This document shows, one piece after another, positions 1 through 64,000 of a DNA stretch of 64,000 nucleotides. Each line of letters starts with the position of its first letter. The first letter of the stretch is position 1. The DNA comes from Clostridium sp. CAG:762. GTDB taxonomy: Bacteria; Bacillota_I; Bacilli_A; RF39; UBA660. The DNA lies in assembly GCA_000432575.1 (NCBI GenBank), contig HF996829.1, positions 35,272 through 99,271 on the forward strand, given 5' to 3'. Both the position numbers and the translations under genes were made by a program. The notes beneath the pieces were generated by a model that was given only the letters and a program-made list of their open reading frames with translations, searched no databases and was not told where the DNA came from.

Positions 1-687
1 AATTGGCGCAACTGATGAACGCATACCTACATTACTAACATTAGCTATAGCCTTATTAGTCGCAGTCATAGCAATTATCGAGCCATATAATGTAGCCATA
101 GCAATAAGTGTATAAAATTCAACCATAGTATAGCTTAAATTCTTATTAGATATATTATTTAACTTAACTTGATTATCACTTAATAAATCATTTATTTTAT
201 TAATCAAATCTGAATAATTAACTTCACCACTATTATTCATAATCTCTTTCTTTATTAAATTACTACTTACTACTTTTTGACTTTCTATCTCATCAACCAC
301 ATATTTTAAAATTGTCTCATTAATACCATTTTTAAATACTACTATTCTAACATCATCTAAACTAAAAAGTAAATAACCAGTTATCTTATTATCAGTAAGT
401 AACTTCTTTGCATTGTCCAAATCGGTTACTACTGTATTGAATAACCTACCCTTATTATTCTTATCACTCAAATATGCAAATGTTTTTTTATAAATATCAT
501 TATCTTGATAAAAATGACTATCTACAATAGCAATATCAATAATATTTAAACTCTCTTCTTTTTCAATATTAGAAAAAGCCATATTAAAAAATGTCCCCAA
601 AATAATTGGAAAAATAAATGTCCAAAACAAAAGTGCTTTATTACGTAATAATATCTTCAATGAATACTTAAAATTATGCAAAAACAT
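1..687 (-). CDS. ABC-2 type transporter permease, 5' portion only (gene continues past the window's left edge)
   Basis: The reverse strand starts with ATG at 685-687, overlapping the upstream ATPase stop (TAATG). The translation MFLHNFKYSLKILLRNKALLFWTFIFPIILGTFFNMAFSNIEKEE... is hydrophobic and permease-like. It is not in the ORF track because no stop lies in the window. Confidence 0.5.
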   Translation of the reverse strand, partial: MFLHNFKYSLKILLRNKALLFWTFIFPIILGTFFNMAFSNIEKEESLNIIDIAIVDSHFYQDNDIYKKTFAYLSDKNNKGRLFNTVVTDLDNAKKLLTDNKITGYLLFSLDDVRIVVFKNGINETILKYVVDEIESQKVVSSNLIKKEIMNNSGEVNYSDLINKINDLLSDNQVKLNNISNKNLSYTMVEFYTLIAMATLYGSIIAMTATNKAIANVSNVGMRSSVAPI

Positions 688-1625
688 TAGTCTCTAAGTT
701 CCTTTCCTGTAAGTTCTAAGAAAACATCGTTTAAAGTAGGACGTTCAGCATATATCCTATTATAAGTAATCTTATTCTCTTTTAAATAAGAGATTAAATT
801 CTCCAAATTATTTTTACCTTTTTCATAAGTAACTACCAAAGTATTCATATTCACATCAATATTACAGACATTATTTAACTTCTTAATTTTATTTAAATCA
901 ACAGAATCAATATCATTCAATTCAACAGTGATCTTCTCTTCAATTTTTGTTTTCTTCTTTAATTCATCACTTGTCCCTTGAGCCAAAATTTTCCCCTTAT
1001 CTAAAATAATTATCCTATCACATAATATCTCAGCTTCTTCCATATAATGAGTCGTATAAACAATTGTAGCACCATCATCCCTAAGTTTCTTAATACCATC
1101 TAAAATATTATTTCTACTTTGTGGATCCACTGCTACAGTTGGTTCGTCAAAAAAAATTAACTTTGGTTTATGAGCAATACCACAAGCAATATTTAATCTT
1201 CTAAGTAATCCTCCCGATAATTGTTTAGGATAAAATTTCTTAAAATCTTTAATCCCCACCAAATCAATAGCATCCAAAACATACTTTTCTCTTACTGCTT
1301 TATCTTTAATATATAAACCACAAAAATAATCAATATTTTCATATACTGTTAATTCTTCAAATACTGCAACTTCCTGAAAAATAACACCAATTTTTTCCTT
1401 GATATCATAAGAATTAGGTCTCATTACTTTATCAAATATTTTAATACTACCCTTTTGAAATTTTAACAAAGACAAAATACAATTAATAGTAGTTGATTTA
1501 CCACTCCCATTAGGCCCTAACAAACCAAGTATTTCTCCATCTTTTACTTCAAAAGATAAATCATCAATTGCCCTTAAATTCTTATAATTTTTAGTTAAAT
1601 TTTTTACTTCGATTATATTTTTCAT
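687..1625 (-). CDS. ABC transporter ATP-binding protein
   Basis: Walker A GPNGSGKSTT, ABC signature LSGGLLRRL, Walker B IFFDEP and an H-loop; 312 aa. Confidence 0.9.
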   Translation of the reverse strand: MKNIIEVKNLTKNYKNLRAIDDLSFEVKDGEILGLLGPNGSGKSTTINCILSLLKFQKGSIKIFDKVMRPNSYDIKEKIGVIFQEVAVFEELTVYENIDYFCGLYIKDKAVREKYVLDAIDLVGIKDFKKFYPKQLSGGLLRRLNIACGIAHKPKLIFFDEPTVAVDPQSRNNILDGIKKLRDDGATIVYTTHYMEEAEILCDRIIILDKGKILAQGTSDELKKKTKIEEKITVELNDIDSVDLNKIKKLNNVCNIDVNMNTLVVTYEKGKNNLENLISYLKENKITYNRIYAERPTLNDVFLELTGKELRD

Positions 1626-1634
1626 AATTGCCTC

Positions 1635-1964
1635 CTAAAATATCTTTGACCCATTTATAACAGTTTTATCCAAACTCAAAAGAACTACACCATCATTAGT
1701 ATCAGCACCCAAAACACGCACCTCACTTTTAACATCACCTATATGCATTGGCTCAAAATTAGTAACAACAATAACTTGCTTACCAATTAAATTCTCGCAA
1801 GTATATAAATCTGTTATTTGAGCCGAAGATTCCTTAACATCAAGTTCACTTCCTAAATCTATCTTTAATTTATAAGCCTTATTTCTAGCTTTTTTATTGA
1901 CAGAAGCCTCAATTATAGTTCCCACTCTCATATCTACCTTATCAAAATCCTTTAATTCTATCAT
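1635..1964 (-). CDS. Stand-alone tRNA-binding protein (CsaA/Trbp111-like Myf/EMAP OB-fold domain)
   Basis: 109 aa with MIELKDFDKVDMRVGTIIEA...NLIGKQVIVVTNFEPMHIGDVKSEVRVLGA, the pattern of the MetRS C-terminal/CsaA tRNA-binding domain. Confidence 0.7.
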   Translation of the reverse strand: MIELKDFDKVDMRVGTIIEASVNKKARNKAYKLKIDLGSELDVKESSAQITDLYTCENLIGKQVIVVTNFEPMHIGDVKSEVRVLGADTNDGVVLLSLDKTVINGSKIF

Positions 1965-2172
1965 CTTCTCACCTCAAAAAATTTATTCAATAATATTGTA
2001 CCACATAATAATATAATTTTAAAAATATATTTAACATTTTCATCTTTTGCTATTGCGTTATATTTATTAAGACCATCTCAACATACAACAAAATTAATAA
2101 CAAACGTTTGTAATTAAATTATAGTATAGTAAAAAACAAATGTCAATATTATTTTAACATTTGTTTGATTTT

Positions 2173-2772
2173 TTAATCTAAAAAATTTACAATTATATCT
2201 AACAATTCATCTTTCATAACATCATAATTCAAATCCTTATGTTTATGATATACCACCTCATGACAATAATTATCAATTATTCCAATTAAAAGATGTACCT
2301 TTTCTTCAATATTCTTATCATTAAAACCGCCTTTGATTAAAATACTTGAGACTTTCATAGTCAAAAGCATCTCTCTATCATTAAATATATTAGCAATATC
2401 TTTATCTAAACAACTCATTGCCATTAACTCCTCATGTGGTTCCTTTTTAATAGTATGAGTTTTAATATAACTATCTATCATTTTTACAAAAACTTCTCTA
2501 ATATTCTTTTTATCTACATCCTTATTATCTATTATACCTAACATAGGAAACATAATCTTATCTGCATAATCTTTAGTCCCCTCAATAAATATATCTCTCT
2601 TATCATTAAAATATTGATATATAATACCAGTAGAAACATTTGCATATTTAGCTATATCCACACAACTAACATTATGATAACCCTTATTACACATCAATTC
2701 AAAACCCTTTTTAATTATTCTCTCCTTCTTAGCAATAGATGTCTTTTTAATAGGCTCTCTCACTTCACTCAT
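2173..2772 (-). CDS. TetR/AcrR family transcriptional regulator
   Basis: N-terminal HTH GYHNVSCVDIAKYANVSTGIIYQYF; 199 aa. Confidence 0.8.
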   Translation of the reverse strand: MSEVREPIKKTSIAKKERIIKKGFELMCNKGYHNVSCVDIAKYANVSTGIIYQYFNDKRDIFIEGTKDYADKIMFPMLGIIDNKDVDKKNIREVFVKMIDSYIKTHTIKKEPHEELMAMSCLDKDIANIFNDREMLLTMKVSSILIKGGFNDKNIEEKVHLLIGIIDNYCHEVVYHKHKDLNYDVMKDELLDIIVNFLD

Positions 2773-3082
2773 AAAATCCTCCTAACAATATTATAACACC
2801 TTTTTACTTATTTTTATTCACACCCTTTAAGACTACTTTCCATATCAATATTATTTATTTTTATAGATAATACTTTAGGCAAAAAATAAAATACTAAAAA
2901 TGATGACTTACCAGTCACAATCGTTTCCACTATAAAAGCCATCTATTCATATGAAAAATATTTCACATTAATTATATGCAATTAACACCCAAAAGTCAAT
3001 ATTAACATGATTTTCTTCATATTATTTTACAGAAGAATAAAAATTAAATAATAAAATACATTTTCCTAGAATAATATTAATT

Positions 3083-3895
3083 ATGAAATCATTAATATTA
3101 ATTATAAAAGGGTTTTTTATTGGTATTGCTAAAATTATTCCAGGTGTCAGTGGAGCACTTTTAGCAATCACATTTAATCTCTACGAAGAAGGTCTTAATG
3201 CTATTACTAACTTCTTTGATAACCCTAAAAAAAATCTATTCTTTCTTCTCAAAGTTGGATTTGGTATTATTTTAGGAATAATCATATTTAGCAAAGTCAT
3301 CACTTATTTTTTCAAATATTATTACTTTCTAACAATGTTCTTCTTTATAGGTTTAATTGGAGGAGGCATTATCCCTATAATTAAAAAAAATAAAAGCAAA
3401 AATTACCCTATTATACTTATATCATTCATCATCATCTATTTAATATCAACTCTAACTGGAAATAATAATATAAACATTGAAAATAATTTTACAAAAATTT
3501 TAATCTTCTCCATCTCAGGCTTAATCGATGCTGCTTCTACAGTTATTCCAGGAATAAGTGGTACCGCTTTACTTTTATTAATAGGAACATATAATCAAAT
3601 CATCACACTAATTAGCAACATTACTAACATTGAAATAATTATTTCCAATTTAGAAATATTTCTACCTTATACAATCAATCTATTTTTAGGTTTAATTATT
3701 TTCACCAAATTAATGCACTATCTTTTTAAAAACAAACGTGAAAAAACAATATCATTCATTATAGGAATATCATTATCAACTCTATTAATATTAATCATTA
3801 AAACTCTAAATACCCCACATCAAAATACCATATTAATACCAGCCATAATTCTCCTCATCATAGGATATATAATTGGAAAAAATTTGGATAATTAA
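3083..3895 (+). CDS. DUF368 family membrane protein (PopT-type putative undecaprenyl-phosphate translocase)
   Basis: Polytopic, with the duplicated signature PGVSGALLAITF...PGISGTALLLLIGTY typical of DUF368. Confidence 0.65.
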   Translation: MKSLILIIKGFFIGIAKIIPGVSGALLAITFNLYEEGLNAITNFFDNPKKNLFFLLKVGFGIILGIIIFSKVITYFFKYYYFLTMFFFIGLIGGGIIPIIKKNKSKNYPIILISFIIIYLISTLTGNNNINIENNFTKILIFSISGLIDAASTVIPGISGTALLLLIGTYNQIITLISNITNIEIIISNLEIFLPYTINLFLGLIIFTKLMHYLFKNKREKTISFIIGISLSTLLILIIKTLNTPHQNTILIPAIILLIIGYIIGKNLDN

Positions 3896-3969
3896 AAATA
3901 ATAAAGACAAAACCTTTATCTTTTTTTTATACTGATGTATAATAAAATTAGTAAAGTCGAGATGGTAGT

Positions 3970-5394
3970 ATGAAAAAGAAAATGTTAATTATTATAGTAG
4001 GAATTTTAATAGCACTAATCACAGTTGGAGGCATTATATTCTATTTTTTCATTCCTCCTAAAATACAATTGAATGGTAATAAAACAATAACAATTGCTTT
4101 AGAAGAAAAATACAAAGATGAAGGAATAAAAGTTATATGGCACAATACCAACATTACCAAAAAATTAAAAATTAAAACTACTAATAACATAGATAACACT
4201 AAAATAGGTAATTACTATATCGAATACAAATTTAAATACAATAATCAAGATTATCAAATAAAAAGAAAAATTAAAATAATTGATAATATAAACCCTGAAC
4301 TAACTTTAACTGAACCGATAGATACCATTATGTGCCCAAATGATAATTATCAATCACTTGGATATACTGCCTTAGACAACTTTGACAAAGACATAACCGA
4401 CAAAGTAAAAATAACCAAAGAAGAAATTGATTCATTACACTATAAAATCATTTATAATGTCAAAGATAGTTCAGGAAACACCGCTACAAAAACAAGAAAT
4501 ATTACCATTGAAGACAAAGAAAAACCAGTTATCAAATTAATAGGAAAAACAAATCGTAACTTATTAAAAGGATATAATTACAAAGAAGCAGGATATCAAG
4601 CTTTTGATAATTGTGATGGAGATATATCTAATAAAGTTACAATAACTGGACAAGTTGATACCAATACAGTAGGAACTTACACCATAACATATAAAGTAAA
4701 AGACAGTTATGGAAACGAAGCTGTCGCCTACAGAAAGGTAAATGTAATTAATCCAGATACTAGCAAAAATGTGATATACTTAACATTTGATGATGGACCT
4801 AGCACAAATATCACACCTCAAATACTAGATATTTTAAAAGAAGAAAATGTTCGAGCTACATTTTTTATAGTAGATTTCGGTGGTACAAAGACCGACATAG
4901 TAAAAAGAATAGTAAACGAAGGACACACAATTGCCATTCATGGTAAATCACACGTCTACAAAGAAATATACAAATCCGTTGACGACTATATGAATAATAT
5001 TAATTATATGAATGAAAAAATTAAAAAATTAACTGGAGTAGATACTAGGATAACAAGATTCCCTGGCGGAAGTTCAAATACCGTTAGCCGTTTTAACCCA
5101 GGAATAATGACCAAATTAACAAAAGAGGTAATTAATCATGGATATGTATATTTTGACTGGAATATCAGCAGTGGTGATGCTGGAGGTACAAAAAATGCAA
5201 TAGGAATATATAACAACGTTGTCAATGGTCTTCGATACAACCGTGCTAATGTAGTCCTAATGCATGACTTAAACAGCAAAACATATACCAAAGAGGCTTT
5301 AAAAAATATTATTATTTATGGAAAAGAAAATGGCTATATTTTCAAAAAAATTACAGATAATACCCCAATGGTTACAATGAAGGTAAACAACTAA
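3970..5394 (+). CDS. Membrane-anchored polysaccharide deacetylase (NodB homology domain) with two Ig-like (DUF5011-type) repeats
   Basis: N-terminal TM helix, two about 80-aa repeats (ALDNFDKDITDKV.. / AFDNCDGDISNKV..), then a NodB domain with IYLTFDDGPS, HTIAIHGKSH and VVLMHD motifs. Confidence 0.75.
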   Translation: MKKKMLIIIVGILIALITVGGIIFYFFIPPKIQLNGNKTITIALEEKYKDEGIKVIWHNTNITKKLKIKTTNNIDNTKIGNYYIEYKFKYNNQDYQIKRKIKIIDNINPELTLTEPIDTIMCPNDNYQSLGYTALDNFDKDITDKVKITKEEIDSLHYKIIYNVKDSSGNTATKTRNITIEDKEKPVIKLIGKTNRNLLKGYNYKEAGYQAFDNCDGDISNKVTITGQVDTNTVGTYTITYKVKDSYGNEAVAYRKVNVINPDTSKNVIYLTFDDGPSTNITPQILDILKEENVRATFFIVDFGGTKTDIVKRIVNEGHTIAIHGKSHVYKEIYKSVDDYMNNINYMNEKIKKLTGVDTRITRFPGGSSNTVSRFNPGIMTKLTKEVINHGYVYFDWNISSGDAGGTKNAIGIYNNVVNGLRYNRANVVLMHDLNSKTYTKEALKNIIIYGKENGYIFKKITDNTPMVTMKVNN

Positions 5395-5462
5395 AAAGAA
5401 TCAATAATATGAATCGTTTCATACTAAAGATTCTTTTTTATTACAAAAATATTAACAAAATA
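5395..5462. terminator. Putative bidirectional terminator between convergent genes
   Basis: Inverted repeat AAAGAATC..GATTCTTT followed by a T-run. The loop is long, so the call is weak. Confidence 0.35.
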
Positions 5463-6410
5463 TTATTCAATAACAAGAATTTGACCAATGCTAAGAAGAT
5501 TACTAGAAAGATTATTTAGAGCCTTTAAATTATCAACAGAAGTATTAAATTTTTTTGCAATTGAATATAAACTATCCCCCTTTTGAACTGTATAAGTAGT
5601 TTGTTTATGGGAAGTTGGAATCTTTAAAACCTGACCAACACTTAATAGATTGGATGTAAGGTTATTAAATTTTTTTAATTTATCCACAGTCGTACCTAAC
5701 TTTCTTGCTATAGAGTAAAGACTATCGCCTCTTTGAACAACATAAGTTTCGCTTGGTAGTTCTTGCGATGGTGTTGTTATAGGTATTTTAAGTACCTGAC
5801 CAATGCTAAGAGTGTTAGAGACAAGCTTATTTAACTTCTTAATTTCATCTACAGTTGTATTATATTTTCTCGCTATTGCATAAAGATTATCACCACTTTT
5901 AACTGTATAATTAATAGTTCCTGGTGTTACTGTTGAAGTAGTACTTGATTTTATTTTTAACACTTGCCCTATTTTTAAAGTATTAGAAGTTAGATTATTT
6001 AGTTTTTTTAGTTCATCAACGGTAAGACCAAATTTTTTAGAAATAGCATATAAACTGTCGCCTGCCTTAACAGTGTATGTTTCATCACTTACTGCAAATG
6101 GAGAAGTATATTTATAGCCAGCATATTCAGCAATAGCTTTTATAACTGCCTCAGCCAATTGTTTATAGTTATCTTGTAAATATTTAACTTTATCTGGAGT
6201 ATCATCAATAAAACCATATTCAACAATGACAGGCTGTGTACGACCTGTATTTCTATGCATAAAATAATAGTCTTTACTTGTATCAGATGGAAGCCGGCGC
6301 TGATAATATTTACGAACGGACTGACCAGTATCAGCAATGTTGTTCAAAATGTCTTTGGCAAGAACGTCGCTGTTGCGAAGGGCGTAAATTACCTCGGCGC
6401 CAGTACCACC
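5463..6410 (-). pseudogene. C-terminal segment of a split N-acetylmuramoyl-L-alanine amidase (distal part of the Amidase_3 catalytic domain plus 4 LysM repeats); the N-terminal segment lies at 25920..26200
   Basis: The reading frame is open from an in-frame TGA at 6420-6422. The translation reads LSPGGTGAEVIYALRNSDVLAKDILNNIADTGQSVRKYY...VEYGFIDD, followed by four repeats of YTVKxGDSLYxIAxKxxTxVxxLKxLNxLxSNxLxxGQxLKIP (LysM). Confidence 0.8.
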
Positions 6411-6434
6411 TGGTGATAGTCAAAATGTAACTTT

Positions 6435-7286
6435 TTATTTTTTTGTTAAATTAATTATATAATTTTCAATTATTTCTTTATTTTCAGTCATCTCTTGTTG
6501 TAAATTTGATAAATCAGTTTTTAGTTTTTTTACTATATCTTTATATTTATCTGTAAAATGTTCATTAATCTTCCAATGAAGATACTCTTTATATTTATTA
6601 GTATAATCTTCAGTTAATTTACTTTTGTCAACTTTTGAACATAATAACACAAATCCCATGAATACACAAAAAACATCTATATGATTTTTCTTATCATTAA
6701 CTAAATATTTTAAAGAACAATATATTAATATTTCTAAAAAATAAGCAGTTTGATAAAAATATAGTATAAATAAATCTTCATCTTTGTTCCTATTCACTTC
6801 TATCATCATACTAACTACAATAGAACTATGAGTATATAAACATAATTTTTCATATGTGTCTTCTAGTAATAATTGTAGTTCTTCTTTATTAAATTCTTCA
6901 AATAAAATTGGACTAATTTCCTTTAATTTAAATTTAAAATTGTTCAATATTGCTGTAGGACGAGTATTTTTGCTTCTACCACATTTTTCTAAACTCTTAA
7001 ACTCTTCATAAGTATCTATAGGATCAAAATATATCATCATTGACATCATTACTTTCTCCATGCACGAACGCATTAATGTCGCAGAATCTACTATATTATT
7101 TCTTCTTAAAGTTTTATATACATTATTAATAGTATTATTTGCTTGATACAATAAATTAATTGTTTCAATACTAATATCAGCAGTTACTGATATATTCTTT
7201 AGATATCTCTTTATATATCTTCTCATTGGTTTTATAAAATTATTCTTTACTAATTGTTCAATAAATATTAAATTTTTTTCTTCCAT
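6435..7286 (-). CDS. Hypothetical protein (283 aa) at the left end of the element
   Basis: ORF only; no recognised motifs. AT-rich and Lys/Asn-rich. Confidence 0.45.
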   Translation of the reverse strand: MEEKNLIFIEQLVKNNFIKPMRRYIKRYLKNISVTADISIETINLLYQANNTINNVYKTLRRNNIVDSATLMRSCMEKVMMSMMIYFDPIDTYEEFKSLEKCGRSKNTRPTAILNNFKFKLKEISPILFEEFNKEELQLLLEDTYEKLCLYTHSSIVVSMMIEVNRNKDEDLFILYFYQTAYFLEILIYCSLKYLVNDKKNHIDVFCVFMGFVLLCSKVDKSKLTEDYTNKYKEYLHWKINEHFTDKYKDIVKKLKTDLSNLQQEMTENKEIIENYIINLTKK

Positions 7287-7315
7287 TTTGCCACCAAATA
7301 TAAATTTTATATTCT

Positions 7316-7639
7316 TTATTCTTTTATATCATATTCTAATGATAATTTATTAAAAGTTTCTAAATCACATTTGCTTTTTAGTTCATTCATATATAAAGAT
7401 TTATAAAAAGACCATCTTTGAATAAAATCAGCAATTGACATTTGATCTATTGAAATATATTGAGCATTTGGTTTTAATTCTTCAATAGATTCATAAATGA
7501 TAGACTCTTTTTGAAATTTCGATTTTGCCTTTAATGTTATTTCTTTTAACTTTTCACGATTTGGGTATGATGAATTTAATTGTTTGTCAATATCTTGTAT
7601 ATCCTTTATTAATTCTAATATATCTTTTTCTAGTTTCAT
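7316..7639 (-). CDS. Hypothetical protein (107 aa)
   Basis: ORF only. Confidence 0.4.
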   Translation of the reverse strand: MKLEKDILELIKDIQDIDKQLNSSYPNREKLKEITLKAKSKFQKESIIYESIEELKPNAQYISIDQMSIADFIQRWSFYKSLYMNELKSKCDLETFNKLSLEYDIKE

Positions 7640-7651
7640 AATTAATCACCT

Positions 7652-8194
7652 CTACTTCATTTCAATTTCCTTTTCATCAACATATTGGTAATTTAACAAA
7701 TTATCACTAGTAATCACACTTTTACCCAGCTCATTCTCTAAATCTTTTCTTGCATTACCAGCAATTTTGCCACCTCGTCTTGCTACATCAATGTTTTCAT
7801 TTAATCCTTTTGGATTTTTCTTTTTGCTATTTCTCTAGTTGCAATTTCACCTAAATCAGCTAATGTCACTTCTACATCGGTCATATTATCTCTTAATGAT
7901 TCTTTCCTAAGTCCTTTAAATGATTTATACTCTTTTGCAGTCATACCAGACCATTCTTTATAAATTTCATTTGTTAGAATTGCATACTCTTTTGATTCAG
8001 TTATTCCTCCATCTTTCCATACATCTGTAAGTTGTTTTCTATCTTGAATACCTTTAATTCTTTTTGCAATCCATTTTTCATCATAACCTTTAGTTCTATA
8101 TAAGTCTATTGCTCTTTGTGCTGCTAATGAAGGATCAAAAATTTCATCTATTCTCTCACTTCCTAGTTTAGCAAGCCATTGTTTTATAGGCTCT
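7652..8194 (-). pseudogene. C-terminal part of a split and frameshifted Bro-N/DinD-like (DNA-damage-inducible protein D family) gene
   Basis: Frame 1 gives ..EPIKQWLAKLGSERIDEIFDP..EYAILTNEIYKEWSGMTAKEYKSFKGLRKESLRDNMTDVEVTLADLGEIATREIAKRKIQKD*. A -1/+1 shifted frame continues with GLNENIDVARRGGKIAGNARKDLENELGKSVITSDN..*, the conserved DinD tail. The shift lies in the run GCAAAAAGAAAAATCC at about 7805-7830. Confidence 0.65.
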
Positions 8195-8197
8195 CTG

Positions 8198-9865
8198 TTA
8201 AGACCCAAATGACACGTTTTGGGTCTTAACATCTTGAGGCGTTAGAGCAATTTTAAATTCAGAACCTGTTTTTAATATAAATCTAATTACATTTGGATCT
8301 TTCTCTCCATTTTTTAATACTTCTCCAACTACAATTTTCTCTACAAAATTTTCAAAAGTGTTTTCATCAAATTCCGTTAAAGTGCAAGGAATATTTATAA
8401 TCTTTTCTATTTCTTTTATTTTAGTAGAAATATTTTTATTATCCTCATTTAATTTTTGTAGTTCCTTTAATTCCTCATCTAAATTAGATAATTTTGTTTT
8501 TATTTCTTCTTCTTTTAAATCATAAACTTCTTTTGTAATACTATTATCTAATCTCATATCAACTAATTTTAATAACTTATCTTGTAATACTTTTTTATTG
8601 TTTTCTATTTCGTTAATACTCTTTTGATAATCATTATCATTAATAACACCTTTTATTGTGTTTAAAAGAAGTTCTTTTGTTTTATGCTTATTCTTAACAA
8701 TATTATTATAAAGTTCTATAAACATTTTTTCTAATATATCTTCTCTGATATATCTTGAATCTTTACAATCTTTCTTATCATAGACTCTTTGATAACACAT
8801 CCAATAATAAGGAATAGTACCATCTTTTTTCTTGCTTCCATGTCTTCTAACATAAGTTGTTCCACAAAATCCACAAGTTATTTTACTACTAAAAGGATAC
8901 CTTTTACTATAATTTGTTGGGTGTTTACTTCCTTCAGGTATTACTTTACTACTTCGTTTTTCGTATATCTCCTGTGCCTTATTCCAAACTTCTCTTGTTA
9001 TTATAGGAATATGATGGTCTTTTACATAGTATTTTTCTTTCTCTCCAAAATTTTGAACTGCTCTATGCGAAATAGGATTTTCAATATACCATTTTTGACT
9101 AATTAAATCTCCAACATATTTCTCATTGATAATCATATTCCTTATTCTACTACTTGTCCATCTTTTACCAGTATAAGTTAATATTCCTTTTTCATTTAAT
9201 AATCTTGCTATTGTTTGTGTACCTTTACCATTAATATACCAATCAAATACTTGTCTAACAATTTTGGCTTGTTCTTCGTTTATTTCAAGTTCTTTTGTTT
9301 CTTTATTCCAAACATATCCATATATTCTAGCAATACCATTCATTTCGCCACGTTTCATTTTGGCTCTCATACCCATTTGAACATTTTGAGATGTTGATTC
9401 ACTTTCTGCTTGTGCAAATGCACTATAAAGTGTTAAAAACATTTCGCTATCTAATTCTAGAGTATGAATATTTTCTTTTTCAAAATATACATCTACATTA
9501 TGTTCACGAAGTAATCTAACATATTTTAAAGTATCAAGTGTATTTCTAGCAAATCTTGATATAGACTTTGCTATGATAATATCTATCTTACCATTTAAAG
9601 CATCATCTATCATTCGCATAAATTCTGTTCTTTTCTTAACTTGTGTTCCACTAATACCCTCATCAGCATATACACCAGCAAATTCCCAATCTGGATTAGA
9701 TTTAATATAATTCGTATAATGATTAATTTGTGAAGAATAACTTGTTAATTGTTCTTCGGAATCAGTGCTTACTCTTGCATAAGCACAAACTTTTTTAATT
9801 ATTCTTTTAACGGAATTTTTAATATTATTTTTGAGATTAGCTGCAATAATCTCAACTTGTGCCAT
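8198..9865 (-). CDS. Large serine recombinase (resolvase/invertase N-terminal domain + recombinase domain + zinc ribbon + coiled-coil)
   Basis: AYARVSTDSEEQ catalytic Ser motif, IIIAKSISRFARN, zinc ribbon CGFCGTTYVRR..YYWMC; 555 aa. Confidence 0.9.
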   Translation of the reverse strand: MAQVEIIAANLKNNIKNSVKRIIKKVCAYARVSTDSEEQLTSYSSQINHYTNYIKSNPDWEFAGVYADEGISGTQVKKRTEFMRMIDDALNGKIDIIIAKSISRFARNTLDTLKYVRLLREHNVDVYFEKENIHTLELDSEMFLTLYSAFAQAESESTSQNVQMGMRAKMKRGEMNGIARIYGYVWNKETKELEINEEQAKIVRQVFDWYINGKGTQTIARLLNEKGILTYTGKRWTSSRIRNMIINEKYVGDLISQKWYIENPISHRAVQNFGEKEKYYVKDHHIPIITREVWNKAQEIYEKRSSKVIPEGSKHPTNYSKRYPFSSKITCGFCGTTYVRRHGSKKKDGTIPYYWMCYQRVYDKKDCKDSRYIREDILEKMFIELYNNIVKNKHKTKELLLNTIKGVINDNDYQKSINEIENNKKVLQDKLLKLVDMRLDNSITKEVYDLKEEEIKTKLSNLDEELKELQKLNEDNKNISTKIKEIEKIINIPCTLTEFDENTFENFVEKIVVGEVLKNGEKDPNVIRFILKTGSEFKIALTPQDVKTQNVSFGS

Positions 9866-10199
9866 TTAATACCTCACTTTCACTTTTATTTTTTTTGAAC
9901 TTGCAGTCGTGTTCTCATTAATTATTATACTAAATTTTTGACTAATTCTATAGTCATTAATAAAAACTTTTAATTTTTTCTTTCAACACATAAAATTGTT
10001 TTTCATTAATTAATTCTAATTTTAATAATTTTGATATTATAGATAAATTAATTGTTTCATCAATAATATTATCTATTTCTATTTGTGTTAATATCTTTTC
10101 TTTGTTATCATCTTCTTTCATAGTTAAAATTACCCCCTTTCTTTTTATTATTTTTTAAACTTCATTTTCATAACTAATCTCAAATCCTTTCCGTTAATT

Positions 10200-10619
10200 T
10201 CATCTATAAGGTTTTAACAATTCTTCCATTTCTAATCTTTCTTCTTCAATAGGTGGTATTGTTTCTTCTCGTTTTCCATTCCAAACTTCTACACCATCAG
10301 GATCCACTCTAATATGTGGACCATTTCTACCATTTATTAATTCATCTTCATTATTTGCTATATCTAAAACAGTTATAAATAATTTAATATTGTTATTAGA
10401 ACTATAAGAATTAAGATAACCCTTAATAAATACTTTAGTCCCTTTAACAAAAAAATCTTTATATATTTCATAAAGATTTCGGTTAATATTTAAACTAGAA
10501 TATACTTTTCTTTTATCATATTTAAGAGTGGTTAATCCAAACTTAATATAATCTTGATTATTATCCATTATATTATTAATTGTTCCAGATATAATTATTT
10601 CATTTAAATCTACATTCAT
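10200..10619 (-). CDS. OB-fold protein, possibly SSB-like (139 aa)
   Basis: Weak call: N-terminal b-rich region ISGTINN..FVKGTKVFIKGYL and an acidic C-terminal tail EEERLEMEELL. Confidence 0.3.
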   Translation of the reverse strand: MNVDLNEIIISGTINNIMDNNQDYIKFGLTTLKYDKRKVYSSLNINRNLYEIYKDFFVKGTKVFIKGYLNSYSSNNNIKLFITVLDIANNEDELINGRNGPHIRVDPDGVEVWNGKREETIPPIEEERLEMEELLKPYR

Positions 10620-10759
10620 ATATCATTTCCTTTCGTTTAATTAATTTAAATTATTTAAATAATTTTAAACTTATATTATTTATTATAATTATTTATTAAT
10701 ATTATTTATTCTGTTAGAAGTTATTCGCTATACATATAGGCAGTATCTTGCTATTTAAT

Positions 10760-11032
10760 CTAGAAGATATTTGCTAAATATATTTTTCTAGCACTATCGT
10801 CATTATCAATTTTAAGATAATTATTTCTTCTCAAAGTTGTTATTGAACTAGATATAGTTCTTTTAGATACTTTTAATAAATTACTTAAATATCTATTACT
10901 TGCATAACAATATCCATCTTTCATTGATAAAGTTGTTATTAAGCCCATTAATAGTTTAGTAGTAGAAGATAAAACTTCATCTAGTAAAACTACCATCGGT
11001 ACTTGTATATATTTTAAATTAGTTAAATCCAT
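10760..11032 (-). CDS. HTH protein of the phage replisome-organizer/RepA_N-like type (90 aa from an internal Met; the track ORF extends to 11191)
   Basis: Motif GYCYASNRYLSNLLKVSKRTISSSITTLRRNNYL, paralogous to 18183..18710. A GGAGA RBS lies 8 nt upstream of the ATG at 11030-11032. Confidence 0.5.
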   Translation of the reverse strand: MDLTNLKYIQVPMVVLLDEVLSSTTKLLMGLITTLSMKDGYCYASNRYLSNLLKVSKRTISSSITTLRRNNYLKIDNDDSARKIYLANIF

Positions 11033-11332
11033 AATATCATTCTCCTTTTCTTTAATTTTTTGCAACAAAAAAACTTGTAAACACATATTACAAGCCATAA
11101 CAATTAATAAACGACTTAAAATAAATACACAATGTGAAATAAACACATCTTTAATGGTTGCTTGAAGTAAAACATATAATACATATTTCAATCCCTTTTA
11201 TTCTTTTTGTTTAGTTCTTTGAAATATGTTTTACTTCAAACTAGTTCATCTCATATTTCTATAAGATAGGTTCTAACATAAGCCTCCAATCTTACTGAAC
11301 CTTATTTGCTAACGACTATCTATGTGTCTTCT

Positions 11333-11596
11333 TTAGCAAATGTGATACTCATACATTCCTGTATGATATTCTTTGAATCTTAGATAATTATTATTTTGTA
11401 ATTGTTCTAAGATTTTTCTTAGTCCTTTGTTTTTTATTCGAACTGTCTGTTGAATATCTCCTACATTTAGATGTGAGATAGTTCTTTCAAATCCCTCTGC
11501 ATATAGATATGCAAATATTTCTTTTGCTTTAGGTTTGATATTCTTATCTTCCCATATCTTGTGGTTTGATATATCTAGATGTTTTAAGTTTCTCAT
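11333..11596 (-). CDS. Small winged-helix/HTH DNA-binding protein (87 aa)
   Basis: ..EIFAYLYAEGFERTISHLNVGDIQQTVRIKNKGLRKILEQL.., divergent from the XRE gene. Confidence 0.4.
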   Translation of the reverse strand: MRNLKHLDISNHKIWEDKNIKPKAKEIFAYLYAEGFERTISHLNVGDIQQTVRIKNKGLRKILEQLQNNNYLRFKEYHTGMYEYHIC

Positions 11597-11747
11597 TCAT
11601 ATCTTGTCCTCCTTTCTTTTTGGAAATTAAGTTTCCATAATCCGACAATACATCATAAATATTATATTGTCAACCCTGTTTCCGTTTTTTTCTTGCATAT
11701 TTCTATTTTTTGTTATATAATTAAGTTGTCAGAGGAGATGATTAGGA

Positions 11748-12257
11748 ATGTTAAATAAAAAAAAATCTGATGAGACACTTGCAGAATTAGTAAGAAATGC
11801 ACGAAAAGAAAAAGGATTATCTGCAAGGAAACTAGCTAACCTACTTAATTTAAGTCATACTGAAATAAATAATATAGAGAGTGGTTATAGAGTTAAGCCA
11901 TCAATTATTGTATTAAAAGGATTAGAACAATATTTAGGTATTCCTTTTACTAAATCTGCAAAACTTGTAGGATATTCAAAAGAAACAATAAAATATGGTG
12001 AAGATGAAATTATTGTTAGCTATGAAATGTATGATAAGAAAATAAAAGAATTTAAAGAAGAAATTAGAAATGCCGAAAATACCATTGAATTAAAAAGACA
12101 TATAGCAATGGATACAGAAGAATATTTTAAAGATATACATAATTATTTAAAAGAACAGAAAGATATTGATAAAAAATTATTAGATAAGGCAAATTCTATT
12201 GAAAGATTTTTATCAGAAATACAAAGAAAATACGAGAGTATTTTCAAAGAAAAATAA
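11748..12257 (+). CDS. XRE-family (Cro/CI-type) HTH transcriptional regulator
   Basis: LSARKLANLLNLSHTEINNIESGYRVKPSIIVLKGLEQYLGI. Confidence 0.75.
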   Translation: MLNKKKSDETLAELVRNARKEKGLSARKLANLLNLSHTEINNIESGYRVKPSIIVLKGLEQYLGIPFTKSAKLVGYSKETIKYGEDEIIVSYEMYDKKIKEFKEEIRNAENTIELKRHIAMDTEEYFKDIHNYLKEQKDIDKKLLDKANSIERFLSEIQRKYESIFKEK

Positions 12258-12377
12258 CCTTTTACCATTATTGGTATTAGGTTATTTTTTGTATAAAAAA
12301 GGATATTACGTTTTGTTGCGTTAGCAATGAAAGTAGTAGACTTTTTTCTTTTTTATGAAGTCATAAGACAAAATAAA

Positions 12378-12430
12378 AAAGGCACCAATACTTTTTACGA
12401 TAGTTTACAGTATTGGTGCTTATTGGGTTT
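12378..12430 (+). terminator. Rho-independent terminator (stem GCACCAATACT/AGTATTGGTGC, then a T-rich tail)
   Basis: 11-bp perfect stem downstream of 11748..12257, followed by TTATTGGGTTTTT. Confidence 0.5.
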
Positions 12431-12504
12431 TTAAAGGATCTCCTTTGGCACACTATTCCTAGTTGGCATTATGCCGACTTGGTAGTGTGTTACTATAATG
12501 GAAT

Positions 12505-12545
12505 TATAGTTTTTAAAAACAGATTAACTTTATCAATTAATCTGT
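12505..12545 (-). terminator. Rho-independent terminator for the 12563..13711 gene
   Basis: Stem CAGATTAA/TTAATCTG, followed on the minus strand by TTTTTAAAAA. Confidence 0.5.
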
Positions 12546-12562
12546 TTAATTTAAATAAATAA

Positions 12563-13711
12563 CTATTTTTTCCTAATTGTTAATACAGCAGGATTTACAG
12601 TTCCTTTTTCTTCTGAATCTTCAATACCATATTGTTTATTCCAATATTTTCTATATTCTTCACCTTGTTTTGCAAAATGTGATAGAGCATTTGCAGTAGC
12701 TCCAGCCATAAATCCACTTAATCCTAACTCTTCATTGTATACTTGTTGTTCAGCTTCTTCAAATGAAATACCTTCTTCAAATTTCTTCATCATTGAAATA
12801 GTTGCTTTAACAACAAATACTGAATAACCATCATTACTATTATTATCAGCAAATTGTAACCATTCTTCTGCTGTTTCAGGTTTAACTAAAGTTAATCCCT
12901 CTTTCATTAATGTGTATTTAGCTTTTTTAGCTGCTAAATCTGCACGTTCTATTGCTTTATTTCTTTCTTCTTCGGCTTTTAATCTTCTATCTCTTTGCTT
13001 ATCAACAATAACATCACCAAAGAATTTTCTTTTTGAATCTTCAATATCTTCTGGGCTTCTTCTATCATAGCCATATTCTATATATGGATTAGAATATAGT
13101 TCTTCGCCAGTTTCTTCTAATGTTATAGATGAAATTGCAGAACCATAGCCTATAAATGGTATTCCAGAATGTTCTGTTTCAATATTTGAAAAATAATTTA
13201 CATTTCTTAATGTATCAGTTTCATTTTGCTCAACTCCGTACCACCAAGCTTTATATGAAATTCTTTCCCCAATATGTTTTTTTAGGTTTTCAAACATTCT
13301 AATAGCATTTTTTTCTTTGCTATGTTTTGCAATATATTCAGCAAAAGTCATATCTCCTTCTTCCATTGGTAAGAAAGAACCTGCTTGAGTATGGCATACA
13401 TAATTATAACCATTACATTTCATGTTGCTAATTAGAATTCTATAATCTGGATTATTTCCATATTTTGCTTTAATTTCATCTAAACTATATCTTTTTCCAA
13501 AATAAATCCATCTAGAATAATTTGATTTTTCACCATCATAAGTTTTTTCACCATCTACAACATATTCTTTGTCGTAAAAACGGAATCCTTGCATTTTACC
13601 ATCATTTTCAATTTGCATAGGATTTCTTTCAGTCACTTCTTTTATTGAAGATTCACTAAATAATAGACCTCTGTAAATTTTCTCAACATAAGTTTTAGTT
13701 ATTTTTTCCAT
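12563..13711 (-). CDS. Hypothetical cargo protein (382 aa from MEKITKTY; the track ORF extends to 13780)
   Basis: Strong RBS GAAGGGGGAAATATT upstream of the ATG at 13709-13711. No recognised domains; a charged coiled-coil-like segment KQRDRRLKAEEERNKAIERADLAAKKAK. Confidence 0.55.
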   Translation of the reverse strand: MEKITKTYVEKIYRGLLFSESSIKEVTERNPMQIENDGKMQGFRFYDKEYVVDGEKTYDGEKSNYSRWIYFGKRYSLDEIKAKYGNNPDYRILISNMKCNGYNYVCHTQAGSFLPMEEGDMTFAEYIAKHSKEKNAIRMFENLKKHIGERISYKAWWYGVEQNETDTLRNVNYFSNIETEHSGIPFIGYGSAISSITLEETGEELYSNPYIEYGYDRRSPEDIEDSKRKFFGDVIVDKQRDRRLKAEEERNKAIERADLAAKKAKYTLMKEGLTLVKPETAEEWLQFADNNSNDGYSVFVVKATISMMKKFEEGISFEEAEQQVYNEELGLSGFMAGATANALSHFAKQGEEYRKYWNKQYGIEDSEEKGTVNPAVLTIRKK

Positions 13712-13806
13712 AATATTTCCCCCTTCAGAAAATCGTTTAATATAATAGCATAAATTAACTAGAATGTCAAGCAAATCCAACTGATTTGTATTAAAAGCAG
13801 GGAAAA

Positions 13807-14199
13807 CTATAATAAATTTAATGAATAATAATAATCATATACATTTAATTTTTGGTTAATTATAATATTTATTTCTTCATCATTAAAATCATATTGAAAG
13901 ATTTTAAATAATAATTCTACTAAAAAATTTTGCTTTTCTAATAATGATAATTCCATATATTTAGCTGATATAAATAATAAGTTTTTATATTTAGCAAAGT
14001 TAGTTATTACTTTTTTATAATTTGAATCTAATATTCCTAATACTTCTTTTAATAATCTAATGAAACTTTCGTCATATTTAGTAGAAAAACAATTTTCTTC
14101 AAGTATATGTATTGCTAATCTAACCTTATTAATCCCATTTAAATCATCAATAATATCAACTAAATTCATTACCCTTTCTGTATTATTTTCTAATAGCAT
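13807..14199 (-). CDS. Hypothetical protein (130 aa)
   Basis: ORF only. Confidence 0.35.
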   Translation of the reverse strand: MLLENNTERVMNLVDIIDDLNGINKVRLAIHILEENCFSTKYDESFIRLLKEVLGILDSNYKKVITNFAKYKNLLFISAKYMELSLLEKQNFLVELLFKIFQYDFNDEEINIIINQKLNVYDYYYSLNLL

Positions 14200-14373
14200 A
14201 AATCTTCCACCTTCCTAATTTGCCATTTAAGGCACTTTATTTCAAAGAACAGATAAGAGATTAAGCTTTACCTTAAAACCTCAATATGAGTGATTAAATT
14301 AGGTTTAATCTCGTTTTCTTGTCTTTTTATTTATCACTCAAACAATTAAAAAAATCAAGAGTGTTTTTTAATT

Positions 14374-15669
14374 TTATCTACTTAAATCAAAATCATCTTT
14401 ATCATATTCACCTTCATCATAATCTCTAACTCTTTCTTTGTAATAATCAGGTGCTTCAACATATTCAAATAATTCATCTTGATTAGTTGTTCCTTTAGAT
14501 ATTCTTACAACATCTCTCATATCAAACTCACTATTGTCATAACAATCTTTAACAACTTCAGCAGTTTCATCTTTAGTATAGTCATTACCTCGTTGTAATA
14601 GTTTCCTTAAAAACTTCTTTAATAATTGGAATAGTTCATTTAATCTATACATTAAACTTCTATTTTCTTGTTCTAGATTTTGATTTTCATATTCTAATTT
14701 ACTAATTTCTTTATTATACTTTTGATTTTCTTTTTCAAGTGATTTATAACTATTAGCATAACTATCAACTTCATTAAATATTGTTTGTAGTTTAGGTTGT
14801 AATTCCATTACTTTTTTAGATTCACTAATAACATTATTCATACTATCAAAAGTATCTTTTTTAACTTTAACAAAATCTTTATCAATAATAAGTGTTTGTT
14901 TAGTAGTTTTCATTTTTTCTTCAAAATCAGCCATTGCTTTATCAATTCTATCATTTCTTACATTTAATTCTTGATTAAGTTTTTTAGTAAGTTTTTTATA
15001 TTCCTTTATTTTAATATGCTGATTATCACTACCTTTAATACCTCGTTCTAAATCATAACCTTTTTCAGTTAGTCTTTTATGATACATATCTTGTAATTGA
15101 GATAATTGTAATTTATCTTTGATATATTGTTTTTTAGATATAGTATATCTTTCAGATTTAGTCCTATTATCTAATTTCTTAACAAGTGGAACAACAACAC
15201 AATGAATATGTGGTATTTCTTCATCTAAATGGACAGTTGCATAAAGTATTTGTTCTTTCTTATAGCCTAAATCATTATAAACAAATTCCATACAAGTATC
15301 TGCCCAATCTTTTATTTGTTCTCTAGACATATCTTTAAAGAAATTATGTGACGCAGTCATAACTAATTCATCAGCAACACAATTTCTTGAACTATTTAAC
15401 ATTTCGTGATATCTTTTCTTTCTATCAGCTCGTTCAGTTTTCATTCGTTCATTGTGTTCCTTTTTATATTCTTTTGTTAATTCATCAAAACCTTTAACAT
15501 ACTTAACATTTAATGGAACAAGTTCTATATTATTCTTACTTAATTCTATTTTTATATCTTTATTTGATTGATATACTTTCTTTTCACGTTTATTATGTGA
15601 TCCTATTTGTGCTAAATCAGGTATAGTCATAATAGGTTCACTTCTAAATATTGCATAATTTAAATTCAT
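14374..15669 (-). CDS. MobV-family (Mob/Pre, pMV158 MobM-like) relaxase
   Basis: Hallmark HxDE..PHxH motif (ATVHLDEEIPHIHCVVVPL), an N-terminal catalytic region, and a long C-terminal coiled coil. Confidence 0.8.
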   Translation of the reverse strand: MNLNYAIFRSEPIMTIPDLAQIGSHNKREKKVYQSNKDIKIELSKNNIELVPLNVKYVKGFDELTKEYKKEHNERMKTERADRKKRYHEMLNSSRNCVADELVMTASHNFFKDMSREQIKDWADTCMEFVYNDLGYKKEQILYATVHLDEEIPHIHCVVVPLVKKLDNRTKSERYTISKKQYIKDKLQLSQLQDMYHKRLTEKGYDLERGIKGSDNQHIKIKEYKKLTKKLNQELNVRNDRIDKAMADFEEKMKTTKQTLIIDKDFVKVKKDTFDSMNNVISESKKVMELQPKLQTIFNEVDSYANSYKSLEKENQKYNKEISKLEYENQNLEQENRSLMYRLNELFQLLKKFLRKLLQRGNDYTKDETAEVVKDCYDNSEFDMRDVVRISKGTTNQDELFEYVEAPDYYKERVRDYDEGEYDKDDFDLSR

Positions 15670-15971
15670 ATATTGTTTCTCCTTTCTTTTTTACACAACA
15701 AAAAAAGATATGTAATTAAACATACCTTACATTGCAACTAATCAAAATTAATATTTTTACTTTTACAATCATACTTATTTATTGAATTATATGATTACAA
15801 GAACACGACACTTTAATTATCTTAAAACTGATACTATAACACTCCAATTGCTTTGATTATCTTTTTTATCAGTAATATCTAGTTTTACATAATCTTTATA
15901 AAAATCAACAATTCCTTTAAAATAAAGTATATCTTGTATATTTTTATTCAATGTCATTTTATACAAAACAC

Positions 15972-16283
15972 TTCTGCATTCTTGCTAGGAACTGATTCAA
16001 TAATTCTAAACATTCCTTCAATATCAACAACGTCAGTCATACGATATTTTCCATCTTGTGCTTTTAATTTTAAAGCGTGACAATTTGTCACGGTTTCATT
16101 TCCTTCTTCTTTTAAACGTTGCTTAAGTTTTCTCCAATAGGCTTGCTTATCCTTACTTTCCGAAATAACTCCAACAAAATCAACAACACTTATAAAATAT
16201 TTTTCTTGTTCCTTATCCCAAACAGTTCTAATTGTTTCATTATTAAACATTTTATTTACTAAATGCATTTTATCTTGATTCAT
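15972..16283 (-). pseudogene. N-terminal part (Bro-N domain) of the split Bro-N/DinD-like gene
   Basis: MNQDKMHLVNKMFNNETIRTVWDKEQEKYFISVVDFVGVIS..TNCHALKLKAQDGKYRMTDVVDIEGMFRIIESVPSKNAEVF, then 3 element-derived codons and a stop (track ORF 15954..16283). Confidence 0.65.
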
Positions 16284-16397
16284 AAGATACCTCCTTTGCT
16301 GTATATATTATATCAAATATTTGTTCTTTTTTCAACATTTGTATAAGTAGTTTATCAATTATTTTATGTACACATTGTCGCAAGTTACGACAAAGTT

Positions 16398-18008
16398 CTA
16401 ATTATTCAGTATACTAAATTTATAGATAATTTCTATGTTTCTATCTTTATCTATAATAATTTTATCTATTAAAGCCCCAATTAATTCTCTTGATGGATTA
16501 TCTATATCAATTAATTTTTTTATTTTATCTTCGTAGTCTTTTATTTCTGACTTATTAACTTTCTTTTCTTCTTTTGAATCTTGTAGACTTTGAATTTTTT
16601 CTCTTATTCTAACTAGAGAATTTTCTGTTTCTCTAGAAATTCTTAAATACATTTCTTCAGATACTATGCCATAAAATTTATCTTGATATAACATATCTAA
16701 CTTACTAATTAATGATTTTTCTTGCTTTCGCAAATCATTTATATTGTTGTTAACTTCACTATTATCTTTTTTATTAATACTTTTAGATATTTCTGATATA
16801 TCTAATTTATTTAAATACTTCTTACAAGTATTTCTAATAACTTCTAGCAATGCTTCTTCTAATTTATCATACGGACTAAAATGAGGTTCACACATTCTTC
16901 TTTTAGGATCTCTTGAATATCTATTACAATTAATAGTCCAATAATCATGATTTTTTCTATAAGAAATTGTTAAAGTATTGCCACATTCCTTACAATATAA
17001 TAAATTTTCAAATAGTCTTTTTTCTCTCTTAGTAATAATAGTTTTAGTAGTTCTTTTAATATTATTTTGAACACTTTCAAATATAAATCTATCTACTAGT
17101 GGTTCATGGGTATTTTTAACTATATCCCAATTACTTTTCGGTAATGATTTTTTCTTTTTGGATTTATATGATACTTTAGTTTGTACACTTTGTACCATAT
17201 CACCAACATACATTTGATTTTTTAAAATCTTTTTAACAGAAGAAATAGTCCACATAGGATTATATTTAGCTTTTGAATTAGGATTCTTTTTCTTCAAACT
17301 ACTAGGTGTTTTAATATTATTATCATTCAAATAAGTGGTTATTTCAGAAAGTCCTACACCGTTATAAGCCATTTCAAATATCTTTTTTACTACCCATGCA
17401 TACTCTGGATCTGGTATTAAGTGCCCTTTATCATTTGGATCTCTTAAATATCCATAACTTGGAGCACTTCCAATAAATTTACCATTTCTCCTTTTGTCAT
17501 TTAAAACATTACGAATTTTAATAGAATTTTGTTTACTATAATAATCATTACAAGCAAATAACCATGTTGCTGAATCATTACTTGCTTGATTAATCGCATT
17601 ATCGTATCCTTCCAACATAGAAATAAATCTTATTCCATTTTCTGGAAAGAAGGTTTCAACATAATATCCTGTTAAAATATGATCTCTACCTAATCTTGAT
17701 AAGTCTTTTACTATTACAAGATTAATTCTTTTGGCTTTAATATCTTCAATTAATCTCTGAAATCCTGGTCTATCAAAAGTAGTACCAGAATATCCATCAT
17801 CTACATATTCATCTACAAAAATAAATCCTTTTTCTTTGATAAAATTCATTAGTATATTTCTTTGATTAAGGACACTCTCACTTTCAGATTCGTAAGATTT
17901 GCCTTCATCAGCTTCTGATAATCTTATATAAATTCCTGCTTTGTAGTAATCTGGCATCACATTTAAAGTGTTATACAAGCTTACTCTCCTTTCCTTGTTG
18001 TATAACAA
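16398..18008 (-). CDS. Large serine recombinase (second copy, outer element)
   Basis: GIYIRLSEADEG catalytic Ser motif, VIVKDLSRLGRD, zinc ribbon CKECGNTLTISYRKNHDYWTINCNRY..RRMC; 536 aa. Confidence 0.9.
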   Translation of the reverse strand: MLYNKERRVSLYNTLNVMPDYYKAGIYIRLSEADEGKSYESESESVLNQRNILMNFIKEKGFIFVDEYVDDGYSGTTFDRPGFQRLIEDIKAKRINLVIVKDLSRLGRDHILTGYYVETFFPENGIRFISMLEGYDNAINQASNDSATWLFACNDYYSKQNSIKIRNVLNDKRRNGKFIGSAPSYGYLRDPNDKGHLIPDPEYAWVVKKIFEMAYNGVGLSEITTYLNDNNIKTPSSLKKKNPNSKAKYNPMWTISSVKKILKNQMYVGDMVQSVQTKVSYKSKKKKSLPKSNWDIVKNTHEPLVDRFIFESVQNNIKRTTKTIITKREKRLFENLLYCKECGNTLTISYRKNHDYWTINCNRYSRDPKRRMCEPHFSPYDKLEEALLEVIRNTCKKYLNKLDISEISKSINKKDNSEVNNNINDLRKQEKSLISKLDMLYQDKFYGIVSEEMYLRISRETENSLVRIREKIQSLQDSKEEKKVNKSEIKDYEDKIKKLIDIDNPSRELIGALIDKIIIDKDRNIEIIYKFSILNN

Positions 18009-18182
18009 CTAAAGCCAATTAAATTATACCATACAAATTTAATTTGGCACATTGTATCAATCACTATTTACCTTACTTTTAATAAATTTAATTACCAGTT
18101 CATAGAAATTAGGAGAATCATCTTTGAAAGTTTCTATTATATTAAACATAAGCCACCTCATTTAAGTATATGAGTGTCTTTA

Positions 18183-18710
18183 TCAATTTATATCTTCCTC
18201 CATTTCTTTAAAACTCTCTAGCTTTTTCTCCATCTCTTTTTGTTCTTCCTTAGTTGCTTCTTTTGATTCAATAGGTTCACCATGCCAGTATTCAACACCA
18301 AATTCATCCACATAATAAATTTTATCTAATATATCTTTTTTATTTTTATTATATTTATTATAATGGTTAAAATTATTTTGAATACTAGTATTAATATTTC
18401 CTTGAATACTTGTTATTCTTTTCTTTAATACCTCGGATAATTTTATTATCCTCTTTGAATTATTTGTTTCACTATTATTAATTTCTATATCAATATATCC
18501 ATTTTTTGATAAACTACTTATACTCTTTGATACAGTTGGTTTGGTACAATCAAACTTCTTCATAAAATATCTATTAGTAGGCCAACAATAGCCATTTTTC
18601 TTACATAGTGACACAATGTCTATTAATAATATTCTCTCAAAGTAAGTTAATCTATTATCTCCTAATACTGATTCTGGTAATACTAAACTTATAAATGGTT
18701 CTTTTTCCAT
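18183..18710 (-). CDS. HTH protein of the replisome-organizer/RepA_N-like type (175 aa), paralog of 10760..11032
   Basis: GYCWPTNRYFMKKFDCTKPTVSKSISSLSKNGYI; sits immediately upstream of the recombinase. Confidence 0.5.
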   Translation of the reverse strand: MEKEPFISLVLPESVLGDNRLTYFERILLIDIVSLCKKNGYCWPTNRYFMKKFDCTKPTVSKSISSLSKNGYIDIEINNSETNNSKRIIKLSEVLKKRITSIQGNINTSIQNNFNHYNKYNKNKKDILDKIYYVDEFGVEYWHGEPIESKEATKEEQKEMEKKLESFKEMEEDIN

Positions 18711-19105
18711 TATTTCTCCAATATAAGATTATCAAGTTTAGTAGTTCCATATTATCCTCCTTTCTTTACCAGTCTTTTTAGGAACACATAAAAAGAACTG
18801 AACACATTAGTCCACAACAAAAATAAGGGAATATTTCCAATCTTTTTTGTTGGATTAATATGTATTCAGTTCTTCACTGATTAATTATTATACATTATTC
18901 TTTAATGTATAATAAAGCTTTCTAATTTCTTTTTAATATTTACTATTTTATATTTATATATGTTTATATGTAATAGTCACATTCCCGTATGACTAGTTTA
19001 ATTATAACACTAATTATTGTATTTTCAATATGTAATCGTTAGACAATATCCGACAAATTATTTTATTTGTTAAAAATCATTAACACTAATTTGAGTGTTG
19101 TCAAC

Positions 19106-19390
19106 TCAAATACCATCATTATTTTCTTGCTGACTTTTTACAAAACTATTATATTCATCTACCTTAGTATTATAATCATTTAAAATATCTTTTATTAATG
19201 ACACAAGCCCTTCTTCTTCTGGAGTTTTATCATCAAATTCTTTGTTAATTGTGTATTTACTCTTTAAATTTTCATTTAACAAAAATTTTACCAATTCTTT
19301 AAAATCTATATCTTTCGAAAAATTATATGTTTCAATAAGATTTTTATCATGATATAGTTTTATATTATCTTGTTCTTTAATTATTTCCAT
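19106..19390 (-). CDS. Hypothetical small protein (94 aa)
   Basis: ORF only; overlaps the downstream gene start. Confidence 0.35.
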   Translation of the reverse strand: MEIIKEQDNIKLYHDKNLIETYNFSKDIDFKELVKFLLNENLKSKYTINKEFDDKTPEEEGLVSLIKDILNDYNTKVDEYNSFVKSQQENNDGI

Positions 19391-21842
19391 ATTCCTCTTC
19401 TCCTAACACATTTCCATATTTTTTATTTCTATTAGAAAATGATTTTCTACCACCATCTAAAATATTCATTATTTCTTCTTTATCATCCTGCGATTCTATT
19501 AAATAATTTTTATAATCTATTTCACCATCATTAGTCACAAATATATAATTAAATGCATCACCATATACCGCAACTGTAGGATTATGAGTTACAAAAATTA
19601 ATTGCTTAATTTTTTTCTTTTCTTTTATTATTGAAACTAGCTTTTGACTAATATAATCATTATCAATATTATCTTCAGGTTGGTCAAATAGTAATATTAA
19701 TTCGTTAAGTTCAAATAACATATCTAAATATGCTACCGACTTCATTCCTGGAGATTCCTTTGATAAATCAGTAATAGTTCTCTTATCAATTTGTTCAAAC
19801 AAATCCTTTTTTACCTTTATATCATCAATATTTATTTTTGAATTAATTTTAAAAAACTCTTTTTTAGGTTGAAATATTTCATTTTGTATGAATTTTGACA
19901 ATTCTGCGGATAAACTGTTGATATTAGCTTTTAGATTTCTTTCTCCATTAATATACTTCATTATTAAACTAAAATCACTTGAATCACTTTTTACTTTCGA
20001 AATTGTACTTGCTATTTTTTCATAAATTGTATCAATAAGATTATCTGGTACTTCATATGAAGTTGTAAATAAATATGGCATTTTAACATATTTCTTTATA
20101 ACAGGGCTTTCTTGTTTAAAATTATCAAGTAAATAATTTAACTTTTTAGAATCTAATATTATTTTAAAATTTCTTTTTATTATATTAATAATACTATTTA
20201 AATTTTTTCGTTGTTCTTGTATTATTTTTTTAGATTCATCTCTTTCACTTATAATTTTGTTTGTTCTCTCATTACTATTTTTTACAACTTCACTATATTT
20301 ATCAAGTAAAAATTTGTATTCACTATATTTTTCAATTATTGTACTATTAATATTTTTTAATTCATCAATATTTAATCCATAATTTTCAAATTCTTTTACT
20401 AATTCATTTAGAGATTTTGAAAGACTATTTATTTTAATAGATACTGAGTCACTGCTTATTTCTGCATAAGTATCATATGTATAATAGTCAGTTTTATCTT
20501 TTAAAATCTTTAAAATTGATGTTATATTTTTATAATTGATATCAATTGGTTTTACATTTTTAGCAATATCTATTATTTGATTAATATATGATAAATCATA
20601 ATCATCTATTTTAGGAAAATATGAAGATATTTGCTTATTAGCAATATCAGGATTTTTATATATTTCAGAAATCTTATCTTGTTCTAATACAGCAAGTGAA
20701 GATAATTGACCAGGATTAATTTTAATTCCATTATAATCAATTCCCAAAACGTTTTTAATATTAAAATTTTTATAATCTGTTGTTATTTTATTATTAGATT
20801 TATTTAAATTCTCAATTATTGCTAATAGTAATGACTTGCCACTTCCTCTTTTTCCAATTATTACATTTAAACCAGGCGAAAAATTAATATCCTTGTTTTT
20901 ACCATTAAGTTCAAAAGAAATACTACTAATAATATTAGGAGGAATTGGTATTTGTTCTTCAGCAGATTTAATAATTCTCGATTGTGGATCTAATACAGCT
21001 AATTCAAATGTTTCAAAAAAGTATTCCAATGAGCCAAAAATATAATTATATATTTGTGGATTATATGGTTCAGCATTATGCCAATCACTAAATTTAAAAT
21101 AACTAAAATAATTACCATAATTTATTATATAATCATATATTTTTTTACAATCCTTATCTGCTATTTCATACTTTTTATCATTTATCTTTTTCCTTATTTC
21201 AGATATAATGAATTTCTTTTCTTTTTCACTTTTATCTTTTAAATTTTTTTCAAACGCTTGAGTTTGTTCATAAAACCCTAACGCCCAATTATCACATGAC
21301 CTTTCATTAAAAGAGGCTGTAACATCAAAAGCACTAAATATTTTGTACATTGCATATTTATTTATATCATTAGACTCTTCTATTGATATTTTATCTAATA
21401 TACTTAAAATACCTCTTGCTTTATTTCCTTCAGGTACAAGGATTATTTTACATTTTAATTGTACAATACAATTTATTATTTCGTGAAATTTTGGTTTATT
21501 ATCATTCTTATAAAGATCATTCAATATTTTTTCCAATCTATTTCCATCTAGATTGTTATCGAAATAAACTCCCATTTGAAAAAAATCTTTATCATTTACA
21601 TAAACATCTAATTCAGTTCCATTTATTATTTCAATTGGTTTGTCTATAATATATTTCCGAATATCATCATAATATGATGATGAATAGACATCATGATCAG
21701 TAATGCTAAAAATGTTTATCCCCTTATCTAAAAGAGCATCCACATAATCCTTAGCACTCATTTGCTTTACTCTAGTTTTATCCTTACTTTTTGAATAATA
21801 TGAATGCATATGCATATCACATTTTAACCATTGTTGTTTCAT
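19377..21842 (-). CDS. PHP-domain phosphoesterase fused to an ABC/AAA-type ATPase (single-gene Ppl-like antiphage architecture)
   Basis: N-terminus MHMHSYYS..FSITDHD (PHP His/Asp motifs). Walker A GLNVIIGKRGSGKSLLL, Walker B LILLFDQPEDNID, and H-loop FVTHNP; 821 aa. Confidence 0.55.
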   Translation of the reverse strand: MKQQWLKCDMHMHSYYSKSKDKTRVKQMSAKDYVDALLDKGINIFSITDHDVYSSSYYDDIRKYIIDKPIEIINGTELDVYVNDKDFFQMGVYFDNNLDGNRLEKILNDLYKNDNKPKFHEIINCIVQLKCKIILVPEGNKARGILSILDKISIEESNDINKYAMYKIFSAFDVTASFNERSCDNWALGFYEQTQAFEKNLKDKSEKEKKFIISEIRKKINDKKYEIADKDCKKIYDYIINYGNYFSYFKFSDWHNAEPYNPQIYNYIFGSLEYFFETFELAVLDPQSRIIKSAEEQIPIPPNIISSISFELNGKNKDINFSPGLNVIIGKRGSGKSLLLAIIENLNKSNNKITTDYKNFNIKNVLGIDYNGIKINPGQLSSLAVLEQDKISEIYKNPDIANKQISSYFPKIDDYDLSYINQIIDIAKNVKPIDINYKNITSILKILKDKTDYYTYDTYAEISSDSVSIKINSLSKSLNELVKEFENYGLNIDELKNINSTIIEKYSEYKFLLDKYSEVVKNSNERTNKIISERDESKKIIQEQRKNLNSIINIIKRNFKIILDSKKLNYLLDNFKQESPVIKKYVKMPYLFTTSYEVPDNLIDTIYEKIASTISKVKSDSSDFSLIMKYINGERNLKANINSLSAELSKFIQNEIFQPKKEFFKINSKINIDDIKVKKDLFEQIDKRTITDLSKESPGMKSVAYLDMLFELNELILLFDQPEDNIDNDYISQKLVSIIKEKKKIKQLIFVTHNPTVAVYGDAFNYIFVTNDGEIDYKNYLIESQDDKEEIMNILDGGRKSFSNRNKKYGNVLGEEEYGNN

Positions 21843-21917
21843 TTATACTACCTCCACTACATAAAAAGCGCAATACAAAAACTTAAACAAGTGTAAGCCT
21901 GTACTAGCGCTTTAAAA

Positions 21918-23081
21918 TTATTTATTTCCCTTTGCTCTATTATGTGTCTGACATAACATTTGACAATTATCTATATCTGTAGATCCGCCTTTACTCCATG
22001 CAGTAACATGATCTGCATCCATTTCTTTTAATTCCCAAATTCTATTTTTATTATTATCATTTCCTATTGCACATAATGGACAATTACTTATATCTTTTAA
22101 TTTTGCATCTTGAGTTTGTTTTTCATATACAACTCGCTTTGTATTATCATCAAATACTCTAATATTCAAAAGTTTAGTATCTTTACATCCACCTAATATA
22201 TACTCACATATACCTTTAGTATCTTTAACTTGTGGATCAGCATATAATTTACATAATATTTCAGAAACCTTATTAGGATCATATGAATTGTTATGATATG
22301 TTTCATATAATCTTCCCCATTCAAGACCTCTCATATCTGATTTTACATCTTTAAATACAGTTGATACCCAAGTTATTACAGAATTGAAATATGTTCTTAA
22401 TTCTGTAATATTAGTATCAAATCTATGTTGACTCATGTAACTATCAATATTACCTTTACTTACCCAATTAAGAGCTGTTGCAAGATATTCTTGCCTATTT
22501 ACATCACCTTTTATATATGCGCTCCATTTTTGAATATTTGCATTTTGAGAATTAGAAAATTCTTCACGAGCCATAGTTACAAAAGGTCCAGAATAAATAG
22601 CATTTAATAATTCTTGATTATTTAGTGGAACACCTACAATATTAATTGTTTTAAACCATTCTTTAATTTCTGATTCTTCACCCTCACAAATATAAATTGT
22701 TAACTGTGAATCAAGAATCTTATCTTGTAAATTTTTAGCCAGTCCATCAAAATATTGCTCCATACAATGTTCATCTTTAATAGCAAATTTATCTGTAATA
22801 AATCTTCCAAAACTAGTAACTCTTTGTTGCCCATCTAAAATTTCATATTTATCTTCTCCAACTTTAACAAAATATAATAAACCTAGTGGATAACCTTTTA
22901 ATAATGAATTAATTACAGCAACATCCCTTTTTCCATCAGCATAAATATAGTTTCTTTGATATTCAGGTTGAATTGTTAATTTTCCACCCCATCCAAATAA
23001 GCCTTTTCCTTCATATTCATTATAAACAAATCCTTCATTTATATCTCTAACAGTTAAATCAGTTTTCAATATTGTTTTCAT
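21918..23081 (-). CDS. DUF262 (ParB-like) + C-terminal HNH nuclease: GmrSD-like type IV restriction endonuclease
   Basis: [14 protein letters not shown] (DGQQR motif) at the N-terminus and [31 protein letters not shown] (HNH) at the C-terminus. Confidence 0.7.
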
Positions 23082-24180
23082 TATTTACCTCCTTAAATTC
23101 TATTAATATTCTAGCATATACTCTTTTACCATTTATTAATGGACATGCAAGTCTTTCTCCTTTAAATGGAATGCCGACAATAAAAGCATCATATCCAGCT
23201 GATGCCAGAAGTCCAACAATCCTAAATTGTTCTGGATTATATTTATCCAAAAAAGTAATTGGAACTCCCATAACACCTTTGTAATCTGCCGGAATTGAAT
23301 CTGTAAAAGAAATATCAATAGCATCATAATTATCGTATTTTGGATATCCATGTTCCCTTATTTGTTTATGTTTACTATATTTTAAATTATCTTCCATTGT
23401 CATTAATTGTAATGGTTGATGTCTCCTTCCATGTTCTATATTGGTAAGCCATAAACAATTATTAGTAGAAACTATTCTAAGTCCTTCTTCATTTATGCGT
23501 GCTTCTGTACCATACAATTCATATGATTTTGGGACAATAAATCCCGAAATCCATCTACCCATTCCATTGCCTAACCATGCTCTATTCGTTCTTATCAAAG
23601 TAAATACTTCTTTATATGATATACAATTAATATTGCCAATTAATAAAAATTGTTTGTTTGCTTCTACTACCCACGATAAAAATTCCCTAAATAAACTAAA
23701 TGGTGGATTAGTGATTATTATATTAGCTTCATTGCGAAGTTTTTTTACTTCTTCAGATCTAAAATCACCATCACCTTCTAGATAATCCCACTTTAAATCT
23801 TCAATATCTATTCTTCCTGAATTGTTTTCATCTCTATCTAAAATAAATACCTTCCCATGTGTTTTAGTTTTATTTTTATCAAATTTTGGAGATTTTTCTT
23901 CAAAAAGCGATAGCTGAACCATTACATTTTCTTTTTTATCATTTGCATAACTAGTACTTATAAGTTTTTTTAATCCAAACCTTTCAAAGTTTTGTGCAAA
24001 AAATTTTGTAAAATTACTCCATTCTGGATCATCACACGGAAGTAAAACTATTTTGTCTCTAAACAAATTAGGATTATATTCTAAATATGCATTAACCTCC
24101 TTTTGTATATCTGAATATAATGTATAAAACTCATCATTTTTTGATTCTTTTGCTTTCTTTAGCATTTCTCTTTTTGGCAT
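23059..24180 (-). CDS. N6-adenine-specific DNA methyltransferase
   Basis: Motif [11 protein letters not shown]; an N-terminal [17 protein letters not shown] region; 373 aa. The start overlaps GmrSD-like gene by 23 nt. Confidence 0.7.
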
Positions 24181-24184
24181 ATAA

Positions 24185-24841
24185 TCACTTCCTACTAACT
24201 AAAATTTTTTCTAACTTATGTTCTAATTGATATAAAGTATTTTCACTAGATACATCTCCACCTAGGTCTTCAAGTGCTGAATATAATATTTGACGTTTTG
24301 ATGGATTTGAATTATTTGGTACCTCAATATCCGTATTTTTCTCATATATACCTAAAGTTCCATCTTCATTTGTTTTAGAATAATAATCTTTTCCAGTTAA
24401 ACTTGAATGAAAACTAATATTTTTAAAATGATGTCTATTTTTTGACAACATTAAAGCATCTTTCTTATCTTCTATTTCCTTTGCTGTTTCTTTCCATAGA
24501 TGAAGTCTATCAGTTGTTCCATTTATTTCAGTCATACTTTCAAATGCAGAATACATTTCTTCTGGACTCATATGGTAGAATTCTCTTACTCTAATTTTAT
24601 CTCCTATTTTTTCTTTACTTCTTAATTCTGGATTTATAGTATCTATGAATTTGTGTAATTTTATATCAGTTAATCTCTCAGTTACATCAAAAGTTGCATA
24701 AATATGAAAAGAAAAAGGAACCGCTTCAGAATTATTTAATTGTTTTACTCTTAGTTCAACATCATCTGCATATCCAATTTTGATATATTCTGGAAATGAT
24801 GGATTAGTTAATATATAAATTACACCACATTTTTCTTTCAT
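24185..24841 (-). CDS. GIY-YIG (T5orf172-type) domain protein, possible nuclease partner of the methyltransferase
   Basis: GVIYILTNPSFPEYIKIGYA...R..QLN at the N-terminus; C-terminal half unknown. Confidence 0.5.
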   Translation of the reverse strand: MKEKCGVIYILTNPSFPEYIKIGYADDVELRVKQLNNSEAVPFSFHIYATFDVTERLTDIKLHKFIDTINPELRSKEKIGDKIRVREFYHMSPEEMYSAFESMTEINGTTDRLHLWKETAKEIEDKKDALMLSKNRHHFKNISFHSSLTGKDYYSKTNEDGTLGIYEKNTDIEVPNNSNPSKRQILYSALEDLGGDVSSENTLYQLEHKLEKILVSRK

Positions 24842-24856
24842 ACACTCTCACTCCTA

Positions 24857-24886
24857 AAGTTTTAACTCAATAATATTATATCATAC
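24857..24886 (-). promoter_or_regulatory. Candidate extended -10 promoter (TGaTATAAT) for the GIY-YIG/MTase/GmrSD operon
   Basis: The minus strand reads ..AATTGTCGAATTGTATGATATAATATTATTGAG.. about 35 nt upstream of the ATG. Confidence 0.3.
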
Positions 24887-25081
24887 AATTCGACAATTTT
24901 TTAATTTTGACATTGAAATAATTACAAATTTTAATTTTCAAAATAGGTTTTGGGAGTATTCCCACAATAGAATTTCGTACAGGAGTACAAATTCATTGCT
25001 TGCTAGACAATAAATTTACTCCCAAACCAATTAATTCACATTTAAAAACTCTATCAGTTTCATCTGACAGAGTTCTACTTT

Positions 25082-25381
25082 TTAATAATATTTCTTCAAT
25101 ATCATTGGATTATCTTTTACTATTACTAAATTATATTTTATTTTTAATATTTCTTTTATCTTAGGTATAAGTCTACTAATATCACATCTACAATTAAATA
25201 TATCTACAGCAGAGTTAATATGATTTATTAAATTATATTCTGATAAGCAATATCTACTATATGAATTTGCTAAATAAAATACTACTAAATCAGGTATAAC
25301 ATATTTATTTAAATAATCATTAACATTGTTATAGAAAGGCAAATATATTTCTTCAAATTCTTTATCAGTTATATCACACAT
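25082..25381 (-). CDS. Hypothetical protein (99 aa)
   Basis: ORF only; 8-nt overlap with the tnpV-like gene. Confidence 0.35.
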   Translation of the reverse strand: MCDITDKEFEEIYLPFYNNVNDYLNKYVIPDLVVFYLANSYSRYCLSEYNLINHINSAVDIFNCRCDISRLIPKIKEILKIKYNLVIVKDNPMILKKYY

Positions 25382-25724
25382 AGATATACTCCTTTAAAAC
25401 TATTTCTTCTACCATATTTTTTATATTATTCATTTTACCTATCCATAACATTTTATTACTACTTTTTAATTCTTCAGTAATATTTTCTTTTTCAGCTAGG
25501 TCTTTAATTAACTTCTTCACCATCTCCATAACAATAGTATCAACATTATGAAGATATTCATTTAATGTATCACTAACAAGTAAATCAAAATATAATCCTA
25601 ATTTGTAATTCTTAATATAATTTAATCTTAATAACCCATATTTTCCTATATTATATTGTTTTTTATTTTCTAATATTAAATCTGGCAATAAATAATCACC
25701 ACTCTTAGTGTAACTAATATTCAT
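25374..25724 (-). CDS. tnpV: TnpV-family transposon protein (Tn4451 TnpV-like)
   Basis: SYTKSGDYLLPDL..GKYGLLRLNYIKN..YFDLLVSDTLNEYL..ITEELKSSNKMLWIGKMNNIKNMVEEIVLKEYIY matches the conserved TnpV pattern (GDYxxPDL, GxYG, GTLxxHL, VTExLKAxDxxxWxxxMNxI..AEEIV). Confidence 0.6.
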   Translation of the reverse strand: MNISYTKSGDYLLPDLILENKKQYNIGKYGLLRLNYIKNYKLGLYFDLLVSDTLNEYLHNVDTIVMEMVKKLIKDLAEKENITEELKSSNKMLWIGKMNNIKNMVEEIVLKEYIYV

Positions 25725-25919
25725 AACAGTTCTCCATTTCTTTCTATATTTATTTGGCTTTAATTGTTATACATTCGTTACACAATGACTATACTTCTAA
25801 TTTCAAATTTGGTAATAAATAATCACCAATTCTAGTGTAACTAATGCTCATAATTTTCCTCATTTCTTTCTATTTTATTTGGCTTTAATTGTTATACATT
25901 CGTTACACAATGACTATCG
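25684..25919. repeat. Imperfect tandem duplication (2 x about 110 bp, period about 127 bp, about 90% identical) of the right terminus, including the terminal inverted repeat and the 5' end of tnpV
   Basis: Copy 1 spans 25684-25794 and copy 2 spans 25811-25919. Both contain GGCTTTAATTGTTATACATTCGTTACACAATGACTAT, and copy 2 encodes a 21-codon remnant MSISYTRIGDYLLPNLKLEV*. Confidence 0.7.
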
Positions 25920-26200
25920 CCACCCCCTGCATTCAAGTGATTAGACACCACAACCACATTAGGATTGTTACCAAACGCATCCAACACCAAATTAGTTCTT
26001 TCATTTGGAGCCAATGTCTTATCACTATCACGCGTCAATGCAACAGGTATCCCCAGTTCCTTAAACCTATCATACATATACTTAGATATCATCAAATTAT
26101 AATCTTTTTCCTTCAAATTATTTCCCAAAGCACCCGAATCACTACCTCCATGACCAGGATCAATTACAATACCTACTAAAGATTTATCCATGTTTATCAC
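25920..26200 (-). pseudogene. N-terminal segment of the split N-acetylmuramoyl-L-alanine amidase (Amidase_3)
   Basis: MINMDKSLVGIVIDPGHGGSDSGALGNNLKEKDYNLMISKYM..GIPVALTRDSDKTLAPNERTNL..VVVVSNHLNAGGG, then an element-derived DSHCVTNV* (track ORF 25892..26200). Compare B. subtilis CwlC IFIDPGHGGSDPGA...FLSIHVNSGGGTG. Confidence 0.8.
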
Positions 26201-26656
26201 CTATATTAGTCTATGTAATAATAAAATTTTTGTTAAAACCAAATTAACCATAAAATATTAACTCAACATTTTTGTACATCTGTAGTGTACATTGCTCGGC
26301 TACAAAAACACTACTTAAGAATCAATAAATATAAAAAAAGAAAAAGCACTTATCAATTACAAAATACTATAAAGTTTCTACAACTCCTCCATACATTATT
26401 CACAATTTAGTTTTGTATACTATTGCTTTACATTTTACAATTTTTCCCTAAATTTTATCAACAATACCACAATCACATCAACTAATTCTATCTATATTCC
26501 TTATTTATCCTCTATTTTATACCTTTTTAACCGTTACTCAAGAATTATTATGTATATTCACCCTCAATTTTATATTATATACTATGTTTTTTTTCGTAAA
26601 ATGCACTAAATTTATAATACAAAGATAAATAAACAAAACTATCCCATGAGAGTCAA

Positions 26657-26929
26657 TTATCCTTTAATCTTACCACCTAACCACTTAGCCAGCAAATATC
26701 CCCCCAAAATAGAAAATAAAAAGTATATATGTACCACTCCATCATTTACTAACCTAAGTAACATAAAATAAAGGATTACATTAACAATAATAAAAAGTAT
26801 ATTAATAATTATTTTTAAAACAAGTCCCTTACAATATAAAAACTTATAATTAACACTTACTAAAATAAAGAAAACAATACCATATCCAAATGACATCAAT
26901 ATAGATTCTATTTGTAACAAAAGTTCCAT
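26657..26929 (-). CDS. yabQ: Sporulation membrane protein YabQ-like
   Basis: Small polytopic membrane protein immediately downstream of yabP, with a 1-nt overlap. Confidence 0.5.
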   Translation of the reverse strand: MELLLQIESILMSFGYGIVFFILVSVNYKFLYCKGLVLKIIINILFIIVNVILYFMLLRLVNDGVVHIYFLFSILGGYLLAKWLGGKIKG

Positions 26930-27237
26930 TATTTAAATAACCTTGTTAAAAAAGAATTCTCCTTTTCCTTTTTTAAAGAACTAGTTTCAAAATAACCCAA
27001 ACTATCAACGTGCCCTTTGATTGAAACATTTCCCTGATAAGTATCCAACTTAATAATTTCCAATTCGCTTCCCTTAATAACTAAATAACCAAGTGTCGTT
27101 TCCATCAAAAATTCCTCATTATCAAAACTTTCTATCTTCTTAACCCCACTTACTATAATGCTTTTCCTTTCTGCAATAGTAATACCATGACTAAAACTAC
27201 TACCAATTTCATTTACCTTGTCCATTATCTCACCCAT
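26929..27237 (-). CDS. yabP: Sporulation protein YabP
   Basis: ERKSIIVSGVKKIESFDNEEFLMETTLGYLVIKGSELEIIKLD..GNVSIKGHVDSL, the YabP family pattern. Confidence 0.7.
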   Translation of the reverse strand: MGEIMDKVNEIGSSFSHGITIAERKSIIVSGVKKIESFDNEEFLMETTLGYLVIKGSELEIIKLDTYQGNVSIKGHVDSLGYFETSSLKKEKENSFLTRLFK

Positions 27238-27267
27238 TTAATCATATGCACATATTAAAAAAAAAGA

Positions 27268-28068
27268 CTAATTTTTAAGTTTATTAGCCATTTCAACAAA
27301 AATATTTATATCCAACTGCTCAGCTCTAACAGATAAATCATAACCATACTTCTTTAAAACTTCCTCCACCTTCAGCAAATCATACCCTTTCAAATTGTTT
27401 CTTAAATTCTTCCTTTTAAAACAAAAACTGTCTCTCACAAGCTTATAAAACAAAGTCAAATCACAAACTTCCTGCTTCTTATCTCTTTTCTTTAAACATA
27501 TCACAGTACTATCAACCTTAGGTTTTGGAATAAATGAATTCTTACTAACATCAAATAACTTTTTAACCTCAAAATGATAATTCAAATAAACAGTTAAAGA
27601 ATTATAATCTTTATTCCCTGGTACAGCACAAAATCTATCAGCAACCTCCTTTTGTATCATAACGACAATATAAGAAACATCTATTGCATCAGTTATTAAC
27701 TTATTAATAATAGGTGTTGTAATGTAATAGGGCAAATTAGCAACCACATATAATTTCCTATAATTATATTCTTTTATATCCTTTACTACATCAGCCTTCA
27801 AAAAGTCCTGGAACTTTATATCGACATTATCAAAACTACAAAGATTATTTCTTAACACACTCTCTAACCTTGTATCTATCTCATAAGCTAAAACATTCCC
27901 TGCAACATACGCTAATTTACTAGTCAAAACACCACTTCCAGGACCTATTTCAATAACTAAAGTATCCTTATCTATTGGCAAAGAACTAACTATCTTATTA
28001 ATAATATTATCATCATTTAAAAAATTTTGCCCCAAAGACTTTCTAAAATTAAAATTCTTATCTATCAT
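27268..28068 (-). CDS. rsmA: 16S rRNA (adenine1518/1519-N6)-dimethyltransferase RsmA/KsgA
   Basis: FNFRKSLGQNFLNDDNII, EIGPGSGVLT. The start is taken at MIDKNFNF, which has a GGTGAG RBS (track ORF to 28089). Confidence 0.9.
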   Translation of the reverse strand: MIDKNFNFRKSLGQNFLNDDNIINKIVSSLPIDKDTLVIEIGPGSGVLTSKLAYVAGNVLAYEIDTRLESVLRNNLCSFDNVDIKFQDFLKADVVKDIKEYNYRKLYVVANLPYYITTPIINKLITDAIDVSYIVVMIQKEVADRFCAVPGNKDYNSLTVYLNYHFEVKKLFDVSKNSFIPKPKVDSTVICLKKRDKKQEVCDLTLFYKLVRDSFCFKRKNLRNNLKGYDLLKVEEVLKKYGYDLSVRAEQLDINIFVEMANKLKN

Positions 28069-28105
28069 AATCTCACCTACAAAAAGCACTAACTTAAGTT
28101 AGCGC

Positions 28106-28852
28106 CTATTTACCACTTCTAAGTATATCACAAGTAACATTATACTTCTTACCTATTGTTGTCTTAGCAATAGCTTCAGACTCGACAACTAAATCTATTT
28201 GAATCGATTTACTAAAACTAATCCCGCCTCCACGATCTAAAACAATAGCCAAAATTGGTTCCATACCATTTATATTAGAAATTCTAACAATTGAATACAT
28301 CGGTATAGACTTATCCATCGCTACAATCCTAAGTGTTCCAAACGTTGGATCATCATAATAAATAGTATCTCTTATTGAATAGCCAGATGCTGTCTTACCC
28401 GTAGTACAACCTCTACAATCATAACCATATCCTGTCATAACTAAATTCGTATAACTATTCAAAACAGGATAATTAGAAGTATCAATAGGATCATACCTTA
28501 CTACAGGCTTCTCTTCTACCTTAGGTTCTTCCTCTTTCTTTTCTTCTTCTTTGACTTCTTCTACCTTAGGAGTCTCAACTACCTTAGGTTCCTCATTTTG
28601 TTTATTCTCATCCGTTAATATTACTTCTTCTTGTTTTTCTTCTACTACCTCTTCTTTTTTATCTTCTGTATCAATTAAAATATCATCAACAAAAAACTTA
28701 GAAGTAGTATCTATCATTTTTACGGCATCACTATTCTCTACCGTAAACACTAGTTTCTCATCTTTATTTCTAGGCATTACGAGTACCACAAAAATTCCCG
28801 CAATCACAACTTCAAAAGCCGGCCAAAAAAACTTGGAAACTATTTTTCTCAT
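28106..28852 (-). CDS. YabE-like protein with a C-terminal 3D (MltA-like) domain and an acidic repeat linker
   Basis: N-terminal TM segment, an EEK/EEP-rich repeat linker, and a C-terminal TASGYSIRDTIYYDD..GTLRIVAMD (3D domain). Synteny metG-tatD-yabE-ksgA as in Bacillus. Confidence 0.6.
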   Translation of the reverse strand: MRKIVSKFFWPAFEVVIAGIFVVLVMPRNKDEKLVFTVENSDAVKMIDTTSKFFVDDILIDTEDKKEEVVEEKQEEVILTDENKQNEEPKVVETPKVEEVKEEEKKEEEPKVEEKPVVRYDPIDTSNYPVLNSYTNLVMTGYGYDCRGCTTGKTASGYSIRDTIYYDDPTFGTLRIVAMDKSIPMYSIVRISNINGMEPILAIVLDRGGGISFSKSIQIDLVVESEAIAKTTIGKKYNVTCDILRSGK

Positions 28853-28948
28853 TTTTTCACCTCTTAATTATTGTACTGAAAATGCCAAACTTTTCCATTC
28901 ATTTCGTGCATATCTTACTTCAGTAATAGAATTTTACCACAAAAGAAC

Positions 28949-29707
28949 CTATTTGTCAAATATCATCTTCACATTACCACTAGTCGCACTCATAACGCTA
29001 TCTAAACTAATACCCTTAATCTCCGCGATTTTCCTTGCAATTAAAGGAATATATGCAGGTTCATTAGAATTTCCTCGATATGGTTCAGGAGTTAAATAAG
29101 GAGAATCAGTTTCTAATAGAATATATTTTAAATCTATCTTTTTTATGACTTCAACTATATTCTTAGCATTTTTAAAAGTAATTATACCACCTACTCCTAA
29201 ATAAAAGCCCATCTTTATAAGTTCCAAAGCAGTTTCTACACTTCCAGAATAGCAATGCATAACCCCCCTCAATTTACCATTATATCTTCTTAAAATATTC
29301 ATCATGTCCCCTGTCGCATCCCTAGAATGTATAATCACAGGCATATCATATTTAATAGCAAGCTCTATTTGATGGATAAATACATCTTTTTGTAATTCCT
29401 TATCCGCTCCCTCATAGTGGTAATCCAAGCCAATTTCTCCAATACCAATTATTTTCTCATTTCTAATATTTTCTTCCAAAAAACTCATATAATTATTATC
29501 CAAATTATCCAAATTCAAAGGATGTATTCCTATCGTACCATATAAAGAATCATATTTACCAACTTTTTCCAGTACCTCCACATTACTCTTAATATCACAT
29601 CCTGAAATAATAATCTTTAAAACATTATTATCTAAAGCCCTAGCAATTACTTCCTCTATATTACTATAATATTCATCAAATAAATGAGCGTGTGTATCAA
29701 TAAACAT
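28949..29707 (-). CDS. tatD: TatD-family metal-dependent DNase
   Basis: MFIDTHAHL.., EIGLDYHY, and HSRDA motifs. Start at the internal Met, which has a GGGAAGTGA RBS (track ORF to 29755). Confidence 0.85.
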   Translation of the reverse strand: MFIDTHAHLFDEYYSNIEEVIARALDNNVLKIIISGCDIKSNVEVLEKVGKYDSLYGTIGIHPLNLDNLDNNYMSFLEENIRNEKIIGIGEIGLDYHYEGADKELQKDVFIHQIELAIKYDMPVIIHSRDATGDMMNILRRYNGKLRGVMHCYSGSVETALELIKMGFYLGVGGIITFKNAKNIVEVIKKIDLKYILLETDSPYLTPEPYRGNSNEPAYIPLIARKIAEIKGISLDSVMSATSGNVKMIFDK

Positions 29708-30061
29708 AAAAATCACTTCCCATATAAGCATAACTTCAAAACATTCTTTAGTCAAGAAAAAAACCTATACCTAAGTACAAGTTAATTTCTAATATGCAAA
29801 TAATATAAAAAACAAATAAGCATACCAAATAAATAAAATAAATCCAAAATTGAATACTCAGTTACTACTAAAATTAAAGCTAGTAACAAAGTTACTACAA
29901 AAAACAAAATACAACCATCAATACCACTAAATATTTTTGGCATAAATTATTTTTTTCCTCCCTATATCATATTTTAACGCATAAAACCACTATAACAAAA
30001 CAAAAAGACATTGTAAACAAAACAACAATATCTTTTTTTATTTAACAGAAGTCTATGTCAA

Positions 30062-31591
30062 CTATTTAACTTCAATTCTTTGAAATATTGGATCGGCAAT
30101 ACCAACTTTAGCACCACTTACATAACCACCAAATTCATTTACTGAAAACATATCTTTAATATCAGTATTCAATTGCTTAAATATTCTTTCGCTTGCACTT
30201 GGTATAAAAGGACTAAGAAAAACTGTACCGATTCTAATAGATTCAACTAAATTATATAAAACTGTAGCAAGTCTATCCTTTTTATTTTCTTCCTTTGCTA
30301 AAATCCAAGGCATTGTCTCATCAATATATTTATTGCAAGCTCTAAATAAGTCAAAAATATGCTCAAGTGCACTAGATACTTCCAACTTATCCATATCTTT
30401 GTCCACCTTATCCCTTAAAGACAAAGCAACTTTTATTAAATCATTATCCAATTCTTCACTACACCTTGTATTAGTAACAACACCATCAAAATATTTATTA
30501 ATCATACCAATTGTTCTATTAACTAAATTACCTAAAACATTAGCCAAATCAGCATTTGCTCTAGTAACCATCGCGTCAACTGAAAAATTACCATCATTTC
30601 CAAAAGGTACTTCTCTAAGTACAAAATATCTAACCGCATCTATTCCATACATTGCAATATATTCCCTAGGATCCTGATAATTTCCCGAACTCTTTGATAT
30701 CTTACCACCATCAATTACTAACCAACCATGTCCAAATACCTTCTTAGGAAGTTCTAATCCTAAAGCCATCAACATAATAGGCCATATAATCGTATGAAAC
30801 CTAACTATTTCCTTACCCACAATGTGTAAATCTGCAGGCCAATACCTTTTAAACTTACTGTCATCTTGACTTAAATATCCTAAAGCTGAAATATAATTAG
30901 ATAAAGCATCTATCCATACATAAACTATATGTTTATCATCAAAAGTAACAGGAATGCCCCATTTAAAAGAAGTTCTTGATACACATAAATCCTCAAGTCC
31001 TGGCTTAATAAAATTATTAATCATTTCATTTTTTCTCGAAACAGGTTGAATAAACTCTGGATGAGACTCAATATAATCAACTAATCTATCTTGATACTTT
31101 GATAACTTAAAAAAGTATGCTTCCTCCTTAACCTCGTGTACATCTCTTCCACAGTCAGGACACTTGCCGTCCTTAAGCTGTGTCTCCGTCCAAAAAGATT
31201 CACAAGGTGTACAATATAAACCCTTATATTCCCCCTTATAAATATCTCCTTGTTGATATAACTTTTCAAATATCTTTTGTACACAAGCAACATGCTCACT
31301 ATCAGTAGTTCTAATGAACTTATCATAACTAATATCTAAACTCTTCCATAAATCCTTTGCATTATCCACGATTTTATCAACATATTCCTTAGGACTAACA
31401 CCTGCCTCAATTGCCTTCTTTTCAATTTTTTGTCCATGTTCATCAGTACCAGTTAAGAAAAACACATCATATCCATTTAATCTCTTATATCTAGCAATAG
31501 CATCAGCTATAATTGTTGTGTAGCAGTGCCCAATATGAAAATTAGCAGATGGATAATATATTGGTGTCGTTAAATAAAATTTTTCTTTCAT
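30062..31591 (-). CDS. metG: Methionyl-tRNA synthetase (short form without the C-terminal tRNA-binding domain)
   Basis: HIGH motif ANFHIGHCYT, KMSKS motif KISKSSGN, and a Zn knuckle CTPCESF..CPDCG; 509 aa. Confidence 0.95.
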   Translation of the reverse strand: MKEKFYLTTPIYYPSANFHIGHCYTTIIADAIARYKRLNGYDVFFLTGTDEHGQKIEKKAIEAGVSPKEYVDKIVDNAKDLWKSLDISYDKFIRTTDSEHVACVQKIFEKLYQQGDIYKGEYKGLYCTPCESFWTETQLKDGKCPDCGRDVHEVKEEAYFFKLSKYQDRLVDYIESHPEFIQPVSRKNEMINNFIKPGLEDLCVSRTSFKWGIPVTFDDKHIVYVWIDALSNYISALGYLSQDDSKFKRYWPADLHIVGKEIVRFHTIIWPIMLMALGLELPKKVFGHGWLVIDGGKISKSSGNYQDPREYIAMYGIDAVRYFVLREVPFGNDGNFSVDAMVTRANADLANVLGNLVNRTIGMINKYFDGVVTNTRCSEELDNDLIKVALSLRDKVDKDMDKLEVSSALEHIFDLFRACNKYIDETMPWILAKEENKKDRLATVLYNLVESIRIGTVFLSPFIPSASERIFKQLNTDIKDMFSVNEFGGYVSGAKVGIADPIFQRIEVK

Positions 31592-31593
31592 AT

Positions 31594-32079
31594 CTATTCC
31601 TCTTTTCTATCGGTACTACCAAAACCACCTTCACGCGTCTTAGTAACTACCTCCTCATTATCACATATCATAAATTTTTGTATTATTCCCTGTACAAAAT
31701 GTTCACCTTTTTTTATAACAACATCTAAATCACCCTCATTTTGTAAAAACACAAAAATATGACCCTCATTACTTACATTATTATAATAATCTGCATCAAT
31801 GATACCTACTTGATTACACATCCGTATATTATATTTACATCCCATTTTACTGCGGACATACACTCCAAGAAATTCATCATCATTTAATCTTACCTTAACA
31901 CCAGTAGGTATCTTCAAAATTTCACCCTTTTTAATAGAAATATCTTCTATTACCTTAAAATCATAACCGGCACTTTTCAAAGTTGCCCTTTTTGGTAATT
32001 CATATTCATTATACAAATCAATGTTATCACAAATATCTTTTTTAAATTGTGCAAAACTTATTTTTTCAAAACGCCTCAT
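31594..32079 (-). CDS. dut: dUTP diphosphatase-like (dUTPase/dCTP deaminase fold)
   Basis: GIIDADYYNN (compare the GIIDxDYRG motif 3) and GVKVRLNDDEF..; 161 aa. Confidence 0.7.
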   Translation of the reverse strand: MRRFEKISFAQFKKDICDNIDLYNEYELPKRATLKSAGYDFKVIEDISIKKGEILKIPTGVKVRLNDDEFLGVYVRSKMGCKYNIRMCNQVGIIDADYYNNVSNEGHIFVFLQNEGDLDVVIKKGEHFVQGIIQKFMICDNEEVVTKTREGGFGSTDRKEE

Positions 32080-32264
32080 AACATCACTCCCATAACAAGT
32101 TTTTTCATAAATTTATTTTACACAATTTTCCATAAAAAGTAAATGTTTTTTTTGGTTTTATTTGCTACGCTGTTATAGTGCGTAAAAATAATTTCATAAA
32201 TTTATATATCCTAGTATAAAATTACTAAATCTTGGCAAAATATTTAGTATTGGAGGTAATAAAT

Positions 32265-32795
32265 ATGAAATCAACAGGAGTAATTAGAAGAGTAGATGAT
32301 TTAGGTAGAATTGTTATACCAAAAGAAATAAGAAATAATATGCGCATCAAAAGTGGCGAAGGTTTAGAAATATTTACTGATGACGAATGCTTAATTCTAA
32401 AAAAATTCTCTCCCATTGAAAACTTAGAATCACTAGCCACGAAATACACAGAAGCCATATATCAAGTAGTAAAACACAACATCATAGTAACCGACTTAAA
32501 CAAAGTCATCGCCATATCTGGTAACCTAAAGAAAAAATACTTAAATAACAACATCAGTCCCTTTGTAGAACGCAGTATTGAAAGAAGAGACAGTTTTGTT
32601 GAAAGACAAAAAAAAGAAGTCGAAATAATAGAAAACGTCAAAGAATATGGTTATTACTCATTTAGTTCAATTGTTTTAAATGGAGATATCCTAGGAAGCG
32701 TCATTATCTTATCGACCGAAACCCCACTTATTCAAGTAGAAGAGAAAATGGCCGAAATCCTATCTAAATTAATCAGTGGAAGTATTTCCATATAA
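32265..32795 (+). CDS. spoVT: Stage V sporulation protein T (AbrB-type swapped-hairpin N-domain + GAF-like C-domain)
   Basis: MKSTGVIRRVDDLGRIVIPKEIRNNMRIKSGEGLEIF, plus a C-terminal domain of about 120 aa. Start taken at the second Met of the track ORF (32232). Confidence 0.8.
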   Translation: MKSTGVIRRVDDLGRIVIPKEIRNNMRIKSGEGLEIFTDDECLILKKFSPIENLESLATKYTEAIYQVVKHNIIVTDLNKVIAISGNLKKKYLNNNISPFVERSIERRDSFVERQKKEVEIIENVKEYGYYSFSSIVLNGDILGSVIILSTETPLIQVEEKMAEILSKLISGSISI

Positions 32796-32848
32796 TAAAA
32801 TAATATTGCATTTTACCTAATAAATGTTATAATATGTTTGGTGATTTT

Positions 32849-33457
32849 ATGAACACAAATTATCATTTATTATGTAAAGAAGAAATACAAAAATTAAACA
32901 AAGTAAAAAAAATATTACTTCATAGTTGCTGTGCACCTTGTAGTAGTTATGTCATATCATTTCTAAGTAATTACTTTGATATCACCGTTTTATATTATAA
33001 TCCTAACATCTATCCTGAAGAAGAATATCTAAAAAGAAAAGAAGAACAAATAAGATTAATAAAAGAATTAAAAACAAAAAATAAACTAGATTATATAGAC
33101 TGCGATTATGAAAATGACAAATACGAAGAAGCCATCAAAGGATTAGAAAAATGTATTGAAGGTGGTAATAGATGTCAAATATGTTTTAAATTAAGACTAG
33201 AAAAAACTGCCCAAATAGCAAAACTTCATAATTACGACTACTTTACTACCACCTTAACAGTTAGTCCTCATAAAAATGCCAAAATAATTAATGAAATCGG
33301 TTCATCACTGGAAAATATTTATAATATTAAATGGCTTTATGCTGATTTCAAAAAAAATGAAGGCTACAAACAGTCTATAACTTTATCCAAGCAATATAAC
33401 TTATATAGACAAAATTACTGTGGATGCAGATATTCAAAAATGCCTAGTTCAAACTAA
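32849..33457 (+). CDS. queH: Epoxyqueuosine reductase QueH (DUF208)
   Basis: LLHSCCAPCSSYV.., RCQICF.., and YCGCRYS cysteine motifs. Start at MNTNYHLL, which has a GGTGA RBS (track ORF from 32834). Confidence 0.8.
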   Translation: MNTNYHLLCKEEIQKLNKVKKILLHSCCAPCSSYVISFLSNYFDITVLYYNPNIYPEEEYLKRKEEQIRLIKELKTKNKLDYIDCDYENDKYEEAIKGLEKCIEGGNRCQICFKLRLEKTAQIAKLHNYDYFTTTLTVSPHKNAKIINEIGSSLENIYNIKWLYADFKKNEGYKQSITLSKQYNLYRQNYCGCRYSKMPSSN

Positions 33458-33548
33458 GCATTTTTTAAAAAAACATTTTTTCCCATATTTCATTCATATT
33501 CCTTTGATAATTACTTACTATAATACTTAAGACAAGGAAGGAAATTAT

Positions 33549-34631
33549 ATGAAAAAAATAATTAACAAAGAAAAAATAATTACATTACTAACTGGAGCAA
33601 TAACAAGTACAATAATATGTCTTATTGGTTTTGCCTTATTTTATAACTTTTATATGAAAAATCTAGTTACTAACAAAACTAAAATTGAAAAACAAGTATC
33701 AATTACTGAAAACGGCATAGCAGAAGCAGTTGAAAAAGTTTATGATGCTGTAACCGTCGTAGAATCATTAAAAAATGACCAAGTTTACCAAACAGGAACT
33801 GGTTTTGTCTTTAAAATCGATGAACAATATGGCTACATTCTAACCAACCATCATGTCATTGAAGGAGCGGAAGAAATACAAATAATTCTAACTAATCAAG
33901 AAAAAATAAAAGCGAATATTGTAGGAAGTGATGAATACTCAGACATTGCTGTACTAAAAATAAATAAAGATAAAGTAATCAAAATAGCACCACTTGGTAA
34001 TTCAGTCAACCTAAAAGTAGGAGATACCTTATTCGCCGTCGGTGCACCACTTGATGCCGAGATATACTCAAATTCAGTAACACGTGGTATTTTATCAGGA
34101 AAAAACAGACTAGTTGAAGTTACTAATAACAAAATGAACACATATATCATGGAAGTATTACAAACTGATACAGCCATTAACTCAGGTAATTCAGGAGGTC
34201 CACTATGTAACTCAAATGGTGAAGTAATAGGTATCACCAATATGAAACTTGCCAGTACTGCTGTCGAAGGCATGGGCTTTGCTATTCCCATAGAAACCGC
34301 TGAACAATATGCTAACATTATAATTGAAGGAAAAACTATCGAAAGACCATACCTAGGTATTAGTATCTATGAAGCAAAAACCATGTTTACCTCTACCAGT
34401 GAAGGCATTTATATTGAATCAGTAGTAAACAATTCACCTGCAGAAAAGGCTGGTTTACAAGCTGGAGATAAAATAACAAAAATAAACAATGTTGATATTA
34501 AAAGTGTTTCTTACTTCAAATATACGCTTTATAAACAAAATGTAGGAAGTACTATTAAACTAACATATATAAGAAATAATCAAGAAAAAACAGTTGATAT
34601 CAAATTAGAAAGCCAAAATCAAAAAGCATAA
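33549..34631 (+). CDS. HtrA/DegP-type serine protease (trypsin-like domain + PDZ)
   Basis: Catalytic triad context TNHHV, D..DIAVLKI, GNSGGPL; a PDZ at the C-terminus; an N-terminal TM anchor. Confidence 0.85.
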   Translation: MKKIINKEKIITLLTGAITSTIICLIGFALFYNFYMKNLVTNKTKIEKQVSITENGIAEAVEKVYDAVTVVESLKNDQVYQTGTGFVFKIDEQYGYILTNHHVIEGAEEIQIILTNQEKIKANIVGSDEYSDIAVLKINKDKVIKIAPLGNSVNLKVGDTLFAVGAPLDAEIYSNSVTRGILSGKNRLVEVTNNKMNTYIMEVLQTDTAINSGNSGGPLCNSNGEVIGITNMKLASTAVEGMGFAIPIETAEQYANIIIEGKTIERPYLGISIYEAKTMFTSTSEGIYIESVVNNSPAEKAGLQAGDKITKINNVDIKSVSYFKYTLYKQNVGSTIKLTYIRNNQEKTVDIKLESQNQKA

Positions 34632-34676
34632 TAAAACTCCATGTACATAAGATTAACTTATTACATAGAGTTTTTT

Positions 34677-35024
34677 CTACCTATCTATATAATTATCTTT
34701 ATCCACCTTAATACTATCATCACTCATACTCTTAGGCGTATAATTAATAATATTTTGACTCTTCAAAAACTTATAAATTCCAGGAGCCCCAATAAAACTA
34801 AACAAACTAATCCATATACTTATAACTAAATCTTTCTCATAAAAACTATATACAAAAGGTATTCCAATTCCAAAAGATAATATTAAATTCAAGAAAAAGA
34901 TATGCCATTCTTTCTTTATAAAAGGCAAACTTTTACATTTTTGAATCGCAGCCATAACAACAGAACTTAAAGTAATAGAAATCATTAAAATATCTAAAAG
35001 TTTTTGAGTTACTAAAACATCCAT
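34677..35024 (-). CDS. Small membrane protein, holin-like (115 aa)
   Basis: Two or three TM helices and a charged C-terminal tail; weak call. Confidence 0.3.
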   Translation of the reverse strand: MDVLVTQKLLDILMISITLSSVVMAAIQKCKSLPFIKKEWHIFFLNLILSFGIGIPFVYSFYEKDLVISIWISLFSFIGAPGIYKFLKSQNIINYTPKSMSDDSIKVDKDNYIDR

Positions 35025-35036
35025 TATATCACCTCC

Positions 35037-35345
35037 TTAGCAATCTTTTTTGATAGGTATCTTATCTATTTCATCTCTTATATCATCTATTATTCCATCA
35101 CCACCTAATTTTTTATACTCAATATATAAATTATTAAGTGTTTCTTTTTCGTTTAAAGAAATACAACCCTTATTCTTGTGTAAGTAGTATTTGTCAACAT
35201 AGATATTCTTAATGATGGCAACAATAGATACACGATTAACTTCAATTGTACTAATTATTTTTTTAATTCTCTTATAAATAGCAATAATTAAAGTTGTTGT
35301 TACTGTAAGTACTATTTCAATTAAATAATCAACTAAATATTCCAT
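35037..35345 (-). CDS. Hypothetical membrane-associated protein (start at MEYLVDY)
   Basis: ORF with a GGAAGTGG RBS before the internal Met (track ORF to 35417). Confidence 0.35.
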   Translation of the reverse strand: MEYLVDYLIEIVLTVTTTLIIAIYKRIKKIISTIEVNRVSIVAIIKNIYVDKYYLHKNKGCISLNEKETLNNLYIEYKKLGGDGIIDDIRDEIDKIPIKKDC

Positions 35346-35427
35346 ATAACCACTTCCTACATAAATTCTATGTAGAAAAAAATTTATTGAATATTTAAAT
35401 AATACAAAAAAATGCAAATATTTAAAA

Positions 35428-38400
35428 TTATTTACATTTTTTTTCTTCCTCTAATTTTTTATAATAATCATATCTATTCTTTGCCCACACCTTCTGTTTT
35501 TGAAGTAATTCTTTATTCTCAATAACATTATATCTATTTTGACTACCTAAAAATTCCTCATAAAGATTAAAATCAACATTCTTACTATCAAGCGTAAAAT
35601 TTAAAGTAACAGGATCGTATCTAAAAGTTAAGAAATATCCACATTTCGTAGCCAAAGAAGCATTTTCTAAATCAGTTCCCATTCCCTTTTTAATACCATG
35701 CTCTATACAAGGAGCATATGCAATAATCAAAGATGGCCCTTTATGATTAATAGCCTCATCAAGTACTTTTAAATATTGTTCCTTATTATAACCAATATTA
35801 ACACAAGCTACATATACATTGGGATAACACATTGCCATTCTTGCTAAATCCTTTTTATAATTAGTCTTACCTGAAGATGCAAAAGATGCAATTGCCCCAA
35901 GAGAAGTAGACTTCGATGCCTGCCCACCAGTATTAGAATAAACCTCTGTATCAAGCACTAAAATATTAATATCATTATCAGTAGATAAAACATGATCTAA
36001 ACCACCAAAACCAATATCATAAGCAAATCCATCACCACCAATAACAAAAACAGTCTTAGGAAGTATATAATCTTTATTCTCTTCTAAATATTTATCATAA
36101 TCAAGATTATCATAAACATACTTACATATATTATAATCATTATAATTATCTAATAAATTTTTAACAAGTTCCTTATTCTTTCTACTAAATTTAGCATTCA
36201 TAAGATATTCTCTTAAATCATCACGCTTCTTTTGATAACTTATCTCAATTCCAAGACCATACTCACTATTATCTTCAAAAAGAGAACTAGCCCAAGCCAC
36301 CGAATATGGTGTTGATGGCGAAGATGCCCCATAAATTGAAGAACATCCTGTAGCATTAGCAATAACCAAACCATCACCCACATATTGTGTCAAATTCTTA
36401 ATATAAGGTGTTTCTCCGCATCCTGCACACGCTCCAGAAAACTCAAACTTTGGACGATTAAACATTATATTTTTAACATTCTTAACATCATAATTATAAT
36501 TAATATTTAAATTATTATTAACTAAATTATCAAAATCTTCTTGACGACATTTACTCTTATCATAATTAATTAAACATAAAGCCTTATTTCCCATCTTACC
36601 AGGACAAGCATTTACACATAAACCACATCCTGTACAATCTTCATAACTAATAGCAATCTTATAATTTGCATCCATATTACTCTTAGAAAGTACTGCCTTA
36701 ATAGAATTATCATTACTTTCCGTTAAAAATGGCCTAATAACCGCATGAGGACAAACAAAAGCACATTGATTACATTGAATACAATTTTCCTTTTTCCAAA
36801 AAGGTACTACCTCCGTAATATTTCTCTTTTCATACTTCGTACTACCACCTTCATAAATACCTTCCTTATTCTTCAAAAACGCTGAAACTGGCAAATCATC
36901 ACCTTTTAAATAATTAATAATCTCCTCATTATTTTTATAAACAATATCTTTATAACTTAAATCCTTCCATTTCTCTTCCACTTTAATTTCTACTAAATAA
37001 TCAAGAGCCTTATCCACTATAACATTATTAATTTCAATTATCTTTTCTCCCTTACTTAAAAACCTATGCTTATTCTGTGCTTTCATAATAGCCTTTACTT
37101 TATCTATCTTAATAATATTAATTAGTTTAAAAATAGCAATCTCCATACAAGTACTAATCTTATTCTTAAGCCCAACCTCATTAACTATCTTATTTGCATC
37201 TATTATATAAAATCTAATGTTTTTCGTAGCTAATAAATACTTAACCTTATCAGGTAAACTAGTAACTATCTCTTTTTCATTTAAATTAGTATTCAACAAA
37301 AGAATCCCATTATCACAGACATTATCTAAAATATCATACTTATACATATAGCTATCCTTAGAAACCACGACTAATTTAGGATTTAAAGGATAATATGGCT
37401 TTTGAAACTCCTCATTACCTATTCTCAAATAACTCCTAGTAACGCCTCCACTTTTCTTAGAATCATATTGAAAATAACCCTGTACATACTTATTAGTATT
37501 ATCACCAATAATCTTAAGAACATCTTTTGATGTTGAAACCATTCCATCAGACCCATAACCATAAAATAAATACTCATCTAAATCACTAGGTATAACAAAA
37601 TTTTTATCAAAATTCAAACTTAAATTAGTTACATCATCATTAATACCAATAGTAAAATTATTATGTATCTTACCTTCCTCAACATAATCAAAAATAGCCT
37701 TAATATGAGCAGGAGTAGTATTCTTAGAAGATAATCCATACCTACCACCATAAATATTAACATTCATATCCTTTAAAGCACTACAAACATCTAAATAAAG
37801 TGCCTCCCCATTAGAACCCGCTTCCTTACTACGATCTAATACAACAATATTCTTAACACTATTAGGTATTTTACTAAGTAAATGTTTATTACTAAAAGGA
37901 CGATATAAGTGTACCGAAATAACTCCATATTTTTTATTATACTTATCATTCAAATAAGAAACAGTTTCATGTATTGTATCACAAACACTACCCATAGCAA
38001 TAATTATCGTATCAGGATTATCTGCTCCATAATAATTAAACGGTTTATAATTAGTCTTACATATCTTATTAACCTTATCCATATAGTAACATACATCAAG
38101 AATTGCATCTTCATAAAATTTATTTCTCACTTCCATACATTGAAAATAAGTGTCCTCATTTTGAGCCGTTCCTCTAGTATTAGGCCTTTCTGGATTAATC
38201 GCCTTAACCCTAAAATCATTAAGACTCTTCTTATCAATCAATTCCTTTATTTTATCATTATTTATTAACCTAATCTTATTTATTTCATGACTTGTACGAA
38301 ACCCATCGAAAAAATGAATAAAAGGCAAACTAGACTTAATCGCCGCTAAATGAGCAACATTAGCTAAATGATAAGCCTCAATGGGATTATTTGAACATAA

Positions 38401-38811
38401 CATACATACCCCAGACATTCTTGTCGCATATATATCTTGATGATCACCAAAAATTGATAAAGCATGTGTCGATATACTGCGTGCCGCAACATGAATAACT
38501 AAAGGCAACATTTCTCCAGCTACTTTATATAACGAAGGTATCATTAAAAGCAAACCCTGACTAGCCGTAAATGTCGTAGCTAAGGAACCAGCTTGAAGTG
38601 CACCATGAACGAGTCCTATTGCCCCAGCCTCACTTTGCATCTCTACCACTTTAACTTTATTACCAAAAAAATTAACATTATCCTTAGTCATTTTATCAAC
38701 CAACTCTGCCATAGGAGAAGCAGGAGTTATTGGATATATTCCACATATTTCACTAAAGTTATAAGCCACACTAGCAACGGCATTATTCGCATCCATTGTT
38801 TTATATTTCAT
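35428..38811 (-). CDS. nifJ: Pyruvate:ferredoxin (flavodoxin) oxidoreductase
   Basis: 1127 aa with two 4Fe-4S ferredoxin motifs (CIQCNQCAFVCPHAVIRP, CTGCGLCVNACP) and a TPP-binding GGDGFAYDIGFGGLDHV. Confidence 0.95.
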   Translation of the reverse strand: MKYKTMDANNAVASVAYNFSEICGIYPITPASPMAELVDKMTKDNVNFFGNKVKVVEMQSEAGAIGLVHGALQAGSLATTFTASQGLLLMIPSLYKVAGEMLPLVIHVAARSISTHALSIFGDHQDIYATRMSGVCMLCSNNPIEAYHLANVAHLAAIKSSLPFIHFFDGFRTSHEINKIRLINNDKIKELIDKKSLNDFRVKAINPERPNTRGTAQNEDTYFQCMEVRNKFYEDAILDVCYYMDKVNKICKTNYKPFNYYGADNPDTIIIAMGSVCDTIHETVSYLNDKYNKKYGVISVHLYRPFSNKHLLSKIPNSVKNIVVLDRSKEAGSNGEALYLDVCSALKDMNVNIYGGRYGLSSKNTTPAHIKAIFDYVEEGKIHNNFTIGINDDVTNLSLNFDKNFVIPSDLDEYLFYGYGSDGMVSTSKDVLKIIGDNTNKYVQGYFQYDSKKSGGVTRSYLRIGNEEFQKPYYPLNPKLVVVSKDSYMYKYDILDNVCDNGILLLNTNLNEKEIVTSLPDKVKYLLATKNIRFYIIDANKIVNEVGLKNKISTCMEIAIFKLINIIKIDKVKAIMKAQNKHRFLSKGEKIIEINNVIVDKALDYLVEIKVEEKWKDLSYKDIVYKNNEEIINYLKGDDLPVSAFLKNKEGIYEGGSTKYEKRNITEVVPFWKKENCIQCNQCAFVCPHAVIRPFLTESNDNSIKAVLSKSNMDANYKIAISYEDCTGCGLCVNACPGKMGNKALCLINYDKSKCRQEDFDNLVNNNLNINYNYDVKNVKNIMFNRPKFEFSGACAGCGETPYIKNLTQYVGDGLVIANATGCSSIYGASSPSTPYSVAWASSLFEDNSEYGLGIEISYQKKRDDLREYLMNAKFSRKNKELVKNLLDNYNDYNICKYVYDNLDYDKYLEENKDYILPKTVFVIGGDGFAYDIGFGGLDHVLSTDNDINILVLDTEVYSNTGGQASKSTSLGAIASFASSGKTNYKKDLARMAMCYPNVYVACVNIGYNKEQYLKVLDEAINHKGPSLIIAYAPCIEHGIKKGMGTDLENASLATKCGYFLTFRYDPVTLNFTLDSKNVDFNLYEEFLGSQNRYNVIENKELLQKQKVWAKNRYDYYKKLEEEKKCK

Positions 38812-38867
38812 ACAATTCCTTCTTCCTATTATAATTTTATCACAAAATTAGAAAAAAAGATACCAAG

Positions 38868-39701
38868 TTACAAGATATCTTCCTTAATAAAATCAATTAT
38901 CTTTTCACCCATTTTATCCCCATTAACAACCAAATATTTCTTTTTAATTTGATAATCTTTCATAAAACTATCTATCTTATCACAAACCCCTTTATTATCT
39001 AAAAATATAATTCCATCAACCGCCTCCTGATAATAAAAAATGGCTCCACATAATTTCTTATTATAAATATCATTTTTAACATGCTTAGCATAACTAGCAC
39101 CAAGTTTTTTGTTTAAAACATTAGCATATATCAAACCAATATCGTTATTAATAATATAATTATAACTTACATCATCTACATATCTATCATAAATACTATC
39201 ATACATTGAAACTATCAAAATTTTCTTGTTTTCATTATAAAGCATATTGTTTTGATTATTTAAAACTATCCTCTTAATCTTAACTTCCTTATTTTTAGCC
39301 TTAATAAAAGCATAAACTATTCTAAAAACATTCTTACTCACCCTAAAACCCATACAAAAAAAAGAATAAAACTCCAATAATAAATTATCGTAATCTTTAT
39401 ATAAAATCATTGAAATATTAGGTAAAACTCTCATTATATCTTGATAAAAGCAATTATTTTCTACTAAAACATAATCACATTTATTAAACAAATAAAAAAT
39501 ATGACTCATATAAATCTTATTATTATAACTAGTATTAATATTAAATATCGTTGCATTTTCTCGTATTTCGTCATTAGTACTAGGACTCACACATACACTA
39601 CAACCCAAATACTTAAAAAAATTTCTCCATAACTTATTATTTTTATAATATAAATATGCCCTAGGTAGTCCGATTATCTTTTTTCTCATATATCTCTCCA
39701 A
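38868..39701 (-). CDS. DUF2229-like protein (family associated with CoA-substrate-specific enzyme activases)
   Basis: N-terminal IIGLPRAYLYYKNNKLWRNFFKYLGCSVCVSPSTNDEIRENA resembles the DUF2229 signature; moderate-to-low confidence. Confidence 0.4.
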   Translation of the reverse strand: MERYMRKKIIGLPRAYLYYKNNKLWRNFFKYLGCSVCVSPSTNDEIRENATIFNINTSYNNKIYMSHIFYLFNKCDYVLVENNCFYQDIMRVLPNISMILYKDYDNLLLEFYSFFCMGFRVSKNVFRIVYAFIKAKNKEVKIKRIVLNNQNNMLYNENKKILIVSMYDSIYDRYVDDVSYNYIINNDIGLIYANVLNKKLGASYAKHVKNDIYNKKLCGAIFYYQEAVDGIIFLDNKGVCDKIDSFMKDYQIKKKYLVVNGDKMGEKIIDFIKEDIL

Positions 39702-39726
39702 TAAAATCTATGTAAAAATATTCATT

Positions 39727-40374
39727 TTATTCTAAACTATCTATAAAACTTTGAAATAATCTTCTTTGATAAACATCATCATTTTCTTCTGGGTGCCATT
39801 GGCAAGCAAGAAAAAATCTTTTACTATTATCCTCAAATCCTTCAATAACATTATCTTCACTTTTGGCATTTACAAAAAGAAAAGAACCCTTTACTTGATA
39901 ATTATGTCTTGAGCATACCATTATTGTCTCACTCTTCAAAATACTATATAACTTAGAATTTCTTCTTATTTTTACAGAATGATTAACTTTATAATGATTA
40001 TTCACTCTTACATAATTACCTCCCTTATAAAAAGCCATAGATTGCATACCAAGACATATCCCTAACGTAGGAATGTCATTTTTATATAAATAATCTATAA
40101 TCCTAATATCAAAATCATAAAACTCATCACCTCCCTGTAAAATAATACCATTACACATCTTAATTAAATCTAACATCTTATTAAAATCATAATCAGTAAT
40201 TTTAGGTCCTTCTTCATAACCAAAATCAATATAATTATCTTTACACGGTGGAATAATTACCATAACATTAACGTTATATCTTTGAATAACCTCTAATAAT
40301 TTCTTATTAACAACCATAACAAAATTATTTTGACTAGTTATATCTGGCCTAGCTACAATACCTATTATTTTCAT
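39727..40374 (-). CDS. Class I glutamine amidotransferase-like/peptidase C26 (gamma-glutamyl hydrolase family)
   Basis: Catalytic Cys GICLGMQ and His/Glu QWHPE. Start at MKIIGIV, which has a GGGGA RBS (track ORF to 40422). Confidence 0.7.
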   Translation of the reverse strand: MKIIGIVARPDITSQNNFVMVVNKKLLEVIQRYNVNVMVIIPPCKDNYIDFGYEEGPKITDYDFNKMLDLIKMCNGIILQGGDEFYDFDIRIIDYLYKNDIPTLGICLGMQSMAFYKGGNYVRVNNHYKVNHSVKIRRNSKLYSILKSETIMVCSRHNYQVKGSFLFVNAKSEDNVIEGFEDNSKRFFLACQWHPEENDDVYQRRLFQSFIDSLE

Positions 40375-40545
40375 ATAATCCCCAAAATAAAATATGAAAA
40401 AAAATAAAAATATATAACACAATTTTCAAAATAACTCTAAAATCTTAAACCATTAAAACAAAAAATATCAATTTTTTACAAATTTAGTATTCTCTAACTA
40501 TTAAAACTATGTTATAATAATTACAAAGAATAAAGAGGTGCTAAA

Positions 40546-41211
40546 ATGAATGAATTACTTTTTTTAGTTACAATTATAGTGTGCATGACAGGAATAATCG
40601 CTTTTTACAAGTACCTTGGTCATGATGGACTATATCTTTGGATTATCATTGCAACAATATTTTCATTCATTGCATCATTTAGAACGATGCCCTTATGCAA
40701 CTTTAATGTTAATGGAGCCTTTCCAATTCTCAGTTCCATCTATATATGCATTTTTATTCTAATAGAAAAGTACAATAAAAAAGAAACTAAAAAAGTTATC
40801 TCAGTTACTATTTTCACGATGCTAATAACAATATTTTATTTCTATATATCTTCAGTATATAAACCAAGCATCTATGATAATACTTCCGTTTACCTAACCA
40901 AACTATTAGAAAATAATTTCCTTAACTTAATACTATTTACAATAATGCTAGGACTAAGTGAATATTTAATAATTATTATATATAAACACATTAAAGAATA
41001 TTATGATAATCCATTTGTTAAAAATTGTTTAACCACGATTGTAATAAGCATCATTGATACAGCTATATATTTACCTATTATTTATCTTGGTAACAATAGC
41101 ATGAATGTAACTTATGTTGTACTTGCTACCTATACATTTAAATTAATGACATCAATTCTTTATTTACCTTTTATCTATTATATATTAACATTAAAGAAGG
41201 TGAAAAAATGA
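40546..41211 (+). CDS. Putative VUT-family (DUF165/YhhQ-like) vitamin/queuosine-precursor transporter, paralog 1
   Basis: About 220-aa six-TM protein with a pattern resembling YhhQ; weak. Confidence 0.4.
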   Translation: MNELLFLVTIIVCMTGIIAFYKYLGHDGLYLWIIIATIFSFIASFRTMPLCNFNVNGAFPILSSIYICIFILIEKYNKKETKKVISVTIFTMLITIFYFYISSVYKPSIYDNTSVYLTKLLENNFLNLILFTIMLGLSEYLIIIIYKHIKEYYDNPFVKNCLTTIVISIIDTAIYLPIIYLGNNSMNVTYVVLATYTFKLMTSILYLPFIYYILTLKKVKK

Positions 41212-41870
41212 ATGAATTAATTTTATTAATAGAAATTATTGTTACGTTTTTCGCACTTATCATGGCAAATAAATTATATGGTAAAAATGGTCTTTACTTT
41301 TGGTTAATAATATCCATAATTGCATCGACCATTCTCAGTGTCAAAACTGTCATTATATTCAAATATGAAGTAAGTCTTGGCATTGTTCCATATGTATCTA
41401 ATTTCATTTGCATGAACATCCTAGTTCAAAAATATGGAACCGAACAAAATAGAAAAATAGTTATCTGCTCTATTATGTCGCTTATTTTCTCATATTTTCT
41501 TATATTAATATTAAATAACTGTAGTATAGATTATATTAATTTAGAAAATAACGAAGCATTTATCAATGTTTTTAAACTAGATATTATCAAATGCATAGCC
41601 TTTGTAATAGCCTACATCGCTTCCATTTTAGCGAATATTGAACTATACTATCAAATAAGAAAAACTAAAAATAAAATATGGATTAGTAACCTCATAAGTA
41701 CTATAATCATACAATTTACAGATACTGTTTTATATTCAATTATTGCCTACCTTGTTTTTGCCGACATAAAATTTTTTGTCTTTTCTATAATAATTACTAC
41801 TATCATTAAATACATCGTGGGTATAATTGGCACAGGAGCAATATATATATGTAAAAAAATAGAAGATTAA
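41208..41870 (+). CDS. Putative VUT-family transporter, paralog 2 (4-nt ATGA overlap with paralog 1)
   Basis: Same length and topology, and a similar N-terminus (MNELI..); weak. Confidence 0.4.
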   Translation: MNELILLIEIIVTFFALIMANKLYGKNGLYFWLIISIIASTILSVKTVIIFKYEVSLGIVPYVSNFICMNILVQKYGTEQNRKIVICSIMSLIFSYFLILILNNCSIDYINLENNEAFINVFKLDIIKCIAFVIAYIASILANIELYYQIRKTKNKIWISNLISTIIIQFTDTVLYSIIAYLVFADIKFFVFSIIITTIIKYIVGIIGTGAIYICKKIED

Positions 41871-41883
41871 GGAGTATAACAAT

Positions 41884-42549
41884 ATGAGAACAAGCAAAGA
41901 AGAACTAATATCTAACGAATTAAAACCAATAATATGTCAAAAAATAAAAGATGCTAGAATTAAGTTTGGATATTCATTAGAAGATTTAGCAAAAGCACTT
42001 AATTATCAAAAAAACAGACAAACATTACATAAATATGAAAACGGCACATTAAATATTCCTTATAATATTTTATTTGAAATATGTCGCATTTTTAATATCG
42101 AAGATATTGATATCAGTAATATGCCGATTGACAAAGAAACAAAAAATAAATTCGAGCATAAATTTGTTAAAGATTATGTAAATAGCACTAGAAAAGATAA
42201 ACACTTAACTCCATATATTGAAAAAATTGTAGAAACATACAAAAATGCTATTTACGAACCTATTACAAATGCAAGTGATTTAACTATCAAAGTTATAGAC
42301 GATTCCATGGAACCTGCCTATTTAAAAAATGATAAAGTGAACATTGTTAAATTAGATTCCTACAAAAACGGAGACGACATTGTTATAGCCATTAAAAATA
42401 ACATCTTAGCCGTACGTAGGCTATATAAATATCCTAAAGGCATAATTTTACAAGCATTAAATCCCAAATATCAAACAATTAATATAAATATTGTATCAAA
42501 TGATATGATATTAGGAAAAGTTGTATCCTTAAAAAGAGAAATAAAATAG
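41884..42549 (+). CDS. XRE-family HTH regulator with a C-terminal S24 (LexA/CI-like) peptidase domain
   Basis: N-terminal HTH LEDLAKALNYQKNRQTLHKYENG; C-terminal ..DDSMEPAYLKNDKV.. (Ser-Lys dyad context). Confidence 0.65.
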   Translation: MRTSKEELISNELKPIICQKIKDARIKFGYSLEDLAKALNYQKNRQTLHKYENGTLNIPYNILFEICRIFNIEDIDISNMPIDKETKNKFEHKFVKDYVNSTRKDKHLTPYIEKIVETYKNAIYEPITNASDLTIKVIDDSMEPAYLKNDKVNIVKLDSYKNGDDIVIAIKNNILAVRRLYKYPKGIILQALNPKYQTININIVSNDMILGKVVSLKREIK

Positions 42550-42554
42550 TAATT

Positions 42555-42597
42555 ATGAACTGAACCCCAAAAGTTGGACAGTTTATTAATAGTTTCT
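42555..42597 (+). repeat. Solo IS3-family terminal inverted repeat (copy 1), TGAACTGAACCCCAAAAGTTGGACAGTTTATTAATAGTTTCTA
   Basis: Identical 43 bp occur at 46278..46320 next to an IS3 transposase C-terminal remnant; begins with the TGAACTG typical of IS3/IS150-group IRs. Confidence 0.5.
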
Positions 42598-42598
42598 A

Positions 42599-43066
42599 TT
42601 GGGTATTACCGACATCACAATAAATAGTAATGGTTTATATTATACTGGTGGAGGTGCTGGCACTAGTTATAAAACAAATATAGGACAGTCAACAACAGGA
42701 AATATAACTGGAGTATATGATATGAGTGGAGGAGCATATGAATATGTAATGGGAAATTATAATAAAACAGCAGGTAATTCAGGTCTAACAGTAAGTGGAA
42801 TACCTGCAGAACATATAGATATTTATTCAGGAACAAGCGTATCAGCAAGCCACCTAGGGGATGCAACAGGAGAGACAGCAGGCTGGTATAGTGATTACGC
42901 GGACTTTGTTAATTCTTCTAATCCCTGGTTCACTCGTGGAGGTAATTTTTATGATACTATGTCGTATGGTGGTATATTTAGTTTTGGATTCCCTATAAAT
43001 GGTGAATATAGCACTGGAATAAGTAAAGAAACTCATTCTTTTCGTACAGTCCTCTCAATAAAATAA
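42599..43066 (+). CDS. Gly/Thr/Ser/Tyr-rich ORF with atypical composition, probably the 3' part of a truncated gene (TTG start in the track)
   Basis: ..GGGAGTSYKTNIGQSTTGNITGVYDMSGGAYEYVMGNY..NPWFTRGGNFYDTMSYGGIFSFGFP... Starts 1 nt after the IS repeat; markedly more G-rich than the neighbouring DNA. Confidence 0.3.
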   Translation: MGITDITINSNGLYYTGGGAGTSYKTNIGQSTTGNITGVYDMSGGAYEYVMGNYNKTAGNSGLTVSGIPAEHIDIYSGTSVSASHLGDATGETAGWYSDYADFVNSSNPWFTRGGNFYDTMSYGGIFSFGFPINGEYSTGISKETHSFRTVLSIK

Positions 43067-43151
43067 GAAAATCTTAATTTTACAATATCTATGAAAATTA
43101 TTTCATAAAAAGATAAAACCTATGTTATAATAGTATTGAGGTTGATATATT

Positions 43152-43577
43152 ATGAGTTTTATATGGTTGTTATGTAAAGTAATTTTGGCAATTGAAGGGT
43201 ATAATATTATAGTAGATTATATTATTACTAAGAAAGCATTTAATGATATCAAAAAAGAATATAATTTTTTAATTAAGCCTAAATATAATATTAGGGATAA
43301 TCTTTCTTTTAATATCTTAATTGATATTATTAGTATACATACTAAATTAAAATATTATCATGAATTTAAAAGTCTCTTAATTGAAGAATTTTTAAATGAA
43401 AACATTATTGTCGTTAAAATTCAAGAACAAACTACTTATATTGAAAAAGATAAAGACATGAATAATTGCAGTAATTATAATAAAGAAAATGATAACATTA
43501 TAAATAATTATAATAACAACAAAAATAAAAACAAACCTAAAAAACTTGTTAAAAAGAAAGAAGATAGAAGAAAGTAA
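43152..43577 (+). CDS. Hypothetical protein (141 aa) with an Asn/Lys-rich tail
   Basis: ORF only. Confidence 0.3.
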   Translation: MSFIWLLCKVILAIEGYNIIVDYIITKKAFNDIKKEYNFLIKPKYNIRDNLSFNILIDIISIHTKLKYYHEFKSLLIEEFLNENIIVVKIQEQTTYIEKDKDMNNCSNYNKENDNIINNYNNNKNKNKPKKLVKKKEDRRK

Positions 43578-43630
43578 CAATTACTATTTCTATCTTTTTT
43601 TAATTAGCATATAATTTTTTAGGTGAATAT

Positions 43631-44470
43631 ATGAAAAAGATATTTCAATTTATAGGTTTATTTGTATTAATATGTTTCAGTTTCTTTTATACCGAAAAAG
43701 CCATCACTGTATTAAACGAACAAGATCCTATCATGGTCGAAATAGAAAATAAAAAAGACCATTACTATCTCAAACCAATTGATGCTACTATTAAATATAA
43801 CACTATCATTCCAGGAATAAGAGGAAAAGAAGTAAATATTAATAAAACATATGATAACATGAAAAAAATAGGTTTCTTTAATGAAAAAAACATCATTTAT
43901 GATGATATTAAACCTAGTATTAGTTTATGCGATAACTATGATAAATACATAATAAGAGGTAATAGTATTAAAAACAGCATTGCCTTACTATTTATTATCA
44001 AGGAAGATAAATACCTAGATAATTTAATTAGAATTGCCAAAGATAAAGATATAACAGTCAATCTATTCATAACCACTGATTATCTAAATAATAACATATC
44101 TAAATTATATAAATTAACAAATACCGAAATATATAACTTTGGTAATGAAGGTATTTATCAAAAAGATTTAATCATATTAGGTAATAACATTATTAATAGA
44201 AATGCCAAAAATAGATCAAGTTATTGTTTAACCAAAGAAATGTTTACAGATACCCTAAATATTTGTACCAAAAATAAAATGCATACAATATATCCTAGTA
44301 AAATAATTAATAGTAACTTTTATAGTAATATAAAAAGTGATATTACTAAAGGAGATATTATCTTACTTGAATTAACTAATAATATGTTAGAAGAACTAAA
44401 TACTATCATTGATTTCATTAAGAAAAAAGGCATTAATATTATAGGTTTAAACGAATTATTAAATGAATAG
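43631..44470 (+). CDS. Degenerate polysaccharide-deacetylase-like (NodB-fold) protein with a signal/TM anchor
   Basis: Resembles PdaB/YlxY-like proteins, but the catalytic TFDDG motif is replaced (NSIALLFIIKEDKY). Confidence 0.4.
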   Translation: MKKIFQFIGLFVLICFSFFYTEKAITVLNEQDPIMVEIENKKDHYYLKPIDATIKYNTIIPGIRGKEVNINKTYDNMKKIGFFNEKNIIYDDIKPSISLCDNYDKYIIRGNSIKNSIALLFIIKEDKYLDNLIRIAKDKDITVNLFITTDYLNNNISKLYKLTNTEIYNFGNEGIYQKDLIILGNNIINRNAKNRSSYCLTKEMFTDTLNICTKNKMHTIYPSKIINSNFYSNIKSDITKGDIILLELTNNMLEELNTIIDFIKKKGINIIGLNELLNE

Positions 44471-44627
44471 AAAATTATTTACTATTATTTATTTACATAC
44501 GATAAAAGAACTTTAAAGAACTATAACCGCGATAGCAAACAACATAAAAGACTGTCTTGTCTTTTTTTCTTTTATATGATATAATCTATATTGTCTTTAT
44601 ACTTTATTAATTTATGAAAGGAGAAAA

Positions 44628-46274
44628 ATGAGTAAAATTAAAATGTTTAGTCTCGGTGGTTTAAACGAAACTGGTAAAAACATGTTTGTAATTGAAATAA
44701 ATAAAAACATCCTTATCTTCGATGCCGGACTTAAATATATGGATTCAGGAGCATTAGGAATAGATTATATCATTCCTAACACTGATTATTTAAAAGAAAA
44801 TATTAATAGAATAAAAGGGATCTTTTTAACACATGGTCATGATGAAAATATCGGGGCATTAGAAGACATTATTCCAAGTTTAGATGGAGTTAATATATAT
44901 GCCGCGAAATTCACTTTAGATATCATAAAAAAGAATTTTGAAGAAAGTCATATTCCAACAAATAAATTAATTGAAATCAAACCACACAAAACCATTACTG
45001 TAGGAGGCATCAACATATTTCCGGTTAGCCTAAGCCATTCTATTCCAGATAACCTAGGCTTTGCTATTTATACCGATGATGGTGTAATTTTCTATGCTAG
45101 TGATTTTGTATTCGATTCAATGATGACAGATGTTTATCAAACAGATGTTGGAAAACTAGCTTACATTGGTAAACAAGGTGTCCTATGTCTCCTAAGTGAG
45201 TCAATGTTTGCAAGTAGACCTGGTTTTACATCCCCAAATCATAGAATAGGTAGTCTAATCAAAGAAGCATTAAGCAACTGTGAAGGCAGAATTATATTTA
45301 ATACATTATCATCCCATTTATATAGAATACAAGAACTATTTAATGAAGTATCAAAGACAAAGAGAAAAGTAGTAATAATGGGAAAAAAGTTACAAAATAT
45401 AATAAACGATGCCATTACTAATAACTATTTGAATGTAAATAAAGACATCATAGGAGATTTAAGCAATATCAATGATAACAATGTTATTATCCTAGTATCA
45501 ACCGAAAAAGAAAAGCCATATTCTAACATTGTTAAAATCGTAAATGGCTATGATAAATTTATCAAATTAAAAGAAACAGACACAATGTTTATTGCAATAC
45601 CAGTATATGTAGGTAAAGAAAAAATATATTATGAAATGCTTGATAACATTGCTAAAACAGGTTCTAACATCATAACCTTATCTCCAAAAAACAATCTATC
45701 ACTTCATGCCTCTCAAGAAGATTTAATGTTAATGTTAAACCTAATGAAACCAAAATATTATTTCCCAATTAAAGGAGAATATCGTTTCCAAGTTGATAAT
45801 GGGGAACTTGCTTACAAACTAGGTATGCCAAAAGAAAATATCTTATTAAAACAAAATGGTGATGTTGTATCTATTACAGATGGAAAATTAGATAATAGGT
45901 TTGAGCATATTAACTGTGAACCTATCCTAATCGATGGAGACATGCCTGATGACATTGGTGAAATTGTCTTAAAAGATAGAGAATTACTTAAAGATAATGG
46001 TATTGTCATCGTATCTGTTACCTTAAATAAAGAAAATAAAAAGATAATTGCAGGACCTGAAATATTAACAAGAGGCTTCATTTATGTAAAAGATAACACT
46101 GTTTTAATTAGAGACATGTCTAAATTAGTAAGTGATTTAATAACCACTAATACAAGATTTCATTATGTTGACTATGTAAAATTAAAAAATTTAATTCGTG
46201 AAGAACTAAGCAAATTTTTATACAAAGAAACCGAATGCAATCCTATGATTATATCTATTATTCAAGAAATATAA
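44628..46274 (+). CDS. rnj: Ribonuclease J (metallo-beta-lactamase/beta-CASP)
   Basis: MSKIKMFSLGGLNETGKNMFVIE.., LTHGHDENIG (motif II, non-canonical), and a beta-CASP plus C-terminal domain; 548 aa. Confidence 0.9.
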   Translation: MSKIKMFSLGGLNETGKNMFVIEINKNILIFDAGLKYMDSGALGIDYIIPNTDYLKENINRIKGIFLTHGHDENIGALEDIIPSLDGVNIYAAKFTLDIIKKNFEESHIPTNKLIEIKPHKTITVGGINIFPVSLSHSIPDNLGFAIYTDDGVIFYASDFVFDSMMTDVYQTDVGKLAYIGKQGVLCLLSESMFASRPGFTSPNHRIGSLIKEALSNCEGRIIFNTLSSHLYRIQELFNEVSKTKRKVVIMGKKLQNIINDAITNNYLNVNKDIIGDLSNINDNNVIILVSTEKEKPYSNIVKIVNGYDKFIKLKETDTMFIAIPVYVGKEKIYYEMLDNIAKTGSNIITLSPKNNLSLHASQEDLMLMLNLMKPKYYFPIKGEYRFQVDNGELAYKLGMPKENILLKQNGDVVSITDGKLDNRFEHINCEPILIDGDMPDDIGEIVLKDRELLKDNGIVIVSVTLNKENKKIIAGPEILTRGFIYVKDNTVLIRDMSKLVSDLITTNTRFHYVDYVKLKNLIREELSKFLYKETECNPMIISIIQEI

Positions 46275-46277
46275 CTA

Positions 46278-46320
46278 GTTTTAATGAACTGAACCCCAAA
46301 AGTTGGACAGTTTATTAATA
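46278..46320 (+). repeat. IS3-family terminal inverted repeat (copy 2), identical to 42555..42597
   Basis: 43/43 identity in direct orientation. Confidence 0.5.
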
Positions 46321-46332
46321 GTTTCTAATTAG

Positions 46333-46470
46333 AGGATTGTAATCTGTAATTTACGGGTGACAATCCTTTTAATTTTTCTTTTATTCTATCATAATTATAA
46401 TAATAAATATAGTCATCAATCGCTAAAATTAATTCATCTAGTGTTTCAAAAATGTAACTTAAAAAGTTAC
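46333..46470 (-). pseudogene. Remnant of an IS3-family transposase (OrfB C-terminus only)
   Basis: The minus strand translates to ETLDELILAIDDYIYYYNYDRIKEKLKGLSPVNYRLQSSN*, the conserved C-terminal tail of IS3-family integrase-core transposases; no upstream body. Confidence 0.55.
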
Positions 46471-46475
46471 ACGGT

Positions 46476-46510
46476 CTCGTTAGGTCTCGTTAGGTCTGGT
46501 CTCGTTAACT
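46476..46510. repeat. Short tandem decamer repeat (GGTCTCGTTA x about 3.5)
   Basis: CGGTCTCGTTAGGTCTCGTTAGGTCTGGTCTCGTTAAC, at the point where the IS remnant is truncated. Confidence 0.5.
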
Positions 46511-46640
46511 TAACTGTGTCCTACTTAGACACAGTTAAATGAAAAAGGTCAGGCATTTAAAGAAAGTATATAATGTTTTCAAATTAAATGATATAATTTT
46601 TTTAAAGTGTAAATATATTATTTTAGGGATGTGGTTATAT

Positions 46641-47639
46641 ATGTTAGATATAGATTTTAATCAAATTATTGAAATGATTGAAAAACGGAAAAAAAATGCA
46701 TATAAAAAAGTAAATGAAGAAATGATTTTATTATATTTAGAAGTTGGTAAATTTTTATATGAGCTAAAAGAAGACAGTAATTATGGTGATAAAATAACAA
46801 CTAAAGCCTCAGATTTTATGAAAAATAATTATCCAACTATAAAAGGATTTACTAAAAGAAATATAGAACGTATGATTCAATTTTATAGTACTTATAAAGA
46901 TGATGAGATTGCGACACCACTGGTGACGCAATTGTCGTGGACAAACAATCTACTTATATTAAGTGGAGCTAAAAGCAAAGAGGAAAGACACTTTTATTTA
47001 AAATTATCTGTTAAAAATAATTATTCAAAAAGAGAATTAGATAGACAAATATCATCCGCATATTATGAAAGATATATGCTTTCAGGGGGAGAGCAATTAC
47101 CAATAGTAAATAAAACAGTAGATGAAGATGATTATCCAAATACTAGAATTTTAGATACATATAGTTTAGAGTTTTTAGATTTACCTAATGAATTTTCTGA
47201 AAAGGATTTGAAAAATGCAATTATAAAGAACTTAAAAGATTTTATATTAGAAGTTGGTAAAGATTTTACTTTTATTGGGGATGAATATAGAGTTCAAGTT
47301 GGAAATCATGACTTCTTTATTGATCTATTATTTTATAACAGAGAGCTATCTTGTTTAGTAGCATTTGAATTAAAATTAGGAGAATTTAAAGCAGAATATT
47401 TAGGGAAAATGAATTTATATTTAGAAGCACTAGATAGAGATGTGAAAAAAGAACTAGAGAATCCAAGTGTTGGGGTTATATTATGTAGTTCTAAAGATGC
47501 AGATGTTGTTGAATATTCAATTAGTAAAAACATGTCTCAGACTATGATTTCTAAATATAAGTTAGAATTAATTGATAAAAAATTATTAGAGACAAAACTT
47601 AAAGAAATGAAAAATTTGATAGATAATAATGATAAATAG
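46641..47639 (+). CDS. YhcG-like DUF1016 protein with a PD-(D/E)xK nuclease domain
   Basis: The C-terminal ..GDEYRVQVGNHDFFIDLLFYNRELSCLVAFELKLGEF.. has a D..ELK arrangement. Start at the internal Met (track ORF from 46539). Confidence 0.6.
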   Translation: MLDIDFNQIIEMIEKRKKNAYKKVNEEMILLYLEVGKFLYELKEDSNYGDKITTKASDFMKNNYPTIKGFTKRNIERMIQFYSTYKDDEIATPLVTQLSWTNNLLILSGAKSKEERHFYLKLSVKNNYSKRELDRQISSAYYERYMLSGGEQLPIVNKTVDEDDYPNTRILDTYSLEFLDLPNEFSEKDLKNAIIKNLKDFILEVGKDFTFIGDEYRVQVGNHDFFIDLLFYNRELSCLVAFELKLGEFKAEYLGKMNLYLEALDRDVKKELENPSVGVILCSSKDADVVEYSISKNMSQTMISKYKLELIDKKLLETKLKEMKNLIDNNDK

Positions 47640-47875
47640 TATTTTGAAAGTTAGTTGATATTATGATAAAAAATCACTAATTGAGACACAACTAATAAAA
47701 ATGTTTATTTTAAAAGAACATTTAACATTTGTAACTTAGTACTGATTTAATAATTTGATAGATATATATAGTTTCTAGATGTTGTATAATATGATGTTTA
47801 AATTATAATTTTGTATTACAAAAGATAAATAATTGTTATAAAGTATGATCAATAGCAAAAAAATAAAAATACTAC

Positions 47876-47905
47876 TTGACAAAATGTTTAATATAATATA
47901 TATTG
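47876..47905 (+). promoter_or_regulatory. Candidate sigma-A promoter upstream of secE (TTGACA-17-TATATT)
   Basis: ACTTGACAAAATGTTTAATATAATATATATTG. Confidence 0.35.
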
Positions 47906-47945
47906 TATTTAGACACGAGATAGTGTTTTTATTTTGGAGGAAAGT

Positions 47946-48119
47946 ATGAAAAAAATAGCTAGATATTTTAGCGGTGTTAAAAAGGAGATTAGTCGTGTTA
48001 GATGGCTAAGTAAAAAAAATTTAGTTAAATTTTCTATTGCTACTATTAGTTTTGTAGTTTTCTTTAGTTTATATTTTTACGCGATTGATTATATTACGGC
48101 ATGGCTTAGGACTTTATAA
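47946..48119 (+). CDS. secE: Preprotein translocase subunit SecE
   Basis: MKKIARYFSGVKKEISRVRWLSKKNLVKFSIATISFVVFFSLYF plus conserved position before nusG. Confidence 0.8.
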   Translation: MKKIARYFSGVKKEISRVRWLSKKNLVKFSIATISFVVFFSLYFYAIDYITAWLRTL

Positions 48120-48673
48120 TGGAATTAGAAAAAGAAAATAAGAAAAAAGAATGGTTTGTTGTTAATACTGTTTCAGGTCATGAATACAAGGTAAAAGAAA
48201 AACTTGAGATGCGTATTGAAACAATGGGGTTACAGGATCGTATATTTAGAGTTATTGTTCCTGAACAAAAAGAAATTGAATATAAAGATGGCGTAAAAAA
48301 AGAAAAAGTAAAGAAAATGTTTCCTGGTTATGTACTTATTGAAATGATTATGAATGATGATGACTGGTTTATCGTTAGAAATACTCAAGGTGTAACTGGT
48401 TTCATTGGATCGTCTGGTAAGGGTGCTAAACCAATACCATTATTACCACAAGAAGTTGATAAGATACTCGGTAATATGGGTATGAGTAGAATTGATATAA
48501 CTAAGGAATTAAAAGAAGGTAATAAGGTTAAGATAGTAAGTGGACCATTTAAAGATATGATAGGTAAAATTGCTAGTGTAGATTTAAAGGAACAAAAACT
48601 TACTGTATTAATTGATTTATTTGGTCAAGAAACTTCAGTAGAAGTGGAACTTGCTCAAATAGAAAATTTATAA
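48119..48673 (+). CDS. nusG: Transcription termination/antitermination factor NusG
   Basis: EWFVVNTVSGHEYKVKEKLE, KMFPGYVLIEM, and a C-terminal KOW (GNKVKIVSGPFKDMIGKI). Confidence 0.95.
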   Translation: MELEKENKKKEWFVVNTVSGHEYKVKEKLEMRIETMGLQDRIFRVIVPEQKEIEYKDGVKKEKVKKMFPGYVLIEMIMNDDDWFIVRNTQGVTGFIGSSGKGAKPIPLLPQEVDKILGNMGMSRIDITKELKEGNKVKIVSGPFKDMIGKIASVDLKEQKLTVLIDLFGQETSVEVELAQIENL

Positions 48674-48819
48674 AAATTTGAAAAGTTATTGCTAAAATAA
48701 AAAAAATGTGTTATTATTTTAAACGCAGCTGTATATTATATACAGATATATGGGACTTTTAGTGGGAGGCGGAAGCTAATTGAACCACATGCGAAAAATT
48801 ATTATAGGAGGTGTTTTTC

Positions 48820-49242
48820 GTGGCAAAACAAGTCGTTAAAAAGATTAAATTGCAAATCCCAGCAGGAAAAGCAACACCTGCTCCACCAGTTGGAACAGTA
48901 TTAGGACCTGCGGGTATTAATTTACAAGAGTTTTGTACTAAGTATAATGATGCTACTAGAGATAAGATGGGAGATATTTTACCAGTAGAAATTACTATTT
49001 TTGATGATAGAAGTTTCGATTTTGTAATTAAGACTCCACCTGCTGCTTTTATGCTTAAGAAAGCTGCTGGAATTAAAAAAGGCTCTACTAAGGGTAGTAA
49101 AGAAAAAGTAGGTAGTATTACTCAAGATAAATTAAGAGAAATTGCTGAAACTAAGTTAGTAGATTTAAATGCTTATGATGTAGAAAGTGCAATGAAGTCT
49201 ATTGAAGGTACCGCTAAAAATATGGGTATCGAAATTAAATAG
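48820..49242 (+). CDS. rplK: 50S ribosomal protein L11 (GTG start)
   Basis: [33 protein letters not shown]..; preceded by an AGGAGG RBS. Confidence 0.9.
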
Positions 49243-49310
49243 TATTCACATATAGGTAATACCTATGTGGAAGGAAAAAGTCCGCTAATAACCACATAAG
49301 GAGGATTAAG

Positions 49311-50003
49311 ATGAGAAAAAGTAAAAGACATATTGAAAACCTTAAAAAAGTTGAGAAGAATAAGTTATATTCAGTAGAAGAAGCTATTAAATTAGCTAAG
49401 GAAACTTCTAATAGTAAGTTTGATTCTACTTTAGAAGTGGCAATGAATCTTAACTTGGATGTTAAAAAAGCTGATCAACAATTAAGAGGGGCAGTTGTTT
49501 TACCTAATGGAACTGGTAAAAGTAAAAAGATATTAGTTCTTGCTAAAGCAGATAAAGCTAAAGAAGCTGTAAGTGCTGGTGCTGAATATGTAGGAGATAT
49601 TGATATGATAGATAAAATCGCTAAAGAAAATTGGTTTGATTTTGATGTTATTATTGCTACTCCTGATATGATGCCTGCTTTAGGTAAAATTGGTAAAATT
49701 TTGGGACCTAAAGGTTTAATGCCTAATCCTAAAACTGGTACTGTTACTACTGATGTTAAGAAGGCAGTAGAAGAAACTAAAAAAGGTAAAGTTGAATATC
49801 GTACTGATACATTTGGTAATGTACATGCAATATTTGGTAAAGCAAGTTTTGATGATGCAAAATTAGCAGAAAACTTAAAATCTTTTGTAGAAGTAATTTT
49901 AAAAGCTAAACCTCAAACAGTAAAAGGTAATTATGTTAAAAATATTTCTATTTCTAGTACCATGGGTCCTGGAATAAAAATCGATGTAAACTCATTTAAT
50001 TAA
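49311..50003 (+). CDS. rplA: 50S ribosomal protein L1
   Basis: 230 aa with the conserved L1 sequence; AGGAGG RBS. Confidence 0.95.
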
Positions 50004-50012
50004 AAAAATGTT

Positions 50013-50041
50013 TACAAAATAAGAAATGTGTTATATAATAC
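50013..50041 (+). promoter_or_regulatory. Sigma-A type promoter (TTTACA-17-TATAAT) for rplJL
   Basis: TTTACAAAATAAGAAATGTGTTATATAAT. Confidence 0.55.
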
Positions 50042-50169
50042 ATTAAAAAGCGAGTACCATAGACAGTAGGTATAAAGGTAAATCCTACCGAGGAACTTAT
50101 TAATTATGTTTTAATTATAAGCTTTCCTTGGTATGGGAAAGCTTATTTTAAATATATAAGGAGGAAACT
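50042..50169 (+). promoter_or_regulatory. Ribosomal protein L10 leader (autoregulatory 5'-UTR of rplJ)
   Basis: Conserved position; 9-bp stem AAGCTTTCC..GGAAAGCTT plus an upstream stem GTAGGTAT..AATCCTAC (compare L10(L12)4-binding leaders). Confidence 0.55.
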
Positions 50170-50664
50170 ATGGCTAATGTAAAGATTTTAGAACAAAAGC
50201 AAAATGTTATTAATGAGATTAAAGATAGAATTAATAATGCTGCTTCAGTTGTTGTCTTTGATTATCGTGGTTTGACTGTTAGTGAAGTTACTGAGCTAAG
50301 AAGAAAACTAAGAGAATCAGGTTCATCATTTAAAGTATATAAAAATACTTTAACTAAAAGAGCATTAAATGATTTAAATATCGATCTTCATACACATTTT
50401 GAGGGTCCAAGTGCTATATCATTTTCAACTGATGCTTTAGCCCCAGTGAAGGTATTAAGCGATTTTGCTAAGAAACATGAGGCTTTAGAATTAAAAGTTG
50501 GATTAATTGATGGTAAGATAACTGATACAACTGAGTTAGGTAAGTTAGCTACTATACCTGATAGGCAAACATTACTTACTATGCTTGCATGTGGACTTAT
50601 GGGTAAAGTTAAAGATTTATCTATATGCCTAGATTTATATTCTAAGAAATTAGAAGAAAAATAA
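50170..50664 (+). CDS. rplJ: 50S ribosomal protein L10
   Basis: 164 aa; conserved. Confidence 0.95.
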   Translation: MANVKILEQKQNVINEIKDRINNAASVVVFDYRGLTVSEVTELRRKLRESGSSFKVYKNTLTKRALNDLNIDLHTHFEGPSAISFSTDALAPVKVLSDFAKKHEALELKVGLIDGKITDTTELGKLATIPDRQTLLTMLACGLMGKVKDLSICLDLYSKKLEEK

Positions 50665-50695
50665 GAAAATAAAAAAAATTAAGGAGGAATTTAAA

Positions 50696-51064
50696 ATGGC
50701 TAAATTTAGTAAAGAAGAATTTATCAATGGTTTAAAAGAAATGACTATTCTTGAAGTTAACGAATTAGTAGAAGCAATGAAGGAGGAATTTGGTGTAGAT
50801 CCATCTGCAGTAGCTGTTGCCGCAGCACCTGCTCAAGCACAAGCTGAAGAAGGTCCATCAAAAGTAAATGTAGTATTAACTGCTGCTGGAGCTAATAAGA
50901 TTGCTGTTATTAAAATCGTTAGAGACTTAACTGGTTTAGGTTTAAAAGAAGCTAAAGATATCGCTGATAACGGTGGTAATGTTAAAGAAAACATTGATAA
51001 AGAAGAAGCTGAAAAAATCAAAGCTCAATTTGAAGAAGCTGGCGCTACTGTTGAATTAAAGTAG
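50696..51064 (+). CDS. rplL: 50S ribosomal protein L7/L12
   Basis: An Ala-rich hinge AVAVAAAPAQAQAEE and a C-terminal domain. Confidence 0.95.
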   Translation: MAKFSKEEFINGLKEMTILEVNELVEAMKEEFGVDPSAVAVAAAPAQAQAEEGPSKVNVVLTAAGANKIAVIKIVRDLTGLGLKEAKDIADNGGNVKENIDKEEAEKIKAQFEEAGATVELK

Positions 51065-51070
51065 TTTGAG

Positions 51071-51103
51071 AAATCCACAAAGATGTGGATTTTTTTTGAT
51101 ATA
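51071..51103 (+). terminator. Rho-independent terminator after rplL
   Basis: AAATCCACAAAGATGTGGATTTTTTTTG. Confidence 0.7.
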
Positions 51104-51277
51104 TTTATTTAAACAAATGTTTGAAATTACTTGACAAATAATATCTTGTTTGTTATGATTTATGTGTTTGTATGAGTTATATTTTATATATTGTTTTGTT
51201 TCAGTGAATTAAAATGCGATAGCAAAAAAGTAAGAAAATGATAAAAATTGTTGAAAGGGCTGATAATTATGAGTCAT

Positions 51278-51868
51278 TATTTTATAAATGATGATAATTT
51301 AAAGAATGAAGAGAAAGTTATTCATAGTGAAATACAAGGAATTAATTTGTCTTTTTTATCCAATAGTGGTGTTTTTTCTAAAGATAAAATTGATTATGGT
51401 ACTAAGTTACTTCTTAATAGTATAGATATTGATGATATGAAGGGTGATGTTTTAGATTTAGGGTGTGGAATTGGAGTAATTGGTATAACTATTAAAAGTA
51501 AAAATAATCTTGTTTTGGTAGATATGGTTGATGTTAATGAGAGGGCTATTAATCTGTCTAAATATAATATGGTATTGAATAGGGTTGATACTCATATATT
51601 TATTAGTGATATTTATTCAAATGTTAATAAAAAATATGATTATATTATTACTAATCCTCCTATTAGAGCTGGTAAAAAGGTAGTTCTTGGAATGATTCTT
51701 GGTAGTTATGATTATTTAAATGATAATGGTATTTTATATTTTGTTATGAGAAAAGATCATGGTGTTAAAACTGTAATTAAAAAAATGGAAGGTATGTTTA
51801 AGGTAGATGTTATAAACCGAGATAAGGGGTTCTATATAGTAAAATGTGTTAAAATGAAAAAAAGTTAA
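51278..51868 (+). CDS. ybxB: Class I SAM-dependent rRNA methyltransferase (YbxB/RsmC-like small-domain MTase)
   Basis: VLDLGCGIGVIG and ITNPPIRAGK motifs; located between rplL and rpoB as in Bacillus. Start at MSHYF (track ORF from 51248). Confidence 0.75.
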   Translation, partial: YFINDDNLKNEEKVIHSEIQGINLSFLSNSGVFSKDKIDYGTKLLLNSIDIDDMKGDVLDLGCGIGVIGITIKSKNNLVLVDMVDVNERAINLSKYNMVLNRVDTHIFISDIYSNVNKKYDYIITNPPIRAGKKVVLGMILGSYDYLNDNGILYFVMRKDHGVKTVIKKMEGMFKVDVINRDKGFYIVKCVKMKKS

Positions 51869-51985
51869 AAAAGTTTGTAAAATCAATTGACTTATTGTTA
51901 AATATTTGTTAGTATTATAAATTGGAAACGCATCTTTTTGGCGTGCTAAAAACTATTATAAACTAAGTATAGGGGTGAATTTTTA

Positions 51986-54900
51986 ATGGCTTATAAAGTT
52001 AAAAAAAGTGGCGATTATAGAGAAAGAAGAAATTTCTCTATGATTAAAAATTCCTTTGAACTTAAGGATTTGCTTGAAGTTCAAAAGGATTCTTATCAGT
52101 TATTTATAACTGAAGGTATCAAAGAAGTCTTTGATGAATTATTCCCAGTAGAAAGTTTTTCAGGTAGTTTATCTTTAGAGTTTGGAGACTATGTATTAGA
52201 TACTCCGAGATATTCTATTAAAGAATGTAAAGATAGGCAGATTACTTATGCTTCTCCTTTGAAGGTACAAGCTAGGCTTTTCAACAATGAGACAGGTGAG
52301 GTAAAGGAACAAGAAATTTTCTTGGGGGATATGCCTGAGATGACTGAGAGTGGCACATTTATTATAAATGGTGCAGAAAGAGTTATCGTATCCCAGTTAG
52401 TTAGATCTCCAAGTGTTTATTTTTCTAAGGAAATTGACAAAAATGGTAGACCAAACTTTGCTTCTAAGATTATTCCAAATCGTGGTACATGGTTGGAATT
52501 TGAGACTGATGCTAAGGATGTAATGTATGTTCGAATTGATAGAACTAGAAAAGTTCCTTTAACTACATTGCTTAGGGCTTTTGGTTTGTCTAGTGATAAA
52601 GAAATTATTTCATTATTTGGTAAGAGTGAGATTCTTGCTAATACTTTAGAAAAAGATAGTGCTAAAAATACTGATGAAGCATTGATTGAAATTTATGAAA
52701 AATTAAGACCTGGGGAACCTACAACACTTGATAGTGCAAAGAATCATTTAATTACTAGATTTTTTGATAGTTTTCGCTACGACTTGGCTAAAGTTGGTAG
52801 ATATAAGTTTAACAAAAAGTTAAATGTTAAGGAAAGATTACTTGGTTGTACACTTGCGGAAGATATGGTAGTAGATGGCAATGTTGTTTGTGCTAAAGAT
52901 ACACTTATTACTAAGCAAATTCTTGAAGAAATCTCTCGTTATTTAGATGAGGGATATGGACGTGAAGAAGTAACTATTAATGAGGAATTAGATAATCATA
53001 ATGTTGTACAAGTTATTAAAGTTTACTCTAATAATGATAAGAAGAAAGTTGTTAAGATTATTGGTAATGATTCTTCTAATAATTTAAAGACATTAAGTAT
53101 TGCTGATTTTTATGCATCAGTTTCATATTATTTGAACTTAATGGATGGTATTGGTTCACTTGATGAGATAGATCATTTAGGTAATCGTCGTATTAGACAG
53201 GTAGGAGAGTTATTACAAAATCAGTTTAAAGTAGGTATTAGTAGAATGGAGAGAGTTATTCGTGAGAGGATGACTACTCAAGATATTGAAACTGTAACTC
53301 CTAAAACACTTATTAATATTAGACCAGTTACGGCTGTAATTAAGGAATTTTTTGGTTCTTCTCAATTATCTCAATTTATGGATCAAGTTAATCCTATTGC
53401 AGAGTTAACTCATAAGAGAAGATTATCAGCATTGGGTCCTGGTGGACTTTCTCGTGATAGAGCTGGAATGGAAGTGCGTGATGTTAATGCTTCCCATTAT
53501 GGAAGAATTTGTCCTATTGAATCACCAGAAGGTCAAAATATCGGACTTATTACTTCACTTGCTAGTTATGCAAAAATTAATGAGTATGGTTTTATTCAAA
53601 CACCGTATCGTAAAGTTGAGAATTGTAAGTTAACTGAACAAGTTGATTATTTAACTGCGGATGAAGAAAGTGATTTTTATATTTCGCAAGCAACAGTTCA
53701 TGTTGATGATAATAATATTATTACTGATGAGACAGTAGCAGGAAGATATCGTGGTGAGAATGTAATTATACCACGTGAGAAAGTTGATTATATTGACGTA
53801 TCACCTCAACAAGTTGTTGCCATTACTACTAGTTTGATACCATTCTTGGAACATGATGATGCAACTCGTGCTTTGATGGGTGCAAACATGCAAAGACAAG
53901 CTTTACCATTACTTAAGACAGAGGCTCCTTTAGTGGGAACTGGTGTTGAGTATATTGCTGCAAAAGACAGTGGTTCTGTCGTTGTTAGTAAAGCAGATGG
54001 TATTGTTGATTATGTTGATGCTAAGAAAATTGTTATTAAGAATGCTAAGGGTGAAGATATTTATCATTTAGCTACATTTGAACGTTCTAACCAAGGTGAA
54101 ACATTTAATCATGTACCTATTGTTAGAAAAGGCGATAAGGTTCATGCTGGACAAATTATTGCTGATGGACCAAGTACTGATAAAGGTGAACTTGCACTTG
54201 GTAAGAATATGACTGTCGCATTTATGACATTTAATGGTTATAATTTTGAAGATGCTGTTATATTAAATGAGAAATTGGTTAAAGAAGATGCTTATACTTC
54301 GATTAGAATTGAAGATTATGAGACACAATGCCGTGATACTAAGTTAGGTCCTGAAGAAATTACACGTGATATTCCTAACGTTAGTGAAGATGCTAGAAGA
54401 AACTTGGATGAAAATGGTATCATTAGAATTGGTACAGAGGTAAAAGAAGGAGATATTCTAGTAGGTAAAGTTACCCCTAAGGGCGTTGCAGATTTAACTA
54501 GTGAAGAGAAATTGCTTCATGCTATATTTGGAGAAAAAACTAGGGAAGTTAGAAATTCTTCATTAATAGTACCTCATGGAGGGGACGGTATTGTTCACGA
54601 TGTTAAGGTATATACAAAAGAGGATAATGTTGATTTACCTAGTGGAGTTAGTAAAGTAGTTAGAGTATATATTGCTCAAAAGAGAAAGATATCAGTTGGT
54701 GATAAGATGGCTGGTCGTCATGGTAATAAGGGTTGTATTTCACTTATTTTACCTGAAGAGGATATGCCTTATCTACCTGATGGTACTCCAATTGATATTA
54801 TGTTAAATCCACAAGGTGTCCCATCTCGTATGAACATTGGTCAAGTATTAGAGTTACACTTGGGTATGGCTGCAAAGAAACTTGGTGTTCATGTTGCTAC

Positions 54901-55609
54901 TCCAGTACTTGATGGTGCTAAAGAAGAAGATATTAAAGCAATGTTAGAAGAAGCTAAAATGGATCCTGATGGTAAGACCGTTTTATATGATGGTAGAACT
55001 GGTGAACCATTTGATAATCGTATTAGTGTTGGTGTCATGTATATGATTAAATTGCATCACATGGTTGATGATAAGTTACATGCACGTGCAACTGGACCAT
55101 ATTCAGTTGTTACTCAACAACCACTTGGTGGTAAAGCACAGTTTGGTGGACAAAGATTTGGTGAAATGGAAGTTTGGGCACTTTATGCTTATGGAGCTGC
55201 TCATGTATTACAAGAAATACTTACTGTTAAATCAGACGATGTTATTGGCCGTGTTAAGGTATATGAAGCCTTAGTTAAAGGTAATCCATTACCTCAACCA
55301 GGTATTCCTGAATCATTTAGAGTATTAATTAAAGAATTCCAAGCTTTAGGTTTAGATATCTCAGTTATTAATGAGGATGATAGGGAAGTTGAGTTTAAGG
55401 AATTAGAAATAGAAGAGAATAAAGAGGAAAGTGGCGAATCATTTATTGAAGAGATTAGCATTAAGAAAGATGGAGATATGCTTACTGATGATTTTGGACA
55501 GGAGATTGGTCCTATTGACGATTATGCTACTGATGAAGAGATTGAGGATGATGAGGATTTTGCAGATATTTTCAATGATGATTTTGATGCAGAAGGAGGT
55601 GAATTCTAA
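51986..55609 (+). CDS. rpoB: DNA-directed RNA polymerase subunit beta
   Basis: 1207 aa; conserved throughout, with an acidic C-terminal tail. Confidence 0.97.
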
Positions 55610-58600
55610 TGCTTGAGGCTAATAGATTTAAAGCGTTAAAAATCGCCGTTGCTTCTCCTGAGAAGATTCGTTCTTGGAGTTATGGAGAAGTTAAGAAACC
55701 AGAAACAATTAATTATCGTACTTTAAAACCTGAAAGAGATGGTCTATTTTGTGAAAAGATATTTGGACCAACAAGAGATTATGAGTGTTCATGTGGTAAG
55801 TATAAGAGATTAAGATACAAAAATATTATTTGTGATCGTTGTGGTGTTGAAGTTACTAAGTCTAAGGTACGTCGTGAAAGAATGGGACATATTGAATTAG
55901 CTACTCCAGTAAGTCATATTTGGTATGTAAAGGGTATTCCTTCTTATATTGGATTATGCTTAGATATGTCTCCTAGAGACTTAGAAGAAGTTATATATTT
56001 TGTATCCTATGTTGTACTTGATGCTGGGGATACTCCGCTTGTTAAGAAGCAAACTTTGTCTGATAAAGAATATCGTGCTTACTATGAAAAATATGGAAAC
56101 AGTTTTAGAGTAGGTATGGGTGCTGCGGCTATTAAGGAATTACTTAGTGAAGTAGATGTTGAAAAGGAAAGAGAAGAATTATCTCAAGAATTAGAGACAG
56201 CACAAGGACAAAAGAGAGTTAGATTAGTAAAAAGATTAGAAGTTATTGATGCGTTTTATACTTCAGGTAATAAGCCTGAGTGGATGATTTTAGAAGCTTT
56301 ACCAGTTATTCCACCTGAACTTAGACCAATGATTCAACTTGATGGAGGACGTTTTGCGACTAGTGATTTAAATGATTTATATCGTCGTGTAATTAATAGA
56401 AATAATCGTTTAAAAAGGTTAATTGAACTTGGAGCTCCTTCTATCATTATTCAAAATGAGAAGAGAATGCTTCAAGAAGCAGTGGATGCTTTATTTGATA
56501 ATGGTAGACGTGGTAGAAATGTTACTGGTGCTGGAAACAGGCCTTTAAAATCATTATCTAGTATGCTTAAAGGTAAACAAGGTAGATTTAGACAAAACTT
56601 ACTTGGTAAACGTGTTGATTACTCGGGTCGTTCAGTTATAGTTGTAGGACCAGATTTAAAGATGTATCAATGTGGTATTCCAAAAGAAATGGCATTAGAG
56701 TTATTTAAACCACATATTATTAATGGTTTAGTATCAAGAGAACTTGCTAGTAATATAAAAGCGGCTAAAAAGATGATAGATAATCAAGATCCTAAAGTTT
56801 GGGATGTTGTTGAGGATGTTATTAAGGAATATCCTGTTATGTTAAACCGTGCACCGACATTACATAGACTTGGAATTCAAGCATTCGAACCTAAGTTAGT
56901 ATCAGGTCGTGCAATTAGGTTACATCCACTTGTAACAACTGCCTTTAATGCGGACTTTGATGGAGACCAAATGGCAGTACACGTGCCACTTAGTGAAGAA
57001 GCTAAGGCGGAAGCTAGAATCTTGATGCTTGGTTCTAACAATATTTTAAGCCCTCAAAATGGTAAACCAATAGTTACACCTAGCCAAGATATGGTACTTG
57101 GTAACTATTATATTACTATGGAGAAAGCTGGTATCGAAGGAGAAGGAAGAATATTTAAAAATGCTAATGAAGCTTTGATGGCTCATAGCCGAAGGGAAAT
57201 TACATTACATGCTCGTATCGCGGTACCTGTTAATTCATTTAAACATAAGGTATTTATTGAAAGTCAAAAGAATAAGTATTTAATTACTACTGTTGGTAAA
57301 CTTATGTTTAATGAGATTTTACCTGATTCATTCCCTTATATTAATGAACCAACTGATGCAAATATTGAAGGTATAACTCCAAATAAATATTTTGTTGAGT
57401 ATGGGGAAAATATACCAGAAAGGATTAAAGAAATGCCTTTGGCTAAACCTTTTGCTAAGGGAACTTTGGAAAAGATAATTGCTCAAGTGTTTAAGAGATA
57501 TAAGACTACTGAAACTTCTATTTTCCTTGATAAATTAAAGGATATGGGCTTTAAACAATCTACATATGCTGGTATTACAATAGCATTTTCGGATGTTGTA
57601 ACTAGTAAAAATAAGGCTCAAATAATAGAAGATTCTAATAAGGAAGTTGCTAAGATTAATAAGCAATATCAAAGAGGTTTAATTACTGATAAGGAACGTT
57701 TTGATTTAGTAATTGCTGTTTGGGATGAAGCTAAGAAACAAATTCAAAAGGAATTACAAGGTTATGCAGATACACTTGTTGATAATCCAATATTTATTAT
57801 GATGAATTCTAAAGCACGTGGATCTATTTCTAACTTTACACAACTGGCTGGTATGCGTGGTATCATGCAAAAACCTAATGGTGAGCCAGTAGAAATACCA
57901 ATTAAGTCATCATTTAGAGATGGGTTATCAGTATCTGAGTTCTTCTTATCAACACATGGTGCTCGTAAAGGTAGTGCTGATACAGCTTTAAAGACAGCGG
58001 ATTCAGGTTATATGACAAGAAGACTTGTTGATGTTAGCCAAGATTTAATTATTCGTGAAGAAGATTGTGGTACTATTCAAGGTGTTACGGTATGTGAATT
58101 CACTGATGAGAAGAATGGTGTTATTGAACCACTTTATGATCGTATTGTAGGAAGATATACTAATAAGAAGGTAATTAATCCTGAAACTAAAGATGTTATT
58201 ATTGATAAGAATGCTTTAATTACTGAGTCTATTGCTGATAAGATAGTTAAAGCCGGTATTAAGGAAGTTGAAATTAGAACTGTTCTTACTTGTAAGACTG
58301 ATCATGGTGTGTGTAGACATTGTTATGGTGTAAACCTTGCTACTGGTAACATGGTTGAAATTGGTGAGGCTGTTGGTATTATGGCGGCTCAAGCAATTGG
58401 TGAACCAGGTACTCAGTTAACTATGAGAACATTCCATACTGGTGGTGTAGCAGGAGCTGATATTACACAAGGTTTACCTCGTGTTGAAGAGTTATTTGAA
58501 GCACGTAGTCCTAAAGGTAAGTCAACTATTGCTGAAGTGGATGGTAAGATTACTAAGATAGAAGATGCTCAAGGTAAATGGAAGATTACTATTCATAACG

Positions 58601-59235
58601 ATAACGAAGATCGTGAGCATATAACTGCTTATGGTGCTAAGTTAAGAGTTGAGAAAGGTGATGTTGTAAGTGCTGGAGATCGTTTAACTGAAGGTAATAT
58701 TTCACCTAAAGAGTTACTTGCGGTAACTGATCCTATTACTGTTCAAGAATATATCTTAAAAGAAGTTCAAAAGGTATATCGTTCTCAAGGTGTTGAACCT
58801 AATGATAAACATATTGAGTTAATTGCTAAGAGAATGATATCTAAGATTAAGATTATGGAACAAGGTGATACTGATTTATTACCAGGTACTACGGTTTCAA
58901 TACTTGAATTTACTAAAGGTAATAGGGATGTTATTATCGAAGGTAAGAAACCCGCTATTGGAAAACCTATTTTACTTGGTATTACAAAGGCATCTTTGGA
59001 AACTGATTCGTTCTTATCAGCGGCATCTTTCCAAGAAACTACTAGAGTATTAACTGAAGCTTCAGTTAAGGGTAAGGTGGATAAATTACATGGATTAAAA
59101 GAGAATGTTATTATTGGTAAGTTAATCCCTGCTGGTACTGGTGCTAAGGAATATTTAGATGTTGATTATTCTTTGGAAAAGGAATACCTTGATGATGAAG
59201 CATCAGAGGTACTTGAAGACGAATATATAGATTAA
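55609..59235 (+). CDS. rpoC: DNA-directed RNA polymerase subunit beta'
   Basis: 1208 aa; NADFDGD catalytic motif and Zn-binding Cys clusters. The start overlaps the rpoB stop (TAATG). Confidence 0.97.
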
Positions 59236-59423
59236 TTTTCTAATTAAAAAAGATTACATTTATGAAGTGAACTATTTTGGGTTATTTCATTAGTAGTCTT
59301 TTTTTGTTTACTATTATTTTAGTTATAAAAATGGAGTTTAAGTAGTAATTTTTTAGAGTGTGATTGAAGTTTTTATGAAAAGTTTTGTTTTTTGTGTTAC
59401 AATGTTTTTAGGATGCAAGGTGA

Positions 59424-60122
59424 TTGTGTATGAATTTTGAAATGTTATTAGATGAAATAATTAATTTAAGTGGTGAAGAACAGCTTAATTATTTGAGTAA
59501 GTTTAATGATTATGATTTTAGTAAGGAAGAATTATTTGAGATATTTTCTTTAGTGGAAGAAGTTAATTATGAGAAGTTTTATCTTATGTTTAAAGAATTA
59601 CTTAGTAAATTAGGAATGTTAGATTATTATTTACTGGTTATTAATATGAATAAGGATTTAAATAACTTTTCTAAATATGGTAGAAGTGAGAATATGGATT
59701 CTTATTTTAAATATTTGTTAAAGTCAAATGATTTAAGTTATGAAGAAGATAATTTATATTATAATAATTTATTAAAATTATCTAGTAATGTAATTAGAAG
59801 ATTAAGTGAAGATAGGATAAATATATTAAGTAATATGGTTTATGAAAGAATAAGGTTAAATAAAAATATTAGTTTTAATGAGTTATCTTTTATTGGGGTT
59901 AGGACTTTGAAGGAATTAGGCTTGATTTCTATTAGTAATAAGATTAATAATACTATTTTAGATGGAGCATATGGTTATACCAATTTTAAGTTATATATGT
60001 TAACTAAACCAGAGTGTAAGATACAATTAGATTATAATAGACTAGAAAAAGAGTTTAATGGTGAAGAATTATTGTTTAGATTATTATATACTTTGTTTCA
60101 CGAAATTGAACATGTTAAGTAG
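59424..60122 (+). CDS. Hypothetical protein ending in a HExxH motif (FHEIEHVK*)
   Basis: ORF only, with HEIEH 4 aa before the stop. Followed 12 nt later by a second ORF in another frame. Confidence 0.35.
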   Translation: MCMNFEMLLDEIINLSGEEQLNYLSKFNDYDFSKEELFEIFSLVEEVNYEKFYLMFKELLSKLGMLDYYLLVINMNKDLNNFSKYGRSENMDSYFKYLLKSNDLSYEEDNLYYNNLLKLSSNVIRRLSEDRINILSNMVYERIRLNKNISFNELSFIGVRTLKELGLISISNKINNTILDGAYGYTNFKLYMLTKPECKIQLDYNRLEKEFNGEELLFRLLYTLFHEIEHVK

Positions 60123-60134
60123 GTTAATTTTTGT

Positions 60135-60671
60135 TTGAGTAGGGATAGTTATAAAAATGATTTGAGTAAGAAGTTAGCGGTTTCTTATAAAAGAGGATTT
60201 TTTATCGAGTCTTTAGTGGGGCACTCTAATATGGAAGATTATGATAATATTACTATTGAATATAATGCTAAATTGCTTGGTATGATTAGGACTTTGTCTT
60301 TTATTAAAAAAAATTTTAGTAGTTTATTTAATGAATCTTTTATTAGAGATAAGTATTTAGAGGTGAATAAGATTATTTTGGATAATTATTTGAATTACCG
60401 TAAATTTAATAGTTTATTTAGTAAGTATGATAGTGTTTATAATGATAGTCAGTATAAAGAAGATTTTGATAAAACTTTAACTATTCTTAATTTTAATAGT
60501 AAATTGGTTAACTATGGTAATAGGTTTTTAGATGAACAATTTATGTTATTATTAATGGGTGAAGATAATATATTTAGAAGAATTATTTTAAAGAAAAATA
60601 TTTCTTTTGATGAACAAGAGAACTTGATACTTGATAGTATTTATAAAAAAGATAGTAAAAAAAGAAGTTAA
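60135..60671 (+). CDS. Hypothetical protein (178 aa), possibly the downstream half of a disrupted HExxH protein
   Basis: ORF only; non-ATG start in the track. Confidence 0.3.
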   Translation: MSRDSYKNDLSKKLAVSYKRGFFIESLVGHSNMEDYDNITIEYNAKLLGMIRTLSFIKKNFSSLFNESFIRDKYLEVNKIILDNYLNYRKFNSLFSKYDSVYNDSQYKEDFDKTLTILNFNSKLVNYGNRFLDEQFMLLLMGEDNIFRRIILKKNISFDEQENLILDSIYKKDSKKRS

Positions 60672-60720
60672 TATTTACAAACAAAGATTATGTTGATAAA
60701 ATTAAAGAGGAGGATTTATT

Positions 60721-61200
60721 ATGCGTGAGATACCAAAGAAGAATTATTTTATATTATTTATTGTTATTGTTTTGAGTTTGATGATTGCTTTTTATTTTAG
60801 AAAGTGGTATAAGGCTTATGAGGATGGTTATTTATCTAAGTCAATAATGGGTAATTATTTGTTTGAAATTAATTACAAAGAATTAGATGATTATTTGGTG
60901 GAGAATCAAAGTGCGATTATTTATGTGAGTAAAGTTGGTAATGAAAAGATAAGAAATTTTGAGAAAAAATTTATTAATGCAATTAATCAAAATGATTTAA
61001 AAAATAAGATTTTATATTTAGACCTTAGTAATTATAAGGGTGATACTAATAATAAGTATACTATTAATGACAAGGATATTACTTCAGTGCCTAATATTTC
61101 TGTGTTTAAATATGGGAAATTAGATGATATTTATGTTATTGATGTTGATGGATACAGTATGGAGAAGATTATTTCATATTTGATTTTAAAGGGGGAATAA
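60721..61200 (+). CDS. Membrane-anchored hypothetical protein (159 aa)
   Basis: N-terminal TM helix; AGGAGG RBS. Confidence 0.4.
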   Translation: MREIPKKNYFILFIVIVLSLMIAFYFRKWYKAYEDGYLSKSIMGNYLFEINYKELDDYLVENQSAIIYVSKVGNEKIRNFEKKFINAINQNDLKNKILYLDLSNYKGDTNNKYTINDKDITSVPNISVFKYGKLDDIYVIDVDGYSMEKIISYLILKGE

Positions 61201-61201
61201 A

Positions 61202-61708
61202 ATGATAAATATTGTGTTATATGAGCCGGAGATACCTGAGAATACTGGTAACATTATGCGTACATGTGTGGCTACGGGTGCAAGGCTACATTTAATTTAT
61301 CCACTTGGTTTTATTTTGAATTCTGCTACCATTAAAAGAAGTGGAGTAAATTATATTGATAAGTTGGAGTATTATACGTATGATGATTGGGAGGACTTTT
61401 TGAATAAGAATGAGGGAGATTTTTACTTTTTGACAAGATATGGAAAAAAACCACATACTTCGTTTGATTATCGCGATAGTACTAAAAATATATATTTAGT
61501 GTTTGGAAAGGAGTCTACTGGTATACCTAAGGAGATACTTAAAAATAATTTGGATAGGTGTTTGAGAATACCTACAACGGGAAATGTTAGAGCTTTGAAT
61601 TTATCTAATTGTGTGGCTATTATGGTATATGAAGTGCTTAGACAACAAAATTATAATAATTTACTTACTAGTGATCCTTTTAAAGGGGAAGATTATTTGG
61701 AAAAGTAA
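61202..61708 (+). CDS. trmL: tRNA (cytidine/uridine-2'-O)-methyltransferase TrmL (SpoU-TrmD family)
   Basis: INIVLYEPEIPENTGNIMRTCVATGARLHLIYPLGF, plus a C-terminal knot region. Confidence 0.85.
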   Translation: MINIVLYEPEIPENTGNIMRTCVATGARLHLIYPLGFILNSATIKRSGVNYIDKLEYYTYDDWEDFLNKNEGDFYFLTRYGKKPHTSFDYRDSTKNIYLVFGKESTGIPKEILKNNLDRCLRIPTTGNVRALNLSNCVAIMVYEVLRQQNYNNLLTSDPFKGEDYLEK

Positions 61709-61745
61709 AAAGCTGATTATTTGATGTAACCAGCTTTTTTAAATT
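61709..61745. terminator. Bidirectional terminator between convergent trmL and the thioredoxin-like gene
   Basis: Stem AAAGCTG..CAGCTTT followed by TTTTTAAATTTTT; overlaps the last codons of the minus-strand gene. Confidence 0.45.
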
Positions 61746-62169
61746 TTTCTATTATTTTTTCATATTTGACATTGCCATGAATACGACTTAGTTTTGATTT
61801 TTCTTCACCATTTGTGATAAATACTGTTGTAGGTGTCGAACCTTGATAATCTATATAACTTGAAAATGAGTTGCTTTCGTCTGCAGTGAAATTATCAGTA
61901 TTAACATAATATACTTTTATTTTATATTTTTTAGCAATGTCTTCTACTTTAGGTAAATATAACTGACAATATGGACATTTTGTTTTGCTTACTACTAGGA
62001 TGAAACTATCTTTGTTTTTCCATTTATTAAAGAATGTTTGATAATCTATTTCTTCTACTCTATGATTTTCGTAAAAGTAATAGAATCCCAAAGTTATTAA
62101 TACTAAGATAAAAATTATAAATGAAATAATAATTTTTTTACTATTTGTTTTTTTGTTTTTTTTATTCAT
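61717..62169 (-). CDS. Membrane-anchored thioredoxin-like protein (CxxC)
   Basis: N-terminal TM helix; SKTKCPYCQ active-site motif. Confidence 0.6.
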   Translation of the reverse strand: MNKKNKKTNSKKIIISFIIFILVLITLGFYYFYENHRVEEIDYQTFFNKWKNKDSFILVVSKTKCPYCQLYLPKVEDIAKKYKIKVYYVNTDNFTADESNSFSSYIDYQGSTPTTVFITNGEEKSKLSRIHGNVKYEKIIEKFKKAGYIK

Positions 62170-62269
62170 ATAAACACCTCATTATAATAATAACATTTTT
62201 TTTAATAAAATGCTAGATTATATTTTAATTTTTTGGTACAATTATTTTGAATATGGGAATTGTGATTAT

Positions 62270-63424
62270 ATGAAGAAGATATATATTTTTATTGTTTTGT
62301 TGCTTGTTTTATGTTTTATTTCTTTTTATTTCTTTTTTAATAGGGAGAAATCTTTTTCTATGGTTATGGCTGGTGATGCACTTATAACAGATAGTATTTT
62401 GAAGGATGCTTATGTTAAGAGTACTAATAATTATCAGTTTTCTAAGATGTTTAAGTACGTTTATGAGTATATTAAAGATTATGATTTAAGATATTATAAT
62501 CAGGAGACTCCAATAAGTGGTAATAGTTTGGGGTATTCCGGTATTATATGTTATAATACTCCTAGTAATTTTGCTATAGATATGATGAATATGGGTTTTA
62601 ATATGATAAGTCTTGCAACGAATCATGTTATGGATGGTAGATTAGTGATTAAGAATGAAAATGATTATTATTGTGATAAGAATGAGGAAGGTATTATAAA
62701 TAATATTAATTTTTTCAAGAGATTTGATAAGGTTTATACTTCAGGAATATATGATAGTAATGAAGATAGGGATAGGATAGTTATTAAAAAAAAGAATGGA
62801 ATTTCTTATACTTTTTTGAATTATACTTATGGTACTAATATGGATGGTATTATTGATTACGATCCCTATTTAGTGAATATATATTCTAATGAAAAGGCTA
62901 AGCAGGATATTGAGAAAGTGCGTGATAAGGTAGATGTGATTTTCGTGGCTATGCATTGGGGAGAGGAGAATAATCCTATTCCTACAGAAGAACAGAAGAA
63001 AATAGCTTCTTATTTATCTAAATTAGGGGTTAATGTTATAATAGGAACACATCCACATGTAGTTCAACCTATTGAATGGATTGATAATACTTTGGTAATA
63101 TATTCTTTGGGTAATTTAATTACAGCTCAGAGCGAAGAGTATGATTATAGTAGATTAGTGGGAATGATGGTTGATTTAAAAATAAGTAAGAAGGGTAATA
63201 AGATAATTATTAGTAATCCTAGATGTGAACTTACATATAGTTATTTTAATGTTGTTAATAATAGAAAAACTAATTTTGAAGTTATACCTTATAGTTATAT
63301 GAAAGAGGGTAACAGTAAGTATCTTAGATTATATGAAAAAGTCAGTAAAATTATTAGATTGTATGATAAAAGTATAGAAATAAATAAACTGGGTACTAAG
63401 AGTGTTGATACTGAGATAAATTAA
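62270..63424 (+). CDS. CapA-family metallophosphatase (poly-gamma-glutamate/capsule biosynthesis protein CapA-like)
   Basis: VFVAMHWGEEN, GTHPHVVQPIEW. Start at MKKIYIF (track ORF from 62210). Confidence 0.75.
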   Translation: MKKIYIFIVLLLVLCFISFYFFFNREKSFSMVMAGDALITDSILKDAYVKSTNNYQFSKMFKYVYEYIKDYDLRYYNQETPISGNSLGYSGIICYNTPSNFAIDMMNMGFNMISLATNHVMDGRLVIKNENDYYCDKNEEGIINNINFFKRFDKVYTSGIYDSNEDRDRIVIKKKNGISYTFLNYTYGTNMDGIIDYDPYLVNIYSNEKAKQDIEKVRDKVDVIFVAMHWGEENNPIPTEEQKKIASYLSKLGVNVIIGTHPHVVQPIEWIDNTLVIYSLGNLITAQSEEYDYSRLVGMMVDLKISKKGNKIIISNPRCELTYSYFNVVNNRKTNFEVIPYSYMKEGNSKYLRLYEKVSKIIRLYDKSIEINKLGTKSVDTEIN

Positions 63425-63443
63425 AAGAAGGATGATTACCTTC

Positions 63444-63704
63444 TTATCCACATTCACAGTTAATATTTTTATACTTTTCTCTTTGTTCTTCTGTATATTT
63501 TAATACTTCTTCCCAGTTACTGTCATATTCATAGTCATATTGATACTCTTTTTCATCACTTTTGGTTATGCTTTTATTATTTGAATTAAAATGACTGAAT
63601 ATTACACCTGTGATTGCTCCTACTAATAAGATTGGAAAAGTACATAGTAATACTACTTTTGATTTTCCTTTTGTTTTTTTATCTAATTCTTTTTTTAAAG
63701 CCAT
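63444..63704 (-). CDS. Small membrane protein (86 aa)
   Basis: One TM helix and a C-terminal CECG. Confidence 0.35.
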   Translation of the reverse strand: MALKKELDKKTKGKSKVVLLCTFPILLVGAITGVIFSHFNSNNKSITKSDEKEYQYDYEYDSNWEEVLKYTEEQREKYKNINCECG

Positions 63705-63805
63705 ATTTTATCCTCCTATAATTGATTTAATTATATATCTTAAAAAAAGAATTGTCAATCATAAAAAAAGATGATATAATTATATTATAGTAAAGGGTGT
63801 CAAAT

Positions 63806-64000
63806 ATGAGAAATGTTAGGATGTTATATTTTTTGCTTTTTATTATAGGTATTTTTTTAGTTATTTGTGTTTTTTACTGTAAAAAAGATGTTAATGTATG
63901 TAATAAACCTACTATAATGGAGGGGATGATACCAGTTTACTATGATAATGTAAATAAAGTGTGGAGAAAAACAAATGAAAACAATGATGGTAATAAGTGG
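63806..64000 (+). CDS. Hypothetical membrane-anchored protein, 5' part (runs off the window)
   Basis: MRNVRMLYFLLFIIGIFLVICVFY.. with no stop in the window. Confidence 0.3.
   Translation, partial: MRNVRMLYFLLFIIGIFLVICVFYCKKDVNVCNKPTIMEGMIPVYYDNVNKVWRKTNENNDGNKW

Follow-up and report, generated by a model that had tools for sequence, protein, structure and literature searches.

The gin element, which interrupts gerE, is of non-phage type; it carries several large serine recombinases (LSRs) and a restriction-modification (R-M) system and is excised during sporulation (PMC5595907). In skinCd and SPbeta, sporulation sigma factors control the directionality factor, and the integrase is expressed constitutively (PMC5025042, PMC5499854, PMC4191935, PMC10747680). 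The yin recombinase is described as SpoIVCA/CD1234-like. Serine-recombinase IMEs disrupt dispensable genes (PMC5704250), and TnpX of Tn4451/Tn4453 has a 2-bp target (PMC3158075). The operational criterion for regulated gene integrity is that one integrase clade has integrated independently several times, at the same domain and position and across taxa (PMC7192596). The lysin genes cwlC and cwlH are under sigma-K/GerE control (PMC517825, PMC3789822); sigma-K recognizes a -35 AC and has its -10 in common with sigma-E (PMC3789822).

The window analysed here is a 64-kb stretch of DNA from Clostridium sp. CAG:762, an uncultured spore-former of the human gut, and all positions refer to it. On its minus strand, an Amidase_3 gene with four LysM repeats was found to be broken at codon 91/92, between two GGTGG cores, by an insert of 19,514 bp. 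The pieces and the insert ends are:

25920..26191, minus strand: amidase N piece, codons 1-91, ending ...SNHLNAGGG, with Amidase_3 fold matches
5463..6410, minus strand: amidase C piece, the remaining catalytic domain (TGAEVIY..., E153) and four LysM repeats
25895..25924, minus strand: attL, core GGTGG (25924..25920) plus element arm P' (GCGATAGTCATTGTGTAAC...)
6406..6431, minus strand: attR, element arm P (GTTACATTTTGACTATCACCA) plus core GGTGG (6410..6406)
25793..25919, minus strand: extra 127 bp, a duplicated P' arm and a 5' fragment of a diverged tnpV

The original prediction had located both amidase pieces correctly apart from small coordinate corrections. The N piece does not comprise 93 codons from 26200; it starts at an ATG at 26191 behind the RBS AGGTGAT, reaches the core at 25924..25920 after 91 codons, and then reads eight junk codons to a stop at 25892. 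It contains the DPGHGG motif, E28 and H85, which the fold suggests as presumed zinc ligands. In the C piece, residue 92 is read from 6404, just past the core at 6410..6406, the four LysM repeats correspond to four 124-nt repeats, and the stop codon ends at 5463. The break falls inside the Gly-rich catalytic loop, as had been proposed, with GGTGG lying within the codons of the conserved ..NAGGG|TGAE.. sequence. When the pieces were joined at GGTGG (CCACC on the plus strand), a 404-aa ORF was obtained with 99% and 98% identity to the intact proteins P0001 and P0002 over 100% of its own length, in agreement with the prediction that precise excision at this core would restore the ORF from two halves contiguous on one homologue. 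An uninterrupted gene was present in close strains (97-99% identical) in the same neighbourhood, with yabP and yabQ upstream and a convergent 474-aa deacetylase gene downstream, and its DNA reads ...AATGCAGGGGGTGGTACTGGCGCC..., exactly attL-left, core and attR-right. The amidase was below the CwlD equivalog cut-off (NCBIfam), and no second lysin gene was found in the 64-kb window. The arms at attL and attR are inverted repeats of each other, and the attP rebuilt from them, GTTACAttttGACTATCaccaGGtggcGATAGTCattgTGTAAC, is an imperfect palindrome.

The split is not due to chance, since both halves align without a gap between them to a single homologue, and hundreds of contigs have the same junction. 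That an assembler falsely joined the element into the amidase gene is scarcely conceivable. The host is known from metagenome bins alone, and the 127-bp duplicated attL arm, which is missing in other copies of the element, could be a haplotype collapse; against this, both junctions were found in dozens of independent assemblies from varied studies and assemblers, on contigs of up to 1.38 Mb, and the junction is base-precise compared with the empty sites. This independent recurrence effectively refutes an artefact.

The insert contains the following features:

25082..25724, minus strand: left-end module of the outer element, tnpV (25724..25374) and a 99-aa partner gene (25381..25082)
19106..24841, minus strand: variable defence cargo, from domain and family matches
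18183..18710, minus strand: HTH_36/DnaD_N gene of the outer element, replication-initiator-like by domain matches
18057..18149, minus strand: conserved 30-aa ORF directly upstream of LSR2, from its RBS and ORF conservation
16398..17978, minus strand: LSR2, large serine recombinase of 526 aa with a TTG start, from domain matches
15973..16283, minus strand: N piece of the outer element's dinD-like (Bro-N) gene, cut after ...SKNAE
8192..15972, minus strand: nested mobilisable element of 7.78 kb inside the dinD-like gene
15669..14374, minus strand: MobV gene, inner element
13711..12563, minus strand: Tad4-like gene, inner element
11748..12257, plus strand: HTH_3 gene, inner element
11032..10760, minus strand: Rep-like HTH_36 gene, inner element
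9865..8198, minus strand: LSR1, inner element
7801..8191, minus strand: C piece of the dinD-like gene, resuming PIKQWLAKLG...
6435..7639, minus strand: region near attR with no family matches

All the components predicted for the insert were present: defence genes, TnpV, a MobV relaxase and a pair of large serine recombinases. However, the insert is not a single 19.5-kb element but two nested ones; the recombinase assigned to the amidase site is the central LSR2 instead of the end-proximal LSR1, and MobV belongs to the inner hitch-hiker. The dinD-like N piece matches residues 1-104 and the C piece residues 102-228 of an intact 284-aa protein of locus L113, both with 77% identity. The inner element has inverted arms, TGTCATTT/AAATGACA, and a GA core, which is also the core of the TnpX crossover. 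At locus L023, an LSR1 96% identical to that of the window likewise adjoins a dinD-like C piece. The inner MobV/LSR1 element is unrelated to the outer one, and its invasion split the outer dinD-like gene.

In the outer element, tnpV was assigned by PF14198 (3e-37); the 99-aa gene is conserved, and the pair is kept beside N pieces of other strains and species. The cargo comprises T5orf172/PDC-S57, EcoRI-like type II methylase, GmrSD-HNH restriction enzyme and PHP plus AAA ATPase (Ppl/TrlF-like) genes and a 94-aa ORF. At this position, type I RM, KAP NTPase or Hachiman genes occur in other strains, and the region 6435..7639 is also replaced there by different genes. Domain and family searches found no phage genes in the element.

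Where an element at this attB has a single LSR, the identity of that LSR to LSR2 was 95% (L111), 68% (L112/L113) and 56% (L108); LSR2-like genes adjoin split amidases in other species, and LSR1 was only about 25% identical to the LSR2 homologues of these single-LSR elements. By these comparisons, LSR2 is assigned to the integrase family of the amidase site. The 30-aa ORF and its RBS were kept in six of seven aligned elements (LSRs 56-95% identical), and the seventh, L108, has an ORF of equal size and unrelated sequence; we infer that this ORF may encode the recombination directionality factor. It is preceded by a CATA box, which reads ATA-N16-CATATACT at 18193..18165 of the window. No consistent -35 element accompanies this box, which forms half of a palindrome with the RBS and may therefore be an operator or hairpin.

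To compare the two states, contigs with listed split N-piece sequences were counted against contigs with listed intact-gene members, the latter count being extrapolated to allow for unlisted cluster members. In Clostridium sp. CAG:762, split N pieces were found on at least 421 contigs and intact genes on at least about 46 among the matches listed (roughly 60-90 extrapolated), so that the split is the majority state, at about 80% of contigs. After the same codon, N pieces ran into element arms of three or more types in this species, and of five or more when other species were included; many different defence cargos occupied exactly this site. Orthologues of other species, with 45-69% identity, were cut at the same residue, several of them adjoined by TnpV, p99 or LSR2-like genes. 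The site is targeted in many species by one recombinase clade, and a different motif of the gene is the target of another LSR family unrelated to it. Several LSR lineages occur together in one species, and one host has an LSR with 90% identity but an amidase with just 59%; the elements are plainly mobile and move between species. They form a non-phage integrative family with site-specific LSR insertion and exchangeable anti-phage cargo. Constant to the family are a Rep-like gene, an ORF of 30-36 aa and a recombinase of the LSR2 type, and the left end often has the TnpV-99aa module.

Such a family could be an ordinary site-specific integrative/mobilisable defence island, for which a conserved coding sequence is a dependable attB, the amidase a redundant autolysin that can be knocked out, and excision a step in horizontal transfer with no developmental tie. 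We regard this as rather unlikely. Serine-recombinase IMEs typically enter genes the host can lose (PMC5704250), TnpV and MobV indicate a Tn4451-like mobilisable world (PMC3158075), the elements move between species, and addiction by the R-M cargo could enforce maintenance and therefore high occupancy. Yet a gene that is dead in about 80% of contigs should drift, and among 15-16 split-state loci the catalytic domain had 10 synonymous and 0 replacement polymorphic codons (17 and 6 in the LysM part). The split amidase had a pN/pS of 0.04 (ksgA 0.077, neighbouring deacetylase gene 0.285), and no stops or indels were found in these alleles. In other species the split pieces kept their ORFs and invariant residues, with no decayed piece among about 13 split genes. 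The split alleles are under strong purifying selection, although some of the constraint could date from periods as intact alleles, given mobile elements and several LSR lineages. The targeting of a second motif by an unrelated LSR family also speaks against a dispensable gene, as does the conserved promoter described below, which indicates a specific late function. Because the split is recurrent and the gene strongly selected, excision probably rejoins it.

Upstream of the amidase the following feature was found:

26207..26233, minus strand: putative sigma-K-type promoter, AC-N16-CATAGACTA, followed by the RBS AGGTGAT and the ATG at 26191

The arrangement AC-N16/17-CATAnnnTA, RBS and ATG was present in 15 of about 20 sequences of the same architecture (two of them from Clostridium sp. 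CAG:762), compared with 10 of 1276 control ORFs (0.8%). The motif is short, and over the whole window it was not enriched (9 matches versus 11.2 in shuffles). All 17 orthologues examined start 3-15 residues ahead of DPGHGG without a hydrophobic leader by inspection, and the amidase apparently has no export signal. CwlC is not known to have a signal peptide either. Promoter and leaderless start together suggest a late mother-cell signature, as in the lysins CwlC/CwlH. The host was predicted to have sporulation genes, and indeed its YabP and YabQ exceed NCBIfam equivalog cut-offs, and SpoVT_C and SpoVIF domains are present in syntenic loci.

A reversible switch in growing cells, in the style of active lysogeny, would instead have a subpopulation excise and re-integrate the element, giving a phase-variable autolysin independent of sporulation. 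Selection on a split gene needs some expression route, the Rep-like gene in both elements could sustain an excised circle, a sigma-A-like extended -10 (TGGTATAAT) precedes LSR2, and comK and mutL are precedents (cited in PMC7192596). We nevertheless consider a switch distinctly improbable: the conserved amidase promoter is of sigma-K and not sigma-A type, and an amidase apparently lacking an export signal would act only upon lysis of its producer. Neither the JGI metagenome collection nor IMG/VR contained a match to the attP junction 24-mer of the excised circle, which counts against a switch and also against excision in the mother cell, and fits a defence island. The organism is sparsely represented in both collections, however, and the DNA of a mother cell does not persist.

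We lean towards the reading that sporulation-type intervening elements have a new target here, a late-sporulation-type amidase gene, and that excision takes place in the mother cell. This skin-like reading, put forward in the original prediction, gained from the sigma-K-type promoter, the missing leader, purifying selection and the recurrent codon, but not from the excised-circle junction, which was not found in the collections searched. In growing cells and the forespore the element would stay integrated, so that the amidase gene is off and the defence genes are retained. In the terminal mother cell LSR2 would recombine attL with attR, probably requiring the small upstream ORF as directionality factor; alternatively it may excise alone, as TnpX/TndX do. 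The 19.5 kb would be lost as a circle, and the rebuilt 404-aa amidase would be expressed and lyse the mother cell.

Like gin (gerE, Bacillus cereus ATCC 10987; PMC5595907), the proposed system is a non-phage intervening element splitting a mother-cell gene, with several large serine recombinases of which just one serves the host-gene site, R-M cargo and a short core. The gin recombinase needs a small extra factor, GirX, for which the 30-aa ORF is the candidate here. In contrast to gin, the target is a cell-wall amidase and not a transcription factor, the host comes from an uncultured lineage of gut Bacilli, a nested MobV element accounts for the extra recombinase, the cargo is hypervariable, and the element, whose excision is proposed, is the majority state across the species and recurs between species. 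Skin (sigK), SPbeta (spsM), vfbin (spoVFB), vrin (spoVR) and yin (yabG) are likewise LSR elements (yin with a recombinase described as SpoIVCA/CD1234-like) in mother-cell sporulation genes that are restored by precise excision (PMC5025042, PMC5499854, PMC4191935, PMC10747680), as would happen here; they are prophages or remnants, whereas the present element has no phage genes. In the literature searched, no amidase was found as a target of sporulation intervening elements. By the operational definition of Mageeney et al. 2020 (PMC7192596), the amidase site counts as a candidate for regulated gene integrity; in that paper's text and the supplements searched, Amidase_3 is not among the cases and gatA 'Amidase' is the sole amidase entry. 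With the Tn4451/Tn4453 family (TnpX, TnpV, MobV) the locus shares an end-placed TnpV homologue, a MobV relaxase and an LSR with a 2-bp crossover. It differs in that TnpV and MobV are on different nested elements, the two LSRs share only 32-42% identity with the plasmid-borne proteins nearest to them (32% between LSR2 and TndX, the annotated match), and insertion of the outer element is strictly site-specific, in contrast to the low target specificity of Tn4451 (PMC5704250). The amidase itself resembles CwlC/CwlH of Bacillus subtilis in its N-terminal Amidase_3 domain, C-terminal peptidoglycan-binding repeats, ..H.N.GGGTG.E.. loop and sigma-K-type promoter (PMC517825); its wall-binding module consists of four LysM repeats instead of SPOR-type repeats, and it is at most a candidate orthologue of CwlC.

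In Clostridium sp. CAG:762 the gene for an amidase with an Amidase_3 domain and four LysM repeats was found in two pieces, whose proteins are deposited as CCZ57403.1 (N piece) and CCZ57378.1 (C piece). Their window positions are:

26191 to 25892, minus strand: amidase N piece, with ATG at 26191 and ribosome-binding site (RBS) AGGTGAT; reads MDKSL...SNHLNAGGG, then, after 8 unrelated codons, has its stop at 25892.
6410 to 5463, minus strand: amidase C piece; the frame opens in ...LSPGG/TGAEVIYALRN... and runs through four LysM repeats to the stop codon ending at 5463.

The sequence GGTGG is present in both junctions (25924..25920 and 6410..6406). When the pieces were joined there, a 404-aa protein was obtained, and the best database matches were intact 404-aa proteins that align with it from end to end at 99% and 98% identity. 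In the contigs encoding the intact proteins the neighbours are the same: tatD, ksgA, yabP and yabQ lie upstream, and a 474-aa polysaccharide deacetylase gene lies downstream in convergent orientation. At the break point these contigs read ...AATGCAGGGGGTGGTACTGGCGCC..., the empty site (attB), which joins window positions 25925 and 6405; empty sites consist of the left part of the attL end, GGTGG and the right part of the attR end. Close relatives thus have the empty site. The 19,514 bp lying between the two cores are an insertion whose precise excision would restore the gene, and the split-gene structure is proven. The original prediction had described an amidase gene cut in two, restorable by excision at a shared core, which was borne out, and had called for a search for uninterrupted copies in relatives, which were found. 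Its coordinates were correct overall, except that the N-terminal codons number 91 rather than 93 and start at 26191.

From an alignment, the N piece carries what we take to be the three zinc ligands of the Amidase_3 fold and the C piece presumably its catalytic glutamate, so neither half should work alone. No amidase paralogue was found within the window; paralogous lysins may be encoded elsewhere. Identity with the spore cortex amidase CwlD (TIGR02883) was rejected at 76.3 bits against an equivalog cut-off of 221.55. An ORF at 62210..63424 has the length of the rebuilt amidase (404 aa) and is unrelated to it, with a membrane-anchored N-terminus and no tblastn match to the amidase. In one strain with an intact amidase and flanking DNA of ~97% nucleotide identity, additional small genes (79, 327, 108, 109, 58 and 181 aa) occupy 3.2 kb that separate yabQ from the region of the amidase promoter (L003 6469..9648; L004 2642..5821).

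The insert consists of an outer element, with the large serine recombinase (LSR) LSR2, and an inner element, with LSR1, nested in it.

Gene content of the insert, in amidase orientation
Start of outer element: tnpV and a 99-aa gene.
Defence block: T5orf172/PDC-S57, EcoRI-like methylase, GmrSD-HNH restriction enzyme, PHP-AAA Ppl/TrlF-like ATPase.
After the defence block: Rep-like HTH_36 gene, 30-aa ORF, LSR2 (526 aa), Bro-N fragment.
15972 to 8192, inner element: MobV, 130-aa gene, Tad4-like gene, HTH_3 (opposite strand), 87-aa gene, Rep-like HTH_36 gene, 139-aa gene, LSR1 (555 aa).
Last genes of the insert, after LSR1: 143, 107 and 283 aa.

The two LSRs, relaxase, tnpV and defence genes were thus all recovered as first described. 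The LSR2 gene was called as 526 aa from a TTG, later than the start of a 536-aa ORF. No phage structural, packaging or lysis genes were found in the insert, where Pfam and PHROGs gave only Rep-like, Bro-N and TnpV matches, and a prophage was rejected because these genes are absent.

Shorter elements with a single recombinase occupy exactly the same amidase site in other strains (L112, L113; L111, L108), with the layout TnpV, 99-aa gene, cargo, HTH_36, 32-aa ORF, LSR and, further on, the C piece. Their LSRs are 68% (L112/L113), 95% (L111) and 56% (L108) identical to LSR2 and ~25% identical to LSR1, and their attR arms, the L108 type excepted, are of the same family as that of the window. The LSR2 family is the sole recombinase common to all element types found at this attB; by this sequence comparison LSR2 is the recombinase of the amidase site, its catalysis being presumed. 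The end-proximal LSR1 was rejected as the amidase-site integrase, because it sits in the nested element, the att arms are shared by none of its relatives, and an amidase gene was near only 2 of the 80 GTDB loci with LSR1 relatives, neither of them split. The excised-circle junction (attP) rebuilt from the two element arms, GTTACAttttGACTATCaccaGGtggcGATAGTCattgTGTAAC, forms an imperfect palindrome with GG at its centre, a form expected of LSR sites. No internal copy of the amidase-type att site, as in a tandem array, was found, the window has no tRNA genes as alternative att sites, and no intrinsic terminator was predicted between the N piece and tnpV. Among known plasmids, no relative of either LSR exceeded 42% identity; TndX, the annotated match, shares 32% identity with LSR2. 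At the attL end the window has an extra 127 bp (25793..25919), comprising a second copy of the element arm and the ~29 opening codons of a tnpV that has diverged from the real one (~85% identity). This stretch is absent from all ten other copies inspected and may be a relic of an earlier element or an assembly (haplotype-collapse) artefact.

The nested structure was revealed by a 109-aa Bro-N ORF (16283..15954) and a 143-aa ORF (8232..7801), which correspond to residues 1-104 and 102-228, respectively, of an intact 284-aa dinD-like protein in L113, each with 77% identity. As these halves flank 15972..8192 (7,781 bp), that DNA, from MobV through LSR1, is a second element. It has a GA core and its own inverted arms (TGTCATTT/AAATGACA), with the crossover 5 nt from the LSR1 stop codon. 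The only close LSR1 relative in GTDB (L023, 96% identical) likewise adjoins a dinD-like C piece, and GA-core insertion of the inner element was seen only in dinD-like genes. The MobV relaxase therefore belongs to this hitch-hiker and not to the outer element. The inner-element gene at 12563..13711 has a C-terminus matching Tad4, which inhibits type I Thoeris (PF25186, 8e-21); a defence island thus carries an anti-defence gene within it. Some strains have an IS30-like transposase (HTH_38, 421 aa) between the 130-aa and Tad4-like genes, with its breakpoint at window position 13806 (L007 4696..5961; L012 1..138); past it, L007 continues into unrelated chromosomal genes, suggesting rearrangement or chimeric assembly. 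In L109 (6664..9830) LSR1 is broken into 159- and 391-aa ORFs, genes of 193 and 313 aa replace those between LSR1 and attR, and the attR arm differs at 5 positions.

Within the species, split N-piece sequences were found in at least 421 contigs (203 + 144 + 20 + 12 + 10 + 9 + 8 + 6 and further ones among those listed). The intact-gene members listed lie on about 46 contigs, which becomes roughly 60-90 once cluster members that are not listed are taken into account, and the split state was present in ~80% of contigs. Every place listed for TnpV, LSR1, the N piece and the C piece was this same locus. The tails after ...NAGGG vary (DSHCVTNV, ESTYRYNS, ASFYVIKL and others), indicating several distinct element arms at one codon. 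The cargo of the window is a type II restriction-modification (R-M) and Ppl-like set, and that found elsewhere includes several type I R-M systems, KAP NTPase, Hachiman (HamA and helicase), Fic and others. The commonest other element type, with tail ESTYRYNS and listed in 235 blocks (L103-L107 10300..20300), is without TnpV and carries a type I R-M system with a Hachiman-like HamA and helicase. A similar type I R-M set lies in L108 (1..9820), with a 552-aa LSR directly beside attR and unrelated att arms; this locus may be the recombinase end of the ESTYRYNS type.

For other species, metagenome contigs were scanned with a catalytic-domain alignment. This identified 15 intact orthologues with 45-70% identity (L114-L131) and about 17 half-genes ending or beginning at residue ~91 (L132-L149), several of them beside genes for TnpV, its conserved 99-aa partner or LSR2-like recombinases (55-90% identity). 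The half-gene junctions fall, base for base, at the same position directly after ...GCAGGnGGTGG and involve at least five arm families. Regulated gene integrity has been defined by at least two independent integrations of one integrase clade that interrupt a given domain at the same position (PMC7192596); the present case agrees with this, the same codon being shared by at least five arm types and at least six loci of other species. The outer elements are mobile between species, and related recombinases came from uncultured gut 'Bacilli', 'Tenericutes' and Erysipelotrichaceae bins. In L121 and L125, two loci of other species (both ~2950..3000), a different LSR, 30% identical to LSR2, adjoins codon 13/14 in the GHGG motif, and this junction is a second, independent target site in the amidase gene.

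The split gene is not dead. Among 15-16 split-state loci of CAG:762, all 10 polymorphic codons of the catalytic domain were synonymous, the LysM region had 17 synonymous and 6 replacement polymorphic codons, and no stops or indels were found. The C piece had a pN/pS of 0.04, compared to values of 0.077, 0.285 and 0.50 in ksgA, the adjacent deacetylase and yabQ, respectively. Split pieces from other species kept their ORFs to the natural C-terminus. Of the invariant residues, their N pieces retained 26-32 out of 32 and their C pieces 35-41 out of 41, as did intact orthologues that have diverged to a similar degree. With ~80% of contigs split, such strong constraint indicates that the gene is still used, which requires rejoining in some cells; since the elements move between species, some of this constraint may have been exerted while alleles were intact. 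Even without developmental excision, population-wide interruption of a gene under strong purifying selection needs explaining.

Several features suggest that the amidase may act late in sporulation, in the mother cell. By inspection, 17 orthologues start 3-15 residues before the DPGHGG motif and lack a hydrophobic leader; with no evident leader, the amidase would reach the wall only on lysis of its producer. The motif AC-N16/17-CATAnnnTA lies directly upstream of the RBS and ATG in 15 of ~20 same-architecture sequences, including 2 of the window's species, and the -10 box only was found in 4 more; the surrounding sequence is otherwise unalignable. The full motif was present in 10 of 1276 control ORFs of the same loci (0.8%). 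The sigma-K pattern combines AC at -35 with a -10 shared with sigma-E (PMC3789822), and the amidase promoter, as judged by sequence, is of this type. The B. subtilis mother-cell lysin genes cwlC and cwlH belong to sigma-K/GerE (PMC517825), and for C. difficile two sigma-K-dependent amidases have been proposed to fill that role (PMC3789822). The host was correctly predicted to have sporulation genes, with YabP and YabQ above equivalog cut-offs and SpoVT_C found; SpoVIF is also encoded.

While the structure in the original prediction is proven, its developmental excision is something we infer rather than observed, and we consider it probable. The attP 24-mer GACTATCACCAGGTGGCGATAGTC (6411 joined to 25919) had 0 matches in the JGI metagenome collection and IMG/VR, and neither an excised circle nor a rebuilt junction from an element-bearing strain was observed. 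Just upstream of the LSR, six of seven aligned elements have a 30-36-aa ORF (MF[NKE]I[IT]E[TS]FK...) with a strong RBS, and the same six have an extended -10 (TGGTATAAT) between this ORF and the LSR start. The ORF of L108 is of the same size and unrelated in sequence; in L146 the small ORF and LSR share the orientation of the N piece and lie ~230 nt downstream of it. A CATA box upstream of the small ORF, in the window ATA-N16-CATATACT, is sigma-E-like; as its -35 element is not conserved and it forms half of a palindrome with the RBS, it is only a lead. The palindrome, CTCATAtActTaAATGAG (window 18150..18175 and homologous positions in L111-L113), has the RBS region as its right half and may be an operator, or a hairpin acting in translation, instead of the -10 box of a promoter. 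The layout resembles sprB/sprA of SPbeta and CD1234/CD1231 of skinCd, where the integrase is constitutive and the directionality factor is sporulation-controlled (PMC5499854, PMC5025042), and by this analogy the small ORF is a candidate directionality factor. Alternatively, LSR2 may need no helper to work in both directions, which is reported of the Tn4451 recombinase (PMC5704250).

With the small ORF as directionality factor, a scheme for a whole clade of uncultured, spore-forming gut Bacilli is possible, and we propose it more tentatively than excision itself: a mother-cell lysin gene would be the standard site of exchangeable anti-phage islands. The islands would stay integrated in the germline (forespore and growing cells), and only in the terminal mother cell would LSR2 and the ~30-aa factor cut the island out, rebuilding the lysin that sets the spore free. 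At a different motif, the same gene would have become the convergent target of a second recombinase family. Gene integrity, lysis timing and inheritance of immunity would then all be coupled. If excision is developmental, a cell-wall lysin joins sigK, spsM, spoVFB, spoVR, gerE and yabG as a target of programmed rearrangement in the mother cell, and this would be the first case in abundant, uncultured gut Bacilli. Most strains would carry, as the intervening DNA, a hypervariable hotspot of defence islands, and separation of germline and soma would allow mobile immunity to be carried at no cost to a late-acting gene. The elements also provide serine integrases of one family that are naturally orthogonal and whose att sites are defined (at least five arm types on one core), as well as a candidate minimal directionality factor.

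No Amidase_3/cwlC-type target of intervening elements was found in the literature searched, including the text and available supplements of PMC7192596. The general class is that of skin, SPbeta, vfbin, vrin and yin. The amidase may be a CwlC-type mother-cell lysin, to judge by its Amidase_3 domain with wall-binding repeats, its apparent sigma-K-type promoter and, by inspection, no evident signal sequence. As in skin, SPbeta and gin, a coding sequence is interrupted at a short core and its ORF would be restored by precise excision, and the LSR2 family appears to provide the LSR that is cognate to the att sites of the host gene. Of the systems described, gin in B. cereus gerE comes closest, a non-phage element with several LSRs of which one matters, R-M cargo and a small helper protein (PMC5595907). 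Tn4451/Tn4453 carry a TnpX-type recombinase, TnpV and MobV on one element and insert with low specificity at GA dinucleotides, whereas here TnpV is on the outer and MobV on the inner element, and the outer element was found only at the amidase site among the places listed. Unusual compared to these systems are the majority occupancy within a species, the many defence cargos that can replace one another, the sharing of one core by at least five att-arm lineages, the convergence of a second recombinase family on the same gene and the nested MobV element.

Follow-up and report, generated by a model that had tools for sequence, protein, structure and literature searches.

Serine-integrase integrative mobilizable elements (IMEs) are known as site-specific, gene-disrupting elements that carry an outward-facing integrase at one terminus and often reside in the genes of other mobile elements (PMC5357655, PMC5704250). 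Those of streptococci target the traG, snf2 and maff2 genes of ICEs (Coluzzi et al. 2017, PMC5357655; reviewed in PMC5704250), and in Clostridioides difficile R20291 Tn6104 sits within Tn6103 and excises separately from this host element (Brouwer et al. 2011, PMC3158075). The window analysed here, a stretch of 64,000 nucleotides, contains a 7.8-kb segment that we confidently assign as a canonical IME, inserted conservatively by its serine recombinase into a Bro-N gene of a larger serine-recombinase island that itself lies in an amidase-LysM gene (Table 1). The two-level nesting described in an earlier note on this DNA is real, and its proposal of serial site-specific insertions, with a serine-recombinase/MobV unit in Bro-N and the outer element in the amidase gene, is borne out by empty sites and a continuous reconstructed amidase. 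Nesting of this kind has precedents among other gut bacteria and clostridia; the kind of element is known, and its family and target are new.

Like the streptococcal IMEs, the inner element is small, has a single outward-facing large serine recombinase (LSR) at its terminus and its own relaxase, lacks a type IV secretion system, and interrupts a conserved gene that belongs to another mobile element; both also have very short direct end repeats and a target that tracks the recombinase clade. It differs from them in residing in an uncultured gut Bacilli lineage, in its MobV relaxase, in its target (Bro-N here; XRE, RhuM, ORF6N and other serine-recombinase genes in sister clades) and in its host element, which is a small defence island without conjugation genes rather than an ICE. 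With Tn6104 it shares a mobilizable makeup of LSR and mob gene, insertion into an open reading frame of an integrated element larger than itself, a 2-bp direct end repeat and the presence of separate recombinases for the inner and composite elements. However, the mob gene of Tn6104 is of the MobA/L type, Tn6103 is an 85-kb conjugative transposon as opposed to an 11.7-kb outer island without transfer genes, and excision, which is a prediction here, has been shown there for both the inner and the composite element. We found no description in the literature of the backbone formed by XRE, 87-aa, HTH_36, orf139, orf54 and LSR genes.

Table 1. Features of the nested locus, with positions in the window
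Feature	Position	Strand	Basis or remark
Amidase C-terminal piece, four LysM repeats	5463..6410	-	Sequence, reconstruction
Outer element, in amidase-LysM gene	6411..25919	-	~19.5 kb with inner element, ~11.7 kb without
Bro-N C-terminal piece, codons 106-283	7652..8191	-	1-nt deletion in A-run at 7821-7825
attR crossover dinucleotide GA	8192..8193	.	Empty-site comparison, L089 alignment, family att rule
Inner element, site-specific IME	8194..15972	-	Precisely absent from intact Bro-N genes; same LSR clade at same codon in relatives
Inner LSR, 555 aa	8198..9865	-	Resolvase, Recombinase, Zn_ribbon_recom domains
Right terminal inverted-repeat arm GTGTCATTT	8207..8215	-	Within last recombinase codons
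orf54, small protein	9957..10121	-	Always directly upstream of recombinase; no Pfam match
orf139, conserved backbone protein	10200..10619	-	No match in Pfam, NCBIfam or PHROG
HTH_36 protein, 90 aa from internal ATG	10760..11032	-	PF13730 4e-12; phrog_270, phrog_186
87-aa backbone protein, possibly winged-helix	11333..11596	-	Sub-threshold winged-helix match only; family-wide
XRE-type HTH regulator, divergent from backbone operon	11748..12257	+	HTH_3 1e-11
Cargo gene with C-terminal Tad4 (type I Thoeris inhibitor) domain	12563..13780	-	PF25186 residues 303-403, 8.3e-21, 74.8 bits
orf130, variable cargo	13807..14199	-	Homologues restricted to part of the family; no match in Pfam, PHROG or PADLOC
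MobV-family relaxase, 431 aa	14374..15669	-	Pfam Mob_Pre 5.9e-29; NCBIfam NF041497 MobV 110 bits, cutoff 100
Conserved hairpin AAGGTATGT..ACATATCTT then T-run	15699..15728	-	~35 nt upstream of mobV; 18-member family alignment
orf46, small conserved ORF (MTLNKNIQDILYFKG...)	15817..15957	-	In frame, similar length, protein-level conservation across clades; no Pfam match
Left terminal inverted-repeat arm AAATGACAT	15951..15959	-	Includes ATG of orf46
attL crossover dinucleotide GA	15973..15974	.	Inside shared AGA at 15975-15973; empty-site comparison
Bro-N N-terminal piece, codons 1-105	15973..16283	-	Pfam Bro-N; matches residues 1-105 of intact homologues
Outer LSR, 536 aa	16398..18008	-	25% identical to inner LSR
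Outer cargo: Ppl-like PHP/ATPase, type II restriction enzyme (DUF262/HNH), EcoRI-like methylase, T5orf172/PDC-S57 protein	19377..24841	-	Pfam and PADLOC
TnpV homologue, left end of outer element	25374..25724	-	PF14198 3.4e-37, model positions 2-111 of 111
Amidase N-terminal piece, outer target	25920..26200	-	Sequence, reconstruction

The two Bro-N pieces indeed lie head-to-tail on one protein, with 16283..15973 and 8193..7652 abutting at codon E105|P106 of intact homologues of 283-284 aa, and the joined protein of 283 aa matches three of these (P0001-P0003) at 93-94% identity and 100% coverage. In ten relatives of the outer element (L086, L089, L092, L093, L096, L097, L108, L124, L127 and L131) an uninterrupted Bro-N gene follows just after the outer recombinase, and L089 aligns to positions 18100..15973 of the window and then straight to 8194..7653 with an overlap of only the 3-nt AGA. 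The intact-gene DNA of the empty site reads AATGCA-GA-GCCTATAAAACAATGG, and no target sequence was lost at the inner insertion, with GA common to attL, attR and the empty site; the target motif in the protein is ..NAE|PIKQW... The N-terminal piece reads on into the inner element and ends at a TGA overlapping the ATG of orf46. The junctions proposed earlier (15971|8195) differ by 1-3 nt from the GA crossover inferred here (15974-15973 and 8193-8192). The designation of the gene as DinD-like reflects a weak local resemblance that scores 19.5 bits against a cutoff of 242.

The outer element is a defence island without relaxase or conjugation genes. Its att arms, GACTATC/GATAGTC and GTTACA/TGTAAC, flank a shared core GGTGG in the junction sequences, and the reconstructed amidase matches Amidase_3 without a break across the junction (model positions 1-173 of 174). 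Among 59 metagenome relatives, the majority of the longer loci have the same architecture flanked by AmiN and AmiC, with one or both pieces detected. Comparison of the two recombinases and their att arms showed that the former are unrelated, at 25% identity, and that the latter differ.

Unique sequence accounts for 7,779 bp of the inner element, which together with one copy of GA predicts a circle of 7,781 bp. Its inverted-repeat arms measure 9 nt and each lies 13 nt from the GA, giving an inferred symmetric attP of GTGTCATTT-13 nt-GA-13 nt-AAATGACAT that found no match in the viral contigs searched. The right arm occurs once in the window against 0.02 occurrences expected by chance, and across the family the left arm follows (A/T)AAT(G/A)(A/G)CA(C/T) at 234-326 bp upstream of mobV. 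The recombinase was correctly placed at one terminus by the earlier note. It faces outward with its stop TAA (8200..8198) inside the att site, though this codon lies 4 nt from the crossover and not 3. TATAAAA is literally present at both junctions but is not the recombination core, because its two copies are offset against each other, at 13 nt and 5 nt from the crossover, and belong one to the element and one to the target; the core is instead the GA dinucleotide with 13-nt spacers and arms. Applying this att rule (arm, 13 nt, dinucleotide, compared at both ends), we found matching end dinucleotides in 16/16 family members that have both ends and valid arm matches (17 with L237). For individual loci the pairs are GA/GA (window), GG/GG (L013, L015-L018 and L024), CC/CC (L026), AA/AA (L031) and TG/TG (L035, L039, L043, L045, L046 and L050-L053). 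The same backbone and att geometry recur in around 20 more distantly related elements, whose targets are other conserved genes (XRE, RhuM, ORF6N and other LSR genes), and the reconstructed targets run continuously across the junction.

The catalytic domain of the inner LSR matches PDB 3g13 (9.5e-57), and its YARVST motif can be read from the sequence, as can the HxDExxPHxH motif of the relaxase (HLDEEIPHIH), which over its N-terminal domain shares 44-48% identity with MobV of small plasmids; the claim of a MobV relaxase near the other terminus stands, with matches to Mob_Pre and NF041497. A gene previously described as unknown cargo encodes a C-terminal anti-Thoeris domain detected by Pfam, also matches phrog_9822, is 405 aa long here and called as 382 aa elsewhere, and has a 72% homologue adjoining mobV in L035. 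Of the suggested XRE/winged-helix pair, the divergent XRE gene is confirmed, whereas the winged helix of its partner remains below threshold. The replisome-organizer-like HTH paralog is likewise upheld, with two HTH_36 paralogues in the inner and outer elements that are 35% identical; the inner one is called as 90 aa in L223. By contrast, the SSB-like assignment of orf139 is unsupported (3.8% probability in hhalign against E. coli SSB), with E=1.2 for its profile against the PDB and a pLDDT of 41 for its AlphaFold2 model. Independent assemblies also call orf46, as a gene of 46 aa. A promoter scan did not exceed chance level.

A reading of the two Bro-N pieces as truncated paralogues without relation to each other, or of the nesting as an assembly chimera, could draw on nothing but how common Bro-N paralogues generally are in such genomes and is refuted, with practically no probability left to it, because the pieces are contiguous at a single codon with a 3-nt overlap and identical junctions recur in many independent assemblies from different cohorts. 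We consider it scarcely more credible that the inner element is a Tn4451/Tn4453-family transposon that accepts almost any GA target and struck Bro-N by chance. The Tn4451-like layout put forward earlier holds insofar as both combine LSR, MobV relaxase and a 2-bp GA crossover (PMC5704250, PMC3158075) in a size class of 6-8 kb, with a circular form expected here. Yet Tn4451 shows little specificity for its target, whereas the seven contexts whose recombinases reach 86% identity or more all share the same Bro-N codon: the window and six close copies (L004, L223, L224, L225, L226 and L237; LSR 86-98% identical) occupy different genes, and the Bro-N C parts abutting L004 and L223-L226 are only 41-82% identical to that of the window. 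The inner element is therefore strictly site-specific, unlike Tn4451. Its recombinase gene has the opposite, outward-facing position with the stop codon in the att site, it carries no TnpV, TnpY, TnpW or cat (catP) gene by Pfam, with a TnpV homologue sitting in the outer element instead, and the best recombinase match among 72,556 plasmids is only 42% identical; these features set it apart from the Tn4451 family.

A phage satellite or replicative plasmid-like island that is not conjugatively mobilized is very improbable as well. Its XRE switch, the resemblance of the HTH_36 protein to the N-terminal DNA-binding domain of phage replication initiators and a Tad4-domain anti-phage-defence cargo of a kind first described in phages would fit such a unit, but it has no capsid, terminase, primase or Rep catalytic domains (Pfam, PHROG), no close relative among 2.9 million viral contigs (best 50% identical), and a MobV relaxase above the curated cutoff that is conserved across the family. 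More weight, though still on the doubtful side, goes to the view that the IME arrived site-specifically and is now a fossil inherited with the outer island. In the lineage of the window the composite behaves as one unit under stable inheritance, found at 99.8-99.99% identity and between unchanged chromosomal flanks in many independent human gut metagenomes, and the Bro-N C piece has since been frameshifted, an allele present in five independent assemblies (L229 is in frame). Sister copies have decayed, with a split recombinase in L227/L233 and L229, a split MobV in L229, a truncated L235 and a shortened L004 copy with frameshifted mobV and premature recombinase stop. Near-identical composites and broken copies together suggest that the inner element may be largely immobile in this lineage. 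Against a fossil, however, every backbone ORF and both arms are intact in the window, and L237 is a complete second copy in another context and Bro-N gene with GA at both junctions, 97.7% nucleotide identity and an identical MobV protein, which indicates evolutionarily recent transposition.

As a mobile IME, the inner element would be excised by its recombinase synapsing attL and attR and cutting at GA, freeing the circle with a predicted joint of ..GTGTCATTTGGGTCTTAACAGA-GA-AGTGTTTTGTATAAAATGACA.. and leaving AATGCA-GA-GCCTATAAAA, at which the Bro-N reading frame would be restored at the junction, though the repaired gene of the window would keep its downstream frameshift. MobV would then nick a putative oriT in the ~300 bp upstream of mobV, where the conserved hairpin is a candidate oriT or terminator, a single strand would be exported by an inferred helper conjugative element, and in the recipient the recombinase would integrate the circle into any Bro-N gene with the motif. 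Regarding which recombinase excises which unit, each should excise only its own, and the inner element would be a passive passenger whenever the outer one is excised; it would in turn supply relaxase and oriT in cis to the relaxase-less island. orf54 is mostly 70-86% identical (range 55-86%) among members whose recombinases are only 50-68% identical, making it a candidate accessory or directionality factor.

The two Bro-N fragments on either side of the 7.8-kb inner element are confirmed as halves of a single gene that was split by an insertion (see the table). Joined as ...SKNAE|PIKQW... and with a single frameshift mended, they give a 283-aa protein with thousands of homologues, the best of which (283 to 284 aa) are 93% to 94% identical across 100% of the query. 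The N piece covers residues 1 to 105 of this alignment and the C piece continues from residue 106 with no residue lost or doubled, so that the fragments run head-to-tail across positions 105/106, as an earlier note based on the sequence alone had read them, and not like two unrelated paralogues. The DinD-like name given to the gene in that note stands for no more than a weak local resemblance, as the match to the NCBIfam equivalog NF008573 is confined to residues 141 to 233 and reaches 19.5 bits where 242 are required; the rejoined protein reaches 31.9 bits for the Bro-N domain against a Pfam gathering score of 25.6. At the DNA level, intact Bro-N genes read AATGCA-GA-GCCTATAAAACAATGG, and the window has AATGCA-GA-AGTGTTTTGTATAAAATGACA on the N side and GTGTCATTTGGGTCTTAACAGA-GA-GCCTATAAAA on the C side. 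The sequence common to both inner junctions is AGA alone, within 1 to 3 nt of the positions first proposed, and the two TATAAAA copies seen near the junctions are out of register with the crossover and hence no recombination core.

Uninterrupted Bro-N genes lie just past outer-type recombinases in ten related loci (L086, L089, L092, L093, L096, L097, L108, L124, L127 and L131). Locus L089 matches the window from 18100 to 15973 (95% identity) and then at once from 8194 to 7653 (88%), the two matches overlapping by 3 nt in L089, indicating that the Bro-N gene is cargo of the outer element and that the inner element is a later, precise insertion. The outer element has its own boundaries, GCAGGG-GG-TGGCGATAGTCATTGTGTAAC at attL and GTTACATTTTGACTATCACCA-GG-TGGTACTGG at attR, and its rejoined target encodes an Amidase_3 protein with four LysM repeats that is continuous across the junction. 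Comparison of the att arms of the two large serine recombinases (LSRs) showed that those of the outer element (GACTATC/GATAGTC and GTTACA/TGTAAC) are unlike the inner ones, and the enzymes themselves are 25% identical. Empty sites, intact relatives and distinct recombinases and arms thus bear out the proposed serial insertion at two levels, and the interpretation as a nested serine-recombinase/MobV unit is supported with the corrections described here.

Features of the inner and outer elements and of the split Bro-N gene (window coordinates; inner genes in minus-strand order)
Feature	Coordinates	Strand	Remarks
Bro-N N piece	16283..15954	minus	109-aa ORF; Bro-N domain (Pfam); from ORF listing and junction reading
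Left arm AAATGACAT		read on minus	left end of inner element
orf46 (46 aa)	15817-15957	minus	family-conserved; ATG inside left arm/inverted repeat
Hairpin and T-run		minus	upstream of mobV; conserved in family; candidate oriT or terminator
MobV relaxase			after hairpin; HxDExxPHxH motif; Mob_Pre 5.9e-29; NF041497 110 bits vs cutoff 100
orf130			after MobV
orf405 (405 aa)	12563-13780		C-terminal Tad4 domain
XRE gene			after orf405; divergent from neighbouring genes
87-aa protein			after XRE gene
HTH_36 protein (90 aa)			after 87-aa protein; likeness to DNA-binding end of phage replication initiators
orf139			between HTH_36 gene and orf54
orf54 (54 aa)	9957-10121		between orf139 and recombinase; family-conserved
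Inner LSR (555 aa)			last gene; last codons hold right arm GTGTCATTT
Bro-N C piece	from 8193 downward	minus	frame opens with EPIKQWLAKLGSERIDE
TnpV homologue	25374-25724		first gene of outer element; PF14198, full length, 127 bits
HTH_36/DnaD_N paralogue			outer element
Outer cargo			type II restriction-modification pair, Ppl-like PHP/ATPase, PDC-S57 protein

Relatives of the outer recombinase were found 59 times in metagenome contigs, and most of the longer outer-type loci are flanked by one or both amidase pieces. Their layout places a TnpV-like gene and orf99 next to the amidase N part, followed by variable cargo and then by HTH_36 and LSR genes toward the amidase C part. The outer element of the window is without a relaxase. 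Its left end is duplicated in tandem, with 100% identity between 25749-25792 and 25874-25917, and an 85% match between 25668-25726 and 25795-25853 takes in a truncated 5' version of the TnpV-like gene. In other samples, composites that are nearly identical have a single left-end copy, of which one locus aligns with positions 492-616 to both window copies. A 26- to 28-nt inverted repeat of 89% to 92% complementarity (17999-18026 against 25748-25773 and 25871-25898) has one arm where the outer recombinase gene starts and its counterparts in the subterminal part of the outer left end, and it may be a regulatory or binding site.

The inner element is probably a canonical integrative mobilizable element (IME), predicted to excise and to be mobilized by a helper element, with its own recombinase, its own relaxase, a candidate oriT and att bounds given by the GA crossover, inverted-repeat arms and empty sites; its ten called ORFs have no Pfam or NCBIfam match to type IV secretion (VirB4) or coupling proteins. 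Domain matches and sequence reading agree with the earlier assignment of a serine recombinase, MobV, an XRE gene and an HTH paralogue to this unit. Both the inner and the outer LSR carry Resolvase, Recombinase and zinc-ribbon Pfam domains, the active-site serine motifs YARVST and YIRLSE can be read in the two enzymes, and the recombinase catalytic domain matches PDB entry 3g13 (9.5e-57). The inner recombinase gene stops 4 nt before the GA crossover, and each inner arm lies 13 nt from GA, a spacing from which we infer that attP is symmetric about this dinucleotide. No test run on orf139 supported its description as SSB-like: it has no Pfam, NCBIfam or PHROG match, its profile reached E=1.2 against the PDB, and hhalign against E. 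coli SSB gave 3.8% probability; an AlphaFold2 model from a shallow alignment (pLDDT 41) was too poor for a fold search. No domain was found in orf46, which was scanned separately against Pfam, or in orf54. The ATG of orf46 and the stop codon that ends the truncated Bro-N fragment overlap (ATGA), and the orf54 protein is better conserved than the recombinase encoded downstream of it. In a promoter and terminator scan with overall counts no better than in shuffled sequence, good -35/-10 matches ahead of Bro-N and between the XRE and 87-aa genes are a weak hint.

Recombinases 86% to 98% identical to the inner LSR were traced to contigs L223 to L226 and, via the genome scan, to locus L004, and all five show arm, spacer and GA followed by the Bro-N C part at the same codon, in Bro-N genes only 41% to 82% identical to that of the window and in different neighbourhoods. 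Contig L237 holds a complete second copy of the inner element (97.7% nucleotide identity, identical MobV protein) with GA at both junctions, inserted into another Bro-N gene that adjoins a different recombinase, which points to mobility in the recent past. All seven independent contexts of inner-type elements are thus at the same Bro-N codon. At L237 5753-9264, Bro-N lies directly downstream of a 537-aa recombinase (DUF4368) that is itself preceded by a Mob_Pre gene, and Bro-N genes beside serine recombinases may be a recurrent arrangement. The L004 copy is shortened and without the XRE-to-orf54 backbone; the same Hadza gut metagenome-assembled genome (MAG), CAKPGT01, carries a second family member of different specificity, L047, in a recombinase gene.

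Beyond these close relatives, the genome scan yielded 279 relatives, nearly all from MAGs of uncultured gut Bacilli or "Tenericutes", and around 20 loci with 55% to 68% recombinase identity keep the same backbone and the same arms. When a fixed rule of arm, 13 nt and dinucleotide was applied to family members, every complete one had the same dinucleotide at both ends (GG in six, TG in nine, CC and AA in one each); in L014 and L032, the left-arm motif had matched at false positions, as shown by mismatched dinucleotides, and these matches were left out. When the flanks are joined, the continuous genes that result encode XRE-type HTH proteins (with the cut at SKWE.|G), a RhuM protein matched over the full model at 331 bits, and further large serine recombinases in which the cut falls immediately ahead of the P.GY motif; an ORF6N target is suggested by the right flank only. 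Nesting inside other mobile elements thus looks like a habit of the family and not an accident of the window. A sister clade (L045, L046 and L050 to L053, also L039, L043 and L047) sits inside other large serine recombinase genes on the opposite strand, cut between the catalytic domain and P.GY, and disrupts the integrase of another element. Among viral contigs (IMG/VR), no close relative of the inner recombinase was found (best 50% identical), and a viral origin was rejected. Its best plasmid match is 42% identical, and MobV matches plasmid relaxases with its N-terminal domain alone.

We give somewhat less than even weight to the broader view that the inner element is the first to be noticed from a large LSR/MobV family, so far undescribed, of 5.7- to 11-kb elements in uncultured gut Bacilli that specialise in insertion into hallmark genes of other mobile elements. 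Its members would have a single att geometry in common (9-nt arm, 13-nt spacer, 2-bp core), and their recombinase clades would have been redirected to conserved motifs in the genes for Bro-N, ORF6N, RhuM, XRE repressors and other serine recombinases. If so, the family would amount to a set of serine integrases retargeted by nature, with attP/attB pairs already known, and the relaxase-less defence island of the window would receive from the inner element a relaxase and an oriT along with a Tad4-domain anti-defence gene.

The Tn4451-like layout proposed earlier holds for the combination of LSR and MobV and for the 2-bp GA crossover, which Tn4451/Tn4453 have in common with the inner element as deduced from attL, attR and the empty site, but not for target specificity or accessory genes. 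Tn4451 is reported to have low target specificity (PMC5704250), with many GA sites used by Tn4451/Tn4453, whereas the inner element is confined to one Bro-N codon. TnpV, TnpY and TnpW have no Pfam match in the inner element, and TnpV (PF14198), a hallmark of Tn4451, occurs in the outer element only. The inner element resembles Tn4451 in chemistry and mobilization logic. It is known of serine-integrase IMEs that they insert site-specifically and disrupt genes, often those of other elements, and that their integrases face outward (PMC5357655, PMC5704250), and documented nesting includes a TnpX-related mobilizable transposon inside a larger one, each excising (PMC3158075). We therefore place our finding within a known kind, with the family and the target being new, and its novelty is modest. 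Its value lies in a clean case, resolved to the base pair, of serine-recombinase elements nested at two levels in a prevalent uncultured human gut lineage. It also defines the attP and attB of a new site-specific serine integrase, and the relatives add several more such pairs of the same geometry that may suit integrase engineering.

The exact 109-aa truncated Bro-N product occurs in 108 blocks of the assembly collection and the exact MobV in 74. Across the entire composite and the flanking sequence, six loci that were fetched (at least five samples) are 99.8% to 99.99% identical to the window, and the nested state is therefore passed on as one unit within a common lineage of the human gut. 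The frameshift in the Bro-N C piece, a 1-nt loss in the A-run at 7821-7825, recurs as the same allele in five independent assemblies and is thus real, and the intact frame of the related locus L229 indicates that it arose after insertion. Locus L004 has a break at about the same place. Excision of the inner element would be predicted to yield a circular joint GTGTCATTTGGGTCTTAACAGA-GA-AGTGTTTTGTATAAAATGACA and a repaired target AAGAATGCA-GA-GCCTATAAAACAATGG, and the outer element a separate joint ..GACTATCACCA-GG-TGGCGATAGTC..; because of the frameshift, even precise excision would not restore a functional Bro-N gene in this lineage. The predicted attP joint of the excised circle was not found in viral contigs. 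In some sister copies, the inner recombinase or relaxase is split, and L235 is truncated.

The cargo gene of the inner element, previously listed as unknown, has an assignable C-terminal domain: residues 303 to 403 of orf405 match Tad4 (PF25186) at 74.8 bits against a cutoff of 25 over model positions 5 to 112 of 113, the N-terminal 300 residues lie outside any assigned domain, and a sequence search of the PDB gave no match. Tad4 has been described (bioRxiv 10.64898/2026.01.28.702374) as blocking the site at which Thoeris proteins process NAD, and orf405 is by this domain match a putative anti-Thoeris gene (inhibitor of type I Thoeris). The window would thus hold a putative counter-defence gene on a mobilizable element within a defence island, which bears on the joint travel of defence and counter-defence genes.

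The 64 kb contain no tRNA genes, and an L10 leader is found at 50039-50159. Cumulative GC skew has its minimum near 41 to 42 kb and gene orientation switches from minus to plus at 40422/40546, as would be expected of an origin or terminus of replication at ca. 40400-40550.

Follow-up and report, generated by a model that had tools for sequence, protein, structure and literature searches.

The window analysed here is a 64,000-nt stretch of DNA from Clostridium sp. CAG:762, a human-gut Clostridium-like bacterium. ORF calling in its segment 19106–24841 yielded five genes, all on the minus strand (Table 1). A first-pass annotation had described an island of four co-directional genes; these four ORFs proved real in position and strand, and the motifs quoted for them (HMH, DHD, GKRGSGKS, FDQPEDN, DGQQR and NPPF) are legible in the translations, but the count was one short, the fifth gene being the 94-aa ORF. 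The overlapping starts and stops reported for the island occur at two of the four junctions: the start of the DUF262-HNH nuclease overlaps the stop of the methyltransferase (MTase) by 23 nt, and the ATPase and the 94-aa ORF overlap by 14 nt. The other two junctions are gaps, of 4 nt between the T5orf172 gene and the MTase and of 75 nt between the nuclease and the ATPase. A promoter and terminator scan was uninformative, with 72 sites against 61.6 expected.

Table 1. Features of the defence cargo, its carrier element and the interrupted gene (window coordinates)
Feature	Coordinates	Strand	Evidence
3' part of interrupted Amidase_3-LysM gene	5463..6407	-	join test
Carrier, ~19.5-kb insertion splitting the Amidase_3-LysM gene	6408..25921	.	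junction sequences; imperfect terminal inverted repeats GATAGTCAttgTGTAAC / GATAGTCAaaaTGTAAC
MobV-family relaxase (mobilisation)	14374..15669	-	NCBIfam MobV 1.2e-31, above cutoff
Large serine recombinase of the element	16398..18008	-	Pfam Resolvase, Recombinase, Zn_ribbon_recom
HTH_36/DnaD_N-like DNA-binding protein, backbone gene bounding the variable cargo slot	18183..18710	-	Pfam; position conserved in sister elements L001-L008
Partner gene of PHP-ATPase, 94 aa	19106..19390	-	overlaps ATPase stop by 14 nt; no known family matched
PHP phosphoesterase (aa 1 to ~290) + SMC/Rad50/RecF-like ABC ATPase with coiled-coil insert (aa ~300-810), 821 aa	19377..21842	-	PADLOC Ppl 2.2e-18
DUF262 (ParB-like NTPase, DGQQR) + C-terminal zinc-ribbon HNH nuclease, 387 aa	21918..23081	-	Pfam GmrSD_N 2.7e-19, HNH 4.6e-08; PADLOC REase_II PDLC03418 1.2e-91
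EcoRI-family N6-adenine DNA methyltransferase (NPPF), 373 aa, intact	23059..24180	-	Pfam EcoRI_methylase 2.8e-128; PADLOC MTase_II 2.1e-103
Two-module T5orf172 (GIY-YIG superfamily) protein, 218 aa	24185..24841	-	Pfam T5orf172 1.6e-10; PADLOC PDC-S57 9.3e-55
TnpV, left-end gene of the element	25374..25724	-	Pfam TnpV 3.4e-37
5' part of interrupted Amidase_3-LysM gene	25922..26200	-	Pfam Amidase_3 1.7e-19; join test

The five genes lie inside the insertion listed in Table 1. When it is excised in silico, the two gene parts join to encode a protein of 404 aa that has four LysM repeats and a complete Amidase_3 domain (positions 1–173 of 174). The same element, with 99.97% identity, occupies the same site in a second locus (L021), the flank of which is 97% identical. 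The serine recombinase and the precise junctions agree with the earlier view of a site-specific element, whereas the supposed sporulation gene at its target is a cell-wall hydrolase gene adjoining yabP/yabQ. Intervening elements do occur in sporulation-related genes. In gene content the insertion resembles mobilisable transposons of the Tn4451/Tn4453 type known from clostridia: its defined ends enclose TnpV together with a Mob/Pre (MobV) relaxase and a large serine recombinase, and it sits precisely within the target gene. It differs from them in carrying defence genes where they carry catP and in having a recombinase shorter than TnpX; moreover, it may consist of two tandem or nested serine-recombinase elements.

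The DUF262-HNH protein had been taken for a type IV enzyme directed against modified DNA. Its domain composition was read correctly: an N-terminal DUF262 with DGQQR and a His-Me-finger-type C-terminal nuclease are common to this protein and to GmrSD, BrxU and SspE, and a weak PDB match leads to BrxU (7p9k, E = 0.023). Structure prediction for the nuclease reached a pLDDT of only 41.5. The type IV assignment did not survive the comparison with PADLOC models, in which the type II restriction endonuclease (REase) model PDLC03418 spans residues 6–387 of 387. The C-terminus is a classical HNH domain (PF01844) with a CxxC...CxxxC zinc ribbon, in contrast to the DUF1524/GmrSD_C domain of the three enzymes named above, and a Pfam search of the nuclease for that domain (PF07510) gave no match. 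In the alignment of nuclease homologues DGQQR, D357-H358, N372, N381 and the cysteines C334, C337, C373 and C377 are invariant.

At an identity threshold of 70% the nuclease family comprises at least 579 species-level loci, distributed over many phyla. Gene neighbourhoods were counted in 80 species-level nuclease loci, also from many phyla. In 72 of these an EcoRI-family MTase lies directly upstream of the nuclease in the same orientation; in six of the remaining eight a contig end is no more than 250 nt from the nuclease. The spacing between the two genes does not exceed 20 nt in 60 loci, with a 4-nt ATGA overlap in 31, and the pair is kept at 38–68% identity on plasmids of Enterococcus, Pseudarthrobacter, Macrococcoides and Variovorax. 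The two genes are linked almost without exception, and their translation is often coupled. Whereas GmrSD and BrxU need no partner to act on modified DNA, the window nuclease is tied to a cognate MTase. The MTase was correctly recognised from its NPPF motif in the first pass, and its intact ORF disposes of the possibility of a pseudogene. With both SAM-binding and NPPF motifs and an adjoining gene that matches REase_II, the two genes have the composition of a type II system, and their pairing identifies them as a restriction-modification (R-M) pair. For annotation, the presence of DUF262 is not in itself a sufficient ground for calling a protein type IV; here the gene neighbourhood overturns a domain-based call.

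A characterised system of similar composition is BanLI from Bifidobacterium animalis subsp. lactis. Its EcoRI-like MTase has a mass of 41.7 kDa and its REase, a DUF262 protein by annotation, one of 43.5 kDa; the system methylates RTC(m6A)GG and restricts P1vir approximately 10-fold (PMC3990576, PMC13091528). In REBASE it is listed as type II/IIS with the site RTCAGG (PMC3990576). BanLI resembles the window pair in the type of its m6A MTase (EcoRI-like, ~42 kDa), in the DUF262 annotation given by NCBI to its REase (~43.5 kDa) and in the order M then R; its genes lie on an integrated element, and its effect against phage is modest. Judging by annotation, protein sizes and gene order, BanLI is probably a relative of the window pair, although the variable segments of the window MTase may give it another specificity. 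The MTase would mark host DNA by m6A and the nuclease would cut unmarked DNA; we infer the latter because of the match to the type II REase model and the probable kinship with BanLI.

The T5orf172 protein belongs to the GIY-YIG superfamily, as had been noted. Conserved N-terminal residues (G-x-x-Y, KIGY, R31 and R86-E87-F88) are followed by a second conserved module at the C-terminus (approximately aa 130–215). The match to PDC-S57, a PADLOC single-gene defence entry of candidate status only, spans profile positions 3–144 of 221. GIY-YIG type II REases exist (Eco29kI, Hpy188I), in line with the first-pass proposal that this protein and the MTase form an unusual type II R-M system, but the gene is found beside the R-M pair in only 4 of the 80 nuclease loci. 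Its homologues with 73% and 59% identity have no EcoRI-family MTase as a neighbour; they stand either next to a type III R-M system or on their own. A GIY-YIG type II R-M system is not supported, the linkage not being conserved. From these contexts, the T5orf172 gene is read as an addition particular to its lineage, placed upstream of the R-M pair and encoding a candidate defence nuclease or DNA binder that would act alone. At 4 nt from the MTase start it is probably on the same transcript, and therefore a functional link between the two within this lineage is possible.

For the 821-aa protein the fusion of a PHP phosphoesterase with an ABC-type ATPase was confirmed: the PHP fold and the metal ligands of the PHP domain are present, and the catalytic and ATPase motifs are intact. 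The proposed relationship to Ppl holds below the cutoff, with a score of 87.3 bits against 1000 for Ppl (NCBIfam NF042955 / PADLOC PDLC02208) and 211 against 350 for TrlF; the curated cutoff of Spaf_1101 is likewise not reached. TrlF and Spaf_1101 are NCBIfam sister families of Ppl. By sequence, the PHP-ATPase is a distant relative of these three. It shares with Ppl the domain order, PHP phosphoesterase first and ABC/SMC-like ATPase at the C-terminus, as well as defence neighbourhoods. Apart from the low score, it differs in that an overlapping gene of ~90 aa is always present, whereas Ppl is described as a single-gene system (PMC12904381, PMC11482910). The small gene follows the ATPase in all five loci examined: ORFs of 89–94 aa with the same 14-nt overlap stand behind homologous ATPases (identities 100, 76, 49 and 46%) whose contexts are unrelated, and the small proteins are mutually 43–63% identical. 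A search for a known family matching the 94-aa protein returned none. On the model of Ppl, the PHP domain probably acts as an exonuclease under nucleotide control that attacks phage DNA ends, with the small partner as its putative regulator or adaptor. The PHP-ATPase and its obligatory partner would thus represent a two-gene variant of a Ppl-related system, and the mechanism of Ppl itself is only now emerging.

In none of the 80 nuclease loci was the PHP-ATPase found. The gene contexts argue against a single system and present the cargo as three separable, independent anti-phage modules placed side by side: the EcoRI-family MTase with the DUF262-HNH nuclease (module A), the PHP-ATPase with its ~90-aa partner (module B) and the stand-alone T5orf172 protein (module C). 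We regard it as likely that the window holds a three-module defence cargo on a mobilisable serine-recombinase element, composed of an R-M pair with MTase-borne specificity, a PHP-ATPase pair and a T5orf172 protein.

The two components of the R-M pair vary in different ways. The nuclease is uniform among homologues (70–97% identity, no indels, the middle region conserved too). The MTase carries two hypervariable segments, VS1 (aa 201–240) and VS2 (aa 321–373), which reassort: VS1 has 14 allele classes and a bimodal distribution of identity, VS2 falls into about 40 classes, and 52 VS1/VS2 combinations occur in 60 loci. No covariation of nuclease columns with the VS1 class was detected beyond permutation. 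Where nucleases are 95–98% identical, the adjoining MTases differ: two segments located C-terminally of NPPF contain indels and fall into allele classes that are not homologous. At loci with two MTases one M1 class is joined to different M2 classes. The nuclease has no adjacent MTase in loci L049 and L082 and lies beside a frameshifted one in L008. A search for a solved structural relative of the MTase found none. From this pattern of variation VS1 and VS2 are probably target-recognition elements. A near-constant nuclease combined with reassorting MTase segments suggests that specificity is set by the MTase, as in type III systems, and the nuclease would act as a constant, NTP-gated cutting subunit.

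We tentatively propose that the pair is an unrecognised type III-like R-M architecture built from other parts. An EcoRI-family "Mod" with two reassorting recognition segments would direct a constant ParB-like NTPase-HNH "Res" lacking intrinsic sequence specificity, and nucleotide-gated clamping or sliding would couple sites before cutting. With type III systems (Mod + Res, e.g. EcoP15I) the pair shares a variable MTase that would bear the specificity, a constant NTP-binding nuclease subunit and translational coupling; BanLI offers a further likeness, its asymmetric site being methylated on one strand. Membership of type III proper is ruled out, as the nuclease consists of a ParB-like DUF262 NTPase and HNH instead of a Res-type SF2 helicase with PD-(D/E)xK; the MTase, too, is of the EcoRI family and not a Mod-type beta-class enzyme. 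At present REBASE and PADLOC file the family as ordinary type II. Cutting directed by the MTase, if true, would define a new mechanistic R-M class in hundreds of species and offer a source of programmable specificity.

A classical type II/IIS system is possible as well, though we would not expect it. There the nuclease would recognise a fixed sequence of its own and all MTase variants would methylate that site, the variable segments being irrelevant to specificity. The PADLOC model, the REBASE listing of BanLI with a defined site, and the resemblance of the loci with two tandem MTases to type IIS systems all fit this, and conservation throughout the nuclease, its middle region included, fits one common specificity. 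However, the allele classes that change beside near-identical nucleases differ C-terminally to NPPF, where the recognition domain of such MTases is expected, and at loci with two MTases the M2 class changes beside a constant M1. A nuclease lacking an intact adjoining MTase, as in L049, L082 and L008, would be hazardous if autonomous. The constant nuclease, modular MTase and absent covariation speak, indirectly, against site recognition independent of the MTase.

An SspE-like logic, with the mark as activator, appears improbable: the nuclease would sense m6A on self DNA, which would license NTPase-driven nicking of unmarked invaders. The nuclease does combine a DUF262 NTPase domain with a tie to a modification enzyme, much as SspE (DUF262 + DUF1524) needs host phosphorothioate marks for activity (PMC9646914, PMC12707154), but the nuclease domains differ (HNH versus DUF1524) and pre-methylation of plasmid DNA in the BanLI system increased transformation efficiency only slightly, 1.8-fold. 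The first-pass model, a GmrSD/BrxU-like type IV enzyme next to an MTase/GIY-YIG R-M system, is contradicted by the gene-neighbourhood data and has very little probability left; since neither of its parts is supported, the corollary of an island effective against unmodified as well as hypermodified phage DNA is unsupported too.

Returning to the carrier, module B sits in an exchangeable cargo slot: on the same backbone, sister elements carry Gabija (GajA and GajB, 6e-188 and 2e-198) in place of the PHP-ATPase. One family of serine-recombinase elements with one amidase-gene target, in which whole defence systems are swapped in one slot, is a tractable natural example of cargo exchange. Nearby variants carry Thoeris or AbiU.

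Translation of the minus strand between positions 19106 and 24841 yielded five co-directional ORFs, recorded identically as CCZ57396–CCZ57400 from Clostridium sp. CAG:762, a human-gut metagenome assembly. All motifs quoted in the first-pass annotation were found in the protein translations, and the four genes listed there exist, but the fifth ORF, orf94, was missing from it. The starts and stops described as overlapping do overlap at two junctions (23 nt for MTase/nuclease, 14 nt for ATPase/orf94), whereas the genes at the remaining two are separated by 4 and 75 nt. A scan for promoters and terminators gave no excess over the background. In general, the observations of that annotation were largely right, but about half of its interpretation was wrong. 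The island consists of three juxtaposed modules: a BanLI-like restriction-modification (R-M) pair, a Ppl-related two-gene module occupying an exchangeable slot, and a T5orf172 candidate gene. As such, it is ordinary for a mobile element; what makes it interesting is that its R-M architecture is atypical and that the PHP-ATPase has a conserved partner.

Genes of the island and further features of the carrier element (window positions)
Feature	Positions	Strand	Length	Remark
T5orf172 protein	24185-24841	-	218 aa	
MTase	23059-24180	-	373 aa	
DUF262-HNH nuclease	21918-23081	-	387 aa	
PHP-ATPase	19377-21842	-	821 aa	
orf94	19106-19390	-	94 aa	
Bro-N protein	15954-16283			
XRE-type repressor	11748-12257			opposite strand
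HTH_36 protein of the second recombinase	10760-11191			
Second large serine recombinase	8198-9865			within the 6408-14300 part

The MTase matches EcoRI_methylase in Pfam (2.8e-128). The nuclease matches GmrSD_N (2.7e-19) and HNH (4.6e-08) in Pfam and, over its full length (residues 6–387), the PADLOC model of a type II REase, PDLC03418 (1.2e-91). Loci encoding the nuclease were counted at identity of at least 70% in species-representative genomes, and neighborhoods were taken from the best 80. At least 579 such loci were found in Bacillota, Bacteroidota, Patescibacteria, Chloroflexota, Pseudomonadota, Spirochaetota and other phyla. Among the best 80 of them, an EcoRI-family MTase lies upstream of the nuclease on the same strand in 72, and in six of the remaining eight the sequence available before the nuclease is shorter than 250 nt. 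The distance between the two genes does not exceed 20 nt in 60 of these 80 loci, 31 of the 60 having an ATGA overlap. The T5orf172 gene is present in four of the same 80 loci, and the PHP-ATPase in none, and hence the idea that the four genes form one co-evolving system was rejected. The pair also occurs without T5orf172 on plasmids (homologues at 38–68% identity, the actinobacterial ones showing 60–63% similarity), while T5orf172 homologues either follow a type III R-M system (73% identity) or are solitary among housekeeping genes (59% identity). Therefore the partner of the MTase is the DUF262-HNH nuclease. Neither the assignment of the latter to type IV enzymes nor the pairing of the MTase with the GIY-YIG protein, both proposed initially, agrees with these counts and contexts.

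The two members of the pair differ unexpectedly in conservation. In 78 sequences, the nuclease is uniformly conserved: it averages 75% identity to the window protein and has neither indels nor a variable region. The mean identity of the MTase in the same set is 57%, and it contains two hypervariable segments, VS1 (aa 201–240) and VS2 (aa 321–373). Mosaic MTases with conserved catalytic cores and unrelated VS1 and VS2 alleles, containing indels and combined differently, adjoin nucleases that are 95–98% identical. In 60 loci, the VS1 identity is bimodal (below 40% or above 60%); 14 VS1 classes and about 40 VS2 classes form 52 combinations, and nuclease identity correlates with that of VS1 at 0.11 and with that of VS2 at 0.24. 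Covariation with the VS1 class does not exceed the permutation level in any nuclease column (maximum AMI 0.15, 95th percentile of permutations 0.15), whereas MTase columns flanking VS1 reach 0.5–0.8. At four loci (L034, L035, L036 and L020, the latter on a Variovorax plasmid) two tandem EcoRI-family MTases are located upstream of a single nuclease; their VS classes differ at every such locus, and one class of the first MTase is paired with different classes of the second one. At two loci, L049 and L082, the nuclease gene has no adjoining MTase. In one metagenomic copy, the sister element L008 (positions 1611–2830), the MTase is frameshifted relative to that of the sister element L001 (6803–8023) by an A8 tract shorter by 1 nt (GATAAAAAAAAT), next to an intact nuclease; the contraction may reflect a misassembly or, as with type III mod genes, phase variation of the MTase.

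Taken together, the uniform nuclease, reassorting VS alleles, tandem MTases and nucleases without an intact MTase resemble type I and type III systems in their logic: there the modification subunit carries the specificity, while the nuclease subunit does not vary. Judging by this sequence pattern, the pair would be unlike two type II enzymes that each have a specificity of their own. VS1 and VS2 could not be mapped structurally, since sequence and profile searches of PDB yielded no match for the MTase and only marginal matches for the nuclease, BrxU (7p9k, E = 0.023) and one HNH domain. The AF2 model of the nuclease, built from homologues with at least 87% identity only, was unusable (pLDDT 41.5). 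At L049 (37–3260) and L065 (6898–9999), an AAA_13/AAA_15 ATPase and a DUF2130 protein are encoded directly upstream of the nuclease, between it and the MTase at L065 and with no MTase within 3.2 kb of the nuclease at L049. They may be a further accessory module or a different partner set.

In the BanLI system of Bifidobacterium animalis (REBASE; in strain CNCM I-2494, banLI.R and banLI.M lie beside BALAC2494_1403), an EcoRI-like MTase of 41.7 kDa precedes a REase of 43.5 kDa, which bears the annotation "DUF262 domain-containing protein". According to SMRT sequencing, the asymmetric site RTCAGG has m6A on a single strand, and the cloned system decreased P1vir plating about 10-fold (PMC3990576, PMC13091528). 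From annotation, protein sizes and gene order we infer that BanLI is a likely CHARACTERISED relative of the window pair.

The T5orf172 protein matches Pfam T5orf172 (1.6e-10) and the PADLOC candidate PDC-S57 (9.3e-55). Toward the C terminus, at aa ~130–215, another module (NRHxF...LT...YY..T...GTL...PN...PSK) is strongly conserved in the family; it matched no Pfam family in 17 members. Its identity with the RAMA/DUF4357 m6A reader was considered and discarded, given this result and the hhalign probability of 0.3% against a RAMA-containing MTase. The protein had no match in the phage collection and two partial ones in the plasmid collection.

The PHP-ATPase contains AAA_21 and a sub-threshold PHP match (20.8 bits) in Pfam. 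Its initial description as Ppl-like is supported by the PADLOC match to Ppl (2.2e-18), but the NCBIfam scores are below the cutoffs for TrlF (211 of 350 bits), Ppl (87 of 1000) and Spaf_1101 (71 of 475), and a small partner gene is present. Homologues with 100, 76, 49 and 46% identity reside in unrelated contexts: the twin element, beside a DEAD/MZB helicase and HinfI R-M, a tyrosine-integrase element and a chromosomal island. Directly after every one of them comes an ORF of 89–94 aa whose overlap with the ATPase stop is 14 nt. The small proteins are 43–63% identical to each other, and the partner matched no family in Pfam, PADLOC or NCBIfam. The window protein is a two-gene variant within the Ppl/TrlF/Spaf_1101 superfamily. 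NTPs keep Ppl in check, and depletion of nucleotides and 3'-OH ends set it off (PMC12904381, PMC11482910); by analogy, our best guess is a Ppl-like mechanism. A literature search on TrlF, the closest NCBIfam family, found nothing relevant.

Close relatives of the nuclease retain the T5orf172-MTase-nuclease trio, and the fourth position varies. In the same TnpV...HTH_36-recombinase backbone it is occupied by Gabija (PADLOC: GajA 6e-188, GajB 2e-198), and the DNA breakpoint relative to this element is exactly the ATPase start. Across the sister elements L001–L008 and the loci L009–L016, the trio is kept next to Gabija, Thoeris or AbiU. Thoeris relatives have ThsA/ThsB with a Fic protein and a McrBC-type system, and AbiU relatives lie beside a type II-A CRISPR-Cas locus. 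Every one of these loci adjoins an Amidase_3 gene or its fragment.

The carrier, an insertion of roughly 19.5 kb with TnpV, two HTH_36/serine-recombinase pairs and a MobV relaxase, splits an amidase gene at about 25921 and 6408, its ends being imperfect inverted repeats. In-silico joining of the halves restores a 404-aa protein with complete Amidase_3 and four LysM repeats. Other species carry related elements in their homologues of this amidase gene, and the carrier occurs at 99.97% identity in another strain (the twin locus L021), with a 97% identical flank. A site-specific element is supported, but the sporulation role ascribed to the gene is not supported by NCBIfam: although yabP and yabQ are adjacent, the best matches are generic LysM hydrolases, with CwlD at just 9.7e-4. 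Given the two recombinase pairs, the insertion may be two tandem elements with a common pair of outer ends; a single right-end sequence was found. The left end is tandemly duplicated (about 125 nt, 25795–25917 and 25668–25792), the outer copy containing a TnpV gene start merely 85% identical to the inner TnpV. The duplication is absent at L021 and L001, and suggests that a related element had integrated earlier and that its left junction then received another one. The C-terminal part of a 405-aa ORF of the carrier (12563–13780, minus strand) matches Tad4, an inhibitor of type I Thoeris (Pfam 8.3e-21); the carrier would then hold an anti-defence gene beside the defence cargo.

The entire window contains no tRNA genes. 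At about 40.5 kb, minus-strand genes give way to plus-strand ones, and the GC skew changes sign with the cumulative minimum at about 41–42 kb (window ~40400–42000), as expected in the vicinity of a replication origin.

Follow-up and report, generated by a model that had tools for sequence, protein, structure and literature searches.

Two copies of a mobile-element terminus lie head to tail at the right end of a ~19.5-kb island in Clostridium sp. CAG:762. Comparison with related loci indicates that the outer copy is probably a 125-nt relic of a diverged sibling, here termed B-type, which used the same attachment site, in an amidase/LysM gene, as the element now resident there, termed A. The initial annotation called this arrangement a tandem duplication. 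That label is misleading: the copies are two adjacent alleles, neither of which arose by copying of its neighbour. All positions below refer to the window, the whole 64,000-nt stretch of DNA that was analysed.

The island and its target gene

The island as a whole, E1 (6411–25922, minus strand), comprises element A, the relic, and a further element, E2, nested inside. It interrupts an Amidase_3/LysM gene read on the minus strand. The N-terminal part of this gene (25892–26191) runs in frame into the outer terminus and stops there, and the C-terminal part (5463–6410) encodes the rest of Amidase_3 and four LysM repeats. Both junctions of E1 were located, ...AGTACCACC|TGGTGATAGTCAAAATGTAAC on the left and GTTACACAATGACTATCG|CCACCCCCTG on the right, and they have in common a 5-nt core, CCACC (6406–6410 and 25920–25924). 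Deletion of the insert with one core kept restores the amidase ORF as an in-frame 404-aa protein, with a single Amidase_3 match (positions 1–173 of the 174 in the profile) followed by the four LysM repeats. The ends of E1 are imperfect inverted GATAGTCAnnnTGTAAC. Its attL (6406–6431, plus strand) consists of the CCACC core and the left terminal inverted repeat GATAGTCAAAATGTAAC (6415–6431), the sole left-type end in the window.

Genes of E1 encode TnpV, a PDC-S57/T5orf172 protein, a type II restriction-modification pair, a Ppl-like PHP-ATPase, an HTH_36 protein and the large serine recombinase LSR536 (16398–18008, minus strand; Resolvase, Recombinase and Zn_ribbon_recom domains). Among solved structures, TnpX (2mhc, E=2.8e-24) is the best match to the LSR536 catalytic domain. 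A second large serine recombinase in the insert, with only 25% identity to the first, has its source in E2 (8192–15974, minus strand, ~7.8 kb), which is not part of the repeat. E2 is inserted in a Bro-N gene of E1; when it was excised in silico at its flanking GA dinucleotide, a 233-aa ORF was restored. It contains the only Mob_Pre relaxase gene of the insert (14374–15669), a 405-aa Tad4-like protein (Tad4 being an anti-Thoeris domain), HTH_3 and HTH_36 proteins, and the 555-aa recombinase, LSR555.

E1 resembles Tn4451/Tn4453 and Tn6104–6106 in having a TnpX-related large serine recombinase and a TnpV homologue, and Tn4451-type elements in the very short identical core at both junctions and the precise restoration of the target on removal. 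The core dinucleotide of TnpX is GA (the literature cited here gives a 2-bp core only). E2, with its Mob_Pre relaxase and GA core, is the more Tn4451-like part of the insert, whereas the core of E1 would by symmetry be GG, within GGTGG. Unlike Tn4451/Tn6104-type elements, E1 has no Mob/Pre (TnpZ-like) relaxase of its own; its cargo is defence genes, not catP as in Tn4451; and its TnpV is only ~36–42% identical to annotated TnpV proteins on plasmids. Tn6104, Tn6105 and Tn6106 of C. difficile combine TnpV, serine recombinases and mobilisation genes, and such elements can be nested (PMC3158075).

Integration of Tn4451 has low specificity (PMC5704250). E1, by contrast, is strongly site-specific: among 32 distinct right-hand flanks collected from public contigs, 25 are the same amidase codons, across 20 species-level genomes, and 7 are other targets. 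The codons are those for a conserved ...NHxNAGGG(T)GAE... motif in an Amidase_3/LysM gene next to yabP/yabQ (loci L011–L055). The amidase site is in use in ~20 species-level genomes of uncultured gut Bacilli, where excision of the island would make the gene whole again. E1 in the amidase gene resembles the gene-intervening elements known from sporulation genes (PMC5595907, PMC4191935).

The interior of the element varies among strains. In comparison with window positions 18194–25792, the tnpV-orf99 module of four loci (L001, L005, L006 and L009) is identical (847 nt, 100%) and their HTH_36/recombinase module is similar. Defence cargo differs among strains of the same species, with type I restriction-modification and AAA_15/DUF4435 in some, T5orf172, type II restriction-modification and a KAP NTPase in others, and the Ppl-like PHP-ATPase in the window. 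From these comparisons the interior of E1-type elements looks like a cargo-swapping hotspot. At one locus (L062, 2280–3120), an A-type element with identical cargo occupies another target, ...CGGACTCCCGA|GGTGGCGATAGTC, which lies just downstream of a further serine-recombinase gene (544 aa) and of an ORF of 239 aa. This is a secondary-site insertion, either within another mobile element or adjacent to it.

Origin of the outer copy

Tandem Repeats Finder made a single call at the right end, a two-copy array at 25668–25917 on the minus strand (period 127, 2.0 copies, 88% matches, score 395). A repeat search resolved it into a 44-nt block at 100% identity (25749–25792 and 25874–25917, spacing 125) and a 59-nt block at 85% identity (25668–25726 and 25795–25853, spacing 127), so that the period is 125–127. 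Global alignment of the inner and outer copies gave 110 identical columns in 125 (88%), with 15 differences and two 1-nt gaps. The repeat noted initially is therefore real and its period of ~127 bp stands; the copy length of about 110 bp and identity of about 90% given with it were slightly off (the units are 123–125 nt and 88% identical), and the array starts at 25668, 16 nt further out than the 25684 given there. In the 64-kb window the 21-nt end motif has exactly two occurrences, where 100 shuffles gave an expectation of 0.00.

Read on the minus strand, the outer unit is GGTGGCG-ATAGTCATTGTGTAACG...ATGAGCATT...AAATTAGAAGT. The inner unit follows directly as ATAGTCATTGTGTAACG...ATGAATATT... 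and leads into the complete 116-aa TnpV gene of element A (25374–25724, minus strand). The earlier assignment of this gene to tnpV was borne out by a match to PF14198 that covers the full profile (E=3.4e-37), and the exact protein sequence is indexed in 180 blocks of a public collection. Both copy ends quoted in the initial annotation, GTTACACAATGACTATA and GTTACACAATGACTATCG|CCACC, were recovered on the minus strand, as was the remnant of a tnpV start that it had placed in the outer copy, MSISYTRIGDYLLPNLKLEV (minus strand, 25851 to 25789; 20 codons plus TAG). In this small ORF, Val20 is native to tnpV_B and the TAG stop was made by the junction. The relic proper (25793–25917, minus strand, 125 nt) is made up of the conserved terminus, with a recombinase arm of ~47 nt, a B-type 5′ UTR that includes a ribosome-binding site, and codons 1–20 of tnpV_B. 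The inner terminus of element A (25749–25792, minus strand) equals the outer copy over its 44 nt and is without GGTGGCG.

The outer copy has an exact counterpart at another locus, L048, from a human gut sample and a different host; its amidase flank is ~81% identical to that of the window, and its tnpV/orf99 and recombinase regions are 76–82% identical. L048 matches the outer copy perfectly over GGTGGCG plus 123 nt, as far as GAAGT, and then diverges, continuing TAAAGAAAG..., which codes for ...KLEVKERFNIGKYG. Over the 85 variable nucleotides of the outer copy, identity is 100% to L048, 94% to the next best locus and 83% to A-type loci. The inner copy, for its part, is 100% identical in 17 other loci. 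Because its variable part is that of L048 and not that of A-type loci, we interpret the outer copy as the end of a diverged B-type sibling whose tnpV was cut after codon 20. One option in the initial annotation, a scar of a related TnpV element that was later deleted, was essentially right.

The contrast between 44 nt at 100% and the rest at 85% is no sign of recent copying, because the block from GGTGG to AAAGCCAAA is nearly invariant across the family (41 distinct sequences), well beyond the 21-nt probe. A-type and B-type ends have a 53-nt identical block in common. A tblastn search with TnpV and a fuzzy search for element ends found neither a second left-type end nor the rest of tnpV_B in the window. 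On these grounds we rejected a nested insertion in which B persists.

In each copy (25700–25792 and 25827–25917), the terminus motif TGTGTAAC is paired with an inverted counterpart, GTTACAC, that lies ~60 nt downstream, in tnpV codons 4–6. Nearly all of 34 distinct family sequences retain this counterpart, also those with a different downstream gene; the 5′ arm was fixed by the search probe. RNA folding of the terminus/tnpV region gave a z-score of -2.5. The inverted pair could be a translation-control hairpin or an accessory protein site. No terminators were found in the region and no known RNA families in the repeat region; the only Rfam match in the window at the gathering threshold is an ordinary feature, the ribosomal protein L10 leader RF00557 (50039–50159, plus strand, 61 bits).

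The junction between the copies

The joint between B and A reads ...AAATTAGAAGT|ATAGTCATTG (...GAAGT|ATAGTC..., at 25793|25792 within 25788–25797, minus strand). Its partners are GAAGT|TAAAG on the B side and GGTGGCG|ATAGT on the A side, which have neither a dinucleotide nor microhomology in common. The inner copy begins at ATAGTC, and the whole 7-nt GGTGGCG, retained in 65 of 65 other family junctions examined, is absent. Genuine recombinase junctions of this family are precise, since the constant sequence starts GGTGG[C/T/A]G-ATAGTC at all 32 distinct right-hand flanks, including the 7 secondary targets. This constancy, the CCACC core common to both junctions of E1, and the symmetry of the inferred attP (GACTATC-ACCAGGTGGC-GATAGTC) place the crossover within GGTGG, and most probably, by symmetry, at the first GG (25923–25924), 5 nt outside ATAGTC.

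In the window, GGTGGCG (25918–25924, minus strand) comprises the crossover core and the innermost part of the element arm. Together with the outer terminus it forms, by these sequence criteria, the only complete attR of E1. The inner copy would be unable to serve as a crossover site, because the core is missing from it, and is presumably inert. As the partners have no common dinucleotide and GGTGGCG is absent, the inner junction is illegitimate and not site-specific. A conservative site-specific origin was considered and rejected; neither a dinucleotide shared by the partners nor the GA core of E2 fits the sequence.

If the outer copy is a B-type relic, B and A would have been together at the amidase site at some point, either with B resident and then replaced or with B integrated beside A. 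A non-homologous join, linking a break in tnpV_B to one ~5 nt from the A crossover, would then have removed nearly all of B. Three routes could lead there. B may have joined next to A, by recombinase action on a hybrid site or by homologous crossover in the common 53-nt block, followed by deletion from tnpV_B codon 20 to the A terminus. Alternatively, a resident B may have been replaced by an incoming linearised A, one end of which was joined illegitimately in tnpV_B while the other recombined in homologous left-end or chromosomal DNA. In the third route, A would have inserted imprecisely into tnpV_B, with the remainder of B deleted later. Neither a tandem B-A intermediate nor an attP-type junction turned up among the 74 loci or the viral contigs, and no complete B-type element was seen in the host species of the window.

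The right-hand breakpoint lies 5 nt from the crossover dinucleotide, a proximity expected for about 1 in 1,000 random endpoints in a sibling of ~10 kb, a size assumed from A. On this single ground we favour a break made by the recombinase; the proximity suggests that the A side was cut at an attP-type site, then trimmed and end-joined. The breakpoint in tnpV_B shows a weak resemblance to attB, at 10–11 of 23 positions (empirical p ~0.02–0.04 for one arm, 0.09 for the full site, and 0.15 against the commonest attB).

It is possible, if rather unlikely, that the junction is the natural footprint of an aborted serine-recombinase reaction, begun either while B and A stood briefly in tandem or when an A circle came in. 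The recombinase would have paired the attP-type site of A (core GG) with a weak site in tnpV_B, a pseudo-site whose core, GT, is in register with the breakpoint. Mismatch of the overhang would have prevented religation, the protein-linked 5′ end would have lost 5 nt (TGGCG), and host repair would have joined the ends. In eukaryotic cells, serine integrases that act on non-cognate sites often leave small deletions beside the crossover, as phiC31 does at pseudo-sites in mammalian cells (PMC4111918); the junction in the window has likewise lost 5 nt beside the crossover dinucleotide. Unlike the phiC31 events in mammalian cells, the natural secondary-site junctions of the E1 family are all precise. 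If an aborted reaction did occur, it would be a bacterial, in-the-wild counterpart of the imprecise phiC31 events at mammalian pseudo-sites, and a route by which sibling elements competing for a site could displace each other.

The relic also recalls tandem accretion and the CIMEs of the ICESt1/ICESt3 model (PMC5704250), in which a remnant lies beside a functional sibling at one attachment site. In accretion, however, the internal att site is intact and the remnant lies between two usable sites, whereas here the core is absent and the junction is non-homologous. The present relic differs from a CIME further in being only 125 nt, and the recombinase is of the serine type here and of the tyrosine type there.

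Since only the outer copy is expected to act as attR, excision would use this B-derived site, carry the relic along with the element, and still restore the amidase gene. The predicted excised circle would read ...GACTATCACCAGGTGGCGATAGTC... and then enter the relic, and the predicted empty site would read ...AATGCAGGGGGTGGTACTGG....

Distribution of the relic and competing explanations

An exact scan with the 21-mer terminus found 20 loci in as many species-representative genomes, mostly MAGs of uncultured gut Bacilli, and 25 loci in metagenomes, with one copy each; viral contigs gave 0 matches. Exact-protein look-ups yielded 30 loci, and a DNA search of a plasmid collection returned no match. 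In the comparison with related elements that the initial annotation had proposed, a second copy was found in 0 of the 65 other loci that carry the family terminus, and a fuzzy rescan found one only in the window.

Ten loci of the same species with identical TnpV (L001–L010) lie in the same flank as the window (yabP/yabQ/rRNA-methyltransferase/amidase) and have a single terminus, the inner copy joined to GGTGGCG. Ten more contigs with the same cargo (L056–L065) also have one terminus, except L064, which has none, as this locus starts inside the element. The relic segment is absent from both sets. The left junction region was unchanged in nine additional contigs. At L058 (3040–3075), in the same species and site, the right terminus is a variant, GGTGGCGATAGTCAAAGTGTAACAAAATATG, that resembles the left-end repeat, so arm sequences vary within the family.

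One contig came from a human-gut metagenome (L008/L057; ENA ERZ913692, run ERR209832). It shows 0 mismatches to the window in 9,932 nt of flanking chromosome and 0 in 10,419 nt of the element, yet is without the 125 nt. The relic itself was seen in one assembly only. The two-copy arrangement is not conserved. Because L008 is otherwise identical, we take the relic to be a recent, unstable presence/absence polymorphism between near-clonal genomes. It should be easily lost, flanked as it is by 44-nt perfect direct repeats: recombination or slippage between these would take out the 125 nt precisely and restore the canonical A junction, the form seen in the otherwise identical L008.

An occurrence in a single assembly, with an otherwise identical contig that has no relic, is also what would be seen if one sample had held both a strain with A and a B-type element, and reads of the two had been wrongly concatenated, and the 53-nt block common to the two types of end could confuse an assembler. 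We consider such an artefact improbable. The GAAGT|ATAGTC joint lies outside any common sequence, and a k-mer or overlap graph would need spanning reads to create it; the copies moreover carry 15 differences, and hence are no collapsed or expanded perfect repeat.

A functional role is less probable still. In its favour, most of the conserved arm (ATAGTC...AAAGCC) survives in the inner copy, the remnant ORF comes with a ribosome-binding site, and a sigma-70-like promoter match, TTACCA-16 nt-TATAGT (25788–25815, minus strand), arises at the B|A junction upstream of tnpV_A. The array might on this view supply a second recombinase- or TnpV-binding site, a new promoter or a leader peptide that modulates the direction of excision or the expression of tnpV. 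The promoter match, however, is 9/12 in AT-rich DNA, and promoter-like sites in the region, 14 against 10 expected from shuffling, are not above background. The proposal in the initial annotation that a duplicated recombinase site tunes directionality finds no support, given the missing crossover core of the inner copy and the absence of the arrangement from all relatives, including strains with an identical element and the otherwise identical contig. No evidence of a function of the relic was found.

True duplication of the A terminus in place, with later divergence, is very improbable. It would account for the head-to-tail order and for the perfectly identical 44-nt block, but the 15 differences reproduce a natural B-type allele exactly (L048, 100%), and a genome that is otherwise identical over >20 kb without the copy leaves no time for divergence. 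A terminus-derived MITE-like element inserted next to the end, another option in the initial annotation, would likewise be a small unit with one element terminus, but is extremely improbable. The unit carries a single terminal repeat without a left-type end, it is present once in the window and in none of the 74 loci, and its junction has no recombinase core.

With the outer copy as a B-type relic, the annotation of the island changes. Its real right boundary and only usable attR would be the outer copy (core 25923–25924), the 20-codon tnpV start a dead fragment, and the inner terminus no recombination site. As a scar left by the turnover of sibling mobile elements, the relic is ordinary: it neither indicates a new mechanism nor raises a new question. 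It does record competition of two diverged siblings, one of them otherwise seen in a different host, for one amidase site in a single lineage, and the ease with which such a scar would be lost bears on how fast the evidence of element turnover vanishes.
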